This document shows positions 1 through 64,000 of a stretch of 64,000 nt of DNA, piece by piece. Source of the stretch: Amoebophrya sp. A120 (Eukaryota > Protista > Dinoflagellata). Made by a program: the position numbers and the translations under genes. Every line of letters starts with the position of its first letter. Within the stretch, counting starts at the first letter, position 1. The notes under the pieces were generated by a model that saw only the letters and a list, made by a program, of their open reading frames with translations, did no database searches and was not told the origin of the DNA. The DNA lies in NCBI GenBank assembly GCA_905178155.1, contig CAJINV010000003.1, positions 3,649,378 through 3,713,377 of the forward strand, written 5' to 3'.

Positions 1-114
1 CACTCTGTTACTCTTACTGTTTCATCAGTTGTGCACTACATACAAACACGAAACGCCACTTCTGCATTCCTAGACCCACAAAGCCAGCACAACGAGAAAA
101 AAAAACCCGAAAAA

Positions 115-3100
115 CTAAGTCAGTACGACGATTCCGCCAATATTCCGGTGCGGCACTTTGTCATCGGGCGGCAGCGCGCCGATTATATCCCGAATCTTCT
201 GCAACGCCGCGGGCTCGTCGAGCGCCATGTGATCCGCGACGCCGGACTTAGAAGTGTGCACTTCCGCACCCCCGAGATCCTCGGCACTAACCACTTCTCC
301 GAGCGCGGCCTTCACCAGTGGCGGCCCCGCGAGGAAAATGGTGCCATTTCCCTTCACAATCACGCTCTCGTCCGACATGGACGGCACGTAGGCTCCGCCA
401 GCAGTACAACTTCCGAGCACTGCCGAAATCTGCGGAATACCCATCTGGCTCATGCGTGCCTGTCACGGAACTTGATGACTTTCACTTTTCGTTCACACAA
501 CAACAAAAAAATAACGATAAAGGATAAGCAGCGTCAAAGACCAGGCGCAGGAAAACAAACAAAAAGGAAAAAGTTCTCGTCGTGGATTGATACCTGGTTG
601 AAAAAGATCCTGCCGAAGTGTTCGCGGTCCGGAAAGACGTCGGCTTGCTTCGGCAGGAACGCGCCTCCACTGTCCACCAGGTACACACAAGGCAGACGGT
701 TTTCTTGCGCGATCTGTTGCGCTCTCAGGTGCTTCTTGACGGTGATCGGAAAGTAGGTCCCCCCCTTCACGGTCGCGTCATTGGCAACAAACATGACCTC
801 CCGCCCACAGACCAGACCTACCCCGGTGACCATGCTCCCACTCGGCAGGTCCCCGTCCACGTCGTTATACAGCGCTTCGCCACCTGCCAACGCCGACAGC
901 TCCAGAAACTCCGTACCCGGATCCAGTACCGCTTCAATCCTTTCCCGGGGCAGCAACTTGCCGCGCTCCCGGTGCAACGCCACCGCTTTGGCGCCGCCCC
1001 CGGCGCGAACGTGCGTGAGTCGATCTTGCAAGTCAAGTTTCAAATCTGTGTTGCGCCCCTTGCGCTGCCGCGCCTTTTCGTCCTCCAACTTCGTCGCGGA
1101 CCGCAGTTTCGGCAGAGTCGTTTCGTCCGGAAAAGCATACGCACCGTCGCCCCACGCTGCGGCCGCGCTTTCCTTATCGCTGTCCGTGCTCACCAAACCC
1201 TGTCCGGCAGCGGCGCGCCTCTTGCCTACGGAGCCGGTTTCTGCTTCGCTCTCAGCTATGAAACGCAAAAGTAGATTCCTTGACACAACTCTATCGCTAC
1301 AAGAGAGCGCATGAGGCACAGGTAACCTGGCTGCACCTACAACGCTGCATTTACACGACTGAAGTCTTCTAGACTGCATAGATACAACTGAAATACGTAG
1401 GGCTCTTCAAATTGAAATCTTCACTGCCAGTGTCAGAAAGGAGGAGCCTTGCAGGCCGCTTTATGTCGGTAATTGTTGTCAAGAATCTTCCCGCGTACCG
1501 TCTGCCAATTCCTCGTAACCCTCGACGATGGCAAGGACGTGGTCTGTGCTGACCTGGTCACCGGACTCGCAGTTCAATGCAACAATCTTGCCGCGCAGGT
1601 TCGACACGATATCCGTCTCGAGCTTCATGGCGCTCATCACCAGTATGGTGTCCCCCACCTCGACACTGTCTCCCACGTTCTTCTTAATTTCCAAAATGTT
1701 GCCCGTCATCGGTGTTGTGATTTTTTCTTGCACGAGCTTGTCACTGTACCTGCATCAGAGAGTGAATCGAAGACCTCGGGCAATAATGATGCACTTGTCT
1801 ATGAGAACAAACATCGGGGGCTTCCTCATCTACATCTAGAGAAAATCAATGCACAGCCGTCGAATAAAGATTCCAAGTTACCGCTTTTCTGGAGGCGCGG
1901 ATACAGCTTTTGTTGCAGCCTTTTTCGCACCACCCGCTTTCGGAAGATCTAGCAATTCCGGATTTTCCGCTAGCAGGTCGGTACACATGGAGTTGTCGAG
2001 AAACTCCGGATGCTTGAGAATGCGCTGCAGAGCGGCCAAATTACTGTTCAACCCCCCGATTTTGAAGGACTGCAGGGCATCCAGCGTTTTGTCCACGGCT
2101 TGGGAAAAATCCGGAGCCGTGCAGATGAGCTTCCCGACGAGAGGGTCGTACATCTGATTGGGTTTCAAGCCCGCGAAAAAGCCAGCGGAATCGACGCGAA
2201 CGCCCGGTCCCGTGGGCTCCTGGTATTCAGTAATGGTTTCACTGCCTCCCGGCATCATCGTCACGCGCCCCTGCAACGCGTAACGCTCTACGTGCAGCTT
2301 GTCCTGCTCGAGCCCCAGCTCGGGCAAGGAGATGCCGCTGGCCATCAGCAGTTGGGTCTGCACAATGTCCACCCCCGTCGCTTCTTCCGTAATCGTGTGC
2401 TCCACTTGCACACGCGGATTCATCTCCATGAAGACAAATCGCGCGTTTGGGTCCGTCAGCGATCCGCGAACCAGGAATTCCACCGTACCCGCACCCCGGT
2501 ATCCAGACTGCAGCGCCAACTTTTTCGCGCACGCGGTCAGCTTCTCCCGCAGCTCGGGGTGGATGTCGCGCGCGGGTGCCATCTCCACCATTTTCTGATG
2601 CCTGTGCTGCACCGTGCAGTCCCGCTCAAACAGGTGCACCACGTTGCCGCGCCCGTCTGCCAGAATTTGCACCTCTAAATGTTTCGTCTTGTCCCAGAAC
2701 TCTTCGATAAAGACCTCCCCCCGCCCGAACGCCGTGAGAGCCTCGCGCTGGCAGGTCTCAAAATTCGACTTCATTTCCTTCATCTCGCGCACAATGCGCA
2801 TTCCGCGGCCCCCGCCGCCGTAGGCCGCTTTCAGGATGGCCGGCAACTGAAACGTGCTTTTCTGCTTCGCCAGTTGCTCCGTCACCCACTGCTCGCACGC
2901 CTCGCCGGATTCCAGATTCGGACTGCCCCCAACCACCGGAACCTCGTGGTTGATCGCCAGCGTCCGCGCCGCCACCTTGTCCCCAAAAAGCCGTAGCACT
3001 TCTGCTCTCGGGCCTACCCAGGTTTTTTTCAGCGTGTCCGACTCCACGCCCTCGGCGAAATCCGCGGACTCGGAAAGGAATCCGTAGCCTGGGTGCACGT

Positions 3101-3497
3101 AGTCGCAGTTCTTTTCCCCGAGGACGTCCAGCAGCCCGGGAATGTTGAGGTAGGGCGCCACGGGGTTTTTGTTCCCGTCCGCCGGAAGTGGCAGCTCCAC
3201 GGCCTCGTCTGCGTACCGAATGTGTGGTGAATCCTTGTCCTGCGGTGCGTACACTGCCACTGATTTCAGTCCGACCTCCTTGGCCCCCCGAGCGATGCGA
3301 ATTGCAATCTCGCCGCGATTTGCGATCAGAACCTTACCAGGGCCCACATCCAAGTTGTAGCTGCGCACCGCGCTGCTGGAGGACGACGACGAGCTACTAC
3401 TCGCTGCGGTTCTGGCGGGTTGGGCCGCGGCGGCGGGCGACGCGGCCACTGATGCGCCGCCGCGGACATGACGCAAAAGAGCGTGGACGCGGTGCAT
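115..3497 (-). CDS. Single-chain biotin-dependent acyl-CoA carboxylase (biotin carboxylase + biotinyl carrier + MCC-beta-like carboxyltransferase), 3' end probably runs off the window
   Basis: BC motifs [47 protein letters not shown]. Biotinyl motif SAMKLE (1479-1733). CT motifs [40 protein letters not shown] introns at 1750-1881, 1256-1498 and 460-593 join all parts in frame. The Arg/Ser/Ala-rich N-terminus resembles a mitochondrial transit peptide. Confidence 0.85.
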
Positions 3498-3960
3498 GTT
3501 CTTTTATGCGACTGCGAACCTCAACCTCGCAGTGATGAGACTCGGTATCTTCCTCTGCCGGACGAGCGGGGGCGATCTTTGTATTTGCTTAAGTACAGGG
3601 GCGAAAAAAAGTATCCGCAGAGGATGGATTATTGAAGTGTAGTGCGAGAGACTGCAAATGCGATCTCTCAAATCGCTCGCAACAGTCTTCGCAATGAAGA
3701 TTCTTTCGCGCTAGTAGCGGACAAAAAAAACAACACCAAGAGACTTTGCGCAGGCCATTCCCTCAATCACTTCAGTTTTCGTTTTCGCTAGCACTTAAGA
3801 ACCTTAATTAGGCAATTAGGCACCTTATCTCCTCTGCTGCAGAAGAGGCAGCAAAATTGTGGATCGCTTAACAGAAAACCAGTAGCCTCGGCCATACGTA
3901 GTGGTGGTTGGTTTTCATTTTACAATTCCCATGTTCATCTTCAGAGTCACTCTTCAGTTT

Positions 3961-4824
3961 CTAGAGAAATAGTTTCGCATTTTCGGCTCTGAGTCCCAGT
4001 GGCGGTTTTGGTAATGGATCGGTGGAATGATCAAGATCAAACCCGTCCTCATCGTCTACAACAGTTTGCTTAAACAGGGGCCCCGTCGGTTCGTCATTGA
4101 CCGCAAACTCCGGATGGGCTTTCTTCTTCACCCGTGTCGCCTTCGAAAAGTGCAGCGGCGTTCTCTCCGTGATGGGCAGCACGCGATCCAACTGCTCTTG
4201 CTCGTCGGTCGTCAGCTTTATGTGATTCCCCACACGCGGGTCGTTCCGGTCCTCGACTGCCGCACTTTGGGCGCTTGCTGGGTCCTCGCCGTCGTCGCCC
4301 CCCTGCTCTTCGTCCAGGATGTGTTTGTACTTTTCCATCAGGTGCCGCTTCATCCCACTGACGGTCAGCCTTTCCGGTTGCGCAGCAGCCACGTCCCGCA
4401 GACGCACAAATCGTTCAAAATTGCCTTTCACACTGCGAATCCGGGCGTCAAGCAACTCTAGCGCTCGCTGCACCAGCGTCTGGTGCAGGCCCGCCAGTTC
4501 GCGCAGCCGCTGGATCGTGTTAGCGTCTTTCAGAATGAACCGGCACGCATCGGAAGACACTTTTTTGTGTGCGTCTTTCCATTTTTGACTTTTGTTTGCG
4601 TCTTTGCCCCCCTCCTCGATGTCCGGATTGTCCACCTGGTCGTGCTCGTGCTCTTCGCAAAGCGCCCAGTCCTGCTTCATGCGGTCAATTTTTCGTGTGA
4701 TCAGGGCGCCGTAGTCGGTTGCAATCAGCTTTTGGTCGAGCGCCAAATCCGCCACGTTCGCGATGCTTTGCATCCCCGACTTGATCGCAAACAGTGCTCC
4801 ATCGGCACCGGACATGGCGCTCAT
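3961..4824 (-). CDS. Hypothetical protein, 287 aa, partly helical
   Basis: Uninterrupted ATG-started ORF with coding-like GC content and AT-richer flanks. No motif recognised. Confidence 0.6.
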   Translation of the reverse strand: MSAMSGADGALFAIKSGMQSIANVADLALDQKLIATDYGALITRKIDRMKQDWALCEEHEHDQVDNPDIEEGGKDANKSQKWKDAHKKVSSDACRFILKDANTIQRLRELAGLHQTLVQRALELLDARIRSVKGNFERFVRLRDVAAAQPERLTVSGMKRHLMEKYKHILDEEQGGDDGEDPASAQSAAVEDRNDPRVGNHIKLTTDEQEQLDRVLPITERTPLHFSKATRVKKKAHPEFAVNDEPTGPLFKQTVVDDEDGFDLDHSTDPLPKPPLGLRAENAKLFL

Positions 4825-5304
4825 CCGTCAACCGTCAGGGTCCTCTCGTACTGTATTTCCGTCTTGCAGCAGGTGCGAAGGCCGCGAGTTTACGCTGCCA
4901 TTACATTTCGTTTTCGTTCAAGTTTTAACATAATCGTACACGTACACCAGTACCTCTCTGCTACACACATTTTAAGTGCGAGCACCTCGATTCTAACGTG
5001 TGGCCATTCATGTACTGACGAAACAAAAAAAAGTACACTTGGTCGACGACTTTCGTTGGTACTGCCGACAAATTCCGAAATCGACCAAGATCGCAAATAC
5101 AGCGATACGACAACGAATCTAATTCCCGAATGAAGCCGAAGATTTTAGACGAGTTACGACTGCCACTTCGGCACGATGAAGATTCAGCCTGACAGGAGAT
5201 AGTACAACACGCAGTGATAGCGAATTCGACATCACTGCTCGTCCGGTAACCGTTGAAGCAGCCTTATGTTCTAAATGCGTCGCAAAACGTGAATGTCGTA
5301 GTTG

Positions 5305-6840
5305 TTACATTTCAAACACGTCGTCTAGAGCCTGTGCCAAGGTCGCTTCCTCATTTGTCCTCATTACATTGGTGGCAGTTGCACCATTTGTGGGTGATAT
5401 GTCAACATGATCGTCTGTATTTCCTGCTACTCCACCTTCCTCCTCCATTTCTTCGTCGCTGCTGCCGTAGTTGCTCAAATCGTCTACTGGATACCGGAGC
5501 AGGGCCGCGATTCCCGACAATGCCGCCAACTTTTCCCCCGTCACGTGCTGCGAACTGAAGACGACTACGGAGTCCTTCCGGCCATTCAGCGAGCGGCAGG
5601 AATCGACTAGGTTCACGTACTTTTGGCGTTCCTTCAGATCCGCTTTTTGCCGGAACAGCGCGTCCGTGACAAGGAGCTTCTGCACCGCGCCGTTCTGCAG
5701 CGCCACCGACACCTGGGCGGGTCCGTAACAGGCCCGGTCCGGGTCCTTCTGCAGTCGCTCGTAGAGCTCGTCCAGGGCCCGCACCTGCTCGCCCGCCTTC
5801 GTGCTGGCGATGCGCTTCGCAACGGCATCCTGCTCCAGCAGCTCCTGGAGGCCCTGCTTGTTCGCGGTGCTGCACGAAGCTTCGAAGAAAATTTCGCTGA
5901 TCTTCTTCACGCCGCCGTCGAGGTTGAGCGCCTCAATGTTCCTGCCGTTGTCCGCTTTCAGGTAGGCGAGAAATTCGGTTTTCAGGAACCCAGGCCCGGC
6001 GAGCACCACGCACTTGATGTTCTCGAAGTGGACGTGCAGTTTGATGCCCTCGACGATCTTTTCGTAGAACTTTTTCAGGGCCTTCGAGAAGTTGGCCTTC
6101 TCGAACCTCCGGTTTTTCGGTAAAAACACCTGCACCTTGAAGGCGACCTTGGCCAGCACGCCCGACAGAAAAAAAAACTGCGCCAGTCCCTGGGCCTGGT
6201 CCATCAGTAAAACGCAGGTGTCCGCCGCTTTTCGGATGTCCGAGGCCTCCTGCAAAATGTCCAGGTGAACCGTGTCCCAGCAATCCTTGTAAATCGTCAT
6301 TTTCTCGTTCAACTCGAGACTGATCGTGTGGTACGCGCCCAGCGCCACGTGCTCGTGTTGCTCGACGTTTTGCCCCGGAAACCGCAGCTCATCGCCCTCC
6401 GCGTCGTACTCCGATTCCTTCGTAATCTCGATCGTGAGCCGAACCCGTCTTCGCTCTTTGCTCACTGTTCCGGTGGCTTGGGCTTTCTCGATCTGTTGTA
6501 CATAGAAGTTTAAATTTTCATAGCGGATTGTGGCAAAAAGCTGCATGATGTACCTCTGTCCGCCTGAGGTAGAAACGGAGCGAAGAGCGAAAACACCACT
6601 AGAGGTAGGGGCAGCAGCACTCAGGACAAAAAGCTCCATGTTTACATTTTTGGAACTAGAGTAACACACTGTAAAGTAACCCGGGGCAGCAGTAAGTACC
6701 TTTCGCCACGTCTGGGCTGTGATGCGATCACCCACTGCAACCAGATTGTACAGGTGCCACATGTCCTCTGATTCCTCTGGAATGACGACGACCGACCCAG
6801 CTGAGGTCGCCGCGTCGATGTTTTTCCGCAAGAGCTTCAT
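5305..6840 (-). CDS. pelo: Pelota/Dom34 ribosome-rescue factor (~442 aa after splicing)
   Basis: PEESEDMWHLYNL, GAYHTISLE, VVLAGPGFLK, RACYG, LLVTDALFR, SSQHVTGEKL..LSGIAALLRYP. One GT-AG intron at 6493-6699. Confidence 0.95.
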   Translation of the reverse strand: MKLLRKNIDAATSAGSVVVIPEESEDMWHLYNLVAVGDRITAQTWRKVLTAAPGYFTVCYSSSKNVNMELFVLSAAAPTSSGVFALRSVSTSGGQRYIMQLFATIRYENLNFYVQQIEKAQATGTVSKERRRVRLTIEITKESEYDAEGDELRFPGQNVEQHEHVALGAYHTISLELNEKMTIYKDCWDTVHLDILQEASDIRKAADTCVLLMDQAQGLAQFFFLSGVLAKVAFKVQVFLPKNRRFEKANFSKALKKFYEKIVEGIKLHVHFENIKCVVLAGPGFLKTEFLAYLKADNGRNIEALNLDGGVKKISEIFFEASCSTANKQGLQELLEQDAVAKRIASTKAGEQVRALDELYERLQKDPDRACYGPAQVSVALQNGAVQKLLVTDALFRQKADLKERQKYVNLVDSCRSLNGRKDSVVVFSSQHVTGEKLAALSGIAALLRYPVDDLSNYGSSDEEMEEEGGVAGNTDDHVDISPTNGATATNVMRTNEEATLAQALDDVFEM

Positions 6841-7488
6841 GCCTTGTCGGTATCGTCCATGTTAACTGAAACAGGAAATCGATAAATCGACTTACGTAAA
6901 CTACCTTCTCGTTGCCCTCAGGCACAAGAGAGGGTGCGGCGCGTAAATGAAATCATAAAGGTTGTACAATGTTTTTACATAAACGAGCGAATTCGTCATA
7001 GAAGTGCTTGTTACTCACTTACTTTAGCCGGGCTTCGGCCAGTTGCGCTCTTGTAATGCTCTGGATCGAATAGGAAGATGGAAAAAGCATCATCGAAGGA
7101 ATTTCTTCTTTTTTTAGGAACGGGATCTGCACGAGTCTCCTGATGATCTGCACCAAACCACGGCCATGAATGGCTCGCAGTAGTTACTGCTGCATAAGTA
7201 GAGCGATAGAGATGATCTAACAAATTCATACCGAGGCAGGTGGCGTTGCAAGAACAGCCTCTTCCAGACAGGCCTCTGCATTTCCATCCCACGTCATGCT
7301 TCGAGGCACGTGACCGACAATTCTGCTCGAACACTCGCTTTTTTGGGCGCATGAAAAGACCATGTGTGTGCTGTGCTTACTTCGAATTTTCGGTGTGGTG
7401 ATGCGCACGCGTTAGAAAATAGGCTTCTACTCGTTATATTACATCTAGATGATAATGCACCGTACATGTACAATTCTGCGCTTTATAC

Positions 7489-8994
7489 TCATGTTCTCGG
7501 TGATCCTTGAGGCGAACTTTGCGACTGCAATCTCATCCACTCCCACCATTTTCTCTTCGCCATCTGGTCGCCGTCCACCGGCGCGGCGCCACATCCGCTG
7601 TAGTATCCAAGCCCTTCTTCCTTGCCCGTACTTTCTGAGTACGGGCGGCCGTAGCTCTGCATCATCTTCTTGTCGGCCGCCTGCAATGCGTTCGCGTCCT
7701 GACTCTCCGCCAGCGAGAGATCCGACAGGTTCAGCACGACTTTCGTTCCTGTCTCTGCGTACTCATTCGGCGGACGTGTTCCGCCTGCTGCGAGTGCGGT
7801 TTGTTCAGGAGCCCCCGTTGGCGCGGTCGGTCGTACGACCACCATCTTTTCAAAGTGGTGCTCGCGGTAGCAGGCGAGGCGCTGGCCGGATTTCTGGACT
7901 CTGTCGATAAAATCCGTGTGGTATTTGTCGTAGTCGATGTTGAACGTGTTTTTGAAGAACAGAAGCAACTCGGACACATCCCCCTCCGCGTCAAATTGCA
8001 CTACTTGCAGGGGCTTGTTCATCCCTGCGTTGTTCCCGTTTGCTTCTCCCGCTTTTTTGCTGTCTTTAGAAGAAGGGATAGTGTCGTCTTTCTGCACGAG
8101 CTTGATGGACATGTTGACGCGAATCAAATTCTGCAGCACCACCGCGACGTAGTCGAGCCCGAAAAAGCGGTGCCAGTGCATGTGGTCCGCGGTGTGCAGG
8201 AGGTTCTGGTGAAACGGGAAAAACGGCAGACACGCCACCTGCAGGTGGAGCCAGTACTGGCTCGGCGGGTAGTTCAGGCCCATTATCACGTCCCGGCGCC
8301 AGTACTCCTCAAACAGCTGCCCCGAGGTGCTGGTGTTCGAAGCAGGTGTTGGGTCAGCACCGCCTTTGGGAGGATTGGGCGCGGCCACGTTGCGCCAGTA
8401 AAAGTCACGGAAGGCCTCGTCATTCCAGAAAGTGTCTTTCACCGCGAGCTTCGCATTGTGCCGCAGCTCGTTCAGCAACCGCAGCCCCTCCAGTGGCCGC
8501 TCGAACAGGTACCGAAAATCTGGCAGGTGGGCGAACGTCGGCACGCAGAGAAGGTGACAACAGGTGAGCGAGAGGAGATCGTCGAACACCACGACGCGGT
8601 CGGTTTGTCGCCGGATCCCGATCTTCAGCGGGAACCGCTCGCATCTCTCCAGTCCCAACGCAAACCCGGCCAGCAAATTTTCCGTCTCTGTGATGGGCAC
8701 TTGTTGCAGGCTCGCGCCGCACGAGTTGCAATTTCGCATGGACTTCGCACAATTCTTCCCACATTTTGCGCAAACCTTCACTTCGTTGGTCAGCATTTTC
8801 AGCCTCGCGAGCGGAAACTTCTGTCCGTAGGAGACAATCGACGTACCCGGGTGCAGTGGCGTCTGGTTGAGATCGGGAGAGCCAACGGTCGGAAACACGT
8901 TTGGTTTCGCACCGGCGTAGTACCACCGCCCCACACCGCTGGAGCAGGTCTGCGAAAAGGCGCCATGCTGCAGGTTCAAGTTGTTCGGAAACAT
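7489..8994 (-). CDS. HIT-fold (DcpS-C/aprataxin/HINT-like) nucleotide hydrolase candidate with an N-terminal zinc ribbon
   Basis: CAKC...CNSC zinc ribbon. VVFDDL...HLLCVP and GLNYPPSQYWLHLQ correspond to the HIT-fold strands and a variant triad. 501-aa ORF. Confidence 0.6.
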   Translation of the reverse strand: MFPNNLNLQHGAFSQTCSSGVGRWYYAGAKPNVFPTVGSPDLNQTPLHPGTSIVSYGQKFPLARLKMLTNEVKVCAKCGKNCAKSMRNCNSCGASLQQVPITETENLLAGFALGLERCERFPLKIGIRRQTDRVVVFDDLLSLTCCHLLCVPTFAHLPDFRYLFERPLEGLRLLNELRHNAKLAVKDTFWNDEAFRDFYWRNVAAPNPPKGGADPTPASNTSTSGQLFEEYWRRDVIMGLNYPPSQYWLHLQVACLPFFPFHQNLLHTADHMHWHRFFGLDYVAVVLQNLIRVNMSIKLVQKDDTIPSSKDSKKAGEANGNNAGMNKPLQVVQFDAEGDVSELLLFFKNTFNIDYDKYHTDFIDRVQKSGQRLACYREHHFEKMVVVRPTAPTGAPEQTALAAGGTRPPNEYAETGTKVVLNLSDLSLAESQDANALQAADKKMMQSYGRPYSESTGKEEGLGYYSGCGAAPVDGDQMAKRKWWEWMRLQSQSSPQGSPRT

Positions 8995-9392
8995 TCTGCT
9001 GAGTATCCTCTTGATTACGACCTTAGATTTATTGATTCTCGAGGAGATTATTCATCGGGCAAAACGTGCTAGAACGGCCTCTCTCTGGAGAAACAAGTAA
9101 GCCACAGTCTTTCGGTCTCGTACTTTTGACGCCACCGTATCTATTGATCGAAAGTTGAGATGAAGCAGAGTTGTCGCTGTTGCTCTGTCGCTGAAAGGAA
9201 AACACAGTTGTGGTATTCTAGCGAACAAAGATGGTTCTTGCCTTAAAACAAAAACAGATGATCCCTAAACATTCCAGAGATCAACTCAGGGCAAAGATGC
9301 ACGCGAAAAAAAGTGCACAAGAATGATTGGCCGTGGCGTGCATCATGTGAATTTCCAGTACGTGGTGCCAGTCATGTCGATCGTCCAGCAAG

Positions 9393-11405
9393 TCAAAATC
9401 TTGCTTGTGCGATTTTCATCAGATTTTCTTCATCCCTTGCAATACTTGCTAGGGAAACACGAAGCTCCTGCATGCCTATGTTTTCCAGCGCCGAAACAGC
9501 GTGGATGTACGGATGAATCACTTGCTGCGTTGCGTCGTCTTTCCCGCTTCCATCCGCATGCACCTGTTGGGCGAGGTTCAGCATCTGCTCCATGCAGTTG
9601 TGCAGCTTCCATGGATTGCTTTTATCACACTTGGTCAGCACGATCTGGATCGGGATCTGGTGATTCAAACACATGTCCCAGAGCTTCTCGTCGCGATCCG
9701 TAAAGCCCAGATTCACATCGATCAGGCTGACAATGCGCTTCAGCCGCTCGACCGGCTTTGTCACTTCCAGGTAAGCATCCATCATGAGCTCCCAATCCCG
9801 CAGGAAATGCTTCCCCGCCTTTCCCGCGAACCCGTACCCAGGCAGGTCGATCAGCATGAGCCGGCCGCCGATCTCGAAGCGAAACAGTTGCCTTGTGCGC
9901 CCCGCCGTGCGGGACACGGGAGCGAACGACGGTGCATTAAAGAGCTGCCGCCCCCGCACCTGCCTCTGTCGCTCCCTCTGTTGCTCTACGAGGTTTCCGT
10001 CCGTGGAGTTTAAACTGTAGGGCAAGGCGCTCTTTCCGTCGACGGACTGGAGCTCGTTCTGTTCGTCCTGCAATCCTGCAACTTTCCCGCGACTACGGTC
10101 ATGCGGGTGCACACCGGTGCCGCCGGTCTGTGCCTCCAGTTTATCTTGCCGACGTTTGGCTCGCCACTCCGCCTTCGAGAGCCAATTCCCCGTGTTTGGC
10201 TCGCGCAAGCCACTGAAAGTCACTTCGTTGCTGTCGAGGGTCAGCTTGTTAGAAGGGTCGTCGCTCAACTTTCGGGCCGCCTTGTCGATCCGCCCCTCGC
10301 GCAGCATAAATTGATGGACCTTCTTCGTGAAAGCGCGGTCCTCCGTGTGGTCAATCTTCACGAGTGATGCCTTTTTCTTTGCCAGATTCTCGGGTGACAA
10401 CTGCTTGCCCAGCTGCTTGTGGTCAATCTTCGGTTTGGTCCCGGTCTCGCGCGCCGCCCGGAGAGTACGCCGCTTGGCCTTCACCAGGTTCAGCTCGCGG
10501 CAATAAGCCTTTACGTTGTCTGCCAAAATGCGGCTTGTGGTGCCGACCGTCTCACGCTTTAGCACCTTGTTCGTGTCGATAATGCGCTGCTTCAGCGTTT
10601 CCTCCATCGCCCGCTTGCCGCGATCACGACACAGCTTGCTCTGCAGCGCCCATCCTGGCGCCTTCACTCCCTGTCGCACGAGCTTGCCGTAATGGCTCCG
10701 GGCCCGCCGCGTTTCTGCGGTCTTTATGATCTTCATGTGCTGCTTCCACTGGACCTGTTGCTGGCTCCGTTGCAGCCGGGGGCGCGACCGGGACAAAATA
10801 GAAAAGGCCCGGACAGCAGGTTTCAACATCTGCAGGATGTTGTTCTCGGCACCAGCCACACCGCCAGGTCGTCGTCCACTCGACGTCCCCTCATGGCCGC
10901 TAGACGTAGATTTTTCAAGTAGAACAGTACGACCTGCTGCTCCACCTACTGCGCTTGTTCTCTTTCTACACGCGCCACCGCCCCCGCCCCCGGGGACAGT
11001 CATGGTGATCCGCCCGTCGGCGTCCTCGTGTCCGAGCGGAAAGACAGGCTCAAACCGGCCTCGAGCGAGGTTGGCGCGATCCCTCGTCTCGTGCAACCTG
11101 TTTACGTCCACCCGGTTCAGGTTGTGCTGGCTCAGCAGGGCGTTCACCAGAGTGCTCTTCCCCACGTTGCTTTGCCCCATAAACGCGACGTGCGGTGAAC
11201 ACGTCCCACTGCCGGCGTCCAGAATTTTCTCCATCGTGTCCTTCACAAGTACCGGGTGACCACGGATATCCAGGTTCCACAGCACCTTCGCATACTCCAA
11301 ACAACCGAGCTCGGCCACTGAAATTACCTCGCTGGGCCGAAAAAGGTGCACAACCGGACGTGCCAGCACGGGCTTCGGAGAAAGCAAATTCATCACAACT
11401 TCCAC
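9393..11405 (-). CDS. EngB/YihA/YsxC-family GTPase with a large insertion
   Basis: G1 GQSNVGKS, G2 VSRTAGRT, G3 DLPGYG, G4 TKCD, G5 VSA. Confidence 0.88.
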   Translation of the reverse strand: MEVVMNLLSPKPVLARPVVHLFRPSEVISVAELGCLEYAKVLWNLDIRGHPVLVKDTMEKILDAGSGTCSPHVAFMGQSNVGKSTLVNALLSQHNLNRVDVNRLHETRDRANLARGRFEPVFPLGHEDADGRITMTVPGGGGGGACRKRTSAVGGAAGRTVLLEKSTSSGHEGTSSGRRPGGVAGAENNILQMLKPAVRAFSILSRSRPRLQRSQQQVQWKQHMKIIKTAETRRARSHYGKLVRQGVKAPGWALQSKLCRDRGKRAMEETLKQRIIDTNKVLKRETVGTTSRILADNVKAYCRELNLVKAKRRTLRAARETGTKPKIDHKQLGKQLSPENLAKKKASLVKIDHTEDRAFTKKVHQFMLREGRIDKAARKLSDDPSNKLTLDSNEVTFSGLREPNTGNWLSKAEWRAKRRQDKLEAQTGGTGVHPHDRSRGKVAGLQDEQNELQSVDGKSALPYSLNSTDGNLVEQQRERQRQVRGRQLFNAPSFAPVSRTAGRTRQLFRFEIGGRLMLIDLPGYGFAGKAGKHFLRDWELMMDAYLEVTKPVERLKRIVSLIDVNLGFTDRDEKLWDMCLNHQIPIQIVLTKCDKSNPWKLHNCMEQMLNLAQQVHADGSGKDDATQQVIHPYIHAVSALENIGMQELRVSLASIARDEENLMKIAQARF

Positions 11406-12253
11406 TTCTCGACATAGTATCTTCTTGCTGGTTCTTCATCCCCAGTAACGGTAATCCTTTTATATCACGGATGAAGTGAACAAATCACGGTGTACACATA
11501 ACTATCCAGCGCCTCGCCGCGTTGTCCGCTTAGTGTAACGCGTATCTTGCGACATTGGCAAACACAAAGTGAAAAAGCCTTCTCGACCATATAATACCAC
11601 CTGATCAACCATGCCGAAGATCAAGATCTTCATCAAATCGTGATCGTATTGCTTCCAAAGGTGATGACGTCCAACGCGGCCGATAGACAGAGACGACAAA
11701 ACCACCCACCATGAGATACTACAGCGAACGTGATTTCTGACTGAAAACGTTTCAATAGTCTGGCGCAAGCTAAGTTAGTACCTTTCAGGGCACAGACATG
11801 TTCGAGTTCGCGCCGGTCACGGCAACATAAATGCTTAGCCAATCGGCCATCTTTCATGAAGCTCCCCTTGAGAAGCCGTTGGGCATTTAACAAAATCTCA
11901 CTCGAATCGAGATGAACGAGAAGTAGAAGTTGTCATTCTACATTACTTAAGGAAACTTTCACTTTGTATCTCCGGCGTGTAGGAGAATTGTAGGACTTAA
12001 GATGGTGCACGAACCCGCCTGCGTGAGCGAGATACAAAACCAAAAAAAAAAATAGGACGTAGTACGATATCAAGTACCCCGATAATTTACCTCTGGTGTG
12101 CGAGTATTATTCCTAGCTTGTGACAGTCAATGAATGCATTTGAGCAAAAGTTGTCATGGAAAAAGACACACTTCTCTAAAAACCAAAAGCACGAGCTATC
12201 GATCGAATATAAGAAAGAAGTAGTGACAAAATCCAGCACTTACACTGCTGCCT

Positions 12254-14954
12254 TCACTCTTCAGCAGGGAGACATTGGGGCTCGTCCAATTTTGGAAGCA
12301 GAATCTCTGTTAAGTTGTAGCGGATATAGTAGGCAGCATGGAATGGCTCACCGAGCACGACAGCGACACTAGAACCCAATTCTTCCGTCCGAAAACCAAT
12401 GAGCGTCTCCTGAACAACTATACGACTAATCATGTCGTGAGACGGATAAACGGCGTCACCGTAGCCTGGTAATTTCGCGCCGGGAGTCTTGCAGTAGTCC
12501 CGCGGGCTTATGACGTACCAGTAGGGCATGCCGGGTGTCTCCTCGAAGTCAACATTTGCAGCGAGTTGGCCCGATGTCAGTAGAAAACACCACCACACCA
12601 CACCCATGCAACGAAGTCTCATGCTTCCCCCGATTTGCTGCATTTCTGTACGCAACTGGTCATGTCATGTGGTAGGGGGGCACTCGCACCTTCATCCATT
12701 GTTCTCTCTGCGTACTGCCAAATCTACACAAGTGTACTACCTCCCTGCTTCACTTTCCTGCGAAACAGACTTATACGTACGGATGTCGAGTGAAAAATCG
12801 TATTGCGTGTGCCACTTGAAGACTTCAGGTGTAAGGTGGTGTGAGGGCTTCTTATTTTGATATCTTCGCCTATCTCTACAGCTACACCTATGCTAGGGCC
12901 TTGGAAGCAGTCTCTTGATGCTGCCGTTGCAAGCCAAAAAGACTCTACAAATTGATGCCACACGGGCCGTGCGAGTCGTATTGTGGGCGAGCCCGAATCT
13001 AGAATCCCCTTCATCCCATCGAGGAGGGGATCGAAGAACCTGGCATAAGCTCCAAATGACGTGATCCTGTCCGTGACTGACCCGCTCTGAAAGATTGCGA
13101 CGGAACGAAGATCCACTGTCATGTAAATTTCGTCGTTTTTAAAGCGCTCAAGCGTGGAAGGGAAGCGAAGCAAGAACCGGGCAGGCGCCGGCGCGTGCAC
13201 GACAACCAGCTTCGACGACCTACGGACACCTCTCCTGTGAGGACCACCAAGCAACGGATGCCGCTGTCTGTTCTCGACTGTGCTGTCTTCGGCCCCCGAC
13301 GAGAACGCGCAACCGCAGGCCGCGAGGGGTCTCTCGGAGTCGTCTGCGTCGTTTTCAACAACTACGTCATGATGGTAGACATAATTCACTACACCAGGAT
13401 GTCGAGCGCAATCATCTTGAGAAAACCCATCTGCCACTCGAAGCACCTTCTCTCTGAAAACGTCGGGTGTCTTACGCCGCCACACAGCTTCAGGCCCCCA
13501 CAGTTGGTGTAGTACCTGCCGCTCGTAGTTGTTCTGCATCATTTCCTCGGTCGTTGGCCAATGGGAACTACGGTGAGGTTCTTGGATATCGTCCCACGCA
13601 TTCGCATTCCAGAAGACCTTTCCTCTTCCATTCTTGGAAAAAGTCGCCCGGTCGAGTTTGTGGTCCAGAAACTGTGGAGTGGCTTGATGGTCCTGAGCGT
13701 GGTCCCCAGATGAACCACGCTTGGGACGAGTGGCAGGTGATTTCGCCGAAGCCGGGGACGCTTTGGAGGCACCACGCGCGCCGCCCCCGCCCACCGGCGG
13801 GATTTTCATCGGTGATCCATCGGACTCAGGTCGGTGTACGGTACCAGGCGGGGGGAGAAGCTCAACCGTGCCGTTTGTCGGAAGGGGGTGTAGGGGTTCT
13901 CCGTCGTGTGGTGTAGTAGGAGCCTGCGGCTCAGCAGTCGTGCGCCCAGGTAGTACTTCGGGCGGACCGCGTTCGGGAGTACCCGACGAGGCTGCACCTC
14001 CCGCCCCTGGAAAAAATGCCGAAAGGTGCGCCGCTTCGGTTGTTGTGGTGGTTGTAGTAGTGGTGGTCTTGTCTTGCGCTGCAGAGGCAAGAGTTATGAA
14101 TTTGCAAAAAGTCGATATTTCTCGGAGGTGAAGCTGCTCCCGCACATAATGTCTAAACCTTCTCGAAACGCAGGCCAGTATCGTATAGCGACTTTCAACT
14201 ACAAACCATGCAAACACATCATGACTAGTAGCCCTAAGACCAGCTGTGTCACGTGAAAATGATGAACCGCCCATCATACTTACACAGCTTCATCATCATC
14301 CAGCAAAAAGAAAAACTGAATGTATACAACTACAGCTGCAGAAATGAATCATTCTCCATCTAGATGAATCAACGCACCGGCTTAGGCTGTAGCTTTACCA
14401 CCAGCGAGAAATAAGAACTCCTCCTCCGCCCTCCTACTGATGCAGCACCAGGCAGACGTCCCAACGATCGTGATGAGCAAGAGAGTACCCAAAATGATCA
14501 GGGTCACTGCGACGGGGTTCTGGCAGAGCTTGCGACAGCTGAATTCCGAGGCCGCGAATCGCTCGCTGCGTATGTCCTTGTTGTAATCTGTTGGGTAGTC
14601 GTACTCCTCCGACTGAGATGCTGGCGCACTAGCGGTACTATTACCTGGTGACGTGACGCTGTCCTTTGCAACCCGACCGGAGGACGTCGGATGTTGGCGC
14701 CGATCGAAGTTGCCGCTCGAGAGGGCCAGTGGCCCACTCGGGGGCCCCCGTTTGCTGTTCTCCCGCGGGCCGGAGCCAGATACTAGCGGTGGTGGATCAG
14801 ACCGGCGAGGGCCGACGTCATCTACTTCTTCTTCTTGTTGGACAACCGCTATTTTGCGGAAGGGATTGTCCCGATCCAGCAACATTTCTGTCTCGCTCGT
14901 CCTCGGGCGAGGAATCTCCGGGAAACTCCCGGAGTTGCCCTCGTCCTCCTGCAT
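12254..14954 (-). CDS. Hypothetical multi-exon protein(s) with a TM segment and a possible F-box-like segment
   Basis: Three consecutive minus-strand ORFs (14382-14954, 12724-14277, 12254-12655). They can be joined by in-phase GT-AG introns at 14244-14398 and 12656-12780. Hydrophobic helix VAVTLIILGTLLLITIVG. ILACVSRRFR is F-box-like. This could instead be two genes. Confidence 0.4.
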
Positions 14955-16574
14955 CTTGATCTACTTCAATATTAAAGGACCCAATCGTATTGCCATTTTG
15001 ATTTGGCCCGCAAAAGGTGATTTAACTTTGAACATTCTGATAAATATATCATCCTTCGCACCGGTGAACCATCTGGTGTGCTCGCCCGTACTGGCCACCA
15101 CAAAAATCTTGCAAAAAATCTACGTACATGTACCTACTCGTCATGTGAAACGACGTGGCAAGAAATGGGGCAACCTGAAAATAGAAAAAATGTTTCCGTA
15201 GAAATGCGCTAAACGGAACCAGTATACACACGTCCAATTTGCGGTGTCCTCCATGTCGTACGGTTTTTCCCATACCAAGAATTTTCTTGCGATTCTTGCG
15301 GTTACCTTGTAGGCAACGGATACTCTATTACCGACAACCGGGACCGACGGCGCGATGCTACTTACATTCACTTTCATTTTAGAGCAATCAGCTGATGTTC
15401 TCATACCGATGCGGACAGCCTCAGCCCCGGAACAGACGGCGCGCAGTAATAAAAAAACTCAACTGATGACAGAATCAGGAAAAAACACCGAGTCCGACTC
15501 CGTTTTTTGACAAAAATACAGCAACCGAAACCGACTTAACTGTGCAGACCATGGCGGCCTCGTTGAGGTCTTCATGCAGTGTTGTACCTTTTGCTGCGAT
15601 TCGTCGCGAACACATCTCTGCCATTCAGAACCAGACAGAGCAAACGGCAGACATTCATCTTCACAGCTGCACGATTATACCTCCTCTTTTTCTTCTTGTC
15701 GTCGTTATGTTTCTTTTCAGAAGGGATCTAATACGATCCTGAAGAATTGTTCTTGTCCACCTTGTCCTTGTGCGTAAGAAATAAAAAAATATGCGAGCTC
15801 GCCTTCAGCTCCGCTTTCGAAGCTTGCGCTGTTTTCCCACACTCAACACAAATGAGCACGCCAATTATTGCACGGGGAGATTTTCTTCTGCCAAAGAACG
15901 AATCCCGAAGGGGACTCCTCTGCTCGTCAATTTTGGAGTTAGAAGTCCTAATGGCGCTGAGAGGTTCTCGATGTCTCCCGCTTTACAGTCGCCTCAAATA
16001 AGTAGAAGAAGATTTGTCGTCAATAGTACATAGAAAAAGGTAAAGCCAGAAGTTGTCGCTGCGTGTGCGTCAATAACCAAAATGTAGAAAATGCAACGAC
16101 TACTCCTGTGTGTTAGGTTTTGCTTCGAAGATTTTAGTCTTCCCAAAGTTACATAGATTGGAGCCGAACTTCTGCGTAGAAAATTTATTACATAGCGAAT
16201 AGTGGAACAGCGCAAGACCGCCGCTGCTCGTACATAGGGTTTTAAAATAGCGTTGATAATCAAATACATGCTTCGACTTTTAGATGATGTGTGTCTACCT
16301 TTACTTTTTAGCCATGAAGATCTCTTTAAAAAATACTACGAGAGAATGCTCCCCACTGAAGATGACCTGAATCAGTAAATTTCTTTTTGATTGTTGCGCG
16401 CCTGCCATACATGGGCGAACGCAACGGACGGTTTTGCACCTTTAGATCGCAGAGACGTTGTTTTTACAAAGGCAAAGGAACTTCCAGGATCAGTGAGTTG
16501 AGATCCTAGGCTCGACGTCGGAACAACTCTTGCGAGGATGACGAAATGCGCTAGAGATTGCTTCTAGTTTTGTG

Positions 16575-19500
16575 CTATGAGGCTGCCTGCACCGCTGCCT
16601 GTAGCGGACGACGAGGAGAGGGCGACGCACTCTCGAGGGCCAAGGCGTTGAAGGGCCTTCTTTTCTGGCCCCGCCCCGGAGTGGAGGAGAGTTTGCCCAG
16701 CGGACTGTTTTCTGACTTGGAGCGCGGCCGCTTTTGGCTCTCTGGTGTAGTAGTAGTTCTAGGTGACGTGTTCGTGTCCACAAAATCGGCCGATGCCATC
16801 CCTCCTTGCACTGATTCGCCAGGATCTTGCGCGACTGTGTTTTCTTTTTTACCAGTTGTCCCTGAAGCTGAACACGCCGACCCGGCTGCCTCTTTATGCT
16901 CGTCGCTTCCGGCGCAGTATGCCAGCCGCTCACCCACGGACCTGGTTGCTCCTGTGCTTGGATGCGTATCCCTCGGAGATGCGGTGGCTCTTTCGGCTGC
17001 TGCGTCGGTTGGAGGACGTATTGCACACGAGTCGCTTTTGGAGCCGACGTCGAGATGGACATTCGTTGCCGTTAACTTCGCTGTCGTGACTTGTGCTCTA
17101 TCCTCCGAATTGTCATCAGCTTCATCACCGTCCTTACCGAGTGGAGTTCTACTCCGATCGTCGTGCTCCGCTTCTTCTCGTCCCACCGCTGCGCTGCTAG
17201 TGAAAGTTGCGCAGCTACCTTGAACAAGCAGCGGGGCCCCCGCTGCAAGTTCTTCCGGCGCAACTACAGCCGTTTCCGCGACACCAAGGGGCTCAGCGCA
17301 GCTGCAAGTGCTGACTGGAGCGACAGCAACATCGACGCCAGAGCTACTAGGCTCTCCCTCGTGGTCGTGGGCGCCTGAGCTGCTAGACCCGCAGCGAGTG
17401 CTCTCGTCCGAGACATTTGGGCCTCCCTTCTTGCTCTCCGTGTAGATGTCTGTGGCTGTGAGCTGGTTCCCGTTCGTCGCCGGTTTGGGACAAATTCCGC
17501 GCTTTCCACCTTGCAGATACGATTCGGCTTCCCGAGAACAGTGTTGAAGATCATCCCTCGTGGCCGCGGACTTTTCTGGGTTATTGTGCGACGGTTCTGG
17601 TACAGGCGCTGATGTGCACGTTTCCACATCCGCAATTGCTTCCTCAGAACTTCTATGCCGTGCCGCAGCTGCTCCAGTAGCGGATGTTGTTGATTCCTGT
17701 TGTTCACCGACACTGGAGTTTGATGTTTTTCCCTGCGTGTTTTCAGCAGCTTTCGTACTACTACTCCCTACCTCCGCTTCTTCGTCTTCGTTCGCACAGT
17801 CAACATTAGCTTGTAGTTCTTCCATACTGCCGTCGACTGTTTCCACGACCTGCTTGCCAGCATTGCATTTGTTATTGGTTTTCTTGTTCGCTTTTTGTTT
17901 TTTGTTCATCCTGCCCGTAGAAGTAATAGTTGCGCTTGCGCAACCGCTTCTACTTCGGCTATCGTGTTCGCCTCCGTCCCCGACTTCGCCCGAGGGGGCT
18001 GCATCATTTTCATCTGCCACCGCCTCGTACACGACTGGCTCCGACTGGCTGCGATTCAACACGTCTACGCCGTCGCCGGGCACTGTCACGTCTACATGAT
18101 TTTTTCCGCCCGCAGACACCTTCCTCCGGCCTTTTGGTGTGGTGGTTTTCTTGGGTGTCGTGGTCTTCTTATTTTTTCCGCCAGAACTGCTGGACGATGA
18201 CGAGCTGCTGCTACATGACGTGGCAGAAGCGGCGGAAGAGCGTCTTGATGTTGACCCGGCGGGGTGTAGAAGTTGGCCTTCTTGCTGTTGGGCGGTCATC
18301 TGCTTCTTCATCGACTGCCGATGCGCTACGGATACCTTTCCCGCGCGAGACTTGTTTTCCTCGAGCTTCGAAGGGGAAGCCACGGTAATCATGGTGGTTT
18401 CCGTCACAGACAACGTGGACAAACCCCGCGCTCCTCGCTTGTTGTCCTGTTTTTTTTTCCGGCGCAAAGATTTTTCATGGTTGCACTTCAACTTCTAGTG
18501 AGTAGATCCCCATCCCCCCCTCGAAATGAAACTACTTAAAAATGCAATAGATAAAAGATAAAGATTGAAGAAGATGATAATCATAATCATGCAATTCCTC
18601 GTGTTAGCAAATAATCTATACGGCTCGCTCCGGAGGCGGCGAGGTCGATACCGGGACCTGCTTCAGTAATCTACTCGCAGCTTCACGGTGGTTTTGGACC
18701 TGCTGAAAGACACCCTTGGGAAGCAGATCCTTCACTAGGCCCGTCGTTCGCTTGTCCCGCAAGTACCGCTGGATCGTCTGAAAACTCGCGTCGAAGACCG
18801 TCTTGATGTTGTTCCAGCGAAATGCCTTGGCACCCAGATCGATTTTACTGTTCACTGGCGAAAGTACGGACAGGCTAGTTCCGTTGCAGGGAGCAGGTTG
18901 CCTGAAAAGTGTATCACATCAGCCACGGTTATTCATTTTAGGACAAAATCACGAACAAGGATACACTCCTCTTCCATGTGGATAGTTCCAATTCATGTAA
19001 AATTCGACCGGCAAACGAAAAGCATTCGGCGTTGTAATCAAACTAGATGCTTGGAGGGGTGCTATCCTATTCTACTGCGACCAGGTGCTCGTATTTAACA
19101 AATAAATCGACCAAGTACCTCGAAAAGATCTGTGCAACTGTTTTCTTCCTTTCTGTGCGAAAACTGATTGTTTCCCCGTGATAAATCTTTCCGTAGAACT
19201 GGAAAAACTCATACAGCTCGCGCACCGCACTTCGTGCAGGAAGAACTCGGTCTTGTCTCTTGCGATGCTGTGCCTCGTCCCGCATAAAATACGCCACTAG
19301 GATGCCAAGCAGAAAGCTGCCACAACCGCCGGAGAATGTGTCGTGTAGGTTGTGGCTTGCCAACAGATACTTAGCGAACATGAGCACCAATCGAAAGCGC
19401 TCCGGGTATTGGCCCCTAGAAAAAAAATTGCATTGGGTAAGGACTTGTGGGTCACGCACCATTCTTAGAAACAACCAGGTCCACCATTTCTATTTTACTA

Positions 19501-22500
19501 TACTAGCAAGTACTACATAATCATGATTTAATTTTCATCATTCATAAAGGCTGAAAATATAGCAGCTACCTTTTCATTTCCGCTTGAATCCACTCCGTCG
19601 TCTTGATTCCTTCGGGTGAGAATACCATGTCCGTTTCAATTCGATCCTCACGCATCAACTTCAGCACCGGCATCGAGGCTGTGCTTATCACCTGTAATTC
19701 AATTCAACATTTGGATATGCGTCGGTAGGATAAAATTACGGATACGGATTCATGCTATTTCAGAATGTCCACATTGATTCGAAGATCGATAGGGCGGTCG
19801 TCTTTGTCAAGATTCAAGAGAGGGTAATAAAAGCTCTCCTGCACCAAAGTAGAGTCATGCCAAACAAGAAGCCAGGTTTATCAGTTCTTCATCACAAACT
19901 CTTCTTGCGGAGGTCATTTATTTCTTCTTGCAGCTTGTAGCTTTTTCTTCTGAAGAGTAGTACTATTACTAGATCAAGCTTCGGAATAAAAGTACCTGGG
20001 TATTCACCACCGGCGGGCTGCACTGCTGTTCGATCGCCTGGCGGATTCTTTCCATGCAGTCGTGCGTCTGACTCGGACGGTGCAAGGCCTCGGGGATGGA
20101 ATGCTTCGATGTGACCGTCGAGCTCGTCGAAGAGGGTGCTACGTCCTCCGAGGACTTCGAGTCCCGTGTGTCCTTGCTGCCCACGACCGCACTGCTCCTC
20201 GGGTCCGTCCCCTTCTTCACAGTGATGCACACATCGACGTCGGCTGTGTACAGGGCAAGGTTGCTTTTCAGCGAGCCGAACACCTCCAGGTCGTGTTCGC
20301 ACAGGATGCCACGAAGTTCGTCGACCCACGAGAGACGTTGCTTTTTCTCGTCTGCACTCATCTGCACTTGCTCCAGGAAGGCGAACAACTCCTCGTCGAG
20401 GGCTTTCTCCACCTCCTTGTTGTAGGGAAGCACCGCCTCATACGCAGGCTGCGGTGCGAGGAACTGTGTCGCAGCACCGAACGCATGATTCGCCGTGTGG
20501 GCGGGCATCAAGTTGTAACCGGTAGCCCGTGTGGTTGGTTGCGCCATGACGTGGGAGCCGACGTTGTGGTGATTTTGCGGCATCATGAACACGCCCGTGC
20601 ACGTACCCGTGTTGACAGCGCCGGCGGGCCCGGCAACAAATTGCATCGGAACCGGCATGATCACCCCGTTCTGCATGGTGCTATAGAAGGGTGCAACCTG
20701 TCCACCTTGCGAGAGTGCGAGAACTGGATGCGGGCAACCGAGCGCCATCTGGGGCTGATGTTGCTTTTTGTTCGCTGACTGCGTCGCCAGGCCGGCCTGC
20801 TGCTGCGCCGCAACAGCTACAGCGACTTGCTGATTGTAGTTGGCCGGGAGAGTCGGCGTCGTGTTATTTGCGGTTAGTAGCGTTTGTGGTTCCTGTTGCA
20901 TATTACCTGCGGCATGCACTAGTTGCTCATGTGCTTGATTGTTGAACTGGCCACTCTGCACCCCGCTCTGGAGATGAGAATGCATCTGTGTAGTCCCGCC
21001 TCCAGCAGCTTGCGGTTGATGTCCTAGTAACGTCTGCGAAATCTGTTGCAACAGCCCTGCCTGTTGTTGCTCCAGCGCTATGCCCTCTCGTTGCGCCATC
21101 GCTATGCTCTTCACGCACTCTTGATAGGCCTGAAGCTGATGCGGTTTGAGATTTTGCGTGGCCATGTGCCCGAGTTGCAAGAGCTGCAGTGGGTGCAGTT
21201 GCGTTTGATTATCGGGCGGCACCGTCGGGCTCAGCGGTATTCCGCTTGTTACAGGAGCTGAGCCGGGGCGTGTCGGAGGCACTGTAGTACCTCCATTCAT
21301 TCCCTGTCCCACGCGACTACTCTCCTGCTGCTGCTGCTGCAATTGATGCGGCTGTTGTTGAAACAAGCCGCCGACGCCAGGCGCGGAGTACGCACCTGCA
21401 ACGCCAGCCCGCAGGCCCTGCATCGCAGCGCCGGTGGACGAATGACTACTCCGACTCGACGCCGAAGAGGGCGTGGCCGGCACAGACATGTTCCGAGTCA
21501 ACGACGTCCCGGTCGCGCATCCATTTGTTCCAGTACTACCGGTATTGAGCATTGCTCCCGGCTGTGCGATCTGCAGCGGTGCCGAACTAGACACAGTGCC
21601 CGATCTTGTTGATCCGGCTTGTTTCAAACTTGCGAAAGAGGCGGATGACGAGGAAGCGGGCGCAGTGCCGACCTGCAACGTGCTAGAAGCAGCGCTAGGT
21701 CCGCATCGCAGTACGGTGGAATGTTGAAACGAGTTAGTGGTGCTGCTGCTGTGCTGCATCATGCTTGCTCCACCTGCTGTGTCACGACTGCCACCGGTAG
21801 TTCCGGCGAAACTGGTCTGCGACGTTGTCGTCGTCACGTTTTCTTGCAAACCGCCAACTCCGGCGGATGTGACACTCTTATTCGACGGGGAGCTGTTCGT
21901 GGTGGTGCCACCCCCCGACTGCAGTCCAGAATTATGCTGGTTTCGTGCTTGGTTAGAGGAAAACTGTGCGATGGCATCGTTGAGCATGGCTCCTGTAGAG
22001 GGCGTCACCGAGCCAATGGACGCCGACGTCCCACACTGCGAATTGTGCGAAGATGCGGAGGATGATCCGCCCACCTGGCCAGCTTGCTCCGCCGGCCGAT
22101 TCGGGGTGAGCGCGAGCCGTTCCAGAGTGTAGCTTCCGCCACCTGGTTGTGTATCGCGGAGATACAAACTTCCATCTCCGATGTCTACCACATCCTTCCC
22201 GTCCTTCAAAGTGGCATACACGTTCATCTGCGTTCCTGCGCTGACCTGTTGCCATTTCATTTTCAAACAGATTGCTCTTTGTCTAAAAAGATCCCCGAAC
22301 AGGAGAAGTAGGCACATTGTACTTGGAAAAAACATAAAAACCACCATGGATTCCGAGCCCGAGAAGGAGAACTAGAACACGTTCCCGCGCATAAAAATCT
22401 ACTTATCTACTTTTCGCTTTTCTGCGACAGCCACAGCGACGAGAATTGTGTGCATAAAAAGTAAACAGTAACCTAGTACCTGGATGGTGCCCGCTGGAGA

Positions 22501-24531
22501 CTGTTGCGCTACACTTGGAGAAGCCAGTGCTTTGGTCGAAGCTCCTGGGGTGCGTGATGAAGACTGAGCGGAGGGAGATGTTCCTTGTAGTGCCTTCGTA
22601 CTTTTGCCTGCCACCCCGGCGTACAAGGTCTTTTCCGCCGGCAAGTCGCTGAAAACCTTAGTCTTCATCTGATATCCTTGAAACGCAGCAGCTGCTCCTG
22701 GCCCTGGTGCTACTGCGTGCTGCGCATGATCAGCGTAAGAATCGTTTCTGGCGTTCTTGTTTTTCTGCTGCCTGCTTGTACCCGCAGTTGCACTACTACC
22801 GGCGCTTCCGTTCTCGTAACTGCGCGCGGGCCCGCCGTAAGCGGAAAGGTTTGCATTCTGCTGGCCGCGCTCGTGTTGCTGCGTCCCCGTGGTGGAATTC
22901 GAATTTTGGCGGTTGTACTGCAGCTGCACGTGAGTGCCGTCTCTCTGCTTCACGAAGACGGGCCCCTGTGTAGCCAAGGTGCGCAAGACGGGATTGAAAA
23001 TGTGATTCGCATGATATATGTGCGTCTCGCTCGTGAATCGGTCTGGTTTCGTCCCTTTATGATCCTTCTTCTTGTTGGGCCCGCCTTTTTGGTAGCTATT
23101 CGCGCCCCCGGTCTGCTTCCCGGACGGCAGCGAACCACCTCCCTCGTGCGGATTATTATACTGGTGCGCTCCTTTCTGGTGACCTCTGCCCGAGGGTGCG
23201 GACTTATTTTTGCCCTTCCCTTTGCTTCCTTTGTGTGATGAAGATGTCGCTGCAGCCGTGCTCGACGCCACCGTGCCGCCGTTGGTCCAGCTGGGGTCTG
23301 ATGATGTTGCGACGTGCTCAGACGCGGACGTCGCACCGAACACTTTGCTTGCTGTCGTGCTGGTCGCCGGTGGGTCTGGCTGGCCCCCCCGCGCGCCCCC
23401 GGCCGTGATGGTAAATGTTTCCGCGTTTTTCTGCTTCTTTTTCTTCGAGGACTTGGACGCTGTGGACGTCGCACTGGAAGTACTGCTGCTGGGGAGTCTT
23501 TTTCCAGGCTGCTGGTCCTTCTTTTGCCGGAGCGTGGCGCCGGCGGAATTACTACTACCGTGTAGAAGTTGTTGTTCTCCCTCGCGCGTGGACGCCGAGC
23601 TGCGTGGCTCGTCCGGCCCTACTAGCGCCGGCGGGTGATGAACTTCTATGGCAGACGACGCGTGGTCGACCTCCTCCGCCCCAAGAACCCGTCCCCGCGT
23701 AGAGGACGTAGTGCTCACTTGATCGATGGAGCCAGCCCGCGTGGCGGCGGCGGTGGACGAGCCCGCGGTGCGGTCCGGCGCGTGCGACCCGGACGAGGAC
23801 GACGTCGTCGCCGGCGTGGGTGCGTCGTTGCTGCTCTTCTCGGCCTCCAGGCTGTCGCGTCTCGTCGTGGGGAGTCCGCGCACGACGAGCTTTTCCGGCA
23901 CTTCCAGCGTCGCCGCAGACACATGATCCAGGTCTGGCGTCACCGACTTATTTCGAAACGACGACCACCTCTCCTGCGGATTCAGTTGCTGCTGCGGCGC
24001 CGCCCCTGTAGTGGCCGACGAGAGAATTATGTTTGCGGAAGATGATCCAGTGCTGGACGAGCACGCGGAGCTGCACGCGGACGAAGAAACATTACAACCG
24101 GGGGCCGCACCCGCCGCCGCGCTCGTCGTTGCGTGAACCACCGAACTTGGGGTCGCCTGGTTCAGTTGTTGTTCGGAGCCTGCTGTTGACGAACGATGTG
24201 TAGTGTGCTGCGGGGTCGAGGCACTGCTGCAGCTTGCCCCGCCGCCACCCTTTGCTCCCAGGGTGGGAAAGGCCTTTTCATCCTGCAGGTCTTCCAACGA
24301 TTTGGCGCGCACGGCATTTTCCTCAATCGTGGGCGTGCAGAAGGAACTCGAAGAATTCTTGTTCTTCCCTTTCTGCTTGGATTGTGGCTGCGGGTGATGC
24401 AGCTGAACAGTGCCAGCACTCGAGCAGCTCGCGCCGCTGCCCTTCCTCTTGTTGTACCTCCCGTCCGGTGGGCTGGAACTTGACGCGCTCTTGTCCTGCT
24501 CTCGACTTCGAGCGGATATCGGAGGCGACAT
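16575..24531 (-). CDS. Trf4/PAPD5-like non-canonical poly(A) polymerase / terminal nucleotidyltransferase, ~2306 aa with long low-complexity arms
   Basis: Pol-beta motif VFGS......TADVDV, then ASMPVLKL, LVLMFAKYLL..HNLHDTFSGGCGSFLL and LSVLSPVNSKIDLG. GT-AG introns at 22246-22479, 19692-19995, 19416-19569, 18902-19118 and 18495-18621 give 6921 nt in frame. Confidence 0.85.
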
Positions 24532-26116
24532 GATTCAAGGATGAAATTACCTAGTGTCTCAAGGACATAATTCCTAGGAGTAACCAGTGTTGGTCGTGGG
24601 GGCCGGTCTCAACACGGACGACGCCTTTTATACACACACACGGACCACCAACGACCACGCCCTCCTTCTTCTATAATCGGTTCCCCTTGCACACTTCAAT
24701 TGATGAAAATTTATTACCCAGTCTGCCGTGTAAAAACGGAAAAATATCATGTAAAGTTTTGTGCGGAAGTTCTGTAGTAGAAGGTCTGAATTCGCTCGGC
24801 GTCTTCGCAGTTTTTCGGACCTGCTTTTTTGACGTTCCGCCTCGCCTCTCTCTTTCTTTGATTTTGAAACGGGAAGACAAAAAATATGAATAACCTACTC
24901 TACTCGTACTAGTAATGTTAATACTGACTCTTTGAATCTGGGACGAGATAGAACGCCTTAATACGCTAGGACTATCACTATGCTTGATTTAGGTACCTTT
25001 GTTTGAGTATGATAAAATGCCAATCGCTTCTGCCGGGTACAGACATCAAGCGACTCCAAAACTGAATGCAATGCTGCGTGCGCGCTGTACAATGCGTCTG
25101 CGCTACGCAGGCGTAGCGCATAGACCGTAAGTTGTTTGCGTGTGGGCAACGAGGTTTCGCGAGAAGAGTCGAAGAAGGTTGCAGCGTATCCAAAAAGCTA
25201 ACTGCACCTGGGCGTCTGTTTGTGGGGATACAAGCGATGCTGTTCAAAATGTATATGAACGCTGCTCCTGGAGCCCTTTTCGGTGGTGAGTGGGCTTTAT
25301 ACAATTACTCACTTCTACCACCGATGAAAGCAGTACTGCCCAGTAACGGCTGCAAGAGAATCAAAATTCCTCTACTCTTTCGATAAAAATGTGTAGTTTA
25401 TTTTTATTCTAAAATCGATAACTTTGTGTTGAGTGTGGCCTATTCTACACAGCTTGCTTAATGCGATAATTCAAGTACGGGGGTAGGGATATTGTTTTGT
25501 AGTAGAGGTAGAGGAGCAAAGGCAACCCTTCACTACGTTCTTACCCGTCAGCTCGGGAGGCTAGAGCTACAAAAGTAGTGTCGTCGGTCGTCGTCGTCGA
25601 ACTGGTAAGCAGTTGATTATTGTTGAAGTTGTGCCGTCGTTGTTCCTCGACATGGGGATCCATAAATTTGTGACCTACTTCGCTATTTCAACTGGATCTT
25701 CAGCGTACCGTATTTGATCGACAACGTCGGATTTCAGAACTTGAAAAATAGGGGATCTTTTTTCGCACTGTACGTGCTGGAACCCACATTCTTCACGAAT
25801 CAATTTTGATCAGAACTTGACATTGCTTTCACTTTCAACAATCGCTATGGACCACAAATAAAACACACCGATCCTTCACTAACGCGCACGATCAACATTT
25901 CAGAGTTTCTGCTCGTGCAAGCGACTTGTTGAAATTTCTAAAAGCGGCGCGCTCAAGCAGCCGCGAGCTTCGCGGTTGGCACGATTTGGATGGAGATATA
26001 ATATTTTCGCGTACTCAAGAGTTAGTATGCACGGGCGCTTTCTTATTGGGCTGTCTTTGAAAAGTATGACATGCAACAGTGCACGGTGACGGCGTTTTTG
26101 GAGCCACCTCTCACAC

Positions 26117-29100
26117 CTAGCGTGATGGAGCCGGAAACTGTGCCTGTTCCAAGAGGCGCTGGTACTCTTTGGCTTCCTGACGCTTGCGGTCATAGCTGGC
26201 CGCCTTCTCGCGCAGCTGGAGCACGGCACGTTGTCGCTCGGCTCGAAAATCAGCTAGCTCACTCCGCAGCTGGTCGTTTTCTTTTTCCAAGACGTGCACC
26301 CGCATTGTGCGCTCACTGAGCCGAGCTTCCAAGTCCTGAAGAAAAAATTGCATCAAGTCGTCCGCCTGAAAGTTTCTCCTGACAACTCTGTCGTTTTCCG
26401 TATAGACCCAACGGCAAGAACGACAGGGAGATTGTATGTTCTACCTATCGTATCTCATCTCAACATTCTCGTCGACGGTCCCAGTCGCTATATTAAGTGA
26501 GTCGTGCGAATAAAGTACTCAACTAGGAAATGATACCTGAATCGCAATCGATTCCGCCGAAAATGAGGAGGACGACGTTGGTCTCGAGGAGGGCGGTACC
26601 TGTGCGACAACTTGATCTCCCGGCGCCCGACCTTGCTCCAACTGCGCGGCCTGTTCATGCAATTTCGCCTGCAGATGGCTCGCGAGTCTTTGCGCGTCCG
26701 CCAGTTCCGCTTTTTTGCCATCGAGATCGTCTTTCCATTCGGTCGCCCGTCTGAGGAATTCGTCCTTCATCGCAAGCATGTGTTTCTTCAAATGGGCAAC
26801 CTCTTTGCTCCCCTGCGCGCCGTCCACTCGTGCCATACTTTCTGCGTGCTGGAGCTGCTGCCGCACCACGCCAAGTTCCGTTTCGGCCTTGTGCAGCGCA
26901 TGCTTGGTCTCGGCAAATTTCTTGCTGCCGACGGTCTTCTCGTGTCTCAGCTGCTTCACCACCGCTTCGCCCGTCTCAATCTTCTGTTCCAACTTAGCAA
27001 CTCGCTCGCGCAAAGCATTATTTTCCTGTCGCTGGTCGTGCTGAGCGAAGGCTGCTTCCTCCACCTGCTTGCGCAAACTCCTCACCCGTTGCTCCGTTTC
27101 CTCCCTTTCCAAGTCGTCCTGCGATGAAAGAAAACGCGAAGGAAGTAAAAGTATATTTAACTTCCCGGTAGAATAAACAACTGTGGGCTGAAAGGACAAT
27201 ACACAGATCCTTAGCAAGAATCAATCATGTACTTCCGTCCGTACACTAAAAAACGTATGTAGTCAGGAATCTCTCGAAAAGACCTCTATTCCAATCAGGT
27301 AAGTAAAGTACCTCCACGCGTAACTTCTCAGCACCGTCCTGCACTTTCTGTCGCAGTCTCTCGATTTCCTGCCGTAATGCAACGTTTTCTTTTTCTGTGC
27401 TGCCGTGCAGCAGAAGCAAGCGCTTGACCTCCCGTCCCTTCTCCAACAACGCACTTTGAACTTCGCCAAGCTTCTCTACCTGGTTGTGTAGTGGTTCTAC
27501 GCAGATCAGCATCAGCAGGAACAAGAACCCAGAACAACTTCATTCAATAACAAGCGCACGTGAAGATACGAGGATCCGATTCGGAAGATGTAAGACAACT
27601 AAGACTCTCTATTCGTCGTGCATATTGCAGATTCGGAAAGAACTAAACCTTACCGTGGCCACATGTGATTTGTTTCGCCTGGCAGCGTCCTCACGAAGCT
27701 CCGACGTTGTCAGCTCCTGGGCCAGGCGCAAGTCTTTCTCTCGCGCCACCTCCTGTTTCAGGAGCACCACCTCTATGTCCTGAATGTTATCCGAAGTATC
27801 AGGAGACGTTGGAGGCCACTGCACGAACTTCCTCGGTGGAAGGTGCACACCAATCTTTATTTCCTCGACGCTTGAACTTGATGATGAAATTGTCATTCCT
27901 TTTCCGGCATTTGATGTCGTGTTCTTCTTTATCCCCTCAGCCGGTACAACACTAGCAGCCTTTGCCCGCTTATTTCCACTCACCAGTGGTTCAAACTGAT
28001 CGTCTGCCGTCGCGTCGCTAGCTTCATCCCCTTTTGCGTGTCGAATCGGACGATCTGGAGGACCGGATTCTGTTGCGTCCTGATCCTGTGGTGTTGCTGA
28101 ATGAAGCAGGTCACTACCATCCAGTGTCGCGGCCCAACTCGGCGTCGATGCGGCGATGGTCTTCGTGACTTCGTCTATACTCGACATCGGCGGTATCCTG
28201 AATTTCTTCGTGAACGTTGTACCGCGCTGTGATGATGAAGAAGTCGTCGAAGAAGTTTTTACGGAGGAAGCAGAGGCAGGTAGCTCGTCCTCCTTCACCT
28301 TCGGTGAAGTAGATATCCTCGGAGCAGGTCCTTGCTCACTACAAGTAGACACTGTCGCTGCTGCGCGATCGTGTTCCCTGCCCTTACTAGACAACATGAT
28401 CTCATCTTCCCTGCACTTCTCATGCTCTCTACACGACGTCGTGTCTGGACTACTAGGCTTCTCGGCTACAACGTGAGCGGCCTCGGAGGACCGGACGGGA
28501 TGAACCGCAGTAGACTGCTCCTTCGCGCAAGAAAGCTCCACCTTGGCCGCCGGCCCCGTGGAACTACACTGCGATTTGGTCTCGAGCAGCAGTGACTGTG
28601 TCGAGTGGCTGTTGCCATCCATGAGCCAAGAGATTCGACGCTCCATCTGCGACGAGCTTGAGTGCACCAGACTTGTTCCCGGGGTGGCAATATCGAAAAA
28701 CTCAATAGGCTCTTGCCCGCTCGTCGTCGCCCCAGCAGCGTCCGGGCTGGTGACCGATGCAACCGCCTTCATATACTTTTTATACTTGTCGTCCTTAGCA
28801 ACGCTGCTGCTCCCCGCCGCTGTGTTCATCATCATCTTCGTCCCGGTTGTTGTACGAAAAACACCACCGCGGCTCACCGCACTGGCACCCGAAGTAGAAG
28901 ATGCAGCTTCGCTTCGTCTTATGTCCTCCGGGTGACTTGATCCAGATCCGGAGCGCGCGTCTGAGTAGGAGGTGGTACTACCAGCAGCCAGCGAATTTGT
29001 TCCGCCCTGGGGGACTGCGTCATCCACCAGCAGTACCTTCTCCGGCGACGCACTACTGCTTCCATTGTTCTCGTCCAAAACTGGCTGGGCGCCCTCGAAG

Positions 29101-29360
29101 AAAAAAACTTGGCTGGGCGTACGCTCGGCGGGCGAGGCGGCAGACGAGCTGACGAAGCTCGACTCTGTATCTTCCGTACCGCCGCCCTTAACGGACGAAA
29201 ACACCACATCGGAAGCGGGTGTTGCCCGCAAGTGCGCACTCTTTTCCCGAGCGGTGTACATTCGTCCGCTCGTTTTCCGCAGCGGCGACGGCGACCGCAG
29301 AATCGCGGCGGCCATATCGCTTCCATGCGTCGCCGATGCCGCCTCCTCGCCTGTCGTCAT
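26117..29360 (-). CDS. Hypothetical protein with a Ser-rich disordered N-terminus and a C-terminal coiled coil (~890 aa)
   Basis: Four exons joined by phase-0 GT-AG introns at 27480-27653, 27119-27311 and 26336-26536. Heptad-like E/K/L/Q-rich C-terminal half. Confidence 0.65.
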
Positions 29361-30024
29361 CTTTAACTTTGTATTGAACTGTGTCCGTCGACGCTCCCCC
29401 TCTCTTCTTCGAAAACCGAAAATAGCACTGTGATTTTTCGCGCACGCACTCCGCTCGTCTACGGGCTAACATGAGCAAACAATGTAAACAGTTTTCGTTT
29501 CTCTCGGCCAGTTTGCGCCCCGGGTTCACGAAAATTTTTTTTCCAGCCCCAAAAGGAGCAGGAAGTTCTTGTTCTTCATGGCACCGCTCATCTACTTGCC
29601 ACATCCCAAAGAACAGCACGACAAAATAATGGAAGATTGCTTCTCCAACAGAAACGAATTTTGAAACGGCTTGAAATCAAGCAACATATGCTGATCTACC
29701 ACAAGAAAATCCCAGAAGTGGTGTACCGGATACATTCATTGGGAGTGTTTCTAGAAACGGCTGAACCTTGCTACGGCATTCGTATTCAGCATGCGCAATA
29801 CATTTTTACAGGTGCTAATCAATTTTTCTCAAGGCTAATTTTTTGCTGCAAATTCCTAAGTAGGTACATTTCCGAGACCAGAAAAATGTCGATGTAATTT
29901 TTTGAAAACATACTTGAATGCTGCAAAACAATGCCGCAAGATGAAGTCTGTACAACATTAAAGAACTGAAGCCTCGTCAACAACGAAGGTGCGTTACAGG
30001 ATAGTCGTTTGTGCCAGCATGATT

Positions 30025-31090
30025 TCAGTAGTCATGCAAAGCCCCAGAGTTGCTTGTCACATTGTGTCTCCCCAAGCAGAGCAATGCGAGAAAAGAAGCA
30101 ATTTGCAATGCCACCATGGTCCCCAGACCAACACCCAAAGTCAGCTTTGCTTCTCGTTTCTCCTTCGCATAGAGCGCAGAGGCAGCACTCTTTGACAAAC
30201 CACCCTCAGCTACCATCGTGCTAATTTTCTCGAGCACCTCTTCATCCTCCATTGCCCCGAATATTGGACGGCTCATGCAGCCGTTCTGCTGCACAAACAT
30301 CACCAACTGTAAATGTTTTTTTGGGAGGTACGTGCCACGAGCTTCAGCAGTGCTGCAGCTTTCTTTTTACTGCGAGAAGTTAGTGAAAAGCAGAAAGAAA
30401 ATCAAAATGAAAAACGACAACATTATCTGCATGAATTCTGTACAAAACAAGCACGTCCTATACCAAGATCGCCCAGGAGAAGATGAAGATTCCCTTGACA
30501 AATGCCCCCGCAGGAATGTTGTAGTTGTGGTGCTTCAAGCGGGCACAGGTGATCACGCTGCAGACCAACGCAGTTGTATGGAAGCGTCAGGTTTGAAATC
30601 GTCAAAGTTGAAATAATTTGTAATGCATAAAATGCATGACCCGAGGCACGTGTGTTGCAGAGCAGGCAAGTGAGGCCGATTGTAAGCCTGTTTGGGGTTA
30701 CAGCTTGAGCTGCTAAAGTAGCATGAGAAAATCGCTCGTCTTTGCCTAAACAGCATGACAGAGTGGATTTAGGGACCAACGAAATTTGTCTTGCACCACT
30801 TGGAAACCGGGTTCCAACTGGCGTCCATTTTATGCATGACAAATTATTTCAACTTTGTCGATTTCAAACCTGACACATCCATAAGTTGCGCTCGCCACGT
30901 AGAGGATCATGCGCGCTTTTTCGAAGTCCTCGGGACCGTTCCCTTGGATGGTGACAAGTGGCGCAAAAATCGTGGCTATATCCAGGAGAATGACCACCCA
31001 GTCGGTCCACTGCCACCGCGAGTTATCGTCACTGTCGTGTAAAGCGACCCCTGGAACGATGGCGTGGTAGTAGCGTGCATGATACGCCAT
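30025..31090 (-). CDS. Small multi-pass membrane protein (~198 aa) interrupted by an introner
   Basis: Exons 31090-30884, 30571-30464 and 30306-30025. Removing the element plus TSD gives ...YVASAT-ALVCSVIT.... GT-AG intron at 30307-30463. About four hydrophobic segments. Confidence 0.65.
30577..30883. mobile_element. Introner/MITE family E (307 bp), TIR ~55 bp, TSD AGTTG
   Basis: Left end TATGGAAGCGTCAGGTTTGAAATCGTCAAAGTTGAAATAATTTG is the near-perfect inverse of the right end ...CAAATTATTTCAACTTTGTCGATTTCAAACCTGACACATCCATA. AGTTG at 30572-30576 and 30884-30888. Confidence 0.9.
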
Positions 31091-32149
31091 TTTTTTCGAC
31101 GAGTTTAGGGTCGGGTCACAATGATATCCTGAAGATAGAAGAGCTCTGTCGCTGATGAATAAGGTTCACTACAATCGAGCTACCTATGCCCTGAAGCTGT
31201 TCGTAGTTGTACGCCTGAAAAAGCATGCGGCTTCTGTACTCTGCAGCGCCGCTGAAATTTTCCGAAACACACCGAGGACAATAGCACGAGCGAAAAGCGT
31301 CTCGAGACCCCTCAGGATATTCTTCGCAGTGGCGCAAGAAAACGACAACGCAAACACCTTATTTACGAAGTCCAAATTCTGTCCGATGAGACGCTTCATG
31401 TAAAACTTCAGAAATTCACTCTTCCTCGGCGACTTTCGCTCGTTTCAACAATGAAATCTGCGCAACCTGGTCGAACTCAAGCTTATACAACAGAATATTG
31501 CGACAAACGAGGCTGAAGAAGGACTCTTCAGCAAGAACGTTTATGATTTTTTCAAATTTGATATTTTTTTCTTTTTGTTTTTCTTTTCAACCTCACTTCT
31601 CTTGCAAAATAAAAAACGCGTCAGTCAGCGGTGGAACTGCTTTTTCCGCCACTTCCAATACAGCCAAAAAACTACATTTCGAAAGCGCTACGAAGTAGTT
31701 GCTACGTTCTGATATATCATGCGATCATTTACAGTGTGATTACCGAAACGTATTTGCGAAACCTGGAACTGGATCAAATCATTCATGAAGCAAGGTTCTT
31801 CTTGGAAAAACAAAAAAAACTCTCTGTGATGTAAGACGTTTAGCACACGCAAGGCCATTCCAATTCATTTTTAGGCGAAAGCCAGTGAAAAAAATCGCTA
31901 TATTTAAAACTGATTTTACACCGAGATCCAGCGACTGCGCTTCAGCCGTGGTTCCGGGCGCGCCGCAACCGAAGGTCCGGCTAGCTGTAAAACAAAAACT
32001 TTTCCAAAAACTAGAAGGTCTAAACCGACTCTCTTTCAACATCGCTATATGTGTAAGGAAGTGCTATCAATGACAGACACAAGTCTGACTTTGTTTTATG
32101 ACTTTGAATTAGAATTTCTCCATATTCTTCTCAAAAAATAGGCCCCGCT

Positions 32150-35100
32150 TTAGAAGACTGGCACACATTCATCGCTGTTGGCCACCACCCGTGCGTCGTT
32201 GGCACCACAGTCATACCAAACGACAGTGTGCGCGCCAGGCTCTTGCTCGTCGCACATGGGTTCTTGGTGACAGTGGCAGGACAGGTCCGCAGCGACCGTG
32301 GCAAATGTGTGCAACGGGTAGAACACTCGACACTGCTGCGCACATAGATAGGAGTCCCCGAACTTGAGACCCTGGCTATCAAACGCGACCTTCGGAATGC
32401 TGCGCTTCATGCTCGCTTCATTAGACCTCCTACTTCTCGCCACGTCAAGAACTTCTGTTTCGCTCTCGTCGGTCGTCTCCCACCTAGTATCGCAGTTCAC
32501 CGGTCGAATGGACAACTTTACAGGCTCGGGCTCTACATCATGAACGTCGTCTACTCTCCTGGTTTGCAAGAACAGCGATGGCGCCGCAGTCGTTGTACTA
32601 TTACTACTCCCAGCGGCCTCGCGTAGACAGTCTAACCCGGGCGGAGAGCAGAGAAGCGCCGCCTCTGCCTGTACGACATTCAGACTGTCATCGTCCGCGT
32701 TGCAGCTGTTTTCGGCCATTTTTCGCAGCGTCTCCTCGAGCTGCAGGAGCTTCTTCCCCGCTTTTTCTAAATTCTCCGGTGACTTGTCGGCAGCGGCGAC
32801 TTTGGCGGCCTCGCGCAAACCCGCACCCAGCACGTTGGACCGCGCTTCGAGCGCCTCGCAGTTTGCGCTGAGTGTGTGCTCTTCCAGTGCCTGTTTTGCG
32901 CGTTCGATTTTCCGCGTGCAGCGCGGATTCACAGCCGGCGCAAACTCCTTCTCGCAGGCCACACCCTCTTGCAGATCGTCCTTCAGTAGACTACTGAACG
33001 TATCCGACCGCGCCACGTTACAGTCAATCAGCGCCGTGGACCAGGCGAGCCGCTTGTCGGTGGCACTCGGCGACTTGCGGTAGACCAGGAGCGCGTTCCG
33101 GGCGGTGCGGCATTTATCCTCCTCTACCGTGCGCAGTTTGTTCATTTTCAACGCCGCTTGCACCTCGTCGATCCGCGCCTGCACCTTGTCCAACGCTCGC
33201 GTGGCGGCCTCGCACTCGGTGGCCGAATCCCCGTAGGACAGGCACGTTTCCTCCTTGCTTTTCTTGGCCTCGTCCGCGCTCGCGCTCAGCGCGTCGGAGA
33301 TCGCCTCCGCCTTCTCCACGTAGGCGCGCTCCGACTCGCCGCGCTCTTCCGTCGCCTCCTGGACGATCTTCTTCTCGTACTTCCCGACGGCAGCCATCAG
33401 CTCCCACACCGCCCGCTGGGCCACTTCCAGGTTGGCGCTCTTCGCTTCGTAGTTCAACCGCAAGCGGTCCTGGTCCAGGGCGGTCCCGTCGGTGCTGTTC
33501 AGGTACAGCTCCTTCGCGTAGGACTCCATGGCCTCGGCCCGCCGCAGCACGTCGAGCCGCTGCGCGGAGACGAAGCTCTTCTCCGCCTCCCCGATCTCTA
33601 CGAGCAGCGTCTTGTGCTCCTCGAACTTCGCCTTCAGCTCGGCCGTCAGCAAATCCTGCTTGGCCTTCAACTTCTCCTGCTCGTCCGCGGGCGCGGTTTT
33701 CATCTTGTCCTCCAGCGCCTTGAAGCCGCTCTGGAGCTGGTTCCGCAGGGCGTTCATGGACCGCCAGTCCTGCACCCGCCGCATCAAGGCATCCCGGCTG
33801 TCCCGACGCCGAAACCGCGCGCGCACCGCGGCCGACTGCTTGTTCTCCACCGCGAAGTGCGTCATGCTCTCCAACGGATCTTCTTTTACCGTCTCCCACG
33901 TCTGCAAGAAGGCAGTCCATTTGGTGGATTCCGCCGTGGAAAGACTCGTCGAGGTCCCGCCGGTCTGTTGTGGTTTTCTTGTGTGGAGGTCTGTGTAATA
34001 ACCTTATTTTCATCATCAGAACCTTTTAGACAGCATGCATGATAGTTGTGTGTGTTAAAGCCCAGAAGCCACCTACGACTTTGCATCGGCATCAACAGGG
34101 CGGCCCAAAGAAGATAAGTACCTCTTCATTCGCTTCGAGCACTGAGTAGTACGCGGCAACTGCGTGCGAAATGGACTCTATTCGCGTCGTCCGAGTAGTG
34201 CGATCCTCCATGTAGACGCCCATGCGCTGCTTCAGGTTTTCCAGGGTTGCCTTACGTTCGGCCAAGTTGAGCATCCGCAATGCAATCTTGGTCAAAATCT
34301 GTTTTTCTTGGCGCAAAGCATTCTTGCTGACCCGCACAAACACCTCCAGCTTTTCGTACTCGTCCCTGGCTGCGTCTTCCTGCACCTCTGCGGCCATCGC
34401 TGCGGCTTTCGCTTTATTGTACAGGTCCGTGTTGCCTTGCAGAGCTGGGTCAGCCAGTGCCTGCTTGGCAAGCTTCGTCGCCTCTTCTGCCACGAGCAGC
34501 CCTGGCTTTGCTGTATCCCTGGTTTCTTCAGAGACCTGCAAACGCGCTTCCGCGGCCGTCACTCGGCTCTCATGGACACCCTGCAGATGTTGTAAATTTA
34601 AAATTTGGTGGTGAAGTTTTCTCCTAGAAAACCCTTAAGAAGTCTTCAACTCTCAAGGTAAGAAAGATTGAAAAAAATACCTTCCGCTCTTCTTCCGCAG
34701 CTGACGCAGCCTCAGCCTGCGCTATTGCGTCATCAAGCAAGGTGGTCATGCGGTCATAGGATGCGGCCTGCTTGCCCTCCAGGTATTTCTTGAAGTCTTG
34801 CAGAGCGCCGGTTCGGTTGACCGCCAGAGAAAGGCGTCCCTGCGCCTCGACCACAGCGTTCGCAGCGTCGATTGCAAGCTTCCGTCCCGGAGTCATGTTT
34901 GCGACCACGCCGGAAGTGGCGTTCGCAACTGCACTGAGCCCGGGCACACTGCTGACGACGCCCCCGACGGCCCCTCCTAACAGACCTTGAAGCTCGTTGG
35001 CTTCGTTTACCGCCTGGTTCGCGAAGTGCTCCGCGCGAATCTCGGTCATTTGCGCCCGCGCCACGGATCCGGCAGCGGTGTCCAGCTGCGCGCGCGCGGC

Positions 35101-38100
35101 CAGCGTGATAATCCAGGTCTGCGCCAGCGCAACGTCCATCCGCGCGTCCGCCATGTGACTCTGCATCTCCTGTCGCTTGTAGTCCAGAAACACCACCTTG
35201 TTCACCTCTAGCTTCTTGCGCGCCTCCTGCGTTTCTTTGAACAAGTCCTGCTGGTTCTGCTTCAACAGGTCGCGGAACGTCCGCTGCTTGATCAAGTACG
35301 CCTCCGCCTCGGCCTGCGTTTGCGAGTTGCGCGCCGCGATGCCCACGCGGGCCGTATCCAGCAATTTCTGCATCACCACCACGCCACGCGTCAACGCGGT
35401 CCGCACCTTCACCTTGGTGAGACCGTCTCCCGCGGCGTCGATCGCTTGCTTTACATCCTCGACCGCGAGATCTGCGTTCTTAAACGCCGCCTGGAAACCC
35501 AGCAGTTCCACCAGACTCGCCTGTCGGACGGCCTGCCCGAGGAGGCGCGTGCTGTCCGCGCGCATGCCCATGCGTTGCAAGTCTTTCTGCGTCTCGTCGA
35601 CGGTTCCGCGCGACAGCTGGACCACACGAGGCAGCTTGGGCTGCAAAGCCGCGGCCGCGGTAGCGGGGGCAGGCGCTTGCGCCCCCGTCATCGCGGACAT
35701 GGCAATCTGGGCCGCGTTTGCGTTCGGTGAGGCGGGGAAGGGCGGTTGCGGCCCCGACGTTCCGGAACTTGACGTTCCGGAAATGGGAGTGCCCTGGATT
35801 GTCCCCACGGCCAGTTTTGCCTGCGCGGCAAGTTTCTGTGCCTTGGGGTCCGTCGTGGTGGGTAGTCCCTTCGCTTTCAACACGGAAGCCTTCACTTGGG
35901 CCGCCTTCTGCTTTGCGAGGCTCGCGGCGTAGGCGGCCTTCGCGGCGTCCGCTTTGGCCTGCGCGGCCGCGGGGCCCCAAAGTGCAGAAGGGGCCACGTA
36001 TTTGACGGGTTTCGGATCAGCCTTGGCGTCTTCCGTTCTTGCGGAGGAATGATCTTCATCCACACTCAGGAGCGAGGCAGGCCAGATACCTAACGTTTGC
36101 TGTACGTTGCTGACCTCAGCAGGAAGGGCCGTGTTCGTGATTCTTTCGGTCTGCAGGGCCAAATCGTTTTTCACTTCTTCCTTTTTGCCGAGCGGCCGCG
36201 ATACTGCTTCTATCGCCGGTGATGAGCGTATGATTGAAACTTCTTCTGCTGGCATCGAGTCAACACTGGCGTTGGAAACGGATGGCGCAACCGCAACCAA
36301 CCCAGGCTCTGCATGCCGCGTCGCGCGCCGCACAATATCTGCATCAGGTGCGGTTGATTGAGGTGTACGAACCGCCGTTGGAGCAGTTCCAGCTTCGTCG
36401 GCGTGATCTTTCTTCTTGATGCCCGGGAGCTGATGATCCAAAGGGCCACGTTGATTGCTTTTCTTCGCTGGCTCAGCACTTGCTCCCGCTGCAGCGACTT
36501 CGCGACCAGACTCCGACTCAGTGACGCTTTCTTTCTTTCCAATTTTTTTCCCCGCGTCCACTTCCGCAAGGTTCAGCATCCCCGTCTTCTCCCCTGACAC
36601 CGCTGCAGAATGATCTTCAGTCCTCCCGGTAGTAGTTCTTGCAATCCTGCTATCAATACCGTCTACAGATACAGGTACAGGCGGAGGCACAACTGGTCTA
36701 ACTACAACTTCTGCGGCAACAGGACGATGATTATGCTCCGCCGGTACCGCCGCCCTGACAGGCATCGTGACGGGCTCCACAATCGCATCTGCCATGGTAA
36801 TATGCGGTGTCATCATGCCATCATCAGTGCTCATGGCGGCGAGACGGAGCGCCTCGTCGTCCGACACGCCGGCGTGCACACGCCGCGCCGGTACGTCCGG
36901 AACGGTATTGTCGATCTCCCCGTCGGCTCCTTCGGCGTGGAACATCGTCTGTGGAACACCGGATGAACCGGCTTCGACAGCACTTGCCACCGGTACCGTC
37001 GACGAGGCACGGCGGGGTCGCGTCGGGGGGCCTAGAATTTGCACGACGGGACTGTAGGCGGGTGCGTCATCCTCCTCGTCTTCCAGAAGCGCCTTAGTGT
37101 CTGATTGCACCGTGGTGTCGAACCCGAGATCTGTGGCTACCTCTTGTGCAGCGGCCGCCAGATCCGAATCCACTCGCAGCAGCGGCAGGCCAGAGGACCC
37201 ATGATTGACGACCCCGTTCGCATCAAAACCGAGGTGGTCATGCCCCCCTTGTTGCCCGCGTCGCTCCATTTGCAAAAAAGCAGCTCCGGCTTGCTGTCCA
37301 CCGCTGGCAGCGGCCCCTGCTGCTGGTGCTCCTGCCGCTGCCCCACCACTAGAGCCGGCGTCTAAATCTGCGTTTTTCAGTGCGGTCTTCTGGAGCTTTT
37401 GCAACTCCGTTTGAAATTTGAAGGCCTGCAACTCCTGCAGTGCGAGAAGCCGAAAGCGCCGCGCCGCGTCCAGCTTTCGCTGCTGCGCCAAGACCGACGC
37501 TGGTGCAGCGTTCGTAACTGCGCTGGTGGTGTTGGCCAGGCCTTTCTGTTTCTTGTAGTCCTCGCGCGCCAAGTCGACCGCGCGCTCGTACGCTTGCAGA
37601 ACGTTCGCAGCACTGTCCGAAAACATTTTCTCGTCCCAAACCAGCAGCTCCTTCTGCGTGTCTAGGAAAACCTTGTCGCCCGTACGCTGGCTGTCCAGGT
37701 ACTGCTGCCGCATCCGGAACAGATGAATGCTGGCCTTGGTCAGAAGCAAAGTTTGCCGCGCAACCGACACCCGGCGGGTGGCGCGGGCTACGGAAAGCTG
37801 CACAAACGCTTCCAAACCGTTGGCGTTGTCACCCAGCTGCAAGGCGGTCTGGAAAATGAGCAAATTGGCGCTTTCGACTGCTAACTGACGCTCCGCGCGT
37901 GCCACCGCGAGGTCGTTCCGCGCCGAAGTCAACAACTCGTAGCGTCGCCCGAAAGCCTCGACGCGACGCTCGTACTCCAAGATCGCGTCCCGCAACGCTC
38001 GCTTGGACTGCGCACACCCGTCGACGGGAGCTGCGGCAGTTGCATTTGTATCGTTCGCACCTCCGCTTGTTCCATTCATCCCTCCCACGGCAGTTCCGTT

Positions 38101-41100
38101 TGAAGCAACACCTGCGGCAGCGCCCGGGACTGTCGCGCCAGCACCACTACCTTGCAGCGGGCCGGTGGGTACAACCACGGGTGCTGTCGTGTTTCCTCCT
38201 GGTGCCCCCGCGCCAGCGGGACCCGCACCCGACAGCACACCGGCTCCTCCGGTTGTAGATCCTGTAGTAGACCCTGCAGCACCAGGCGCGCCCGCGGTTG
38301 CATTACCGCTGGGTGGTGTTTGCCTGTTTTTGTGTTCCTTCTTGCGCGTGGTCTTCGAATTGCGGTGCGTGGTGCTGGTCTTCATCGCTTGCAGCAGCGC
38401 GGCGTTCGTCTGCAACACATGATCGACGTGCGACAGCCTCGACGCGGACAGCGGCTCCGCACAAGACGCTTCGTGCTCCCCGAACTGCAGACCACCAGAA
38501 TCAATACCGACATGACGGATCTGCAAGAGGCCCGTGAAAGTCACGCCTTCCTTCTTGTTTCCCCCGAAGGCATTTTGCGCACCCCACTCGATTTCCTTGT
38601 ACACGTCCACTGTGGGCAGCGTTTGGTCCACCAAAGGCTCCTGCTTCCCCGCCGCCAAGTTGCAACTTGTATTGACGCGCTGCAGCAGAGCCTTCGCGAC
38701 TTCCTGCTGGGCCTCGATTAAGCGGAAGCCGTCCTTGACTTCCTTCCGGACGCGGTGTAGGGTCCACTTCGCAGCGGCGTACTTCTCCTTGCCTTCGGCC
38801 ACTTCCGCGAGGGACTGTGCGCGCAACCGGTCGTTTTCGATCCGGATCACCATCGCGGACACGGCGGCGTAGTTTCGCGCCGCCCGCCCCAATCTTGGCG
38901 CGAAGTCCGTCAAGGGCGAGGGCGCAGGGGGGCTTTGGACTTGCTCTTGCACCGCGTCCAGCTTACTTTCCTCCGCTGCCGCCAGCTCCGTGGTTTGCTT
39001 CTGCGCCAAGCCGGGCGCAGGATCGTCCGAGCCGAAGTTCAGCCCCATCCACGACGGCCACCCGGTCGAGTCCCCCACCCCCTGGGAGGTCTGCATTAAG
39101 GATACAAGGTTAGTGTCTCTTGTTCCGGTCGTGTGGGCTGCTAGGGATCCGCCGATCTCATTCACGCGGGTTTGCAGCAACACGAGGTCCCCTTGCGCAG
39201 AGCGAAGCGGCTGGTCATCGTCGTTCGCTTGCAACGCATCTTCCGCTTCGGACGCGATAATGCTCGGCGGCGTGACCGTGACGGGCGCTTGTTTCTTTCT
39301 TTCCTGCACTTCTGAGGATAATGGACTCGAACTTGACAGCTGCAACAAGGCAGCACCTTCCGGACCGCCGGAGTGTAGTTGTAAAAACTTTCCTCCCCCG
39401 CCGGCTGGTTGTGCCTGTTTGTCTTCGTCAGACTCCTCAGGGTCTTTCGATATGCCCATCATGTCGACGAACTTCTCCGTGTCGCGAAGCGAACCGAAGA
39501 CGACTTCAGCGACAACTTCCCGTGTGTTCTTCGAGTCCAACGCGAACCTCTCGCTGAGCAGCTGCACCTCCTTTGCCTGCGCTCGCGCGAGTTCCAGGGC
39601 CCACACGTCGGTGGTGTGCTCCGCTTTGTCTAGCTGCTCTTTCGCTCTGTCCTCCGTCTGCGCAGCATCGGCGTAGGCGTAGCCCAGCTTGAACACCTCT
39701 TTCATCTCCGCCTTCTCTTTGTTCTTCGCAAGGGCCCACTCATCTCCCGCGCGAAGCACATCCCCCTGTACCCGCAAAAATTCGTCGCGCGAGGATCGCA
39801 CGGCCGCGGTAGAGTTGCTCCACAGCTGCTCGTCCGCGGTGGCAGTGGCTGTCGCCTTGGCGACACTCGAGTCAACGAACAAGTTCTCGGTTCCGCGAAG
39901 CAAAAGCAGGATCTCGGCAATCTCGTTCTTTTCGTCGCCTTTGATGCGTTGCAACAAATCATCAAAAAAGCCGACCGCTGCCTTCATGTTCTTCATCACA
40001 TCGATATGCTCGGGCTTGGTTGTTTCATTTCCGGTAGTTGTGTTGGTCCCATTGCCTGTAGAAGTTCCTTGCTGCGCCGCACTATCGGCCGACTTCTGCT
40101 GCGTGCTCTTAAACGGAGATGCCTTCGGACTGGATTGTGCCTGCTGGTCTTGGCTGTTCTGCAGCTGCTGTTGTGCCTTCTCCGCACGAAACTCGAAGGA
40201 AGACACACGAAACCGGAGCCGCTTCTCTGCCGCGACCTGCAGACTCCGGACGTAGCGTCCGTGCCGCACATCCTGCAGCACCGTCTGCTCCGCAATCGCT
40301 GCTTCGCACTGCAGAGGGGGCAGAGGACCTGCGGATGATTCCTCCTCCGTCACGGAAGTCGTCCCAGCTTCCAACTGCTTCTCCCTCTTGGCCGCTGCAT
40401 CCTCCCTTTGGATCTGCGTGGCCCTTCGACAAGCTTTTTCCAGGCCCCGCATGCGCGCCGCCATGCGGGTCCGCACCGCGTTCTCTCGGTCTTTGTCGAC
40501 TTGTGCCGTCAGCATCGCCTGCCGCTTCCTGGCCAAAATTTTTCGTGCTCGGGTCACCCGCATGCGACTGTACATGCGACCCGAACTTACGACCGCACGC
40601 GCAAAGAGATGCAACATCGACTCCGCCTCGTCTACGAGCGTTTTGTTCGCGTAGTAGCTTCCCGCTACTGCCGCATCTGTCAGCAACACCTGTTGCTGCA
40701 GCTCGACCAAGTTCGCTTTGCCCCGGTTCACGAAATCCACCGACTCGCGGAAGGCAAGCTGGTGGCGTTCCGCGACCACTGCACTCTCCTCGACTTCGGA
40801 CTCCGCGGCTCCCAACGACAACGCCGCAGCCGTGAGGTCAGCCCGCTGCTGGACCAATTTCATGTACTGCTCGACCGCCCGCCGTTCTTCCCGCAGTTTT
40901 CGAACCAGCATCGTTTGGTTGGTGTACGCCGACCTTTCTTCCGTGCAGGACCGGTCCTCTGCCTGGTCCCAAGGCATCGCTTCCTCCTCAGTGGCATTCT
41001 GTCCCGCTCCGGCCGAGGGCTGCCCCGCCGTTGCACTAGCATTTGCAGTTGCACCAGGTGCTGCATTCGGGGCGGCAGCAGGAGGAGTCTGGTCCAGCTG

Positions 41101-44100
41101 CAGAAGCGCCAGCGATGCTGGAGCCGCGGACGGTGGTCCACCGCGGCTTCTACTGCCTTTAGAGGACGTCTTCCCCTTGCGCGCTGTGCTCCTTCGGGAC
41201 GAAAACGACAGCGGTGGCGACAGCGTCGTTCGGATGATTTCCAGCAGACTCAACGCTTTCTCCTTTTTCGCGTTCACCATCTCCTCCCGCTGCTTCTCCG
41301 TCATAATCCCCTTCCGCATGCAGGTCACCACGTCCTCCATACGCTTCAACAGCTTGGACTCCTGGAGCAGCAGGTCTTGCGTCGCCTCCCCCAGCGCGCT
41401 GACGGATTCGATGTACTCCGCGTTGAAGCTGAGATACCCCTGCACCTTCTTCTGCGCGTTCTGCAACGCCGTCGCCCGCGTGACGCCCAACAGCGCCTCC
41501 TTTACCTTCTTCTCGCGCACGAGGCGGTCCTGCGGTACGAGCCCGGGCAGGGCGCGCGCCTCGTCCGCTTTACTCTTCGCCTCAGAGGCCTTCTTGTCCA
41601 GCTGGGCGACCAGCTTCGTGCGCAACTCCGTGGCGGTTTTGGTCACCTCCGCGCGCCGCTTCTTCAACGCTGCTGCTTTTTGCTCCTTGATTTTTGTCTT
41701 CTCCGCGAGGTCCTCCTTCGCGAGGTCCAGGTCGATGATGGCGGTGGCTTTGCGATCTTGATTGTACTCCACGCGCTCGCGCAGCATGTCCTTGGTCGCT
41801 TGGGGAATGTCTTCGTCACTGTTCGCAAGCTTCCATAAAGATAAAATTTTGGGTATTGCGCGCGTGGTGTCGGCGATAATCTGCTCCTGCTCTGCCTTGT
41901 TGTCCTCTGCCAGGGTCTTGTTGACACTCGCTTCTGCGAGTTCCTGTAAAAATGTTGAAGGAGTAGAAACGAAATTGATGTGCAGAACGAGACAAAGTTG
42001 TGCGACCTTCGACAACCACACGAAAGGAAATTCGTATGATCTTTCTAAAGAAGTGTTTCAAGAAATTTAAGCTCACCGCAACAGGTGCCCGCAGTGAGTC
42101 GACGTCTTCAGAGAGCTTCTGCTGTGTGGTCCAGAACCTCGCTGCGAAGTCCGCGTCGTCAAATGCCTTCTTCAGGAAATCACGGTTCTTCTTTCCGGAA
42201 AGCATCACGCGAGCCAGCGCGGCCGCGCGGCGGTGCTCTGCTTCTGCGCCTAGAAACGCCATTTTCTTCGTGTTCCTCGTTTTCGCGGCTTGGCTCAGCT
42301 CCTTCAAAGTCTCCAGCATGGTCTTCTCAAACAGCTTCTTTTCCTTCATGTCCTCCTCCACTCGAACCCGAGTGGCCAGCAGGTGCGCCGCCGCGTACAC
42401 CCAGGGCGCCACGTCGGTTGAGTTTGGTTTGACTTCGTGAAACGCGGAAAAGTCCAGAATCTGTGCGCGCATCACCTTCATGGCCCCCAAAAGCGGTTGG
42501 GAAAACACGGTCACGTTTGCTGGCTTGGTGAGCTCACCGCGCAGGACCGTGGTTGTTGCATCGCACGAAGCCGGGTCCTCGCAGACGTTAAAGGATCCCT
42601 CCACTTCTTCTTGCGAAGTGCTGTTGACGTTGAATGTCACCGCGACGCGCCATCGCACGTAACCATTCGTCTCGTCTACCGCTTCTGGACCCGTTTTCTT
42701 GGCGCCCGACGGCACGCCAGGGAATCGATCGATGCGGAAGTCGTTCTGAAGCCTAAAATTGGTGTGCCCGGCTGGCAGCACCGCGGTCAGCGCCTTCTTC
42801 AACGCTGCGCGAACCGTCATATCGCTCCCCAGCTCGCTCCGGCCCAACGAGGGGAAAGTGGCCAAATAGGGCAACCCTGCTGGTTGCGCTGGGGCAGCGG
42901 CCGGCGGCGTCTGGCGAGCGTCTTCTCCCAGCCGGTATTTCTCGCTCAAGGATACGCCTCCGTCCTCTAACACCAATGCCGACGAGGGAGCGAAGCTTTC
43001 CATCGGCGCATCGTTCTCCGGGCTCTGCGCGACCGCGGACTGCAGCGCACTTAGGTGATTGCTATCGGAGAGCAACAGCTCGTCGTCGCGCATGTCGTGG
43101 AGTTCGCTGATGGCGTGTAGTGGCTCGCGCTGCGGCTGCGCCCCATCGGGATCTGTCACATCCCCCTCTTCCGCATCTGCCGTGGCTACCGCAAGGCCCC
43201 TCAGGTCGCGGACCTGAAGCAAACTAATGTGTGCTCGGTCGCGCTTGTCCTCCAGAATCGCTTCTAGCTCATCAACCACAGTCGCTTTCTTGTTTCCACT
43301 CGCAGTGGCCTTCGCCAGCTCCTGCTGCTTCCGCGTTTCCTGTTCTTGTTTCATATCCGCGTACGAAGTGGACTCCGTGCCGACCTGCAAAAAGAGCATT
43401 TCCGCACTGTGCCCTCGCGGAACTGATGACGGTGCTGTCGCTCCTACTGTGGAAGAAGATCCGGCATTATCCTGCTGGTCATTCAGATAATTGATCAAGT
43501 CGTCGTAGTCCTGCGGCCGAAGATCGTGTAGAACTGCATCCGCAACTGCCTCGGGTGCGGAAGACCCTGCCTGCGCGAGCTGCAGCATGGCCGCGCCTTT
43601 CGACTGAAGCATGCCAGCGGTTGGGAGGAAACTCTCGTCCCGCTGTAACAGGGTGACCGCGGCGGCCGTTGTAGCAGCAGTTGGAGTGGTTGCGGCCGGA
43701 ACTGGCGCTGCCCCCGCCGAGGCGGCGGCCGCTGCACCCGCCCCTGTTCCGGACGTCGCGTTCGTCGATTCCGGCACCCCGAAAAACTCGGCGACGGACT
43801 TGGCCGGAAAGCGGATCTCCAGCTCCGCGCGGACGAAGCCTTCCCCCCGCGCCACGGCCGTCTTTTCCACCGCCTGCTCGAAGGCCACCTCGCGTGCACG
43901 CAACCGATTCTCCGCGGCCTTCACGGCAAAACGCACATCCCGCACCGACGTGCGCGCCAGGTCGTCGGTTTGCTCTGCCAGGTACATCTCCATCTCGGCG
44001 GTCGTCAGATTCACCCGCGCCAAGGCGCGTGCGTGCGTCTCCTTCGTGCGGTTGAAGATGCCCAGCAACCGCTCCCGTTCCTCCAGCGCCTCCGCCTCCT

Positions 44101-47100
44101 TTTCCCGCGCCTTCACGGCGAGGTCGGAGAAGTCCTGCGACACCGTCAGGTTGAGCCCGCTCTCTTCGTTCTGCTTCTGGAGCGCCTCCTGTGTCTTCAC
44201 CATCTTTTCGGCCTCCGCGGCGTGCTGGTTCGCTTGCCGCGCCATCAACTCCTGCTGCGCCTCCGCGCGCTCCATGGTGTACTTCGCCATAATTGCCATG
44301 TCCAGGTCGCGGCTGCGGAAAAGCTCGGCCACCGCCGCAGTCACCTCCAGAAACGCGCGCTCCAGGTAAAAGCTTTGCCGCTCGGCCTGATCCATCACGC
44401 GCTTGTACCCATGGACGCGATACACCAGCACGTGGTATTACAATGAAAAATGCCCCCGTCCCCGAACTTGGAAGCATTTGTATTGCAAGAAACCTTTCCA
44501 AGTGAAACATTCGCCCTCATGCATCTATCAGCATCACAGGTGTGCAATCGTGAGTAGCAAAAATTTGTATTGCAAAAGACCCCAGCAAGAGCGGCGCTTT
44601 TCATGGAAGCGATGCGATACACGCCTAGACTCTGCATCACAAAGATTCAGACTCCTTTCATGCATGACAAAAAGTTTTCATTTGGAAACTTCGCATCACA
44701 AATTGTTGCAACTTTGGGGGTGGGGGCCTTTTTCACTGTAATACGTGGTAGGCTTTCTTCTCCTTCTCGATCGCGAACTGGATTTCCAGGCCCTTCCCCG
44801 AAATACTGGCTGAAATGCGCGCCGCGCGGGCCTGTTCGTACATGGCTCGCGCACCCGTGCTCGGCTCAAACAACGCTTTCCGAGCGTCCTGTGAGGTTTG
44901 TTTTAGAAACATCAAAGTGCATTGCTCATCTTCACATTTGTTTCACACGACGTGGGGGCATTTTCAAACTAAATGGTTGTCTACTCTTACTGCCCAACGT
45001 CAACACCGTGTACCGGCAGATCCTGTGCTAGGGTCTTGTCGAGCGCGGATTGGAATTTGTTCTGCTCCCAACCGAAGACCCGCAAAACTTTGTCCTTCAA
45101 GTCCTTGTGGACCGACTCGAGTTCCTTCAGAAAGTGCGCCCCCGCCTTGTCGCGCGCCTCGCGGGCCTTCTTGACCCGCTTGCCAAGCTCGATTGCAGTT
45201 CCGTTCGCGCGCGCAGCCGCAGCGGACCGGCCGACCTCGTCCGTTTTGTAATCGTGGGCCATCTCCGCATCCTCCTCTGCCAGAATGCGGGCGCGATCCG
45301 CGCGCAGCAGGTTTTGCTGCCCGATGAGGAGGATCCGCTCGGCGTCGGTAAGCCGCTTCTCCAACTTCTCGCGCATGTAGTGCTGCTCGTTCCGCACCTG
45401 CGCCGCCAGCTGTGCGCGTTTCCGCATCGCCCGCCCCAGCCCTTCCCGCTCGAGAAAACACTCCAGCACCTTCGCATCCACTGTGTTTCTGGCCACCACG
45501 GCCTCCGCAAGGAGGAACTTGTCAAGCAAGTCATCGCCGGCACCCAGGGCCTTCATCTGCGCATTCATCGCCTTCCGCCACAGCCCTTCCGTTTCCTCGT
45601 CGCACGTCGCGACGCGCTTGTCCGCGGCGAACACCTCCTTCCACTGCAGGTCCACATCCGTCCATTACAATGAAAAATGCCCCCACCCCCGAACTTGTGA
45701 GCATTTGTATTGCAAACCTTTGCAAATGAAACATTCGCCCTCTTGCATCTATCAGCATCACAGATTTCCAATCGTGAATAGAAAAAATTTGTATTGCGCA
45801 AGATCCCAGCAAGAGCGGCGTTTGTCATGCAAGCAATGCGATATACGCCTAGACTCTGCATCAGAAAGATTCATAGTCCTTTCATGCATGACAGAAAGTT
45901 TTCATTTGGAAACTTTGCATCACAAATTACTACAACTTTGGGGGTGGGGGCATTTTTCATTGTAATACCGTCTTCGAACTGCGGTACGCCCAGCTGTCTG
46001 CGAAATCCATTTTCGACGCCGCCGCCTGCAGCTTCAGCAGGAGAAACCGCGCTTCGTCCTGTTTCGCGGCGAAGACCTCCGCGGAAAGCGATGCTTCTGT
46101 GGCGGGACTGTCCGTGAGCGAGCTCAGCGCAGCTCCGGCGCCCGGCTGCGCCGCGCCGCCGTCACCACCACCTACGGCCGGCGCCTTCCCCTTGTTTTCC
46201 GCGCCCTTTTTGCTCCCCGCGGCTGGGGGAGCTTGTGCACCGGTCGCTAGCCCACTGTTGGAAGTTGCATACAGCTGCTTCAAGAGCAGCTGATACGGAT
46301 CGTCTGTGCTGGCGTCTGCCTCAGGCTTTCCAAAAAGTTTGGACCGGAACTCCGCGCGCATCAACGCCTGACTCTTCAGTAGACGCCGCGTCGCGGCTTG
46401 CAACTCCACGGTCGCCTGCTTGTACGTCTTCAACGCGTCAGCATGTTCGTTCTGCACCTTCTTGCGATCTTCCATGAACATCTTGGCATACTGCTCCAAA
46501 TACTCCCGATCGTCTTTCATCTCGTAATACTTCGCCTCGGCGTTCAGAAGCCTGTTTTAGCGCGATTGTAAAGCGTTGGAAGGACCACACGCGCTTCATG
46601 TTGTGCTGGCTAGCATGCCTCATGATCAAGACACAAACAAGAGGAGAATACTTCCGCTTTGAATCAGAAAGAAGTCGATCCTACCACTTGAGGCACGTCT
46701 TATGACATCAGCACAATATTTTCACTTTGTGAATCATGAAAAACAAGGTTCTACTGCAAAAACTATACGCTTTCTTCGCTTGGACCATGCTGTATTGCTT
46801 CACCTTAGCCTTGTCGATACACTTGTCGTGGTCGTTTGGATCGATCAACGCTGAGCAGATGTCGTGCATCGATTGGAAGGCTTCGCGCGCAGCGTAGAAG
46901 GCCTGGCGTTCCTGGAGCAACACCTTCCACTGCTCGCGAATCGCCGCCTCCGTTTGGTCCGTCTCGTCCACGATCTGGGTCCGGAGTTCCGACTCGTGCT
47001 TCTGCAGCTGGGCCATGGCCTTGTAGGTGCTATCTCGGGCCGCTTTCTTGTTCTCCTTGTTGCGATCCAGGGTCTGCTGGGCCTGCGCCAGCGCGCGGTT

Positions 47101-50100
47101 GGCGTCCGCCACCCGCTGCCCCGCTTCCTTCTGCAACCGCACGGCGGTGTTGTACTCCGCGATCGCCTCCGCCTTGCCCACGTACGCCTCGCCCTCTTCG
47201 CGCAGGATCTTTTCGTTCCCGAGCTTCTCGTTCACCTTCGTGACGTTCGCCCCGCAGGCTTCCGCGTTCACGCCCGCCTCCCCGCAGTGCTCCTCCACCT
47301 CGGCTTCCCGGGTTTGCTCCCCGGGTAACGGCGTGCTGGCGTCGACGTCTGGAGAAACGGACGCAAGTGGTGGTTGGCCCGCGGCCGCGGCGGCAGCACC
47401 TTCAGTGCCATTGTTCTCGGTCGCATTACCGCTACTTGTCACGTTCGAGACGTCCTGCTGCAGAAACGAGACCTGTGCGGCCGGCGCCGGCGGAGGCAGG
47501 TCGGGATCAATCTTGGCCTCCCGATTAGCGGGGAAGGTCACTCCCGCGCTTTCGCCCCGATCGACCACTTCCTCCAGCACACCAGTGGCGTTCGCCACAT
47601 TCTTCTCCGCGATCTTCGTCCGCGCTTCGCTCTGCTGCAGCACAACGCGGCTGGCCGCGATCTCGCTTTCGGCATTCGCGTAGTTATTCTTCGCGTCCAG
47701 GAAGTCCCGGGTCGCCGCTTCCTCGACCTCCATCGCCGTGGCCAGGTCCGCTAGGCTGACGTTCCGCGCGACCTCGCGGTCAACCGCCTTGCGCTCGCGG
47801 GCGGCCACGCGCAGGTCGTGCGAGAGGCGGTTCTGGAAGCGCGCGCACTTGACGCCCCAGGGCTCGCACCCGGACAAATCGAAGTCGTCGTCAAACCAGT
47901 GGGCCTCCTCCTCGATCTCCTCGTCCTGCAACCGGCGCCGCGGATCCTGCGCGGCCGACGCGCGGAGGAGCAGTTTCCGGATGGCGTCCACGGTCATCAT
48001 CATTTCCTTCACCAGCTTCTTCTGCGCCGCGTCGGTGGAGTAGGACGGCAGCGCCTTGGCCTTCTCCACCCGCTCCTGCATGTCGTCCACGATGTCCAGC
48101 ACCTTCCCGAGGTCCGCGCCTACGTCCACGTCCGTCAACGGGTAGGTGCTATTTGCGTCCCCCCACACAAACTTGTCGTACATATTGCCGCCCTTGGCGC
48201 CGACCGCCTTGCGCAGCTGGTCCTTCAAATCCTTGATCTCCTGCTGCAGACTGCCGATCAGGTCGTTCTTGCCCTTCAGGCCGGTGACCTCCTCCTCCGA
48301 CAGTTTTTCGCCCTCGTTGGCGTCCGTCCACCAGGTGAGCGACTCGCGGTTGTACTTCTCCGTCAACTGCCGCAGTTCGCTGCGCAGTATCCTGAGTAAA
48401 AATGTCCCCACACCAGGGTCAAGTTGGCAAATCTGCAACACAAATCTCCAACTTTTGGCTGTTGAGCATGACAAGTTTGGGCTCGTAGTGTGATCCTGTT
48501 TGGCTAGCGCAGCCGCATGACAAATTGACTACCTTATCCTGATTCCAGCATGACAAACTCCCAGGTAGCATTAAAAAGTGGCTGTCTTGGGGCAACGCAT
48601 GAGAAACATTTTCAGCATGCAGATTTGCATTACAACTATGAGGTGCAGACGTTTTTACATAGGATACGCAGCCGCGCGTTGTCAGCCTGGAAGTACTCCA
48701 GATCTTTCTCCGCCGACGCGTAGTCCGACTCCAGCTCCTGCCGCACCTCTTTGTCTTGCGTGTGCTCCTGGCGGTACTCGGTCAGCTCCCCCTCCGCGGC
48801 CGAGAGCTGGTTCTCCAACTCCGTCACGCGGCCCTGCAGAATACGCTCCTTGCCCGACGCGTGCGTCGTGTCCTCGGAATGGTTGTGCTCCTCCAACCCA
48901 AGCTGCGCCTGCACACTCCGCAACTCCGCCGTCAAAGTCGCTACCTGTTTACCAAATGTTCTACTTTTTAGCCGTAAGATTTATTTTCTCGTTGCGTCAC
49001 GACGTGCCCCCGGGAGAGCAGCGGATGCAAGTATCATCTTTAATTAAACCATTCTTACTAGTCTGCTGTAGTACGCTGTCGAAGTCGGGAAAACGCAACA
49101 ACTCGTACCTCTTTTCTAGCTGCCGTAAGCTCGGCCTCGTCTCGCAAACGACGTTCCCTGTTTCGCTTCTCGAGCGCCACGGTCTCGTAGATGATCGACT
49201 GGACCATCGGGTTGCCCGTCTTCATGATTTTCCCAATGTTTTCCTGGACGTCCTTCTGCAAGGAGTCGTCTGTTTTGAAAACAAGAATTGCATGCGACTT
49301 TGCTTTCCATTGTAATGCGGATGCGTCAACAAGTTGCGAAACTACAAAGATGAAACACCGCAGAAATCTTCCTCGCGTACGAAAAAAAACACATACCGAG
49401 CTTTGACGGACTACTGCCAGCTTTCTCTCCTTGGGTTCCGCTTACCGCGGCTTCGTTCAAAACACCCTGCACCTGCTCCCGCATTTTTGCCACCGTTGCG
49501 CGATTGGCACTGAGCTCCGCCGTCATACCCTCGATTTTCTTGGCCATGGCGAGCGCTTCCGCGCGTTGCTGCTGCTCGTGCTCTACGTCTTCCGTTTTCA
49601 GATCGGTGTTCTCTTCCTCCTTCTCCTGCACCTTGCGCTTGAGCTCCGCTAACATCGTCCGCATCTCGCCCACCTGGCGCTGGGATTCCGCAGACGTGTG
49701 CTCCGCGGACCCGGTGCGTTGTCGGAACTGCTGCAACTGCTCCTCGTAAAAGTGCCGCTGCTCCTCGAGATGCGTCGTCAACTCCTCCACCTGTTTCGAT
49801 TGCTGCTGTGCGGTGGTGGTTAGATCACTTTTTTTCCGCTCCAATTTCGCTTCCTGAAAGGTTTTCTCCTCCTTCAGCTGTCGCTGTTCGTCCTGCAGGT
49901 GCTCCACTTCCGCCGTCTCCTTGGCTAGCGTTTGCTTGGTTTCTGATAACTCCTCTTCAACCTTCTTTTTTTGCGCCACTTCCTCCTGCAGGCGGCTGGC
50001 CTGGACCTCGGCGTTCTCCGCGCGGTGCCGGGCGTCCCACAACTGCGCCTGTAATTTCGCTATCCGGCTCGAAAGCTCTGTCGACGCCGCACTCGTCGCC

Positions 50101-52862
50101 CCAGCCGAACTCTCCGTCTGCAGCAACGAAGACTCCTGTCTACTTCTTGCGGTGCTAAAGGGAGACGAAGCTGCTGTTAACTCGGGTTGTACTAGAGGCA
50201 CTGCGAGCCGCGACGTTTCGGGCAACACGGCACTATTGCTGTTAGGCATCATGATCTTGTTCACATGTCCGCCCAGTTCAGCCAAGTTTGTGCTGCTGCC
50301 GGCCGCTAACTCTGCTGCGACCCGCACGCTGCGCTCCAGGTCCGCGGACTCCAGTTCTCGTTTTTCCGCATCGCGCTCCATCTCGGTCTCCCGCAAGAGA
50401 CGCGTGGACTCGCCAAGCGCCGCCTCTAATTTTGCAACTTTTTCCTGCCCCGAGGACAGTTCCGAGAGGTGCTTGCTCAAGTGCTCTTTCTCGCCTAGCA
50501 GTTCCGCGAGTTGCCTCCGCGTTTGTCTCAACTGCTGCCCGGCCAGGTCCCGCTCACTCTTCATCCGCTGCGCTGCCGCGGTCTGCACCTTCGCTTCCCT
50601 CTCCAGAACGCGCTCCAAATCTTGCTGCTTCAACTTCTCCTTCGTGGCCTTTCCATTAGCTACCGCTCGCTCAGCGCCGGCGTGGAACGCGGTTTGCTTC
50701 AGCGCTTCCAGCTCCGACCGCAGCGCCTGGTCTTTCGCCTATCAAATATAAAAATGTCTGGGTCTGGAAGAATCCGAACTTGTGATGCACATTTCAGAAC
50801 ACAGAAAAATCTCTCATGCATGGGTAGCAAAAGCTGCCCACTTTCTGTCACCAAAGTGGGGGATTTGTCATGCGGATTCGGCATTGCGGAAGCTTCTCGA
50901 AACCTGTAATGCTAGAGCTTCCATGCCAGACCTTCTGTGTCATGCAAAAACAGCATGACTCTTCCAGACCCAGACATTTTTACATTTGATATCGCCGCCG
51001 CCTCGTCCAAGGCCGTGGCCGCCGCCTTCTCTACCTGTCGGTGCAGCACCTCCGCGTCTTCCGCTTTCCTCTTTTCCGCTCGCAACTTCGCGTTCTCGGC
51101 CTGCAATTGCTCAATGAACGCAACTTCTTCTGCCGACAAAGAACCCGTGTGGTGGTTGTGCGTATCGGAGAAGAGCTCCAACTGCACAAACGTTGGAAAT
51201 TGGTTTTTCAGTTCCTCTGCTCTGCCGTCCTCGCCCGACTGCTTCAGCAGCATGCGCAGAATGTCCATTTCCGCAGCGAACGCCTCCTTGGCCTTCTGGT
51301 ACATGCCGCGCCCGCGCTCGAGCCGATCGTAGATACCGGGACTCAGGGTCACCGTCCCGTCCGCCTTGATGCCGAGTCCCAACTTGTACAGATCCGTTCC
51401 CAACTGCAAGGCGTGGTTCTTCTCCAGCTTTTCCTTGGTTTCCAGCCAATCGGCGATAACCGCGCTGCGCTTCTATCCTGATTAAAAACGTCCCCACACC
51501 AGAGTCAAGTTGGCAAATCTGCTAGACAAATCACACAGCTTTGGTTGTTTGGCATGACAAGTTTGTCCTCGTAGTGTAATCCTGTTTCGCTAGCTCAGAA
51601 GCATTACAGATCTAGCCTACCATGCTGATTCTAGCATCACAAACTCCAAAACACGAATAGAAAATGCTTCTCATAGGGCTCCGCATCATCATCATCATGT
51701 AGTGGACACCCGCTCCCAGCGCCACAGGTCAAGGATCCCCTCCCCGGGGGGTGGGCGAGGAAGCACTTTCGGCGACCTCAACATACAAAAGCCGAGCGCT
51801 ACCACGGCAAGTCGCCCCAATACAAGTGCCAACCAGTCGGGAGCTACCCACCACACCTGATCAGCACAGCCCGGCCAGCTAGCCGAGCGCGACAGCCGCA
51901 TGAGAAACTTTTTTGGCATGCAGAATTGCATGACAACTCTGGGGTGGGTACGTTTTTACATAGGATAGCTTCGTTGCTTTGTTCAGGCCGAGCGACTCGG
52001 GGCCAGAAACTGGGTCCGCCGCTTGGTCGGACCTGTCCTTGTAGGCCAGGTCGAGCGCGGAGATCCTCTCCTTCAGCTTCCGCTTCGAGTCCTCAATCAA
52101 CTTGTTCCCCGTATCCAGGAGCGCTTCCACCTCGGCCGGCGACATCTGATCGGTAGTCGCGTCCCCGATGGCGCGCCGCTCCGTCTCCGCCAGCGCGAGA
52201 TCGTTGTTGAAGTCTGCGCTTTTGTGATAGTGACCAGGCCGCCGATGATGTTTTTGCGACGGCGACGTACTTCTACTTTCATCGACATCGTCCGCAAGTT
52301 GTGCTGGTAATACAGAGGAGCTGCCGAAAATGGTACCGTCGCTGGCATGGTGGTTCCAGACCTCACCAAGCCAGTCGTAATACTCCTCTTTTTCGGTTTC
52401 CTGTTCGAGCCCGCTCGTGCCTGCCAGCACGCGGCTCTCGCGGCTGCGCAGCTCGGTCTGCAACCGGTACCGCTGCGCGGGACAAGTCTGCGCGCAAGAA
52501 AGCGACTCCTCCACATTCTCGGGGTCTATCTTTACGTTGCACTGCACGTAAATCGCGGTTTTCAGGTCGGGAAACGGATCCGCGAGAGCGTCCAGGGTCC
52601 GGGGCAGGGCAGCACATTGCCCGTTTTCTGTCCTCCTAGTTTTCCGTCGCTTCGCTGACGCCGAAAGTAGAACGGTGTCAGCCTCCTCCTGCAGAAACGA
52701 AGTGCGTGGCCTGCCGCCGCGACTGCGACCACTTGATGTCGCTGGTCGTCGGAACGGCAATTTCGGACGGACGCGGAACACCGGAACCGCGAATGCGGTT
52801 TGCAGACTCAGGAGTGCCGCGGACCATGATGAGGCGGACCTTCTCCTCACGAAATCTGCCAT
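32150..52862 (-). CDS. Giant secreted coiled-coil protein, ~5966 aa, 13 exons, with a C-terminal Cys-rich (WSC/PAN-like) domain
   Basis: Exons 52862-51968, 51468-50992, 50734-49446, 49255-49109, 48944-48667, 48382-46769, 46551-45968, 45657-45014, 44888-44744, 44430-42077, 41943-34681, 34580-34122 and 33901-32150. Seven GT-AG introns plus five introners, all phases consistent. Signal-peptide-like N-terminus (SWSAALLSLQTAFA) and many NxT sequons. Confidence 0.75.
44436..44743. mobile_element. Introner family A copy 1 (308 bp), TSD CGTGG
   Basis: TIR TATTACAATGAAAAATGCCCCC / GGGGGCCTTTTTCACTGTAATA. CGTGG at 44431-44435 and 44744-44748. Excision restores AYHV-LVYR. Confidence 0.93.
45663..45967. 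mobile_element. Introner family A copy 2 (305 bp), TSD CCGTC
   Basis: Highly similar along its full length to 44436-44743. TIR CATTACAATGAAAAATGCCCCCACCCCC / GGGGGTGGGGGCATTTTTCATTGTAATA. CCGTC at 45658-45662 and 45968-45972. Excision restores SKTD-VDLQW. Confidence 0.93.
48388..48666. mobile_element. Introner family D copy 1 (279 bp), TSD CGCAG
   Basis: TIR TATCCTGAGTAAAAATGTC / GACGTTTTTACATAGGATA. CGCAG at 48383-48387 and 48667-48671. Excision restores ARLR-SELRQ. Confidence 0.92.
50740..50991. mobile_element. Introner family C copy 1 (252 bp), TSD TCGCC
   Basis: 32-bp TIR TATCAAATATAAAAATGTCTGGGTCTGGAAGA / TCTTCCAGACCCAGACATTTTTACATTTGATA. TCGCC at 50735-50739 and 50992-50996. Excision restores EAAAK-DQALR. 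Confidence 0.93.
51474..51967. mobile_element. Introner family D copy 2 (494 bp including a nested insertion), TSD GCTTC
   Basis: Homologous to 48388-48666. TIR TATCCTGATTAAAAACGT / ACGTTTTTACATAGGATA. GCTTC at 51469-51473 and 51968-51972. Excision restores KATKR-SAVIA. Confidence 0.92.
51687..51895 (-). mobile_element. Nested non-LTR-type (SINE or 5'-truncated LINE) insertion with an (ATG)n tail
   Basis: Absent from the paralogous copy D1. Flanked by CCGCAT at 51681-51686 and 51896-51901. (CAT)4 at one end only. 494-215 = 279 bp, exactly the length of D1. Confidence 0.75.
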
Positions 52863-53709
52863 GGTATTCCAAGCGCCCCAGCAAACTTCTGCGCCGGCAT
52901 ATTGCGGCCTCACCACCCAAGGTCAATCCCCCAGCGTGACCTCAGATGCATTCTTGATGAAACCGATTTTATCGATGTGCCAAGTCTGCTCTAGTTGTAG
53001 TTGTCTCGTTTTATCGCTTTTCTCTTACTTTTAGTTTACCGCTTCTGTCATACTGGTACCGATGTTACGGCACCAGCGAATGTTCATACCCACCAGCTCA
53101 TACCCACCACCACGACCATTTTGCAATTTTCCGCTCGAAGAAAATTAGAATAAGCAGACTACATTCTCTCGACGTCAACCTGTCGTCAACAATAGGGCCG
53201 TGGGAGTACAACAAGAACCCTTGTTCAACCCGTTTCACAGAACACTTATCTATCAGGAAAAGTGCAGAATTTTCCCTTCTGCTTCTGCATCGAACTGATG
53301 CTGCAAAGACTTTCAGAAAACGCGCAAGGTGATACTGACGGCGAAAGTACCAACTTCTCAACCAAGTGGCTGTGAAACGATCCAACAGATAGAAGTTGAA
53401 ATCCCTTCTCGGAAGATTGATTGCTGTAAAAAGATTGTGAGGATGTGTGTCTCCTTCAGAGAGAGTTCACGCATACGCATTCCGCAAGTGCTACTGGATC
53501 TGCGGCCACGCAGATGAAGCAAGCAACTCCATTCCACTACACCACCGACCGGCATTCTCCGACGCCCGTAGTACCTCCACGATCAGCTCTATCCCTGATA
53601 AAGTCCTGTGTAGAAGTGCCTCCCGTGCCGAAGCCGTGCTTGTGAAGCTCGCACTACATCTCGCATTGTCACAGCCAGCGCCAACTTTTCGCATTTTGGC
53701 GCGAACGCT

Positions 53710-56700
53710 TCACATGTTGTCGAAGTCGAAGTCCTCGTGGTGATGCGCTGAGCCGGCTTTCCGGATGTTGACCGTCCTCTTCCCTTTGCTGTTCTGGATA
53801 AACTGCCCCGCTCGTTGAAAACTGGCGAGCCTTTGGAATTTTTGCGCAGCGCTCAGTTTATGCGTTCCGGCCGGCCCCACCGAGCCTGCGGTATCCACGT
53901 CGGTCCCAACCTGCAGCGCTACTACAGCCTCGGGCGACGCTTCCCCTTCCGGCGCCCCCGCTTGTTGTTGTGCGTTCTCCACCAAAGCAGCATCCTCCTT
54001 ATCGACAATCTCGGCAGCCGGAACCACAACTGTTCCCGCGACCAGTGCTGGATCCATTTCCGTTTGCTCCACTACCGGTTCCGCATTTTTTCCGGACGTA
54101 CGCATGGTGGGCATTTCTGAGTGAAGATTACCCACGGTGCGTTTTCTTTTCAAGCCGATGCCCTTCTGCATCTGCGACGTCAAATTCCCGACGGTGCGCA
54201 TACTTAGCAGCTTCCTACTTCCCAATCCTCCTACAGCATCTTCGTCCTCACCTTCGTCCTTCTCGCTACTGGCTTCGCCCTCGCCCCTGACCTGGGACTT
54301 CTTTCTCTTCTGCGGCTTCTTGCAGCAAAGCCGCCGGCTGACCGCCTTATCGTACCTAATTTCGCAGTAGGAAAGCAGCGCGATTTCGACGACTCCGAGT
54401 ATACCGAGCACCACTAGCAGCGCAATCAGGGCGGTGTTGTTCTCCCCCGAACTAGAGCCGGAAGACACCATGGGCGACGATGCCGCAACTACAGACTGGG
54501 GCAAGTAAACAGACATCGTCCCCACTGTGGGCGTCGCGGTGGCCACACTCGTCGTGACGTTGTTCAGTCCGACCGATTGCAGGGTCGCACTGCTTGCCAC
54601 AGCTGCTTGGAAGGATGAAGTGAATCCCTGCTGAAACGCGGTCGGAGAGCCGGCGCTCAGCTGGGCGACCATCGCCTGCGCCGAAGAGCCCCCGTCGAGT
54701 GCCTCGCTCGCATCAGAAAACCGGATTTCGTAAGCCACCGCGACCGTGACGGTTGATCCGACAGTGACGTTCGCGCCCGTCGTGGCGGTCAACACGCGAA
54801 GCAATGAGGGGCTTTCGATAACGATCGAGAACAAGATCCAGAAAAACCTTGCGCACTCGATTGCCGTGGTCAGAATGCTGTTGGTCGCGGCACAAATGCT
54901 AGTCTTCAACGCGTCCAGGAAGCCGGAGCACACGGAAATACTCGGATCGTTGAGCTTGTCCGTCGAGCCGCAGGCGGTGACAAAGGCGGAATTCCCGGAG
55001 AAGCTCAGCGTCATATTCGTGCCCGCGGAAACAACCGACGCTTCCGCCTCCACCAAGGGGTCGTCCGCGGATCCCCCCGTAGCGGACGTGGCGTTCGTGT
55101 TGTAGAGGTCCCCGATCGAAATGGGAGTGGTCGTCGTTGTTGGGGCGCTCGTTGCGGGGCCCACGTAGGGGGTTGTGGTCGAGGTGGACGTCGTCGTCGT
55201 AGAGCTTGTGGAGGTCGTCGTTGGCGGTGGCGTCGTCGTGCTGGTGGTGGTGTACGTCGAGGTCGTGGTGGTGCTCGTGGTCGTCGTTTCCCGGTAACAC
55301 AAGGTGGCGTGGCGCGAAACCCCGCTGTTGGAGGTGATTTTACTCAGCGCGTTGAAAATGCAGCTCTTACTCGCGCCTTGCCAGCTGTAGCAGCACCCCC
55401 CGAGCGGCAAAAAGTCGTCGTTGCGCGTCAAGTTCGTCGTGGCGTCAAACAGTCCCAGTTCCGAGGCTTTTTCTTCGCACTTTTGCAAGCACTCGTTGCT
55501 CACGGTCACATCTAAGTTCGTCACTTCGCTTGTGAGAGAATGCTCTAATGTGGAATCGGAGCAGTGCAGCGTGTTGGCGAACCCATTCGCGGGGTCCAGT
55601 GATTTCCCCGCCGCGGCGTCGATGGCGCCGCTCCCTAGAGTGCAGGAATAGGGCCACTTGGTTGTGGTGGTAGTCTCGGAAACAGGCATGCACAAACTTG
55701 CATACATGTAGGCGCCACTCGTCTCCTCCAGATCGTCGGTCACGCCCGCGTACCAGCGGCACGTGGAACTGGGTGCGTAATTGTAACAGCACCCGACCGT
55801 GTTTTGGAAGCTGGAGTAGAGATCGCAGAATCTCTGGCAGCTCGACGTGCTGTAGTCGTAGCCGGCGCTGACGAGGTGCGGAAAATTGTGCTGGTAAGCG
55901 GTGTCCTCCGTCGTAGCGGTCCCGGTCAGAGAAGTGGTTTGGTCCGCAAAGGCCGTCAGATTGCACCGTCGGTACGCCTGCATCTCGTAGCACTTGTAGG
56001 CTTCGTTTTCGCAGTTATCCCCGGCGCGCCGATAATCACACTCCGCACACACGCACTCCCCGTATTTTGTCGTCGTGCGCAAGCAGTGGCCGTTGTACTT
56101 CGCCTCCTCGATTGCGCAGTTCTGACAGCTGTTCGTAGTGCTGCTGAACACCTGAAAAAGGATGGGAGCGTGATTCTATGTATGAAGCACCGACTCCGGA
56201 GATCTTCCACAACCGCTACGTAAGAAAGTGCTTCAAATCCATCAAAATGCAAGAAAATAGACCAGAAGTAAGAGGAAGATTTGAAATTCGAAAAAAACGA
56301 CAAAAATCATAAAAACAAAGACGTGTACCTGCCCCGCCCGGCACTGCGTGACAACGGGCTGTATAGCTGTCCACGCTGACGCGAAAACGTACCAGTCGCA
56401 ACAAGGGTCGTAGAGGAAATCGACGCCCGTGGTAAGAGACAAAATCTTATCTGTGTTCCAACCAAATTTGTCGCTGGTGTTCCGCTCGAACTGCAGAGAC
56501 GGCCTCTGTTGGCGCAGCAAAATTGAAGGACCATTTCCGTCGTCCCACTTTAGTTCCGCGGGCCACAGCTCCCACTCTGACTTGGTCCAGCGGTCCATCC
56601 CATCCTTGCTGTAAGCATGCGCACCCCGAATCTTTTTCCGGTTGGAGGTGTGGTCCGTAGACTGCGTGTGCATGATCATGTGCGTGCCCCCCTGTTTGTC

Positions 56701-58152
56701 GATCCACATGAACAGATCCTCAGAATCTTGGAAAAGCGGAACGCCGAGCCGCGTATAGGGCCCACGCCACCACTCGGACGGATCCACGCCCGCCGGGTTG
56801 GAAGAAATCAATAATCCCACGCGCTCCGTGTGGTCGTGCGACGTGTCCGCGTCGCACCTCGTCCCCCGGTAGGCAATCACGGTGGTGCCATTCTCGTGCA
56901 CTACGAAGGACGGGTCCTTCGCGTCGCAGTCCCATTGGTCCAGAGTCCCGCTGTTCATGCCCTTGTGCACGCCGTCTTTCCACCCGTACACCATCTTGAA
57001 TCCCCAGGGGCCGTTCATCCCGGTCGTGGAGTTGTAGATCGCGAGGCCGAACACCCCGTTCTCGCTCCCGGTGGAAAGCATCAGCAGCTCGCTCGGCTTG
57101 GCCGGGTTTTGTTTCACGTCCGCGCGGAAAGGACCCTCCGCCCACTTGGGGTCGCGCATCTCGGTGAACGGGTATTGCAAGGAAACGTCCCCCCTCCCCA
57201 TATTGAAAGCACGTCTGTGATGCAGATTTGCGACCACAAGTCGGGCCTGTCTTGCAAAGAGGCACGCTCAGGCTTTCCGCCACGTCATAAAGGCGGTCTG
57301 TAATGCTGTAAGGCCTACAGGGTAGCCGTCTACCATGCGAAGCGCCTACACCAAGAGGCCCGCGGCTAGACTTAGGATCTGCGTGCAGTCCTCTACTGCA
57401 ACACAAATTTGATTTGTGTATCCAAATCCAGCATCAGAAGTTTCGTTTTGATATGGGGTGGGGAGATTTTTCCTTTTGATAACGGGCCCCACGGGTTCCC
57501 GCCCACGTCGGAGACGAACCTGGTCAGGATCGGTCGTTGCTCAAAGATTGTGTCATTCAAATAGGGGTTATAGGTCGTGGTGAAGTACCAAGGGATGCGA
57601 CCCGCAGTCTGGAAGACGGCGGCGCCCGCGTTCACGTTTTGCTGCGCCGCATTGTAGGCCGGACTCCGCCCCCAGGTGGTGTAAGGATCCACAACATTGC
57701 CCCAGTAGGGAAGATCGCCGGTGGGGTCCGGGCCCCCATCCAAGTACTCCTCGCTGATCACCTTTCCGCCCGTCACGAGATGCCAGCGGTTGTCCGTCGG
57801 TTCGAACCAAACAGTCCCTCCCCAAGTCGGATGGGACGCGTTCATCATCCACAGACCGGGCGCGCTGCGCTTCAACGGAAGTAGATCCAGCTGCGTACAT
57901 TCCGGTCCCCGCCAAGGAATTTTGCACTCGCATTGATACGTCGGAGCGTTGTGATAATCTAGGGTGGACGTGTCAAGCTCACAGAAGCCGTTCCCGTGTC
58001 AAGCTCACAGGGTCGCACGCCGTGAAGTTGTAGTCCCAAAACCCCCACGATGGCCAGCTTGGAACGCTCCGTCTACCGAGGACACAATCATCGCTCACGC
58101 GCTGCGCTGCTACAAGGACGAAGAGGAGCCGCGGTCTCTTTCTGCGCAACAT
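53710..58152 (-). CDS. Type I membrane/surface protein: EGF-like motif, glycoside-hydrolase-like propeller region, Cys-rich repeats, Thr-rich mucin stalk, TM helix
   Basis: CECKIPWRGPECTQLDLLP (EGF-like). WGG, DPSF, WRGPY, EDLFMWID, HAYSKDG..W and RQQRP resemble GH43/32-like propeller proteins. GT-AG intron at 56152-56328. Poly-Thr stalk at ~55130-55290. TM ALIALLVVLGILGVVEIALL. The 5' exon junctions (~57240-57480 and ~57980-58010) are uncertain. Confidence 0.6.
57969..58010. repeat. 16-bp direct repeat CGTGTCAAGCTCACAG, period 26
   Basis: Copies at 57969-57984 and 57995-58010. Confidence 0.9.
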
Positions 58153-59046
58153 GCACGACCTCACAAAGGTTGTACAATGCTCGAGATAGCTGGCGTCTAA
58201 TAATTCATACCCTATATTATCTTTCCTGGAGCAGGCGCGACTCGCGCCCCACTATCCGCCGCAGCGCGGCAGCTTTGGCTAATTTGGTTGCGTAAGAGAG
58301 CAAAGGCATTCACAAGCTCAAGGAAAAAAAACAGCAGTCTCCGTTTTTTCTCTCTTTCCATACGAAATGATTTATCTAAGATAAAGCGTGTGGTCAAATC
58401 ATCAAAACAAAAAATGAAACAGACGTTTGCGTTTGGGTGCGTAGCCACTAAGCCCTGGGTGGAGTTACAACTTGAAACCCAAATTGGCGGTACTGTTTGG
58501 TCTACTCATCGAGTCTAACTGACAGTCGTCGACACGCCTCTCTCAAGTGGTCTGAACAGATTCGACTATTCTCTCTCGGTCTCTGGTGTAAAGTCGTCCT
58601 CTCAACATGCGATTAATCGCACTGACCGATGACATTTCTGGTGTGAAATCATCCCCTCAACATGCGATTGACACCACTGACCGATAACAATTCTGCCTCC
58701 GAACGTCTGGTACGTGGGTTCTGCCAGTATGCGTTCGCTTTCGAACAAACTCTTGATCGCCCAGAGCAGCCGAGATTCGCACAGGCAAGCTCCTGACCAC
58801 ATCCATACGTCAGATGCCCCCATGCGCATACTGTGTCGAACTATTTGATGAGCTGATATTTTTGCACCTGTGCACTGGGCACGAAAGCACGCGTCGTCGA
58901 ATCGGAGTGCGCTTCTCCAGTTTTCTTTCATTTCTTACTCGCAGTCGCTCCTTCTACATCTACTGAATAATCGCTCGCACCATACAAAGTAGTCCTGTGG
59001 TACCGAAACACGAGCCGCACGGGTTTCCATCGTCGACCCACCAGAC

Positions 59047-61038
59047 CTACACCTTTTCTTGCGTCCGATTATCGATCAGAGGCTCTTGACTCGTAAGTTC
59101 GGCCGACGACGGCAGATACTCTCCCAGCGCGGACTGAGTCTTTGTGCTGCTCGTTCTTTTCGAGGCTACTTTACTCGCCGGCGTGCTTTTCTTCTTCTTG
59201 GCCAGAGAATACAGCACGAAGCCGGTGCTGGTGAACGCAATGGCGAGGAGAATGTAGTAGCTATTCAAATCCCATGCGGCTTTCGGACTGCCGAAGCCGA
59301 CCCAGATTTGGCGCACCGAGTAGAACGAGGGCGTTTCCCACGCGATGCAGTAGAACATGGTTGTAACCAGGGGCACGGCGACCCCCATCGCGACCGTGCT
59401 CATGGTCGCCGCCCCCGCGTGCTTGACCAAAAACAGCTGGAGCGTGGTGGAGGAAACGTTCACCAAGGCCTGCATTGTCAGCCACAAACCCAGATTCTGT
59501 TCGCTGCAGAACCGCGACGCCTCTCCGCGCCCCACGAAACACTCCGCCCCCTTCGGGATGAGCGGAAACACCTCGCTGACCGGGATGGGGTTCGCGTTCA
59601 AAAACGGCACCGCCGCGAACAACATCAGCGGAATTGTGAAGACGAGTTGGAAAAAGTTGATCCACTGGCTCATGTACCACAAATCTACATTCTGCAGGTG
59701 CCGCAGGTTCGCCTCCTTCATGGTGTAGGACGCGGAGTAGAACAAGGGCTTGAACAGATATATGATGATGAACGTTGCCAGCGAGGACCCCGATAGTTGC
59801 GACGAAGAACCACCGTCGTCCGCGTCCTCCCCCAGATTGTTCAGTCCGCGCCCGAAAACCGACAACGCCGCCCCGCAAATCAGAAGCAACGCGCCGACGT
59901 ACTGGAAGGCCACGAACCGCTCCTTAAGGAAGACGTAGGTAAGCAGCATGATGAAGGGCAAGCCTATCTGGTCCAACAGTGGCTGCACGGTGCCCGGCGT
60001 GCGCTGTCCCAGGGCGTTGGCCAGATTTGCCATCGCGTCCAAGCCCGCGAGCACGGCGAACACCCAGATCGGGATCTGTCGCCGGACCTCCTCCCGCAGC
60101 CGCCATGCCTCCGGAAACAGCTGCGGAAACCAGCGCCGCGGGTAGACGAAAAAGCCAAACACCGTAAAGTAGAACAGGTTGATCATGTTATTTGCGAAGA
60201 GGGAGTAGTCCTGGGCCTTGTCTTCGATGATCTGGAGCGTCTGTCGGTCGGTGGCGTCGAAATCCATACCCGGCGGGACGTCGTCGTTCCGCAAGACGGA
60301 CCCCCACTTGGCGAACGCCTTCTTGGTGAAGAAGGCATCCAGGTATCAAATGTAAAAATGTCTGGGTCTGGAAGAATCCAACTTGTAATGCTGCGTTTGG
60401 ATTCCAAAAAAATCTGTATTGCATGAGTACCAAAGGGAATGTAATTCTTGCTACGCGGAGAGGGCATTTGTCATGCGGAATAGGCATCAAGAAGCTCTCA
60501 AAAAATCTGTGCTGCTAGGGCATGCATCACAGACATCAGGGCTCATCCAAAACGTGCATGACAAGTGTCAGAGTCTTCCAGACCCAGACATTTTTACATT
60601 TGATACCAGGAGTCGGGCAACCACCACCAGAATCACGAGACCAACAAATTGCACGGGTCTCAGGGTAGAAGTAGAGGTGGCCGGGGAGGCGGCGCCCTTT
60701 ATCTTCTTTATCCCGTCCTCGTCTCTACTTGCACTAGAAGCTGGCACCACAAAAGAGCCCCTCGTTGTGGAAACGAGGGTCGAACTCCCCTTAAACTCCG
60801 CATCGTCCTGTTGGGCGATGCCCCCGTCATTGTTCCGACCGGTCGGAGCTAAGGTGCCAACCGCTGGGTAGTACTCCACTTCGCTACCGGGCGTAGCCGC
60901 GGACGGCCTTACAGTCGCTGCAGAAATTCGAGCAGGCCGCAAAGTGCTGCTAGTGCTGCTCCCCGGCTTTTTTCCTCTCGCGGAGCCTTGGTCTCCCGCG
61001 CCCGCGCGGCGCCTCAGTACATCCTCCCGTTGGCTCAT
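59047..61038 (-). CDS. CRT-like (chloroquine resistance transporter family, DMT superfamily) transporter, ~574 aa
   Basis: About 10 hydrophobic helices. TPGTVQPLLDQ..LPFIMLL..FLKERF...QYVGA, VDLWYM..W...FQ and GAECF are CRT/CLT-family features. Exons 61038-60606 and 60338-59047 are joined by introner removal. Confidence 0.8.
60344..60605. mobile_element. Introner family C copy 2 (262 bp), TSD CCAGG
   Basis: Perfect 32-bp TIR TATCAAATGTAAAAATGTCTGGGTCTGGAAGA. CCAGG at 60339-60343 and 60606-60610. Excision restores ARLLD-AFFTK. Confidence 0.93.
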
Positions 61039-61742
61039 GAAAAGTTGTGAATGTAAAGAATCAATCTGAAGATAGACAGTACGGAGCTGATATAAAGGCA
61101 AGCTGGAAGACACAACCAAAGATTAATTGGTCCGCAACAAATCTTCCAGGAACAATTACAATTTGCAGCAAATTAGGTAGATATCAAGCATATCAATTTT
61201 CAACACGTCAATACTTCGTAGATTAATACTGTCCATCGTGTATTCACAGATCGCATGAAACGGCACACAAAAAGACCCGAGTCTTTTTTTTTGAAAAGTG
61301 ATCCATCAAAATTATCTGGTACCGAAGCTACAGCTAGATTTACATCACAAACCGATCGGAGATCTCCTGCAGGCATTTGCATTTGTACTAAACAGACCAC
61401 TTGCACTACTACCGAGAATCTGACAATGCTTGACCGACGACATTTTCTTTGATCTTCAGAGCATTACAGCAATTCCGACCCATTTCTTCATTTTCGATTA
61501 AGTAAACCTCCTATGTTCCAGTATCAACATCAAGGAGATAAGCCCTCTGGCGGAGGCAATAGGACCTACCGAGTTGCCGTTTGCAGAGGCGTGGGGTCAC
61601 ATTTAACTTGGATGCTATATTCTCAATGCACTTAGTGAGAAGATTCTCAATCTTTATTCTCAGATCGGAAAGAAAGCGTTAATCGGCGGTTCCATCCACC
61701 GTCGCTAGGGCGTCAGCCGGGCAAGAACTCCGGCACGGAAAT

Positions 61743-63830
61743 TCAGCAGCGACTGGACTGGGATCCACGGGAATCCCGTGGTTGGATCAGCCCCATCCAG
61801 TCTTGGATCATGATGTCACGCCGCACCTCCTCTTTCAGGTGCCGGCCGGCGTTGCCCGCGACCGCAGGCCTTTTACCGCGGAAGCCGAGGTCGCGACTTT
61901 TCCGGTTGCCACCACGCCTCCCCAGAACGGCGGCGTCCGACTGAATCAGGCTTGCCGCTTGTTTCAAACTCGACCTGCGAGCCCGTGTGGTCGCTGGATC
62001 TCCGGGACCCGAAAGCGCCCGCGCTCTTGCTGCAGCCCTTTGTTGAGGCGGGAGACCGTCAGAACTGTCATTATGGTCGTGTGCAGCGCCTACTACTTCC
62101 AAGTGCCTAGGTTCATCTGCATCGGACCGGCGCGGGGTCCAGTGCTGCACACATGTTTTGTTTTTTCTGCTATTTTCAGAAGCCGATCTTGCAGCTGATC
62201 GACCACAAGCATGATTTTGATTTTCAAACATCGTACATTCTGAGTACTACCACCATCTTCCTGCACATAGATGCACAACGAACTCAACAACAACGTTATC
62301 GGCGAGGACGATGCCATGCTAAGAAGACTGTGCGCAAAACGAAAAACCAGGGCAAATCATATGAGCAAAAGTGAGTATACAACTTGCTGCTTCCGTGCGC
62401 CGTCGCCGCAATCGCGCGCACCGCCGTCCGGCTGGGCTTGGTGGTTGTGGTTTGGCGGTCGAGCTGCTGGTTTGATGACTGGTGCGTCAATTTCGTGCCT
62501 CGCTCGAATAACGTCATCTTCTTGATCGTCTCCCCGGGCCACGCCAAGCAGGTCGACGCTAACGGGCCGTAGTGGCTTCAGCTGGCTGGCACTGTAGCTC
62601 GCGGACCCCGGCCGCCGGCCCCGCCGAGGCCCCTCCAGCAACGCCACCTTCTGGAGCTGCCGTTCCAGATTCCCGTCAACCCTGTTTTTCATCCGCGCGG
62701 CCGCGGCAGCCGAAAGCGATTGCTCCGTCCACGACCGGGCGGAAGAACTGCAAGCGCTGGATGATGTAGTTGCCGCCCCGTGTTGTACTAGTTGAGCTGT
62801 GTGCAGTAGTTCCGGCTGGTGGTTCTTGCCCTTCTCCCCAACCACCGCCTCTTGTGGCGACGCGGTGTTCCGCCCACTCGTCAATCGCGAAGAGGACGAG
62901 CCTTGCTTTTCCAGCGACAGCTTGTCGATTGCCGAGCGCAACTGCGACGAAGTCAGCGACCCACTACTCGCAGAATAGTCGGTCGACGCAGCGGACACCG
63001 CGCTCTTGTTCTGCATCCGCTCCCGCCTGTACCTGTGTTCGTCTCTCGCGTAAAGAGTGCGTTCTGCGGAAGAAAGGAAATTAAACTTTGATGCTGCTAC
63101 CAATGATCACTGAGGATCGGGACAAGTTTCCGCCCATGACTTACTGGTAATTCTAATTTGCTCGCGAAATTTACTACATAATATGCAAGTCACATATCTT
63201 CTACCTTTCCGTGAGATACGCCATCACGCTAGCAGACGGCCCAATGTCGCTTTCCTCAGCACTGGGAAGCCAGGAATACTGGACCCGCGAAAGCTTCGGC
63301 TCAAACAGCGACCTACACAGTATTTTTTCGAAGATCACGACCTCCTGATGGAGCCAGAGTTATGTAAGCACACGGCACAGCAAAAAGAAAGGAAAAACAG
63401 AAAGTCCGCTTCTACGAGCGTCATCAACATCACAATTATCATCATCTTCAGGCTCAGGCAACGCAAGCTCCATAAAATACGGTGGCGGCTTCAAGTGCGA
63501 AGACAATTCGGATGAAGTTCGCTTGATTTTTCGCAGCCCGCTGTCCAGAGCTTGCTCCCAACTTAGCAGGGCGCGCTCTTTTTCCGCCGCATCACTTATG
63601 CCGTGTCCCGAGACCGGCATTTCCGCAGGAGAAGAATCGCTTGTCAGCGCTGTCAAAAATTCTGCTCCTTCTTCTTGACGCGCGTGGGCTCCACGCTGAC
63701 GGCTCGTGACTGATGTCTTCTCTGTCGTATCCACTCTATCGGTGTAGGCTTCTGTGTAGCCGGTTTCCAAGTTCTTCACACTTTCCGCCGAGGGTTGCTG
63801 GCTATGGCAGCCAGGAGAAAACCCGCTCAT
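61743..63830 (-). CDS. Probable 3' exons of a low-complexity hypothetical protein entering from beyond the right edge
   Basis: Three successive minus-strand ORFs (63360-63830, 62357-63103, 61743-62231) separated by AT-rich intron-like gaps. Junctions not resolved. Confidence 0.35.
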
Positions 63831-64000
63831 TGTTTACCATTTTCCAAGAGCAAACTTTTGCACTGGTTTACTCGATGCGCCGCCCAGGAACTGCTCGGAA
63901 GTAGACTTGGATGAAGCGCAATAAACTTGGAGTTGTTCCCCACCAAATGGAAATCTGTGGCCTCGCTATGGTGTAGTGTCGAATGTTGATGTGGAAGCTC

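Follow-up and report, generated by a model that had tools for sequence, protein, structure and literature searches.

Introner elements and their host genes in the window

The window analysed here, a 64,000-nt stretch of DNA, contains eight introner elements with terminal inverted repeats (TIR), each flanked by an exact 5-bp target-site duplication (TSD) and each located in a gene read on the minus strand. The elements, their hosts and the ordinary introns of the same genes are as follows.

30458..31090, minus strand: ORF predicted to host element 1, with 106 aa once the element is removed
30577..30883, minus strand: element 1, 307 bp, TSD AGTTG at 30572-30576 and 30884-30888, inside the predicted 106-aa ORF
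42100..52900, minus strand: large gene hosting elements 2-6 (the part tested), without a Pfam match; once spliced, it reads as a single open frame of 2834 codons
44436..44743, minus strand: element 2, 308 bp, TSD CGTGG, RNA joint skips 313
45663..45967, minus strand: element 3, 305 bp, TSD CCGTC, sense TAT...ATG, RNA joint skips 310
48388..48666, minus strand: element 4, 279 bp, TSD CGCAG, RNA joint skips 284
50740..50991, minus strand: element 5, 252 bp, TSD TCGCC, with a possible GC-AG register, RNA joint skips 257
51474..51967, minus strand: element 6, 494 bp, a 279-bp family copy plus a nested insert, TSD GCTTC, RNA joint skips 499
51681..51895, no strand assigned: secondary insertion within element 6, 215 bp, 6-bp direct repeat, (CAT)n end
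53700..58260, minus strand: region of the gene hosting element 7; splicing gives a frame of 1265 codons, with an EGF-like match too weak to pass the cut-off
57173..57481, minus strand: element 7, 309 bp, TSD ACGGG, RNA joint skips 314
59047..61038, minus strand: A120 gene GSA120T00002176001 (574 aa), a CRT-like transporter that hosts element 8
60344..60605, minus strand: element 8, 262 bp, TSD CCAGG, RNA joint skips 267
44889..45013, 46552-46768, 48945-49108, 49270-49396 and 56152-56328, minus strand: canonical GT-AG introns, from sequence and RNA joints

Searching the window for ends of the form [TC]AT...AT[AG] beside a 5-bp repeat gives 71 candidates; terminal complementarity reaches 18-25 of 25 bases in eight of them and at most 14 of 25 in the remaining 63. 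Among 200 local shuffles, 196 yielded no such element and four yielded one. The seven elements listed in an earlier sequence-only reading (1-6 and 8) were all recovered with the same places, lengths and TSDs, and an eighth, element 7, had been overlooked. Seven of the eight fit the pattern TAT-N7 followed by at least three A at both ends (one end being CAT); element 1 has the TAT without the A-run. In the predicted folds, the two ends of each element form long stems, 16-30 of its first 30 bases being paired with the opposite end, with z values of -2.1 to -12.8 (12 shuffles per element). With their TIR, constant 5-bp TSD and absence of coding capacity, the elements show the traits of MITEs or other non-autonomous TIR DNA transposons. 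No transposase was found in the 39 frames scanned, and Rfam gave no match anywhere in the window.

These are the introner elements published in 2021 for the genome of Amoebophrya sp. A120, and thus an already known class. The link to Amoebophrya introners, drawn in the earlier reading, holds on two grounds: the genome is the same, the protein of the element 8 host being 100% identical to A120 GSA120T00002176001, and so is the anatomy. Farhat et al. (2021; PMC7789003) describe A120 introners with TAT-N7-AAA inverted ends, direct repeats of 3-5 nt, a mean length of about 240 nt and splice dinucleotides that vary, GT-AC, GT-CG and CT-AG among them; apart from element 1 and its missing A-run, the window elements do not differ from these in kind. 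That paper reports no transposase for the introners in A120, and lists U2, U4, U5 and U6 as found and U1 as not found. The table of Gozashti et al. (2025; PMC12130899) has 58 introner families for A120; among 21 of its rows, most are classed as 'TIR DNA, unknown', with many non-canonical ends.

When an element is retained, a stop codon falls inside it in all eight cases, closing the upstream frame as had been proposed. When the five elements and four GT-AG introns of 42100-52900 are cut out at their RNA joints, a single frame runs through 2834 codons without a stop; it is broken by retaining any single element or by keeping both TSD copies. The annotated A120 protein equals the translation with element 8 and one TSD deleted. 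The earlier observation that removing the element plus one TSD restores the ORF is confirmed. The ordinary introns said to occur in the same genes are also there, five in the hosts of elements 2-7, and their donors are all GTAC or GTAT.

Splice-site registers and probable removal at the RNA level

Considering all sense-strand junction registers across the TSD, GT-AG is possible in none of the eight elements and GC-AG in one. Element 1 offers neither GT nor AG in any sense register, and element 8 (60344) offers GT..AG on the antisense strand only. The earlier list of sense-strand options, according to which sliding the junction over the TSD never gives GT-AG, was thus reproduced, and the GT/GC-AG borders of U2 spliceosomal introns do not describe these elements. 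Use of cryptic GT-AG sites had been named as what would speak against removal at the element and TSD boundaries: same-length, frame-keeping cryptic pairs adjoin the elements at 30577, 48388 and 50740, and at the latter two the RNA joints fall at the TSD instead.

We compared likely-RNA contigs with the loci of elements 2-8, element 1 (30577) lying outside the compared region. At all seven loci these contigs lack exactly the element and one TSD, and they also skip the GT-AG introns. Together with the annotated A120 protein, this supports the proposal of precise removal without GT-AG sites. The label 'RNA' is a software guess for contigs from one sample, whose source libraries carry no record as RNA, and most joints come from one contig at a depth of 4-6. 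The joints were seen in run X3 (elements 2 and 3), X3 and X7 (element 4), X3 plus X4 with a short side (element 5), X4 (element 6) and X8 (element 8), those of elements 3, 4, 5 and 6 being flagged 'between: not known'; the joint of element 7 is contained in single long contigs from each of the four runs. No go-back joint appeared in these contigs, which says nothing for or against a lariat. Raw RNA runs X9-X11 matched at element ends only, with 119, 3 and 0 reads.

Reverse transcription can switch templates at a hairpin with a direct repeat, a known class of artefact. The skipped forms might accordingly have arisen in this way from genes that are dead or read through, as the elements offer just such a hairpin and short repeat and the libraries behind the RNA contigs are not on record. 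We regard this as very improbable, since a retained element gives a stop in 8/8 cases, the 2834-codon frame is open only with all five elements removed, the element 7 joint recurs in single long contigs of all four runs, and reading frames are concordant at 90/97 sites in another lineage, as described below.

Removal at the DNA level had also been suggested, by analogy with ciliates, whose internal eliminated sequences (IES) are transposon-derived, lie in exons, are precisely removed leaving one repeat copy and are absent from somatic DNA. The TIR and TSD anatomy and the precise restoration would suit such programmed excision. Nevertheless, DNA contigs cross every exon-element border of elements 2-8 unbroken at a flat 40-46x, so that IES-like removal is not supported, and the Amoebophrya elements, in contrast to IES, remain in the sampled DNA (one run, life stage not on record). 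No element-skipping DNA joint occurs among the 15 joints listed (410 more fell outside the listing), and the contigs that do skip elements also lack the GT-AG introns. Moreover, this parasite is not known to have a separate somatic nucleus, so copies excised from DNA would be lost from the lineage. We therefore give this explanation next to no weight. Summed over contigs, the depth at elements 2-8 greatly exceeds that of unique bins (42-62x), showing that the elements are repeated across the genome.

Flanking repeats and reading frames in a second Amoebophrya

The element families of the window are shared with a second Amoebophrya present in a metagenome, where all eight window elements have relatives. 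Strands and frames in this organism are codon-model calls, the model being right on 155 of 161 window pieces. Of 308 pairs of flanks, 210 carry an exact repeat of 5 bp, one carries an exact repeat of 8 bp and none has one of 4, 6 or 7 bp; a further 42 pairs match at four of the five bases. Independent frame calls to the left and right imply that 5 (mod 3) bases are kept at 90 of 97 strand-concordant sites, a count that excludes the 19 of 116 confident sites that were strand-discordant. Both orientations occur (35:24, 9:13, 8:5 and 3:5), although the largest family is skewed in a stricter set (20:7, p 0.019). Five long elements with perfect repeats contain short frames only; the two that were read through, L053 and L022, resemble short copies into which non-coding DNA has been inserted, and a homolog search for L041 returned no match.

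Splice dinucleotides at 146 coding sites of the second Amoebophrya are close to chance. GT is available at 63 (64 expected), AG at 75 (73-75 expected) and neither at 35 (35-36 expected); GT-AG registers, slightly above chance at 10 versus 5.3-6.4 (p 0.05-0.10), run counter to a sequence-blind measurement of the cuts. These counts bear on a spliceosome that would recognise the elements by sequence in one fixed register. N-TAT would then be a weak donor and the U-tract of the TIR would act as the pyrimidine tract, while the hairpin would play no part or be only a relic of transposition. The GTAC or GTAT form of the five canonical donors is in keeping with this, as is the G directly before TAT in four of the eight window elements. 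Furthermore, all nine predominant non-canonical A120 sites in Table S4 of PMC7789003 begin with N-T, which aligner placement within the repeat could also cause. However, TAT is preceded by G at 44 of the 146 sites (44.5 expected) and AG is found in this register at 17 (11-13 expected), and a spliceosome needing neither G+1 nor AG must obtain its precision elsewhere. Such recognition thus appears improbable. Extra conservation of the terminal TAT was not apparent (16 changes in 1104 sites versus 40 mismatches in 1185 repeat pairs).

The imperfect repeats address a different possibility, namely that the direct repeat itself guides RNA removal by copy-choice or repeat pairing and that the hairpin merely brings the repeats together. 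The repeat is perfect at each of the eight elements in the window and in 210 of the 308 pairs, and each RNA joint seen falls within the repeat. On the other hand, 42 pairs match at only four of five bases, and where poorly flanked elements have no nearby repeat, element+5 is still the best frame in 10 of 13, mostly by small margins (another offset is preferred in 4 of 19 poorly flanked elements, L006 among these being a near tie). Where repeats are displaced from the stem, the displacement is 3 or 6 bases in 6/6 cases, a restriction that a repeat-guided cut would not need. By comparison, 58 of 168 interior indels have a 3n length (p 0.0017; p 0.014 for the four displacements outside the TIR); in this set of six, two are insertions inside the TIR and one, L002:2123, is not clearly coding. 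We consequently see a slim chance for guidance by the repeat. The restriction to 3 or 6 bases suggests instead that the cuts are measured from the hairpin as by a ruler, a suggestion drawn from small numbers. At imperfect repeats synonymous changes are in excess (19/31), which is compatible with either model. At L075:961, it is the downstream copy of the repeat that encodes the residue found in the RRS1 orthologs of A25 and AT5, a point in favour of cuts measured from the hairpin.

Three further approaches to the cut register were dropped: a stop codon at L010:748 proved by eye to involve a strand mis-call, the stop-based argument from L002:2123 fell because the site is not clearly coding, and data on mutation direction at the single repeat positions were too few to set it.

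Proposed removal mechanism and related systems

The elements are dispersed families, present in DNA and exactly absent from spliced contigs, with a 5-bp repeat and no GT-AG register. We propose, with a probability of roughly two in three, that they are non-coding hairpin-ended introners removed from pre-mRNA by cutting at set distances from the terminal hairpin that their ends are predicted to form. Insertion by a transposase or integrase would duplicate 5 bp, and the inverted ends may then pair within the pre-mRNA. Two cuts outside the stem would together take away five bases of any sequence, which would cancel the duplication and restore the exon. Judging from one datum, the intron probably includes at least the base before TAT. 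Of the earlier idea that excision is defined by the TIR stem and the TSD, the stem is retained in this proposal, while the role of the TSD is weakened by the imperfect and displaced repeats of the second Amoebophrya.

If hairpin-measured cutting is correct, a relaxed U2/U5/U6 spliceosome core, relying on the hairpin in place of U1 and of AG recognition, has somewhat better than even odds of being the catalyst, and a separate nuclease-ligase system falls a little short of even. Since the TIR provides, whichever way the element points, both a TAT resembling a donor and a 3' U-tract, orientation independence is compatible with a spliceosome. A more radical version is in our view less likely than not: a spliceosome-independent machine might read the geometry of a long RNA hairpin alone and remove the hairpin with exactly five flanking bases. 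Any matching 5-bp-duplicating insertion would then be a perfect intron, in either orientation, in any sequence and even 7 bases from the next, amounting to an RNA-level undoing of transposition in at least two lineages. Such a sequence-blind remover, if real, would explain how tens of thousands of exon insertions are tolerated. It would also be a counterpart of the Euglena system and a candidate tool for excising RNA without a scar.

Both the elements and the question of their removal are in print for A120, and what is added here is a possible narrowing of the mechanism and a testable hint. PMC7789003, in the part available to us, leaves the introner borders 'variable'; orientation, the chance level of GT and AG and the displaced repeats come from the present analysis. 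No paper resolving the removal mechanism in Amoebophrya was found in the literature searched, which covered few subscription papers. If the cuts are set by the stem, the reported splice-site diversity would be random target sequence only, and the true cut positions could be read at imperfect repeats in existing A120 DNA and RNA.

Several known systems invite comparison. In the tunicate Fritillaria borealis, non-canonical introns derived from MITEs likewise have TIR and TSD, spread recently and are removed despite their non-GT-AG ends; in contrast to the present elements, among which no dinucleotide is favoured, a few sites dominate there (AG-AC, AG-AT) and the spliceosome is implicated (PMC11282704). 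The nonconventional introns of Euglena (PMC12501133) and of hemistasiid diplonemids (PMC12621601) also lack GT-AG, have paired ends and lie beside ordinary introns, in a lineage unrelated to Amoebophrya. The Euglena introns leave as circles (review PMC11282704), and PMC12501133 describes a required paired motif, N3-CDG ... CH'G-N5-6 plus an exonic purine. The window elements, which end in TAT/ATA, do not carry this motif; its set spacer lengths from the intron borders are nevertheless ruler-like.

Elements and genes of the window

All seven introner elements described by the sequence-only reading were found in the window, with inverted ends (TAT...ATA) and a 5-bp direct repeat in coding exons, and its count had overlooked an eighth of the same kind at 57173-57481, whose RNA joint is the best supported of all (four of four runs). 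TAT/CAT-type ends combined with a 5-bp repeat gave 71 candidates, and terminal complementarity was 18-25 of 25 bases in these eight and at most 14 in the rest; of 200 local shuffles, 196 yielded no such element and four yielded one. No TIR elements were found in positions 1-30500. Host frames lie on the minus strand throughout. The claims that a retained element ends translation within itself (8/8) and that GT-AG boundaries are missing also stood: no sense register gave GT-AG, one element gave GC-AG and element 30577-30883 had neither site. Folding predicted long terminal stems, and a hexamer of GCAT(C/G)A type recurs three to six times in each element, possibly as a binding site of the mobilising enzyme.

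534-22371, minus strand: Pfam-matched genes (carboxyl transferase, biotin carboxylase, eRF1/pelota-type, MMR_HSR1 GTPase, poly(A) polymerase-like domain)
about 32150-52900, minus strand: very large gene (or two) in which five of the eight elements sit; the frames scanned matched no Pfam family
51681-51895: nested insertion of 215 bp within element 6 (51474-51967, 494 bp); it carries a direct repeat of 6 bp, and one end is (CAT)n

The host protein of element 60344-60605 is 100% identical to the Amoebophrya sp. A120 CRT-like transporter GSA120T00002176001, whose 574 amino acids are the exact translation once the element and one repeat are deleted. In the part available of Farhat et al. 2021 (PMC7789003), A120 non-canonical introns have inverted repeats of TAT, seven variable bases and an A-run (a motif fitting 7/8 window elements), direct repeats of 3-5 nt and 29,850 repeated copies, and the window elements were the same on every feature tested. 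Because of the identical host protein and this agreement, the elements are the published class in its published genome, real and already known, as the earlier link to Amoebophrya introners implied. The available part of Gozashti et al. 2025 (PMC12130899) gives TIR DNA, superfamily unknown, for most of 21 of the 58 A120 rows in one dataset.

Removal from RNA or DNA

Four runs that are likely RNA, all of the same sample, supplied contigs for comparison with 43000-61500, which covers seven of the eight elements. At 7/7 loci these contigs skip 313, 310, 284, 257, 499, 314 and 267 bases, the element plus 5, at joints that all fall inside the repeat and are mostly represented by one contig each (depth 4-6; four flagged 'between: not known'). 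Junction mapping, which had been proposed from the sequence, thus bore out the precise removal claimed there. Five GT-AG introns are likewise skipped, two sharing a contig with an element. With the RNA joints applied, 42100-52900 forms a single frame of 2834 codons that is broken by keeping an element or both repeats; a template-switch artefact is very improbable. Element 6 is skipped entirely, its nested insertion notwithstanding. Part of that insertion (51684-51777) recurs in likely-RNA contigs of other loci, as the end of a retroelement might do.

In the DNA run X1, introns and intergenic DNA are evenly covered, eight long contigs of 40-46x depth cross from exon to element end with the border unbroken, and the 15 joints listed (410 further) include none that skips an element. 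These unbroken borders, and the loss of GT-AG introns from the same skipping contigs, speak against the IES-like DNA removal suggested earlier; excision from DNA is hardly credible, and removal is most simply placed at the RNA level. In the raw RNA runs X9-X11 matches were limited to element ends. About 110 X9 reads from another strain or locus bear the end of this element family that lies at 60344-60392 in the window, 65 of them with one common unrelated flank, and reflect either an element retained in RNA or library DNA.

Relatives in a second Amoebophrya lineage

A metagenome scan with the terminal motif gave at least 130 loci, and 80 of 80 among the matches listed were JACKZZ01 contigs; the best full-length matches of the metagenome RRS1 exon were Amoebophrya A25 (58%) and AT5 (56%). 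Relatives of 8/8 window elements occur among these loci (best identities about 76% to 97%); this Amoebophrya-like organism shares the A120 element families. Element density was about one per 1.6 kb around motif matches, a biased sample. Of 308 paired termini (eight from the window, some mis-paired), 210 had an exact 5-bp repeat, 42 matched at 4/5 and none had an exact repeat of 4, 6 or 7 bases.

Strand and frame came from a codon model for which the window served as training set (155/161 held-out pieces correct; one error spotted by eye). Left and right flanks were called independently, with confidence on both sides at 116 sites; strand was discordant at 19 of these, and 90/97 strand-concordant sites implied 5 (mod 3) bases kept; metagenome insertions therefore very likely act as precise introns too. 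Element pairs 7 and 13 bases apart (L037:161-820, L054:2665-3262), each element with a perfect 5-bp repeat, would enclose micro-exons. At L053:1547-2930 (1.4 kb) and L022:3001-3972 (1.0 kb), short copies with perfect repeats appear to be enlarged by unrelated non-coding inserts. The P0006 RRS1 frame is 85% identical to that of L075 over 39 residues and then continues as a peptide resembling a translated element end, elsewhere in the gene; it is possibly a lineage-specific insertion.

Cut definition and comparison with known systems

Splice signals at 146 sites in coding context, all with perfect repeats and drawn from 177 that had been selected out of 237, were compared with random re-insertion of elements. 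A GT register existed at 63 sites (64 expected), an AG register at 75 (73-75) and neither at 35 (35-36); G preceded TAT at 44 (44.5), and a GT-AG register occurred at 10 (5.3-6.4; p 0.05-0.10); a spliceosome reading sequence only is unlikely. Orientations in the four largest families were 35:24, 9:13, 8:5 and 3:5, with a skew of 20:7 (p 0.019) for the largest in the stricter set.

Removal guided by the repeat is quite unlikely: among 19 well-paired elements whose flanks match poorly, 15 still preferred element plus 5. In six of the 19 a perfect repeat is shifted from the stem (one without clear coding context), by 3 or 6 bases in 6/6, against 58/168 interior indels of 3n (p 0.0017; p 0.014 for the four shifted repeats outside the TIR). 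A stem-measured cut, at which these data hint, predicts such shifts because the shifted bases would enter the mRNA. At L075:961 the repeat copies differ at the last base and the downstream copy encodes the serine seen in A25 and AT5 orthologs, so the base preceding TAT is probably intronic.

We favour, at roughly two chances in three, a hairpin ruler that acts on pre-mRNA and removes the elements by cuts at a fixed distance from the terminal hairpin. A transposase duplicating 5 bp would have inserted the elements, their ends would pair in vivo and a fixed total of five flanking bases would be removed. A relaxed spliceosome is slightly favoured as catalyst, since A120 retains U2, U4, U5, U6 and most spliceosomal proteins (PMC7789003, part available, in which U1 snRNA and a transposase are given as not found) and the inverted end supplies TAT and a 3' U-tract in whichever orientation; in the five canonical introns seen, the donors are GTAT/GTAC, which resemble that TAT. 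A separate nuclease-ligase is almost as probable, because neither G nor AG is needed.

Our literature search found no paper settling the Amoebophrya mechanism. What is new is confined to the RNA check at these loci, the second lineage with common families, the occurrence of splice signals at chance level and the hint of a ruler, directly testable with existing A120 data. As far as the parts available of the following sources go, a different Amoebophrya possesses U1 along with canonical introns (PMC12005148), and Euglena nonconventional introns, which require a paired motif at fixed spacers (PMC12501133), resemble the present elements in way of working, although the Euglena motif is absent here. 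Diplonemid paired-end introns (PMC12621601) share this way of working, and a review (PMC11282704) already puts these systems in one group.

Follow-up and report, generated by a model that had tools for sequence, protein, structure and literature searches.

The window, i.e. the whole stretch of DNA analysed, is 64,000 nucleotides from Amoebophrya sp. A120, and a pelota exon in it gives 100% protein identity to Amoebophrya sp. A120 and 64% to A25. It contains eight TAT…ATA elements, in every case with a perfect 5-bp target site duplication (TSD), and each of their families has homologous copies among the fetched loci. All carry a short internal word, here termed the box, the positions of which are given with their orientation. 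Element E (30577..30883, 307 bp, TSD AGTTG) has boxes at 30618(-), 30721(+), 30753(+), 30786(-) and 30834(+). Two A copies follow, A1 (44436..44743, 308 bp, TSD CGTGG) with boxes at 44478(-), 44531(+), 44565(-), 44634(+), 44662(+) and 44693(+), and A2 (45663..45967, 305 bp, TSD CCGTC) with boxes at 45705(-), 45755(+), 45789(-), 45822(-), 45858(+), 45886(+) and 45917(+). D1 (48388..48666, 279 bp, TSD CGCAG) has seven boxes, all forward (48435, 48466, 48515, 48548, 48568, 48597 and 48627), and C1 (50740..50991, 252 bp, TSD TCGCC) four, all reverse (50780, 50865, 50904 and 50937). D2 (51474..51967, TSD GCTTC) is 494 bp long, or 279 without a nested insert, with boxes at 51552, 51601, 51634, 51898 and 51928 (+) and 51913 (-); the insert (51681..51895, 215 nt) is GC-rich, begins with a (TCA)n run, is flanked by a CCGCA repeat and is probably SINE-like. 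Copies 97% identical to it are present in two other loci (L030 and L061), and the joint 51680-51896 is found in contigs that likely derive from other D copies. Element F (57173..57481, 309 bp, TSD ACGGG) has near-match boxes at 57215(-), 57298(-), 57398(+) and 57431(+), and C2 (60344..60605, 262 bp, TSD CCAGG) has boxes at 60383(-), 60468(-), 60524(+) and 60556(+).

Seven of the eight elements are skipped exactly, as element plus 5 nt, by contigs that appear to be RNA-derived and that also skip GT-AG introns: 312 nt at E (contigs X3 and X7), 313 at A1, 310 at A2 and 284 at D1 (all X3), 257 at C1 (X3 and X4), 499 at D2 (X4) and 314 at F (X3 and X4). For C2 there is no such joint among those listed, and its removal leaves open frames. 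None of the eight can be read in a GT-AG register; C1 has a GC-AG register, and 6 of the 7 spliced elements have neither. Excision at the DNA level was considered and rejected, with a DNA-like run (X1) reading into the elements and, in the joints listed, none of the joined type at E. Raw RNA runs from 2026 (X9 and X10) lack coverage of the window exons and so are silent on splicing here.

The box is real in the window. There are 21 exact matches to GCATNACAA, against a mean of 1.9 and a maximum of 5 in 100 shuffles of the window, and 19 of them lie inside the eight elements, giving 7.55 per kb in 2,518 bp of element versus 0.033 per kb outside, in keeping with the rarity outside elements that had been judged by eye in the original prediction. 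When one mismatch is allowed, each element exceeds all 300 of its own dinucleotide shuffles, and 1,357 nt of GT-AG introns, nine in all and close to the elements in GC, yield 1 exact and 2 near matches. All 15 positions cited in that prediction are real, 12 as exact matches, two (30753 and 50904) as one-mismatch variants ending in ACAG, and one, 50779, a base away from the correct 50780. Its count of five to seven exact or near matches per copy was too generous, the numbers being 0-4 for exact and 4-7 for near matches, with C1, C2 and F at 4, and its four families become five, since F (0 exact, 4 near) had been overlooked. The proposed arrangement of reverse boxes to the left and forward boxes to the right holds roughly for E, A and C2, but not for C1 (4/4 reverse), and D1 is 7/7 forward. 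The terminal inverted repeats (TIRs) are not unrelated either, since all eight share TAT…ATA ends (A2 starts CAT) and the perfect TSD, and A, C, D and F share a tip of TAT, 7 variable bases and an A-run. E has the TAT without the A-run, and families I and J, from outside the window, deviate too.

Occurrence of the box outside the window was assessed in 575 kb from another Amoebophrya assembly, in which 295 elements of 13 families were called without use of the motif. The box is present in 13/13 families, where it extends to about 11 bp, WGCAWBACARAT. Elements not caught by the search pattern have 7.66 exact matches per kb (331 in 43,239 bp), and all element-like DNA has 8.49 per kb versus 0.22 per kb in DNA of matching GC that lies 150 nt or more from it, so that enrichment over background holds out of sample as well as against the window's shuffles and GT-AG introns. 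Six families lack a window member and were never caught by the pattern; among their 86 copies, 76 contain an exact box and 84 contain at least two near boxes. Blind k-mer counts put GCATGAC (12/13 families) and GCATGACA (11/13) at the top for their lengths. Every one of the 13 families shows stronger conservation in the box columns than in the spacers and, within the box, more freedom at position 5 than elsewhere. The suggestion of a conserved cis-code uniting the families is thus borne out, with the box in 13/13, kept while spacers diverge and, as described next, at fixed spacing.

Of 50 same-orientation pairs, 22, from 12/13 families, are 31-33 bp apart, against a null mean of 2.7 and a best 3-nt window of at most 12 in 3,000 null sets; with related families dropped the figures are 15/32 pairs in 9/10 groups. 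An origin of these pairs by tandem duplication was rejected, as identity between their flanks, 28%, is close to chance. Back-to-back pairs have a 10.5 bp phase (R 0.73-0.78, the best-period null giving 0, 7 and 26 of 4,000 for three family sets). The outermost box points outward at 20 of 26 family ends, and all are 32-33, 40-44 or 55 bp from the end. Face-to-face pairs show no 10.5 bp phasing (R 0.22), same-orientation pairs outside 31-33 bp only weak phasing, and a general 10.5-bp period over all pairs was rejected (R 0.12); a 16-17 bp lattice fits all pair classes better than the helical period. Within families, length shifts per 100 nt are about equal in 31-33 bp intervals (0.60) and other mid-length intervals (0.70). 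The spacing p-values overstate independence because families may share ancestral layouts, with E, A and I having similar box positions.

From these features the box is best viewed, with a probability of about two in three, as a conserved and regularly spaced internal word of a gene-less superfamily of TAT…ATA DNA transposons with 5-bp TSDs, likely serving as a double-stranded docking site for one trans-acting protein. That 13/13 families have one 11-bp box and spacing rule, together with a single TSD length and a single terminus, suggests a single superfamily and a single protein. That protein would most likely be an integrase-type transposase encoded elsewhere, or else a host cofactor. An element of 150-320 bp could be bound by several protomers spaced on a lattice of about 16 bp, 31-33 bp corresponding to three helical turns, and these may help to pair both ends and to position cleavage at TA. 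Recopying would fall to copies with the box array intact, so that selection on mobility would maintain the box, with families separating as their spacers and TIR interiors drift. Excision from pre-mRNA would be a separate step, likely involving the terminal hairpin and the duplicated target rather than the box.

Alternatives in which the box acts in splicing differ in whether it is read as RNA or as DNA. As RNA, a single-stranded box might be bound by a splicing factor, or opposite boxes might pair to fold the intron, as is indeed predicted for the outermost opposite boxes of E, A1, A2, F and C2, where pairing would extend the TIR stem (probability 0.73-0.88). Both box orientations are present in 130 of 159 strand-called elements, and family D shows an orientation skew in genes of 14:6 (p 0.115). 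However, element orientation in genes is balanced in the largest family, C_a (21:22), and in G (9:9) and H (6:7), boxes are in one orientation only in 29/159 elements (14 forward, 15 reverse), and D1 and C1, for which box-box pairing is hardly predicted (at most 0.01 and 0.21, respectively), present opposite words on RNA and are both spliced exactly. Because both element orientations occur in genes and copies with one-way boxes are still spliced, neither pairing in the RNA nor a splice signal tied to one strand is likely; the pairing version is largely refuted, and an RNA role of either kind seems very improbable. Of the two roles originally offered, transposase binding and an RNA recognition or pairing signal, it is accordingly the DNA-binding one that fits. 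If the box is read as DNA, the protein could instead be a host one, possibly a domesticated transposase, that marks the element on the chromosome, recruits excision machinery during transcription and may also mobilise it. Exact removal without U1, whichever way the element lies, would thereby be accounted for; U1 snRNA is undetected and no transposase is reported in A120, and most spliced elements lack a GT-AG or GC-AG register. The reading is compatible with strand indifference and with the box spacing. In pairwise tests, from which constraint after insertion was judged, the motif/spacer ratio is 0.70 (0.57-0.84) in the closest pairs versus 0.40 in random pairs, i.e. constraint is weaker among the closest but the ratio is still below 1, and the increment ratio for copies with imperfect TSDs, 0.73, has an interval (0.34-1.46) that spans both neutrality and the baseline of 0.43, allowing continued constraint. 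Against this, constraint relaxes toward the tips, as the closest pairs show, some called elements have a single near box, and coding copies retain their boxes no better than ‘non-coding’ ones, a class that may include UTRs and other introns (no detectable difference in decay, +0.006, -0.006 to 0.022), which also disfavours an RNA role. Such a host reader is rather unlikely. An extended version, in which a single DNA-binding protein of the host, perhaps a domesticated one, reads the box array and both moves every TAT…ATA family and permits its exact removal from the nascent RNA, is unlikely too; splice-site recognition of the U1 type would then be replaced by one templated by DNA and blind to orientation, in an organism with mostly non-canonical introns.

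There are two further alternatives. The box could be functionless, left over from a repeat in a single ancestral element and inherited by all families, and the termini and TSD length common to all do make common ancestry of the families likely. Spacers align within C_a/b/c and F/K, and weakly between D and E, cross-family alignments of whole elements are significant, and loose clustering merged C and D. Spacers of different families are otherwise mostly unalignable, however, and the end-to-end alignment as one family that the original prediction had set as a test is not seen once ends and boxes are removed (between-family z at most 3.0 versus 7.6-26.6 within families). With box conservation exceeding that of spacers throughout, the fifth base free, and the number, order and orientation of boxes varying between families, mere inheritance is the least credible of the readings. 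Alternatively, the box may be an ordinary chromatin or transcription-factor site of the host that favours amplification indirectly, e.g. by keeping the element accessible, for which a double-stranded, strand-indifferent word would do and with which a low background of matches outside called elements (0.22-0.375 per kb in the 575-kb set versus 0.03 per kb in the window) agrees. The fixed distances of the box from the cleavage ends, and the location of several inspected outside matches in decayed element-like DNA, make this quite improbable.

On the docking reading, the likely parallel is with known subterminal transposase-binding repeats, which likewise consist of a short motif that recurs at defined positions within both ends and is better conserved than the spacers. 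Arrays of several short internal sites, the arrangement of which shapes the protein–DNA complex, are familiar from the ends of Mu and Tn7. Internal transposase-binding repeats are already known in MITEs from Emigrant/Lemi1 (PMC1636448), and in the accessible text on this system and on the Sleeping Beauty IR/DR and enhancer (PMC5224488), as well as in hAT and CACTA as cited there, the number, orientation and arrangement of the sites shape the complex. In Emigrant and Sleeping Beauty, as there described, the motif is a repeat of part of the TIR and transposase binding has been shown, whereas the box, known from its sequence, fills the whole element, is common to families with unalignable interiors and shows at best a weak relation to the TIR tip: of 606 ends, 25 come within one mismatch of it and none matches exactly, and when the box matrix is scored at each of the first 20 offsets the mean is highest at TIR position 4, though still negative there. 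The general idea of internal transposase-binding repeats is thus known, and it is the box and its spacing rule that appear new, no description of either having been found in the open literature or the supplement text searched, though the elements themselves are published. In the available text of Farhat et al. 2021 (PMC7789003), A120 introner elements are MITE-like, with inverted repeats of TAT, 7 nt and a run of at least three A, short direct repeats and non-canonical splicing; 1,954 families are given, direct repeats are 3-5 nt and the motifs described are terminal ones. In the same text no transposase was found in A120, and general transposase-mediated mobilisation is held to be ruled out. 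The elements here agree in organism, MITE-like character, splicing without GT-AG, direct repeats and multiple copies, and A, C, D and F also in inverted-repeat type; they differ in a uniform TSD of 5 bp and in one internal box and spacing rule across 13 families. In A25 the ends are of the TTA type.

The transposase itself was sought in about 0.6 Mb, with no find in 10 long TIR-bounded spans, 9 of which were read, and no transposase or integrase family by Pfam in 190 of 252 ORFs of at least 200 aa. As candidates for an autonomous element the spans read were rejected, being nested inserts, captured sequence or neighbouring elements. A virus-like partner was not found in three pattern scans of viral contigs, which gave 2, 0 and 3 loci, the two loci inspected, those of the first scan, being without partner end or element homology. 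Six metagenome hits outside JACKZZ lack homology to the elements and were taken as chance; one of them, L052, has a TSD and TA match 226 bp upstream but a single box. The best candidate for a relative of the autonomous partner, compared by description, is A120 family 38, which in the accessible part of Gozashti et al. 2025 (PMC12130899) is listed as ‘Ginger; 5-bp TSD, TA/TA Termini’, is about 810 bp long and has ORFs similar to Copia/Gypsy integrase regions, other A120 families being mostly ‘TIR DNA, Unknown’ among 41 of 58 A120 rows. It has the 5-bp TSD and TA/TA termini in common with the elements here. IS3EU/GingerRoot (PMC10045372, PMC6839031), the enzymes of which are integrase-related DDE proteins, also has TA..TA termini and no target specificity, but in the text available its TSD is usually 6 bp, and the word ‘subterminal’ is absent from that on GingerRoot. 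Ginger1 and Ginger2-TDD have TGTNR termini in contrast to the TAT here, with TDD-4/5 sharing the 5-bp TSD.

With tens of thousands of non-canonical introns in Amoebophrya A120, both the mobiliser and the excision mechanism are at issue. The box offers a pull-down bait and a signature for the autonomous element and decayed copies, and mutation of boxes or termini would separate signals for mobility from those for splicing. Among 448 full-length copies collected with no filter on the TSD, the duplication is exactly 5 bp in 325 and 6 bp in none, the termini are TAT…ATA in 426, and target sites have no sequence specificity beyond a mild GC lean. The terminal TAT/ATA was also considered as a splice signal. 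Its decay in copies with imperfect TSDs is slight (1.9% versus 1.3%, with TIR positions 4-22 rising from 12.4% to 16.6%), yet non-coding copies retain it at least as well as coding ones.

The eight TAT…ATA elements of the window, identified by a terminal inverted repeat (TIR) scan plus inspection, are E (30577-30883), A1 (44436-44743), A2 (45663-45967), D1 (48388-48666), C1 (50740-50991), D2 (51474-51967), F (57173-57481) and C2 (60344-60605), and they are the published A120 introners (Farhat et al., PMC7789003). An exon of the window has 100% identity to a protein named Amoebophrya sp. A120. All have TAT…ATA termini, apart from a CAT start in A2, are flanked by a perfect 5-bp target-site duplication (TSD) and lack a GT-AG register; a GC-AG register is present in C1. 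In contigs of runs presumed to be RNA, seven (E, A1, A2, D1, C1, D2 and F) are skipped together with 5 nt, as are nine GT-AG introns in the same runs; a joint for C2 is absent among the splice joints listed. With a DNA-like run, X1, contigs extend into the elements, at a summed depth that is hundreds-fold over that of the flanks and is not a copy number. Local clustering is strong, six of the eight being within 44.4-57.5 kb, and none was called in 1-30500, as against 30577-60605. Separately, two 55-nt tandem copies, 82% identical, are intergenic at 58582-58691.

The original prediction, that an internal word, GCAT(G/C/T)ACAA or its reverse TTGT(C/G/A)ATGC (the box), is repeated within the elements and rare outside them, was borne out with corrections. 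Exact matches in the window number 21 against 1.9 expected, and 19 of them are inside elements (7.55/kb versus 0.033/kb outside), with 0-4 exact and 4-7 near matches per copy; the nine canonical introns (1,357 nt) have one exact and two near matches. All 15 positions cited hold up: 12 are exact matches, two carry one mismatch and one is a single base out. The tendency for reverse forms to lie left and forward forms right breaks down in D1, where every box is forward, and in C1, where every box is reverse. The only exact matches outside the elements are at 7051 and 49310, the latter within a GT-AG intron (49270-49396) where a decayed element remnant is possible.

The enrichment proposed for checking was also found out of sample. 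With one box plus a terminus as search pattern, and 14 of 64 parts of the metagenome contigs scanned, at least 152 loci were retrieved, 146 on JACKZZ01 contigs and six others discarded as chance. Because a protein from JACKZZ01 contigs has 55% identity to a protein of another Amoebophrya strain, A25, and the elements up to 97% identity to those of the window, their source is taken to be an Amoebophrya close to A120. A caller blind to the box, relying only on a 5-bp repeat next to complementary ends with TA termini, gave 297 calls in 575,491 unique bases, versus one in block-shuffled DNA, and 295 were retained. Exact boxes occur at 7.66/kb in elements that the search pattern had not matched. 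With homology masking by box-masked queries preceding the comparison, element-like DNA reaches 8.49/kb, versus 0.375/kb elsewhere and 0.22/kb in GC-matched DNA 150 nt or more distant. Six families lacking a window member and never pattern-matched also carry the box, as an exact match in 76 of their 86 copies. Among 448 full-length copies found by profile with no TSD filter, an exact 5-bp repeat is present in 325, one with a single mismatch in 81, and a 6-bp repeat in none.

Alignments were made for 13 families, leaving out singletons, one cluster of two members and any copy longer than 330-340 bp. Blind k-mer counts yield GCATGAC in 12 of the 13 and GCATGACA in 11. The word from 74 sites is W-G-C-A-(T 64/A 10)-(G 39/C 21/T 14/A 0)-A-C-A-(A 59/G 15)-(A 56/G 14)-T, of which positions 1-9 were seeded, the flanks and the absence of A at position 5 being unseeded. 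Box columns are better conserved than spacers in every family (0.83-0.98 versus 0.68-0.93), and in every family position 5 is freer than the remaining box positions. As to element ends, the first 13 bases are a few variants common to several families, and the two ends of a copy are often unlike; positions 4-12 of one such variant are one mismatch from the box.

Simple inheritance, with the families aligning end to end as one recent family, had been named as what would undercut the box as a common signal. Window interiors stripped of ends and boxes give a between-family z of at most 3.0 versus 7.6-26.6 within families. When majority lines are compared, alignment is clear for C_b/C_c and for F/K (z 9-19), with C_a joining weakly, and z is 4-6 for a few further pairs; loose clustering merges C and D, and stricter clustering separates them. 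The families likely have a common ancestor, yet they do not form a single recent family, and what has been retained is the box.

Same-orientation boxes within 70 bp of each other are 31-33 bp apart in 22 of 50 pairs, and such pairs occur in all but one of the 13 families (the null gives a mean of 2.7, and its best window reached no more than 12 in 3,000); the spacing is found in 15 of 32 pairs, in nine of ten groups, after removal of related families, the flanks of boxes so paired having 28% identity. Length shifts per base in these intervals are about those of other mid-length intervals, which counts against a strict spacing rule, and shared ancestral layouts lower the independence of the spacing evidence between families. 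Back-to-back adjacent pairs are at 7, 16-17, 36, 46-50, 68 and 103 bp (R 0.73-0.78 at 10.5 bp), and face-to-face adjacent pairs have no 10.5-bp phasing (R 0.22); with all adjacent pairs pooled a 16-17 bp period fits (R 0.62; 0 of 1,500) and a 10.5-bp period fails (R 0.12). The outermost box points outward at 20 of 26 family ends, 32-33 bp from the end in six, 40-44 bp in 13 and 55 bp in one.

A codon model assigned the host strand confidently to 159 of the 292 elements that it scored, with within-locus agreement in 105 of 108, and to six of the eight in the window, all minus. Orientation relative to the host gene is balanced by family (C_a 21:22; D 14:6, p 0.115), and boxes of one orientation only occur in 29 of the 159 elements, 14 forward and 15 reverse. 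In E, A1, A2, F and C2, RNA folding predicts a TIR stem lengthened by the outermost boxes, but it predicts no such extension in D1 or C1, both of which are spliced. Given this, and the balanced orientation, an RNA-pairing or strand-specific signal is argued against; the original interpretation holds in part, for the conserved box common to families, and of its two options binding in DNA is favoured. The box sites, their conservation, geometry and strand indifference are observed; most likely the array is bound in double-stranded DNA by a trans-acting protein, whose binding, identity and role in transposition we infer; once bound, it would assemble over the whole short element and bring the two ends together, and cutting at TA would give the 5-bp duplication.

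A host role for the box after insertion is possible. In copies with imperfect TSDs, added mismatches are 0.037 in boxes and 0.050 in spacers, a ratio of 0.73 with a wide range (0.34-1.46), and no difference was detectable between coding (192) and non-coding (76) copies. Grouped by closeness, 213 disjoint pairs give a box/spacer ratio of 0.70 in the nearest quarter and 0.39-0.48 in the other quarters, random pairs giving 0.40, a trend that fits selection on the box over rounds of transposition. Terminal TAT/ATA triplets are near-invariant (1-2% mismatch) despite decayed TSD and TIR interior, in coding and non-coding copies alike.

No transposase was found in long spans of the retrieved loci or in 190 of 252 ORFs, and Farhat et al. 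found none in A120. According to Gozashti et al. (PMC12130899), A120 family 38 has a 5-bp TSD, TA/TA termini and integrase-related ORFs, and it is the best lead to the mobilising protein. IS3EU/GingerRoot (PMC10045372, PMC6839031) has termini in common with the window-type elements but a 6-bp TSD, seen in 0 of the 448 copies; Ginger has TGT termini, which the elements here lack. The box may be likened to the subterminal repeats of Emigrant/Lemi1 (PMC1636448) and Sleeping Beauty (PMC5224488), but differs in being only weakly TIR-like and common to families that do not align. No description of the box was found in the literature and supplement text searched.

Within D2 is a nested insert of ~215 nt (51681-51895), GC-rich and bearing a (TCA)n run at one end, copies of which, 97% identical, are at retrieved loci L061:6344-6555 and L030:10372-10556, all three being inside introners; it is possibly a SINE-like element targeting, or tolerated within, introners. 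Another insert, L028:632-1465, has a similar run at its end. A near-palindromic TAT…ATA element of 111 bp (L019:1862-1972) is nested in an E-family copy, and long copies with captured or inserted foreign sequence are L023:505-1608, which contains GC-rich short repeats, L055:3862-4492, L054:571-1051 and L061:1255-1671. Run X9, 2026 RNA from another study, touches the window at 50960 and 60344-60392, covers no exon of it, and contains a single C-type element whose TIR is the same but whose interior differs, with an exact box close to the far end. Two neighbouring ORFs at L020:2422-5877 match the C-5 cytosine DNA methylase family.
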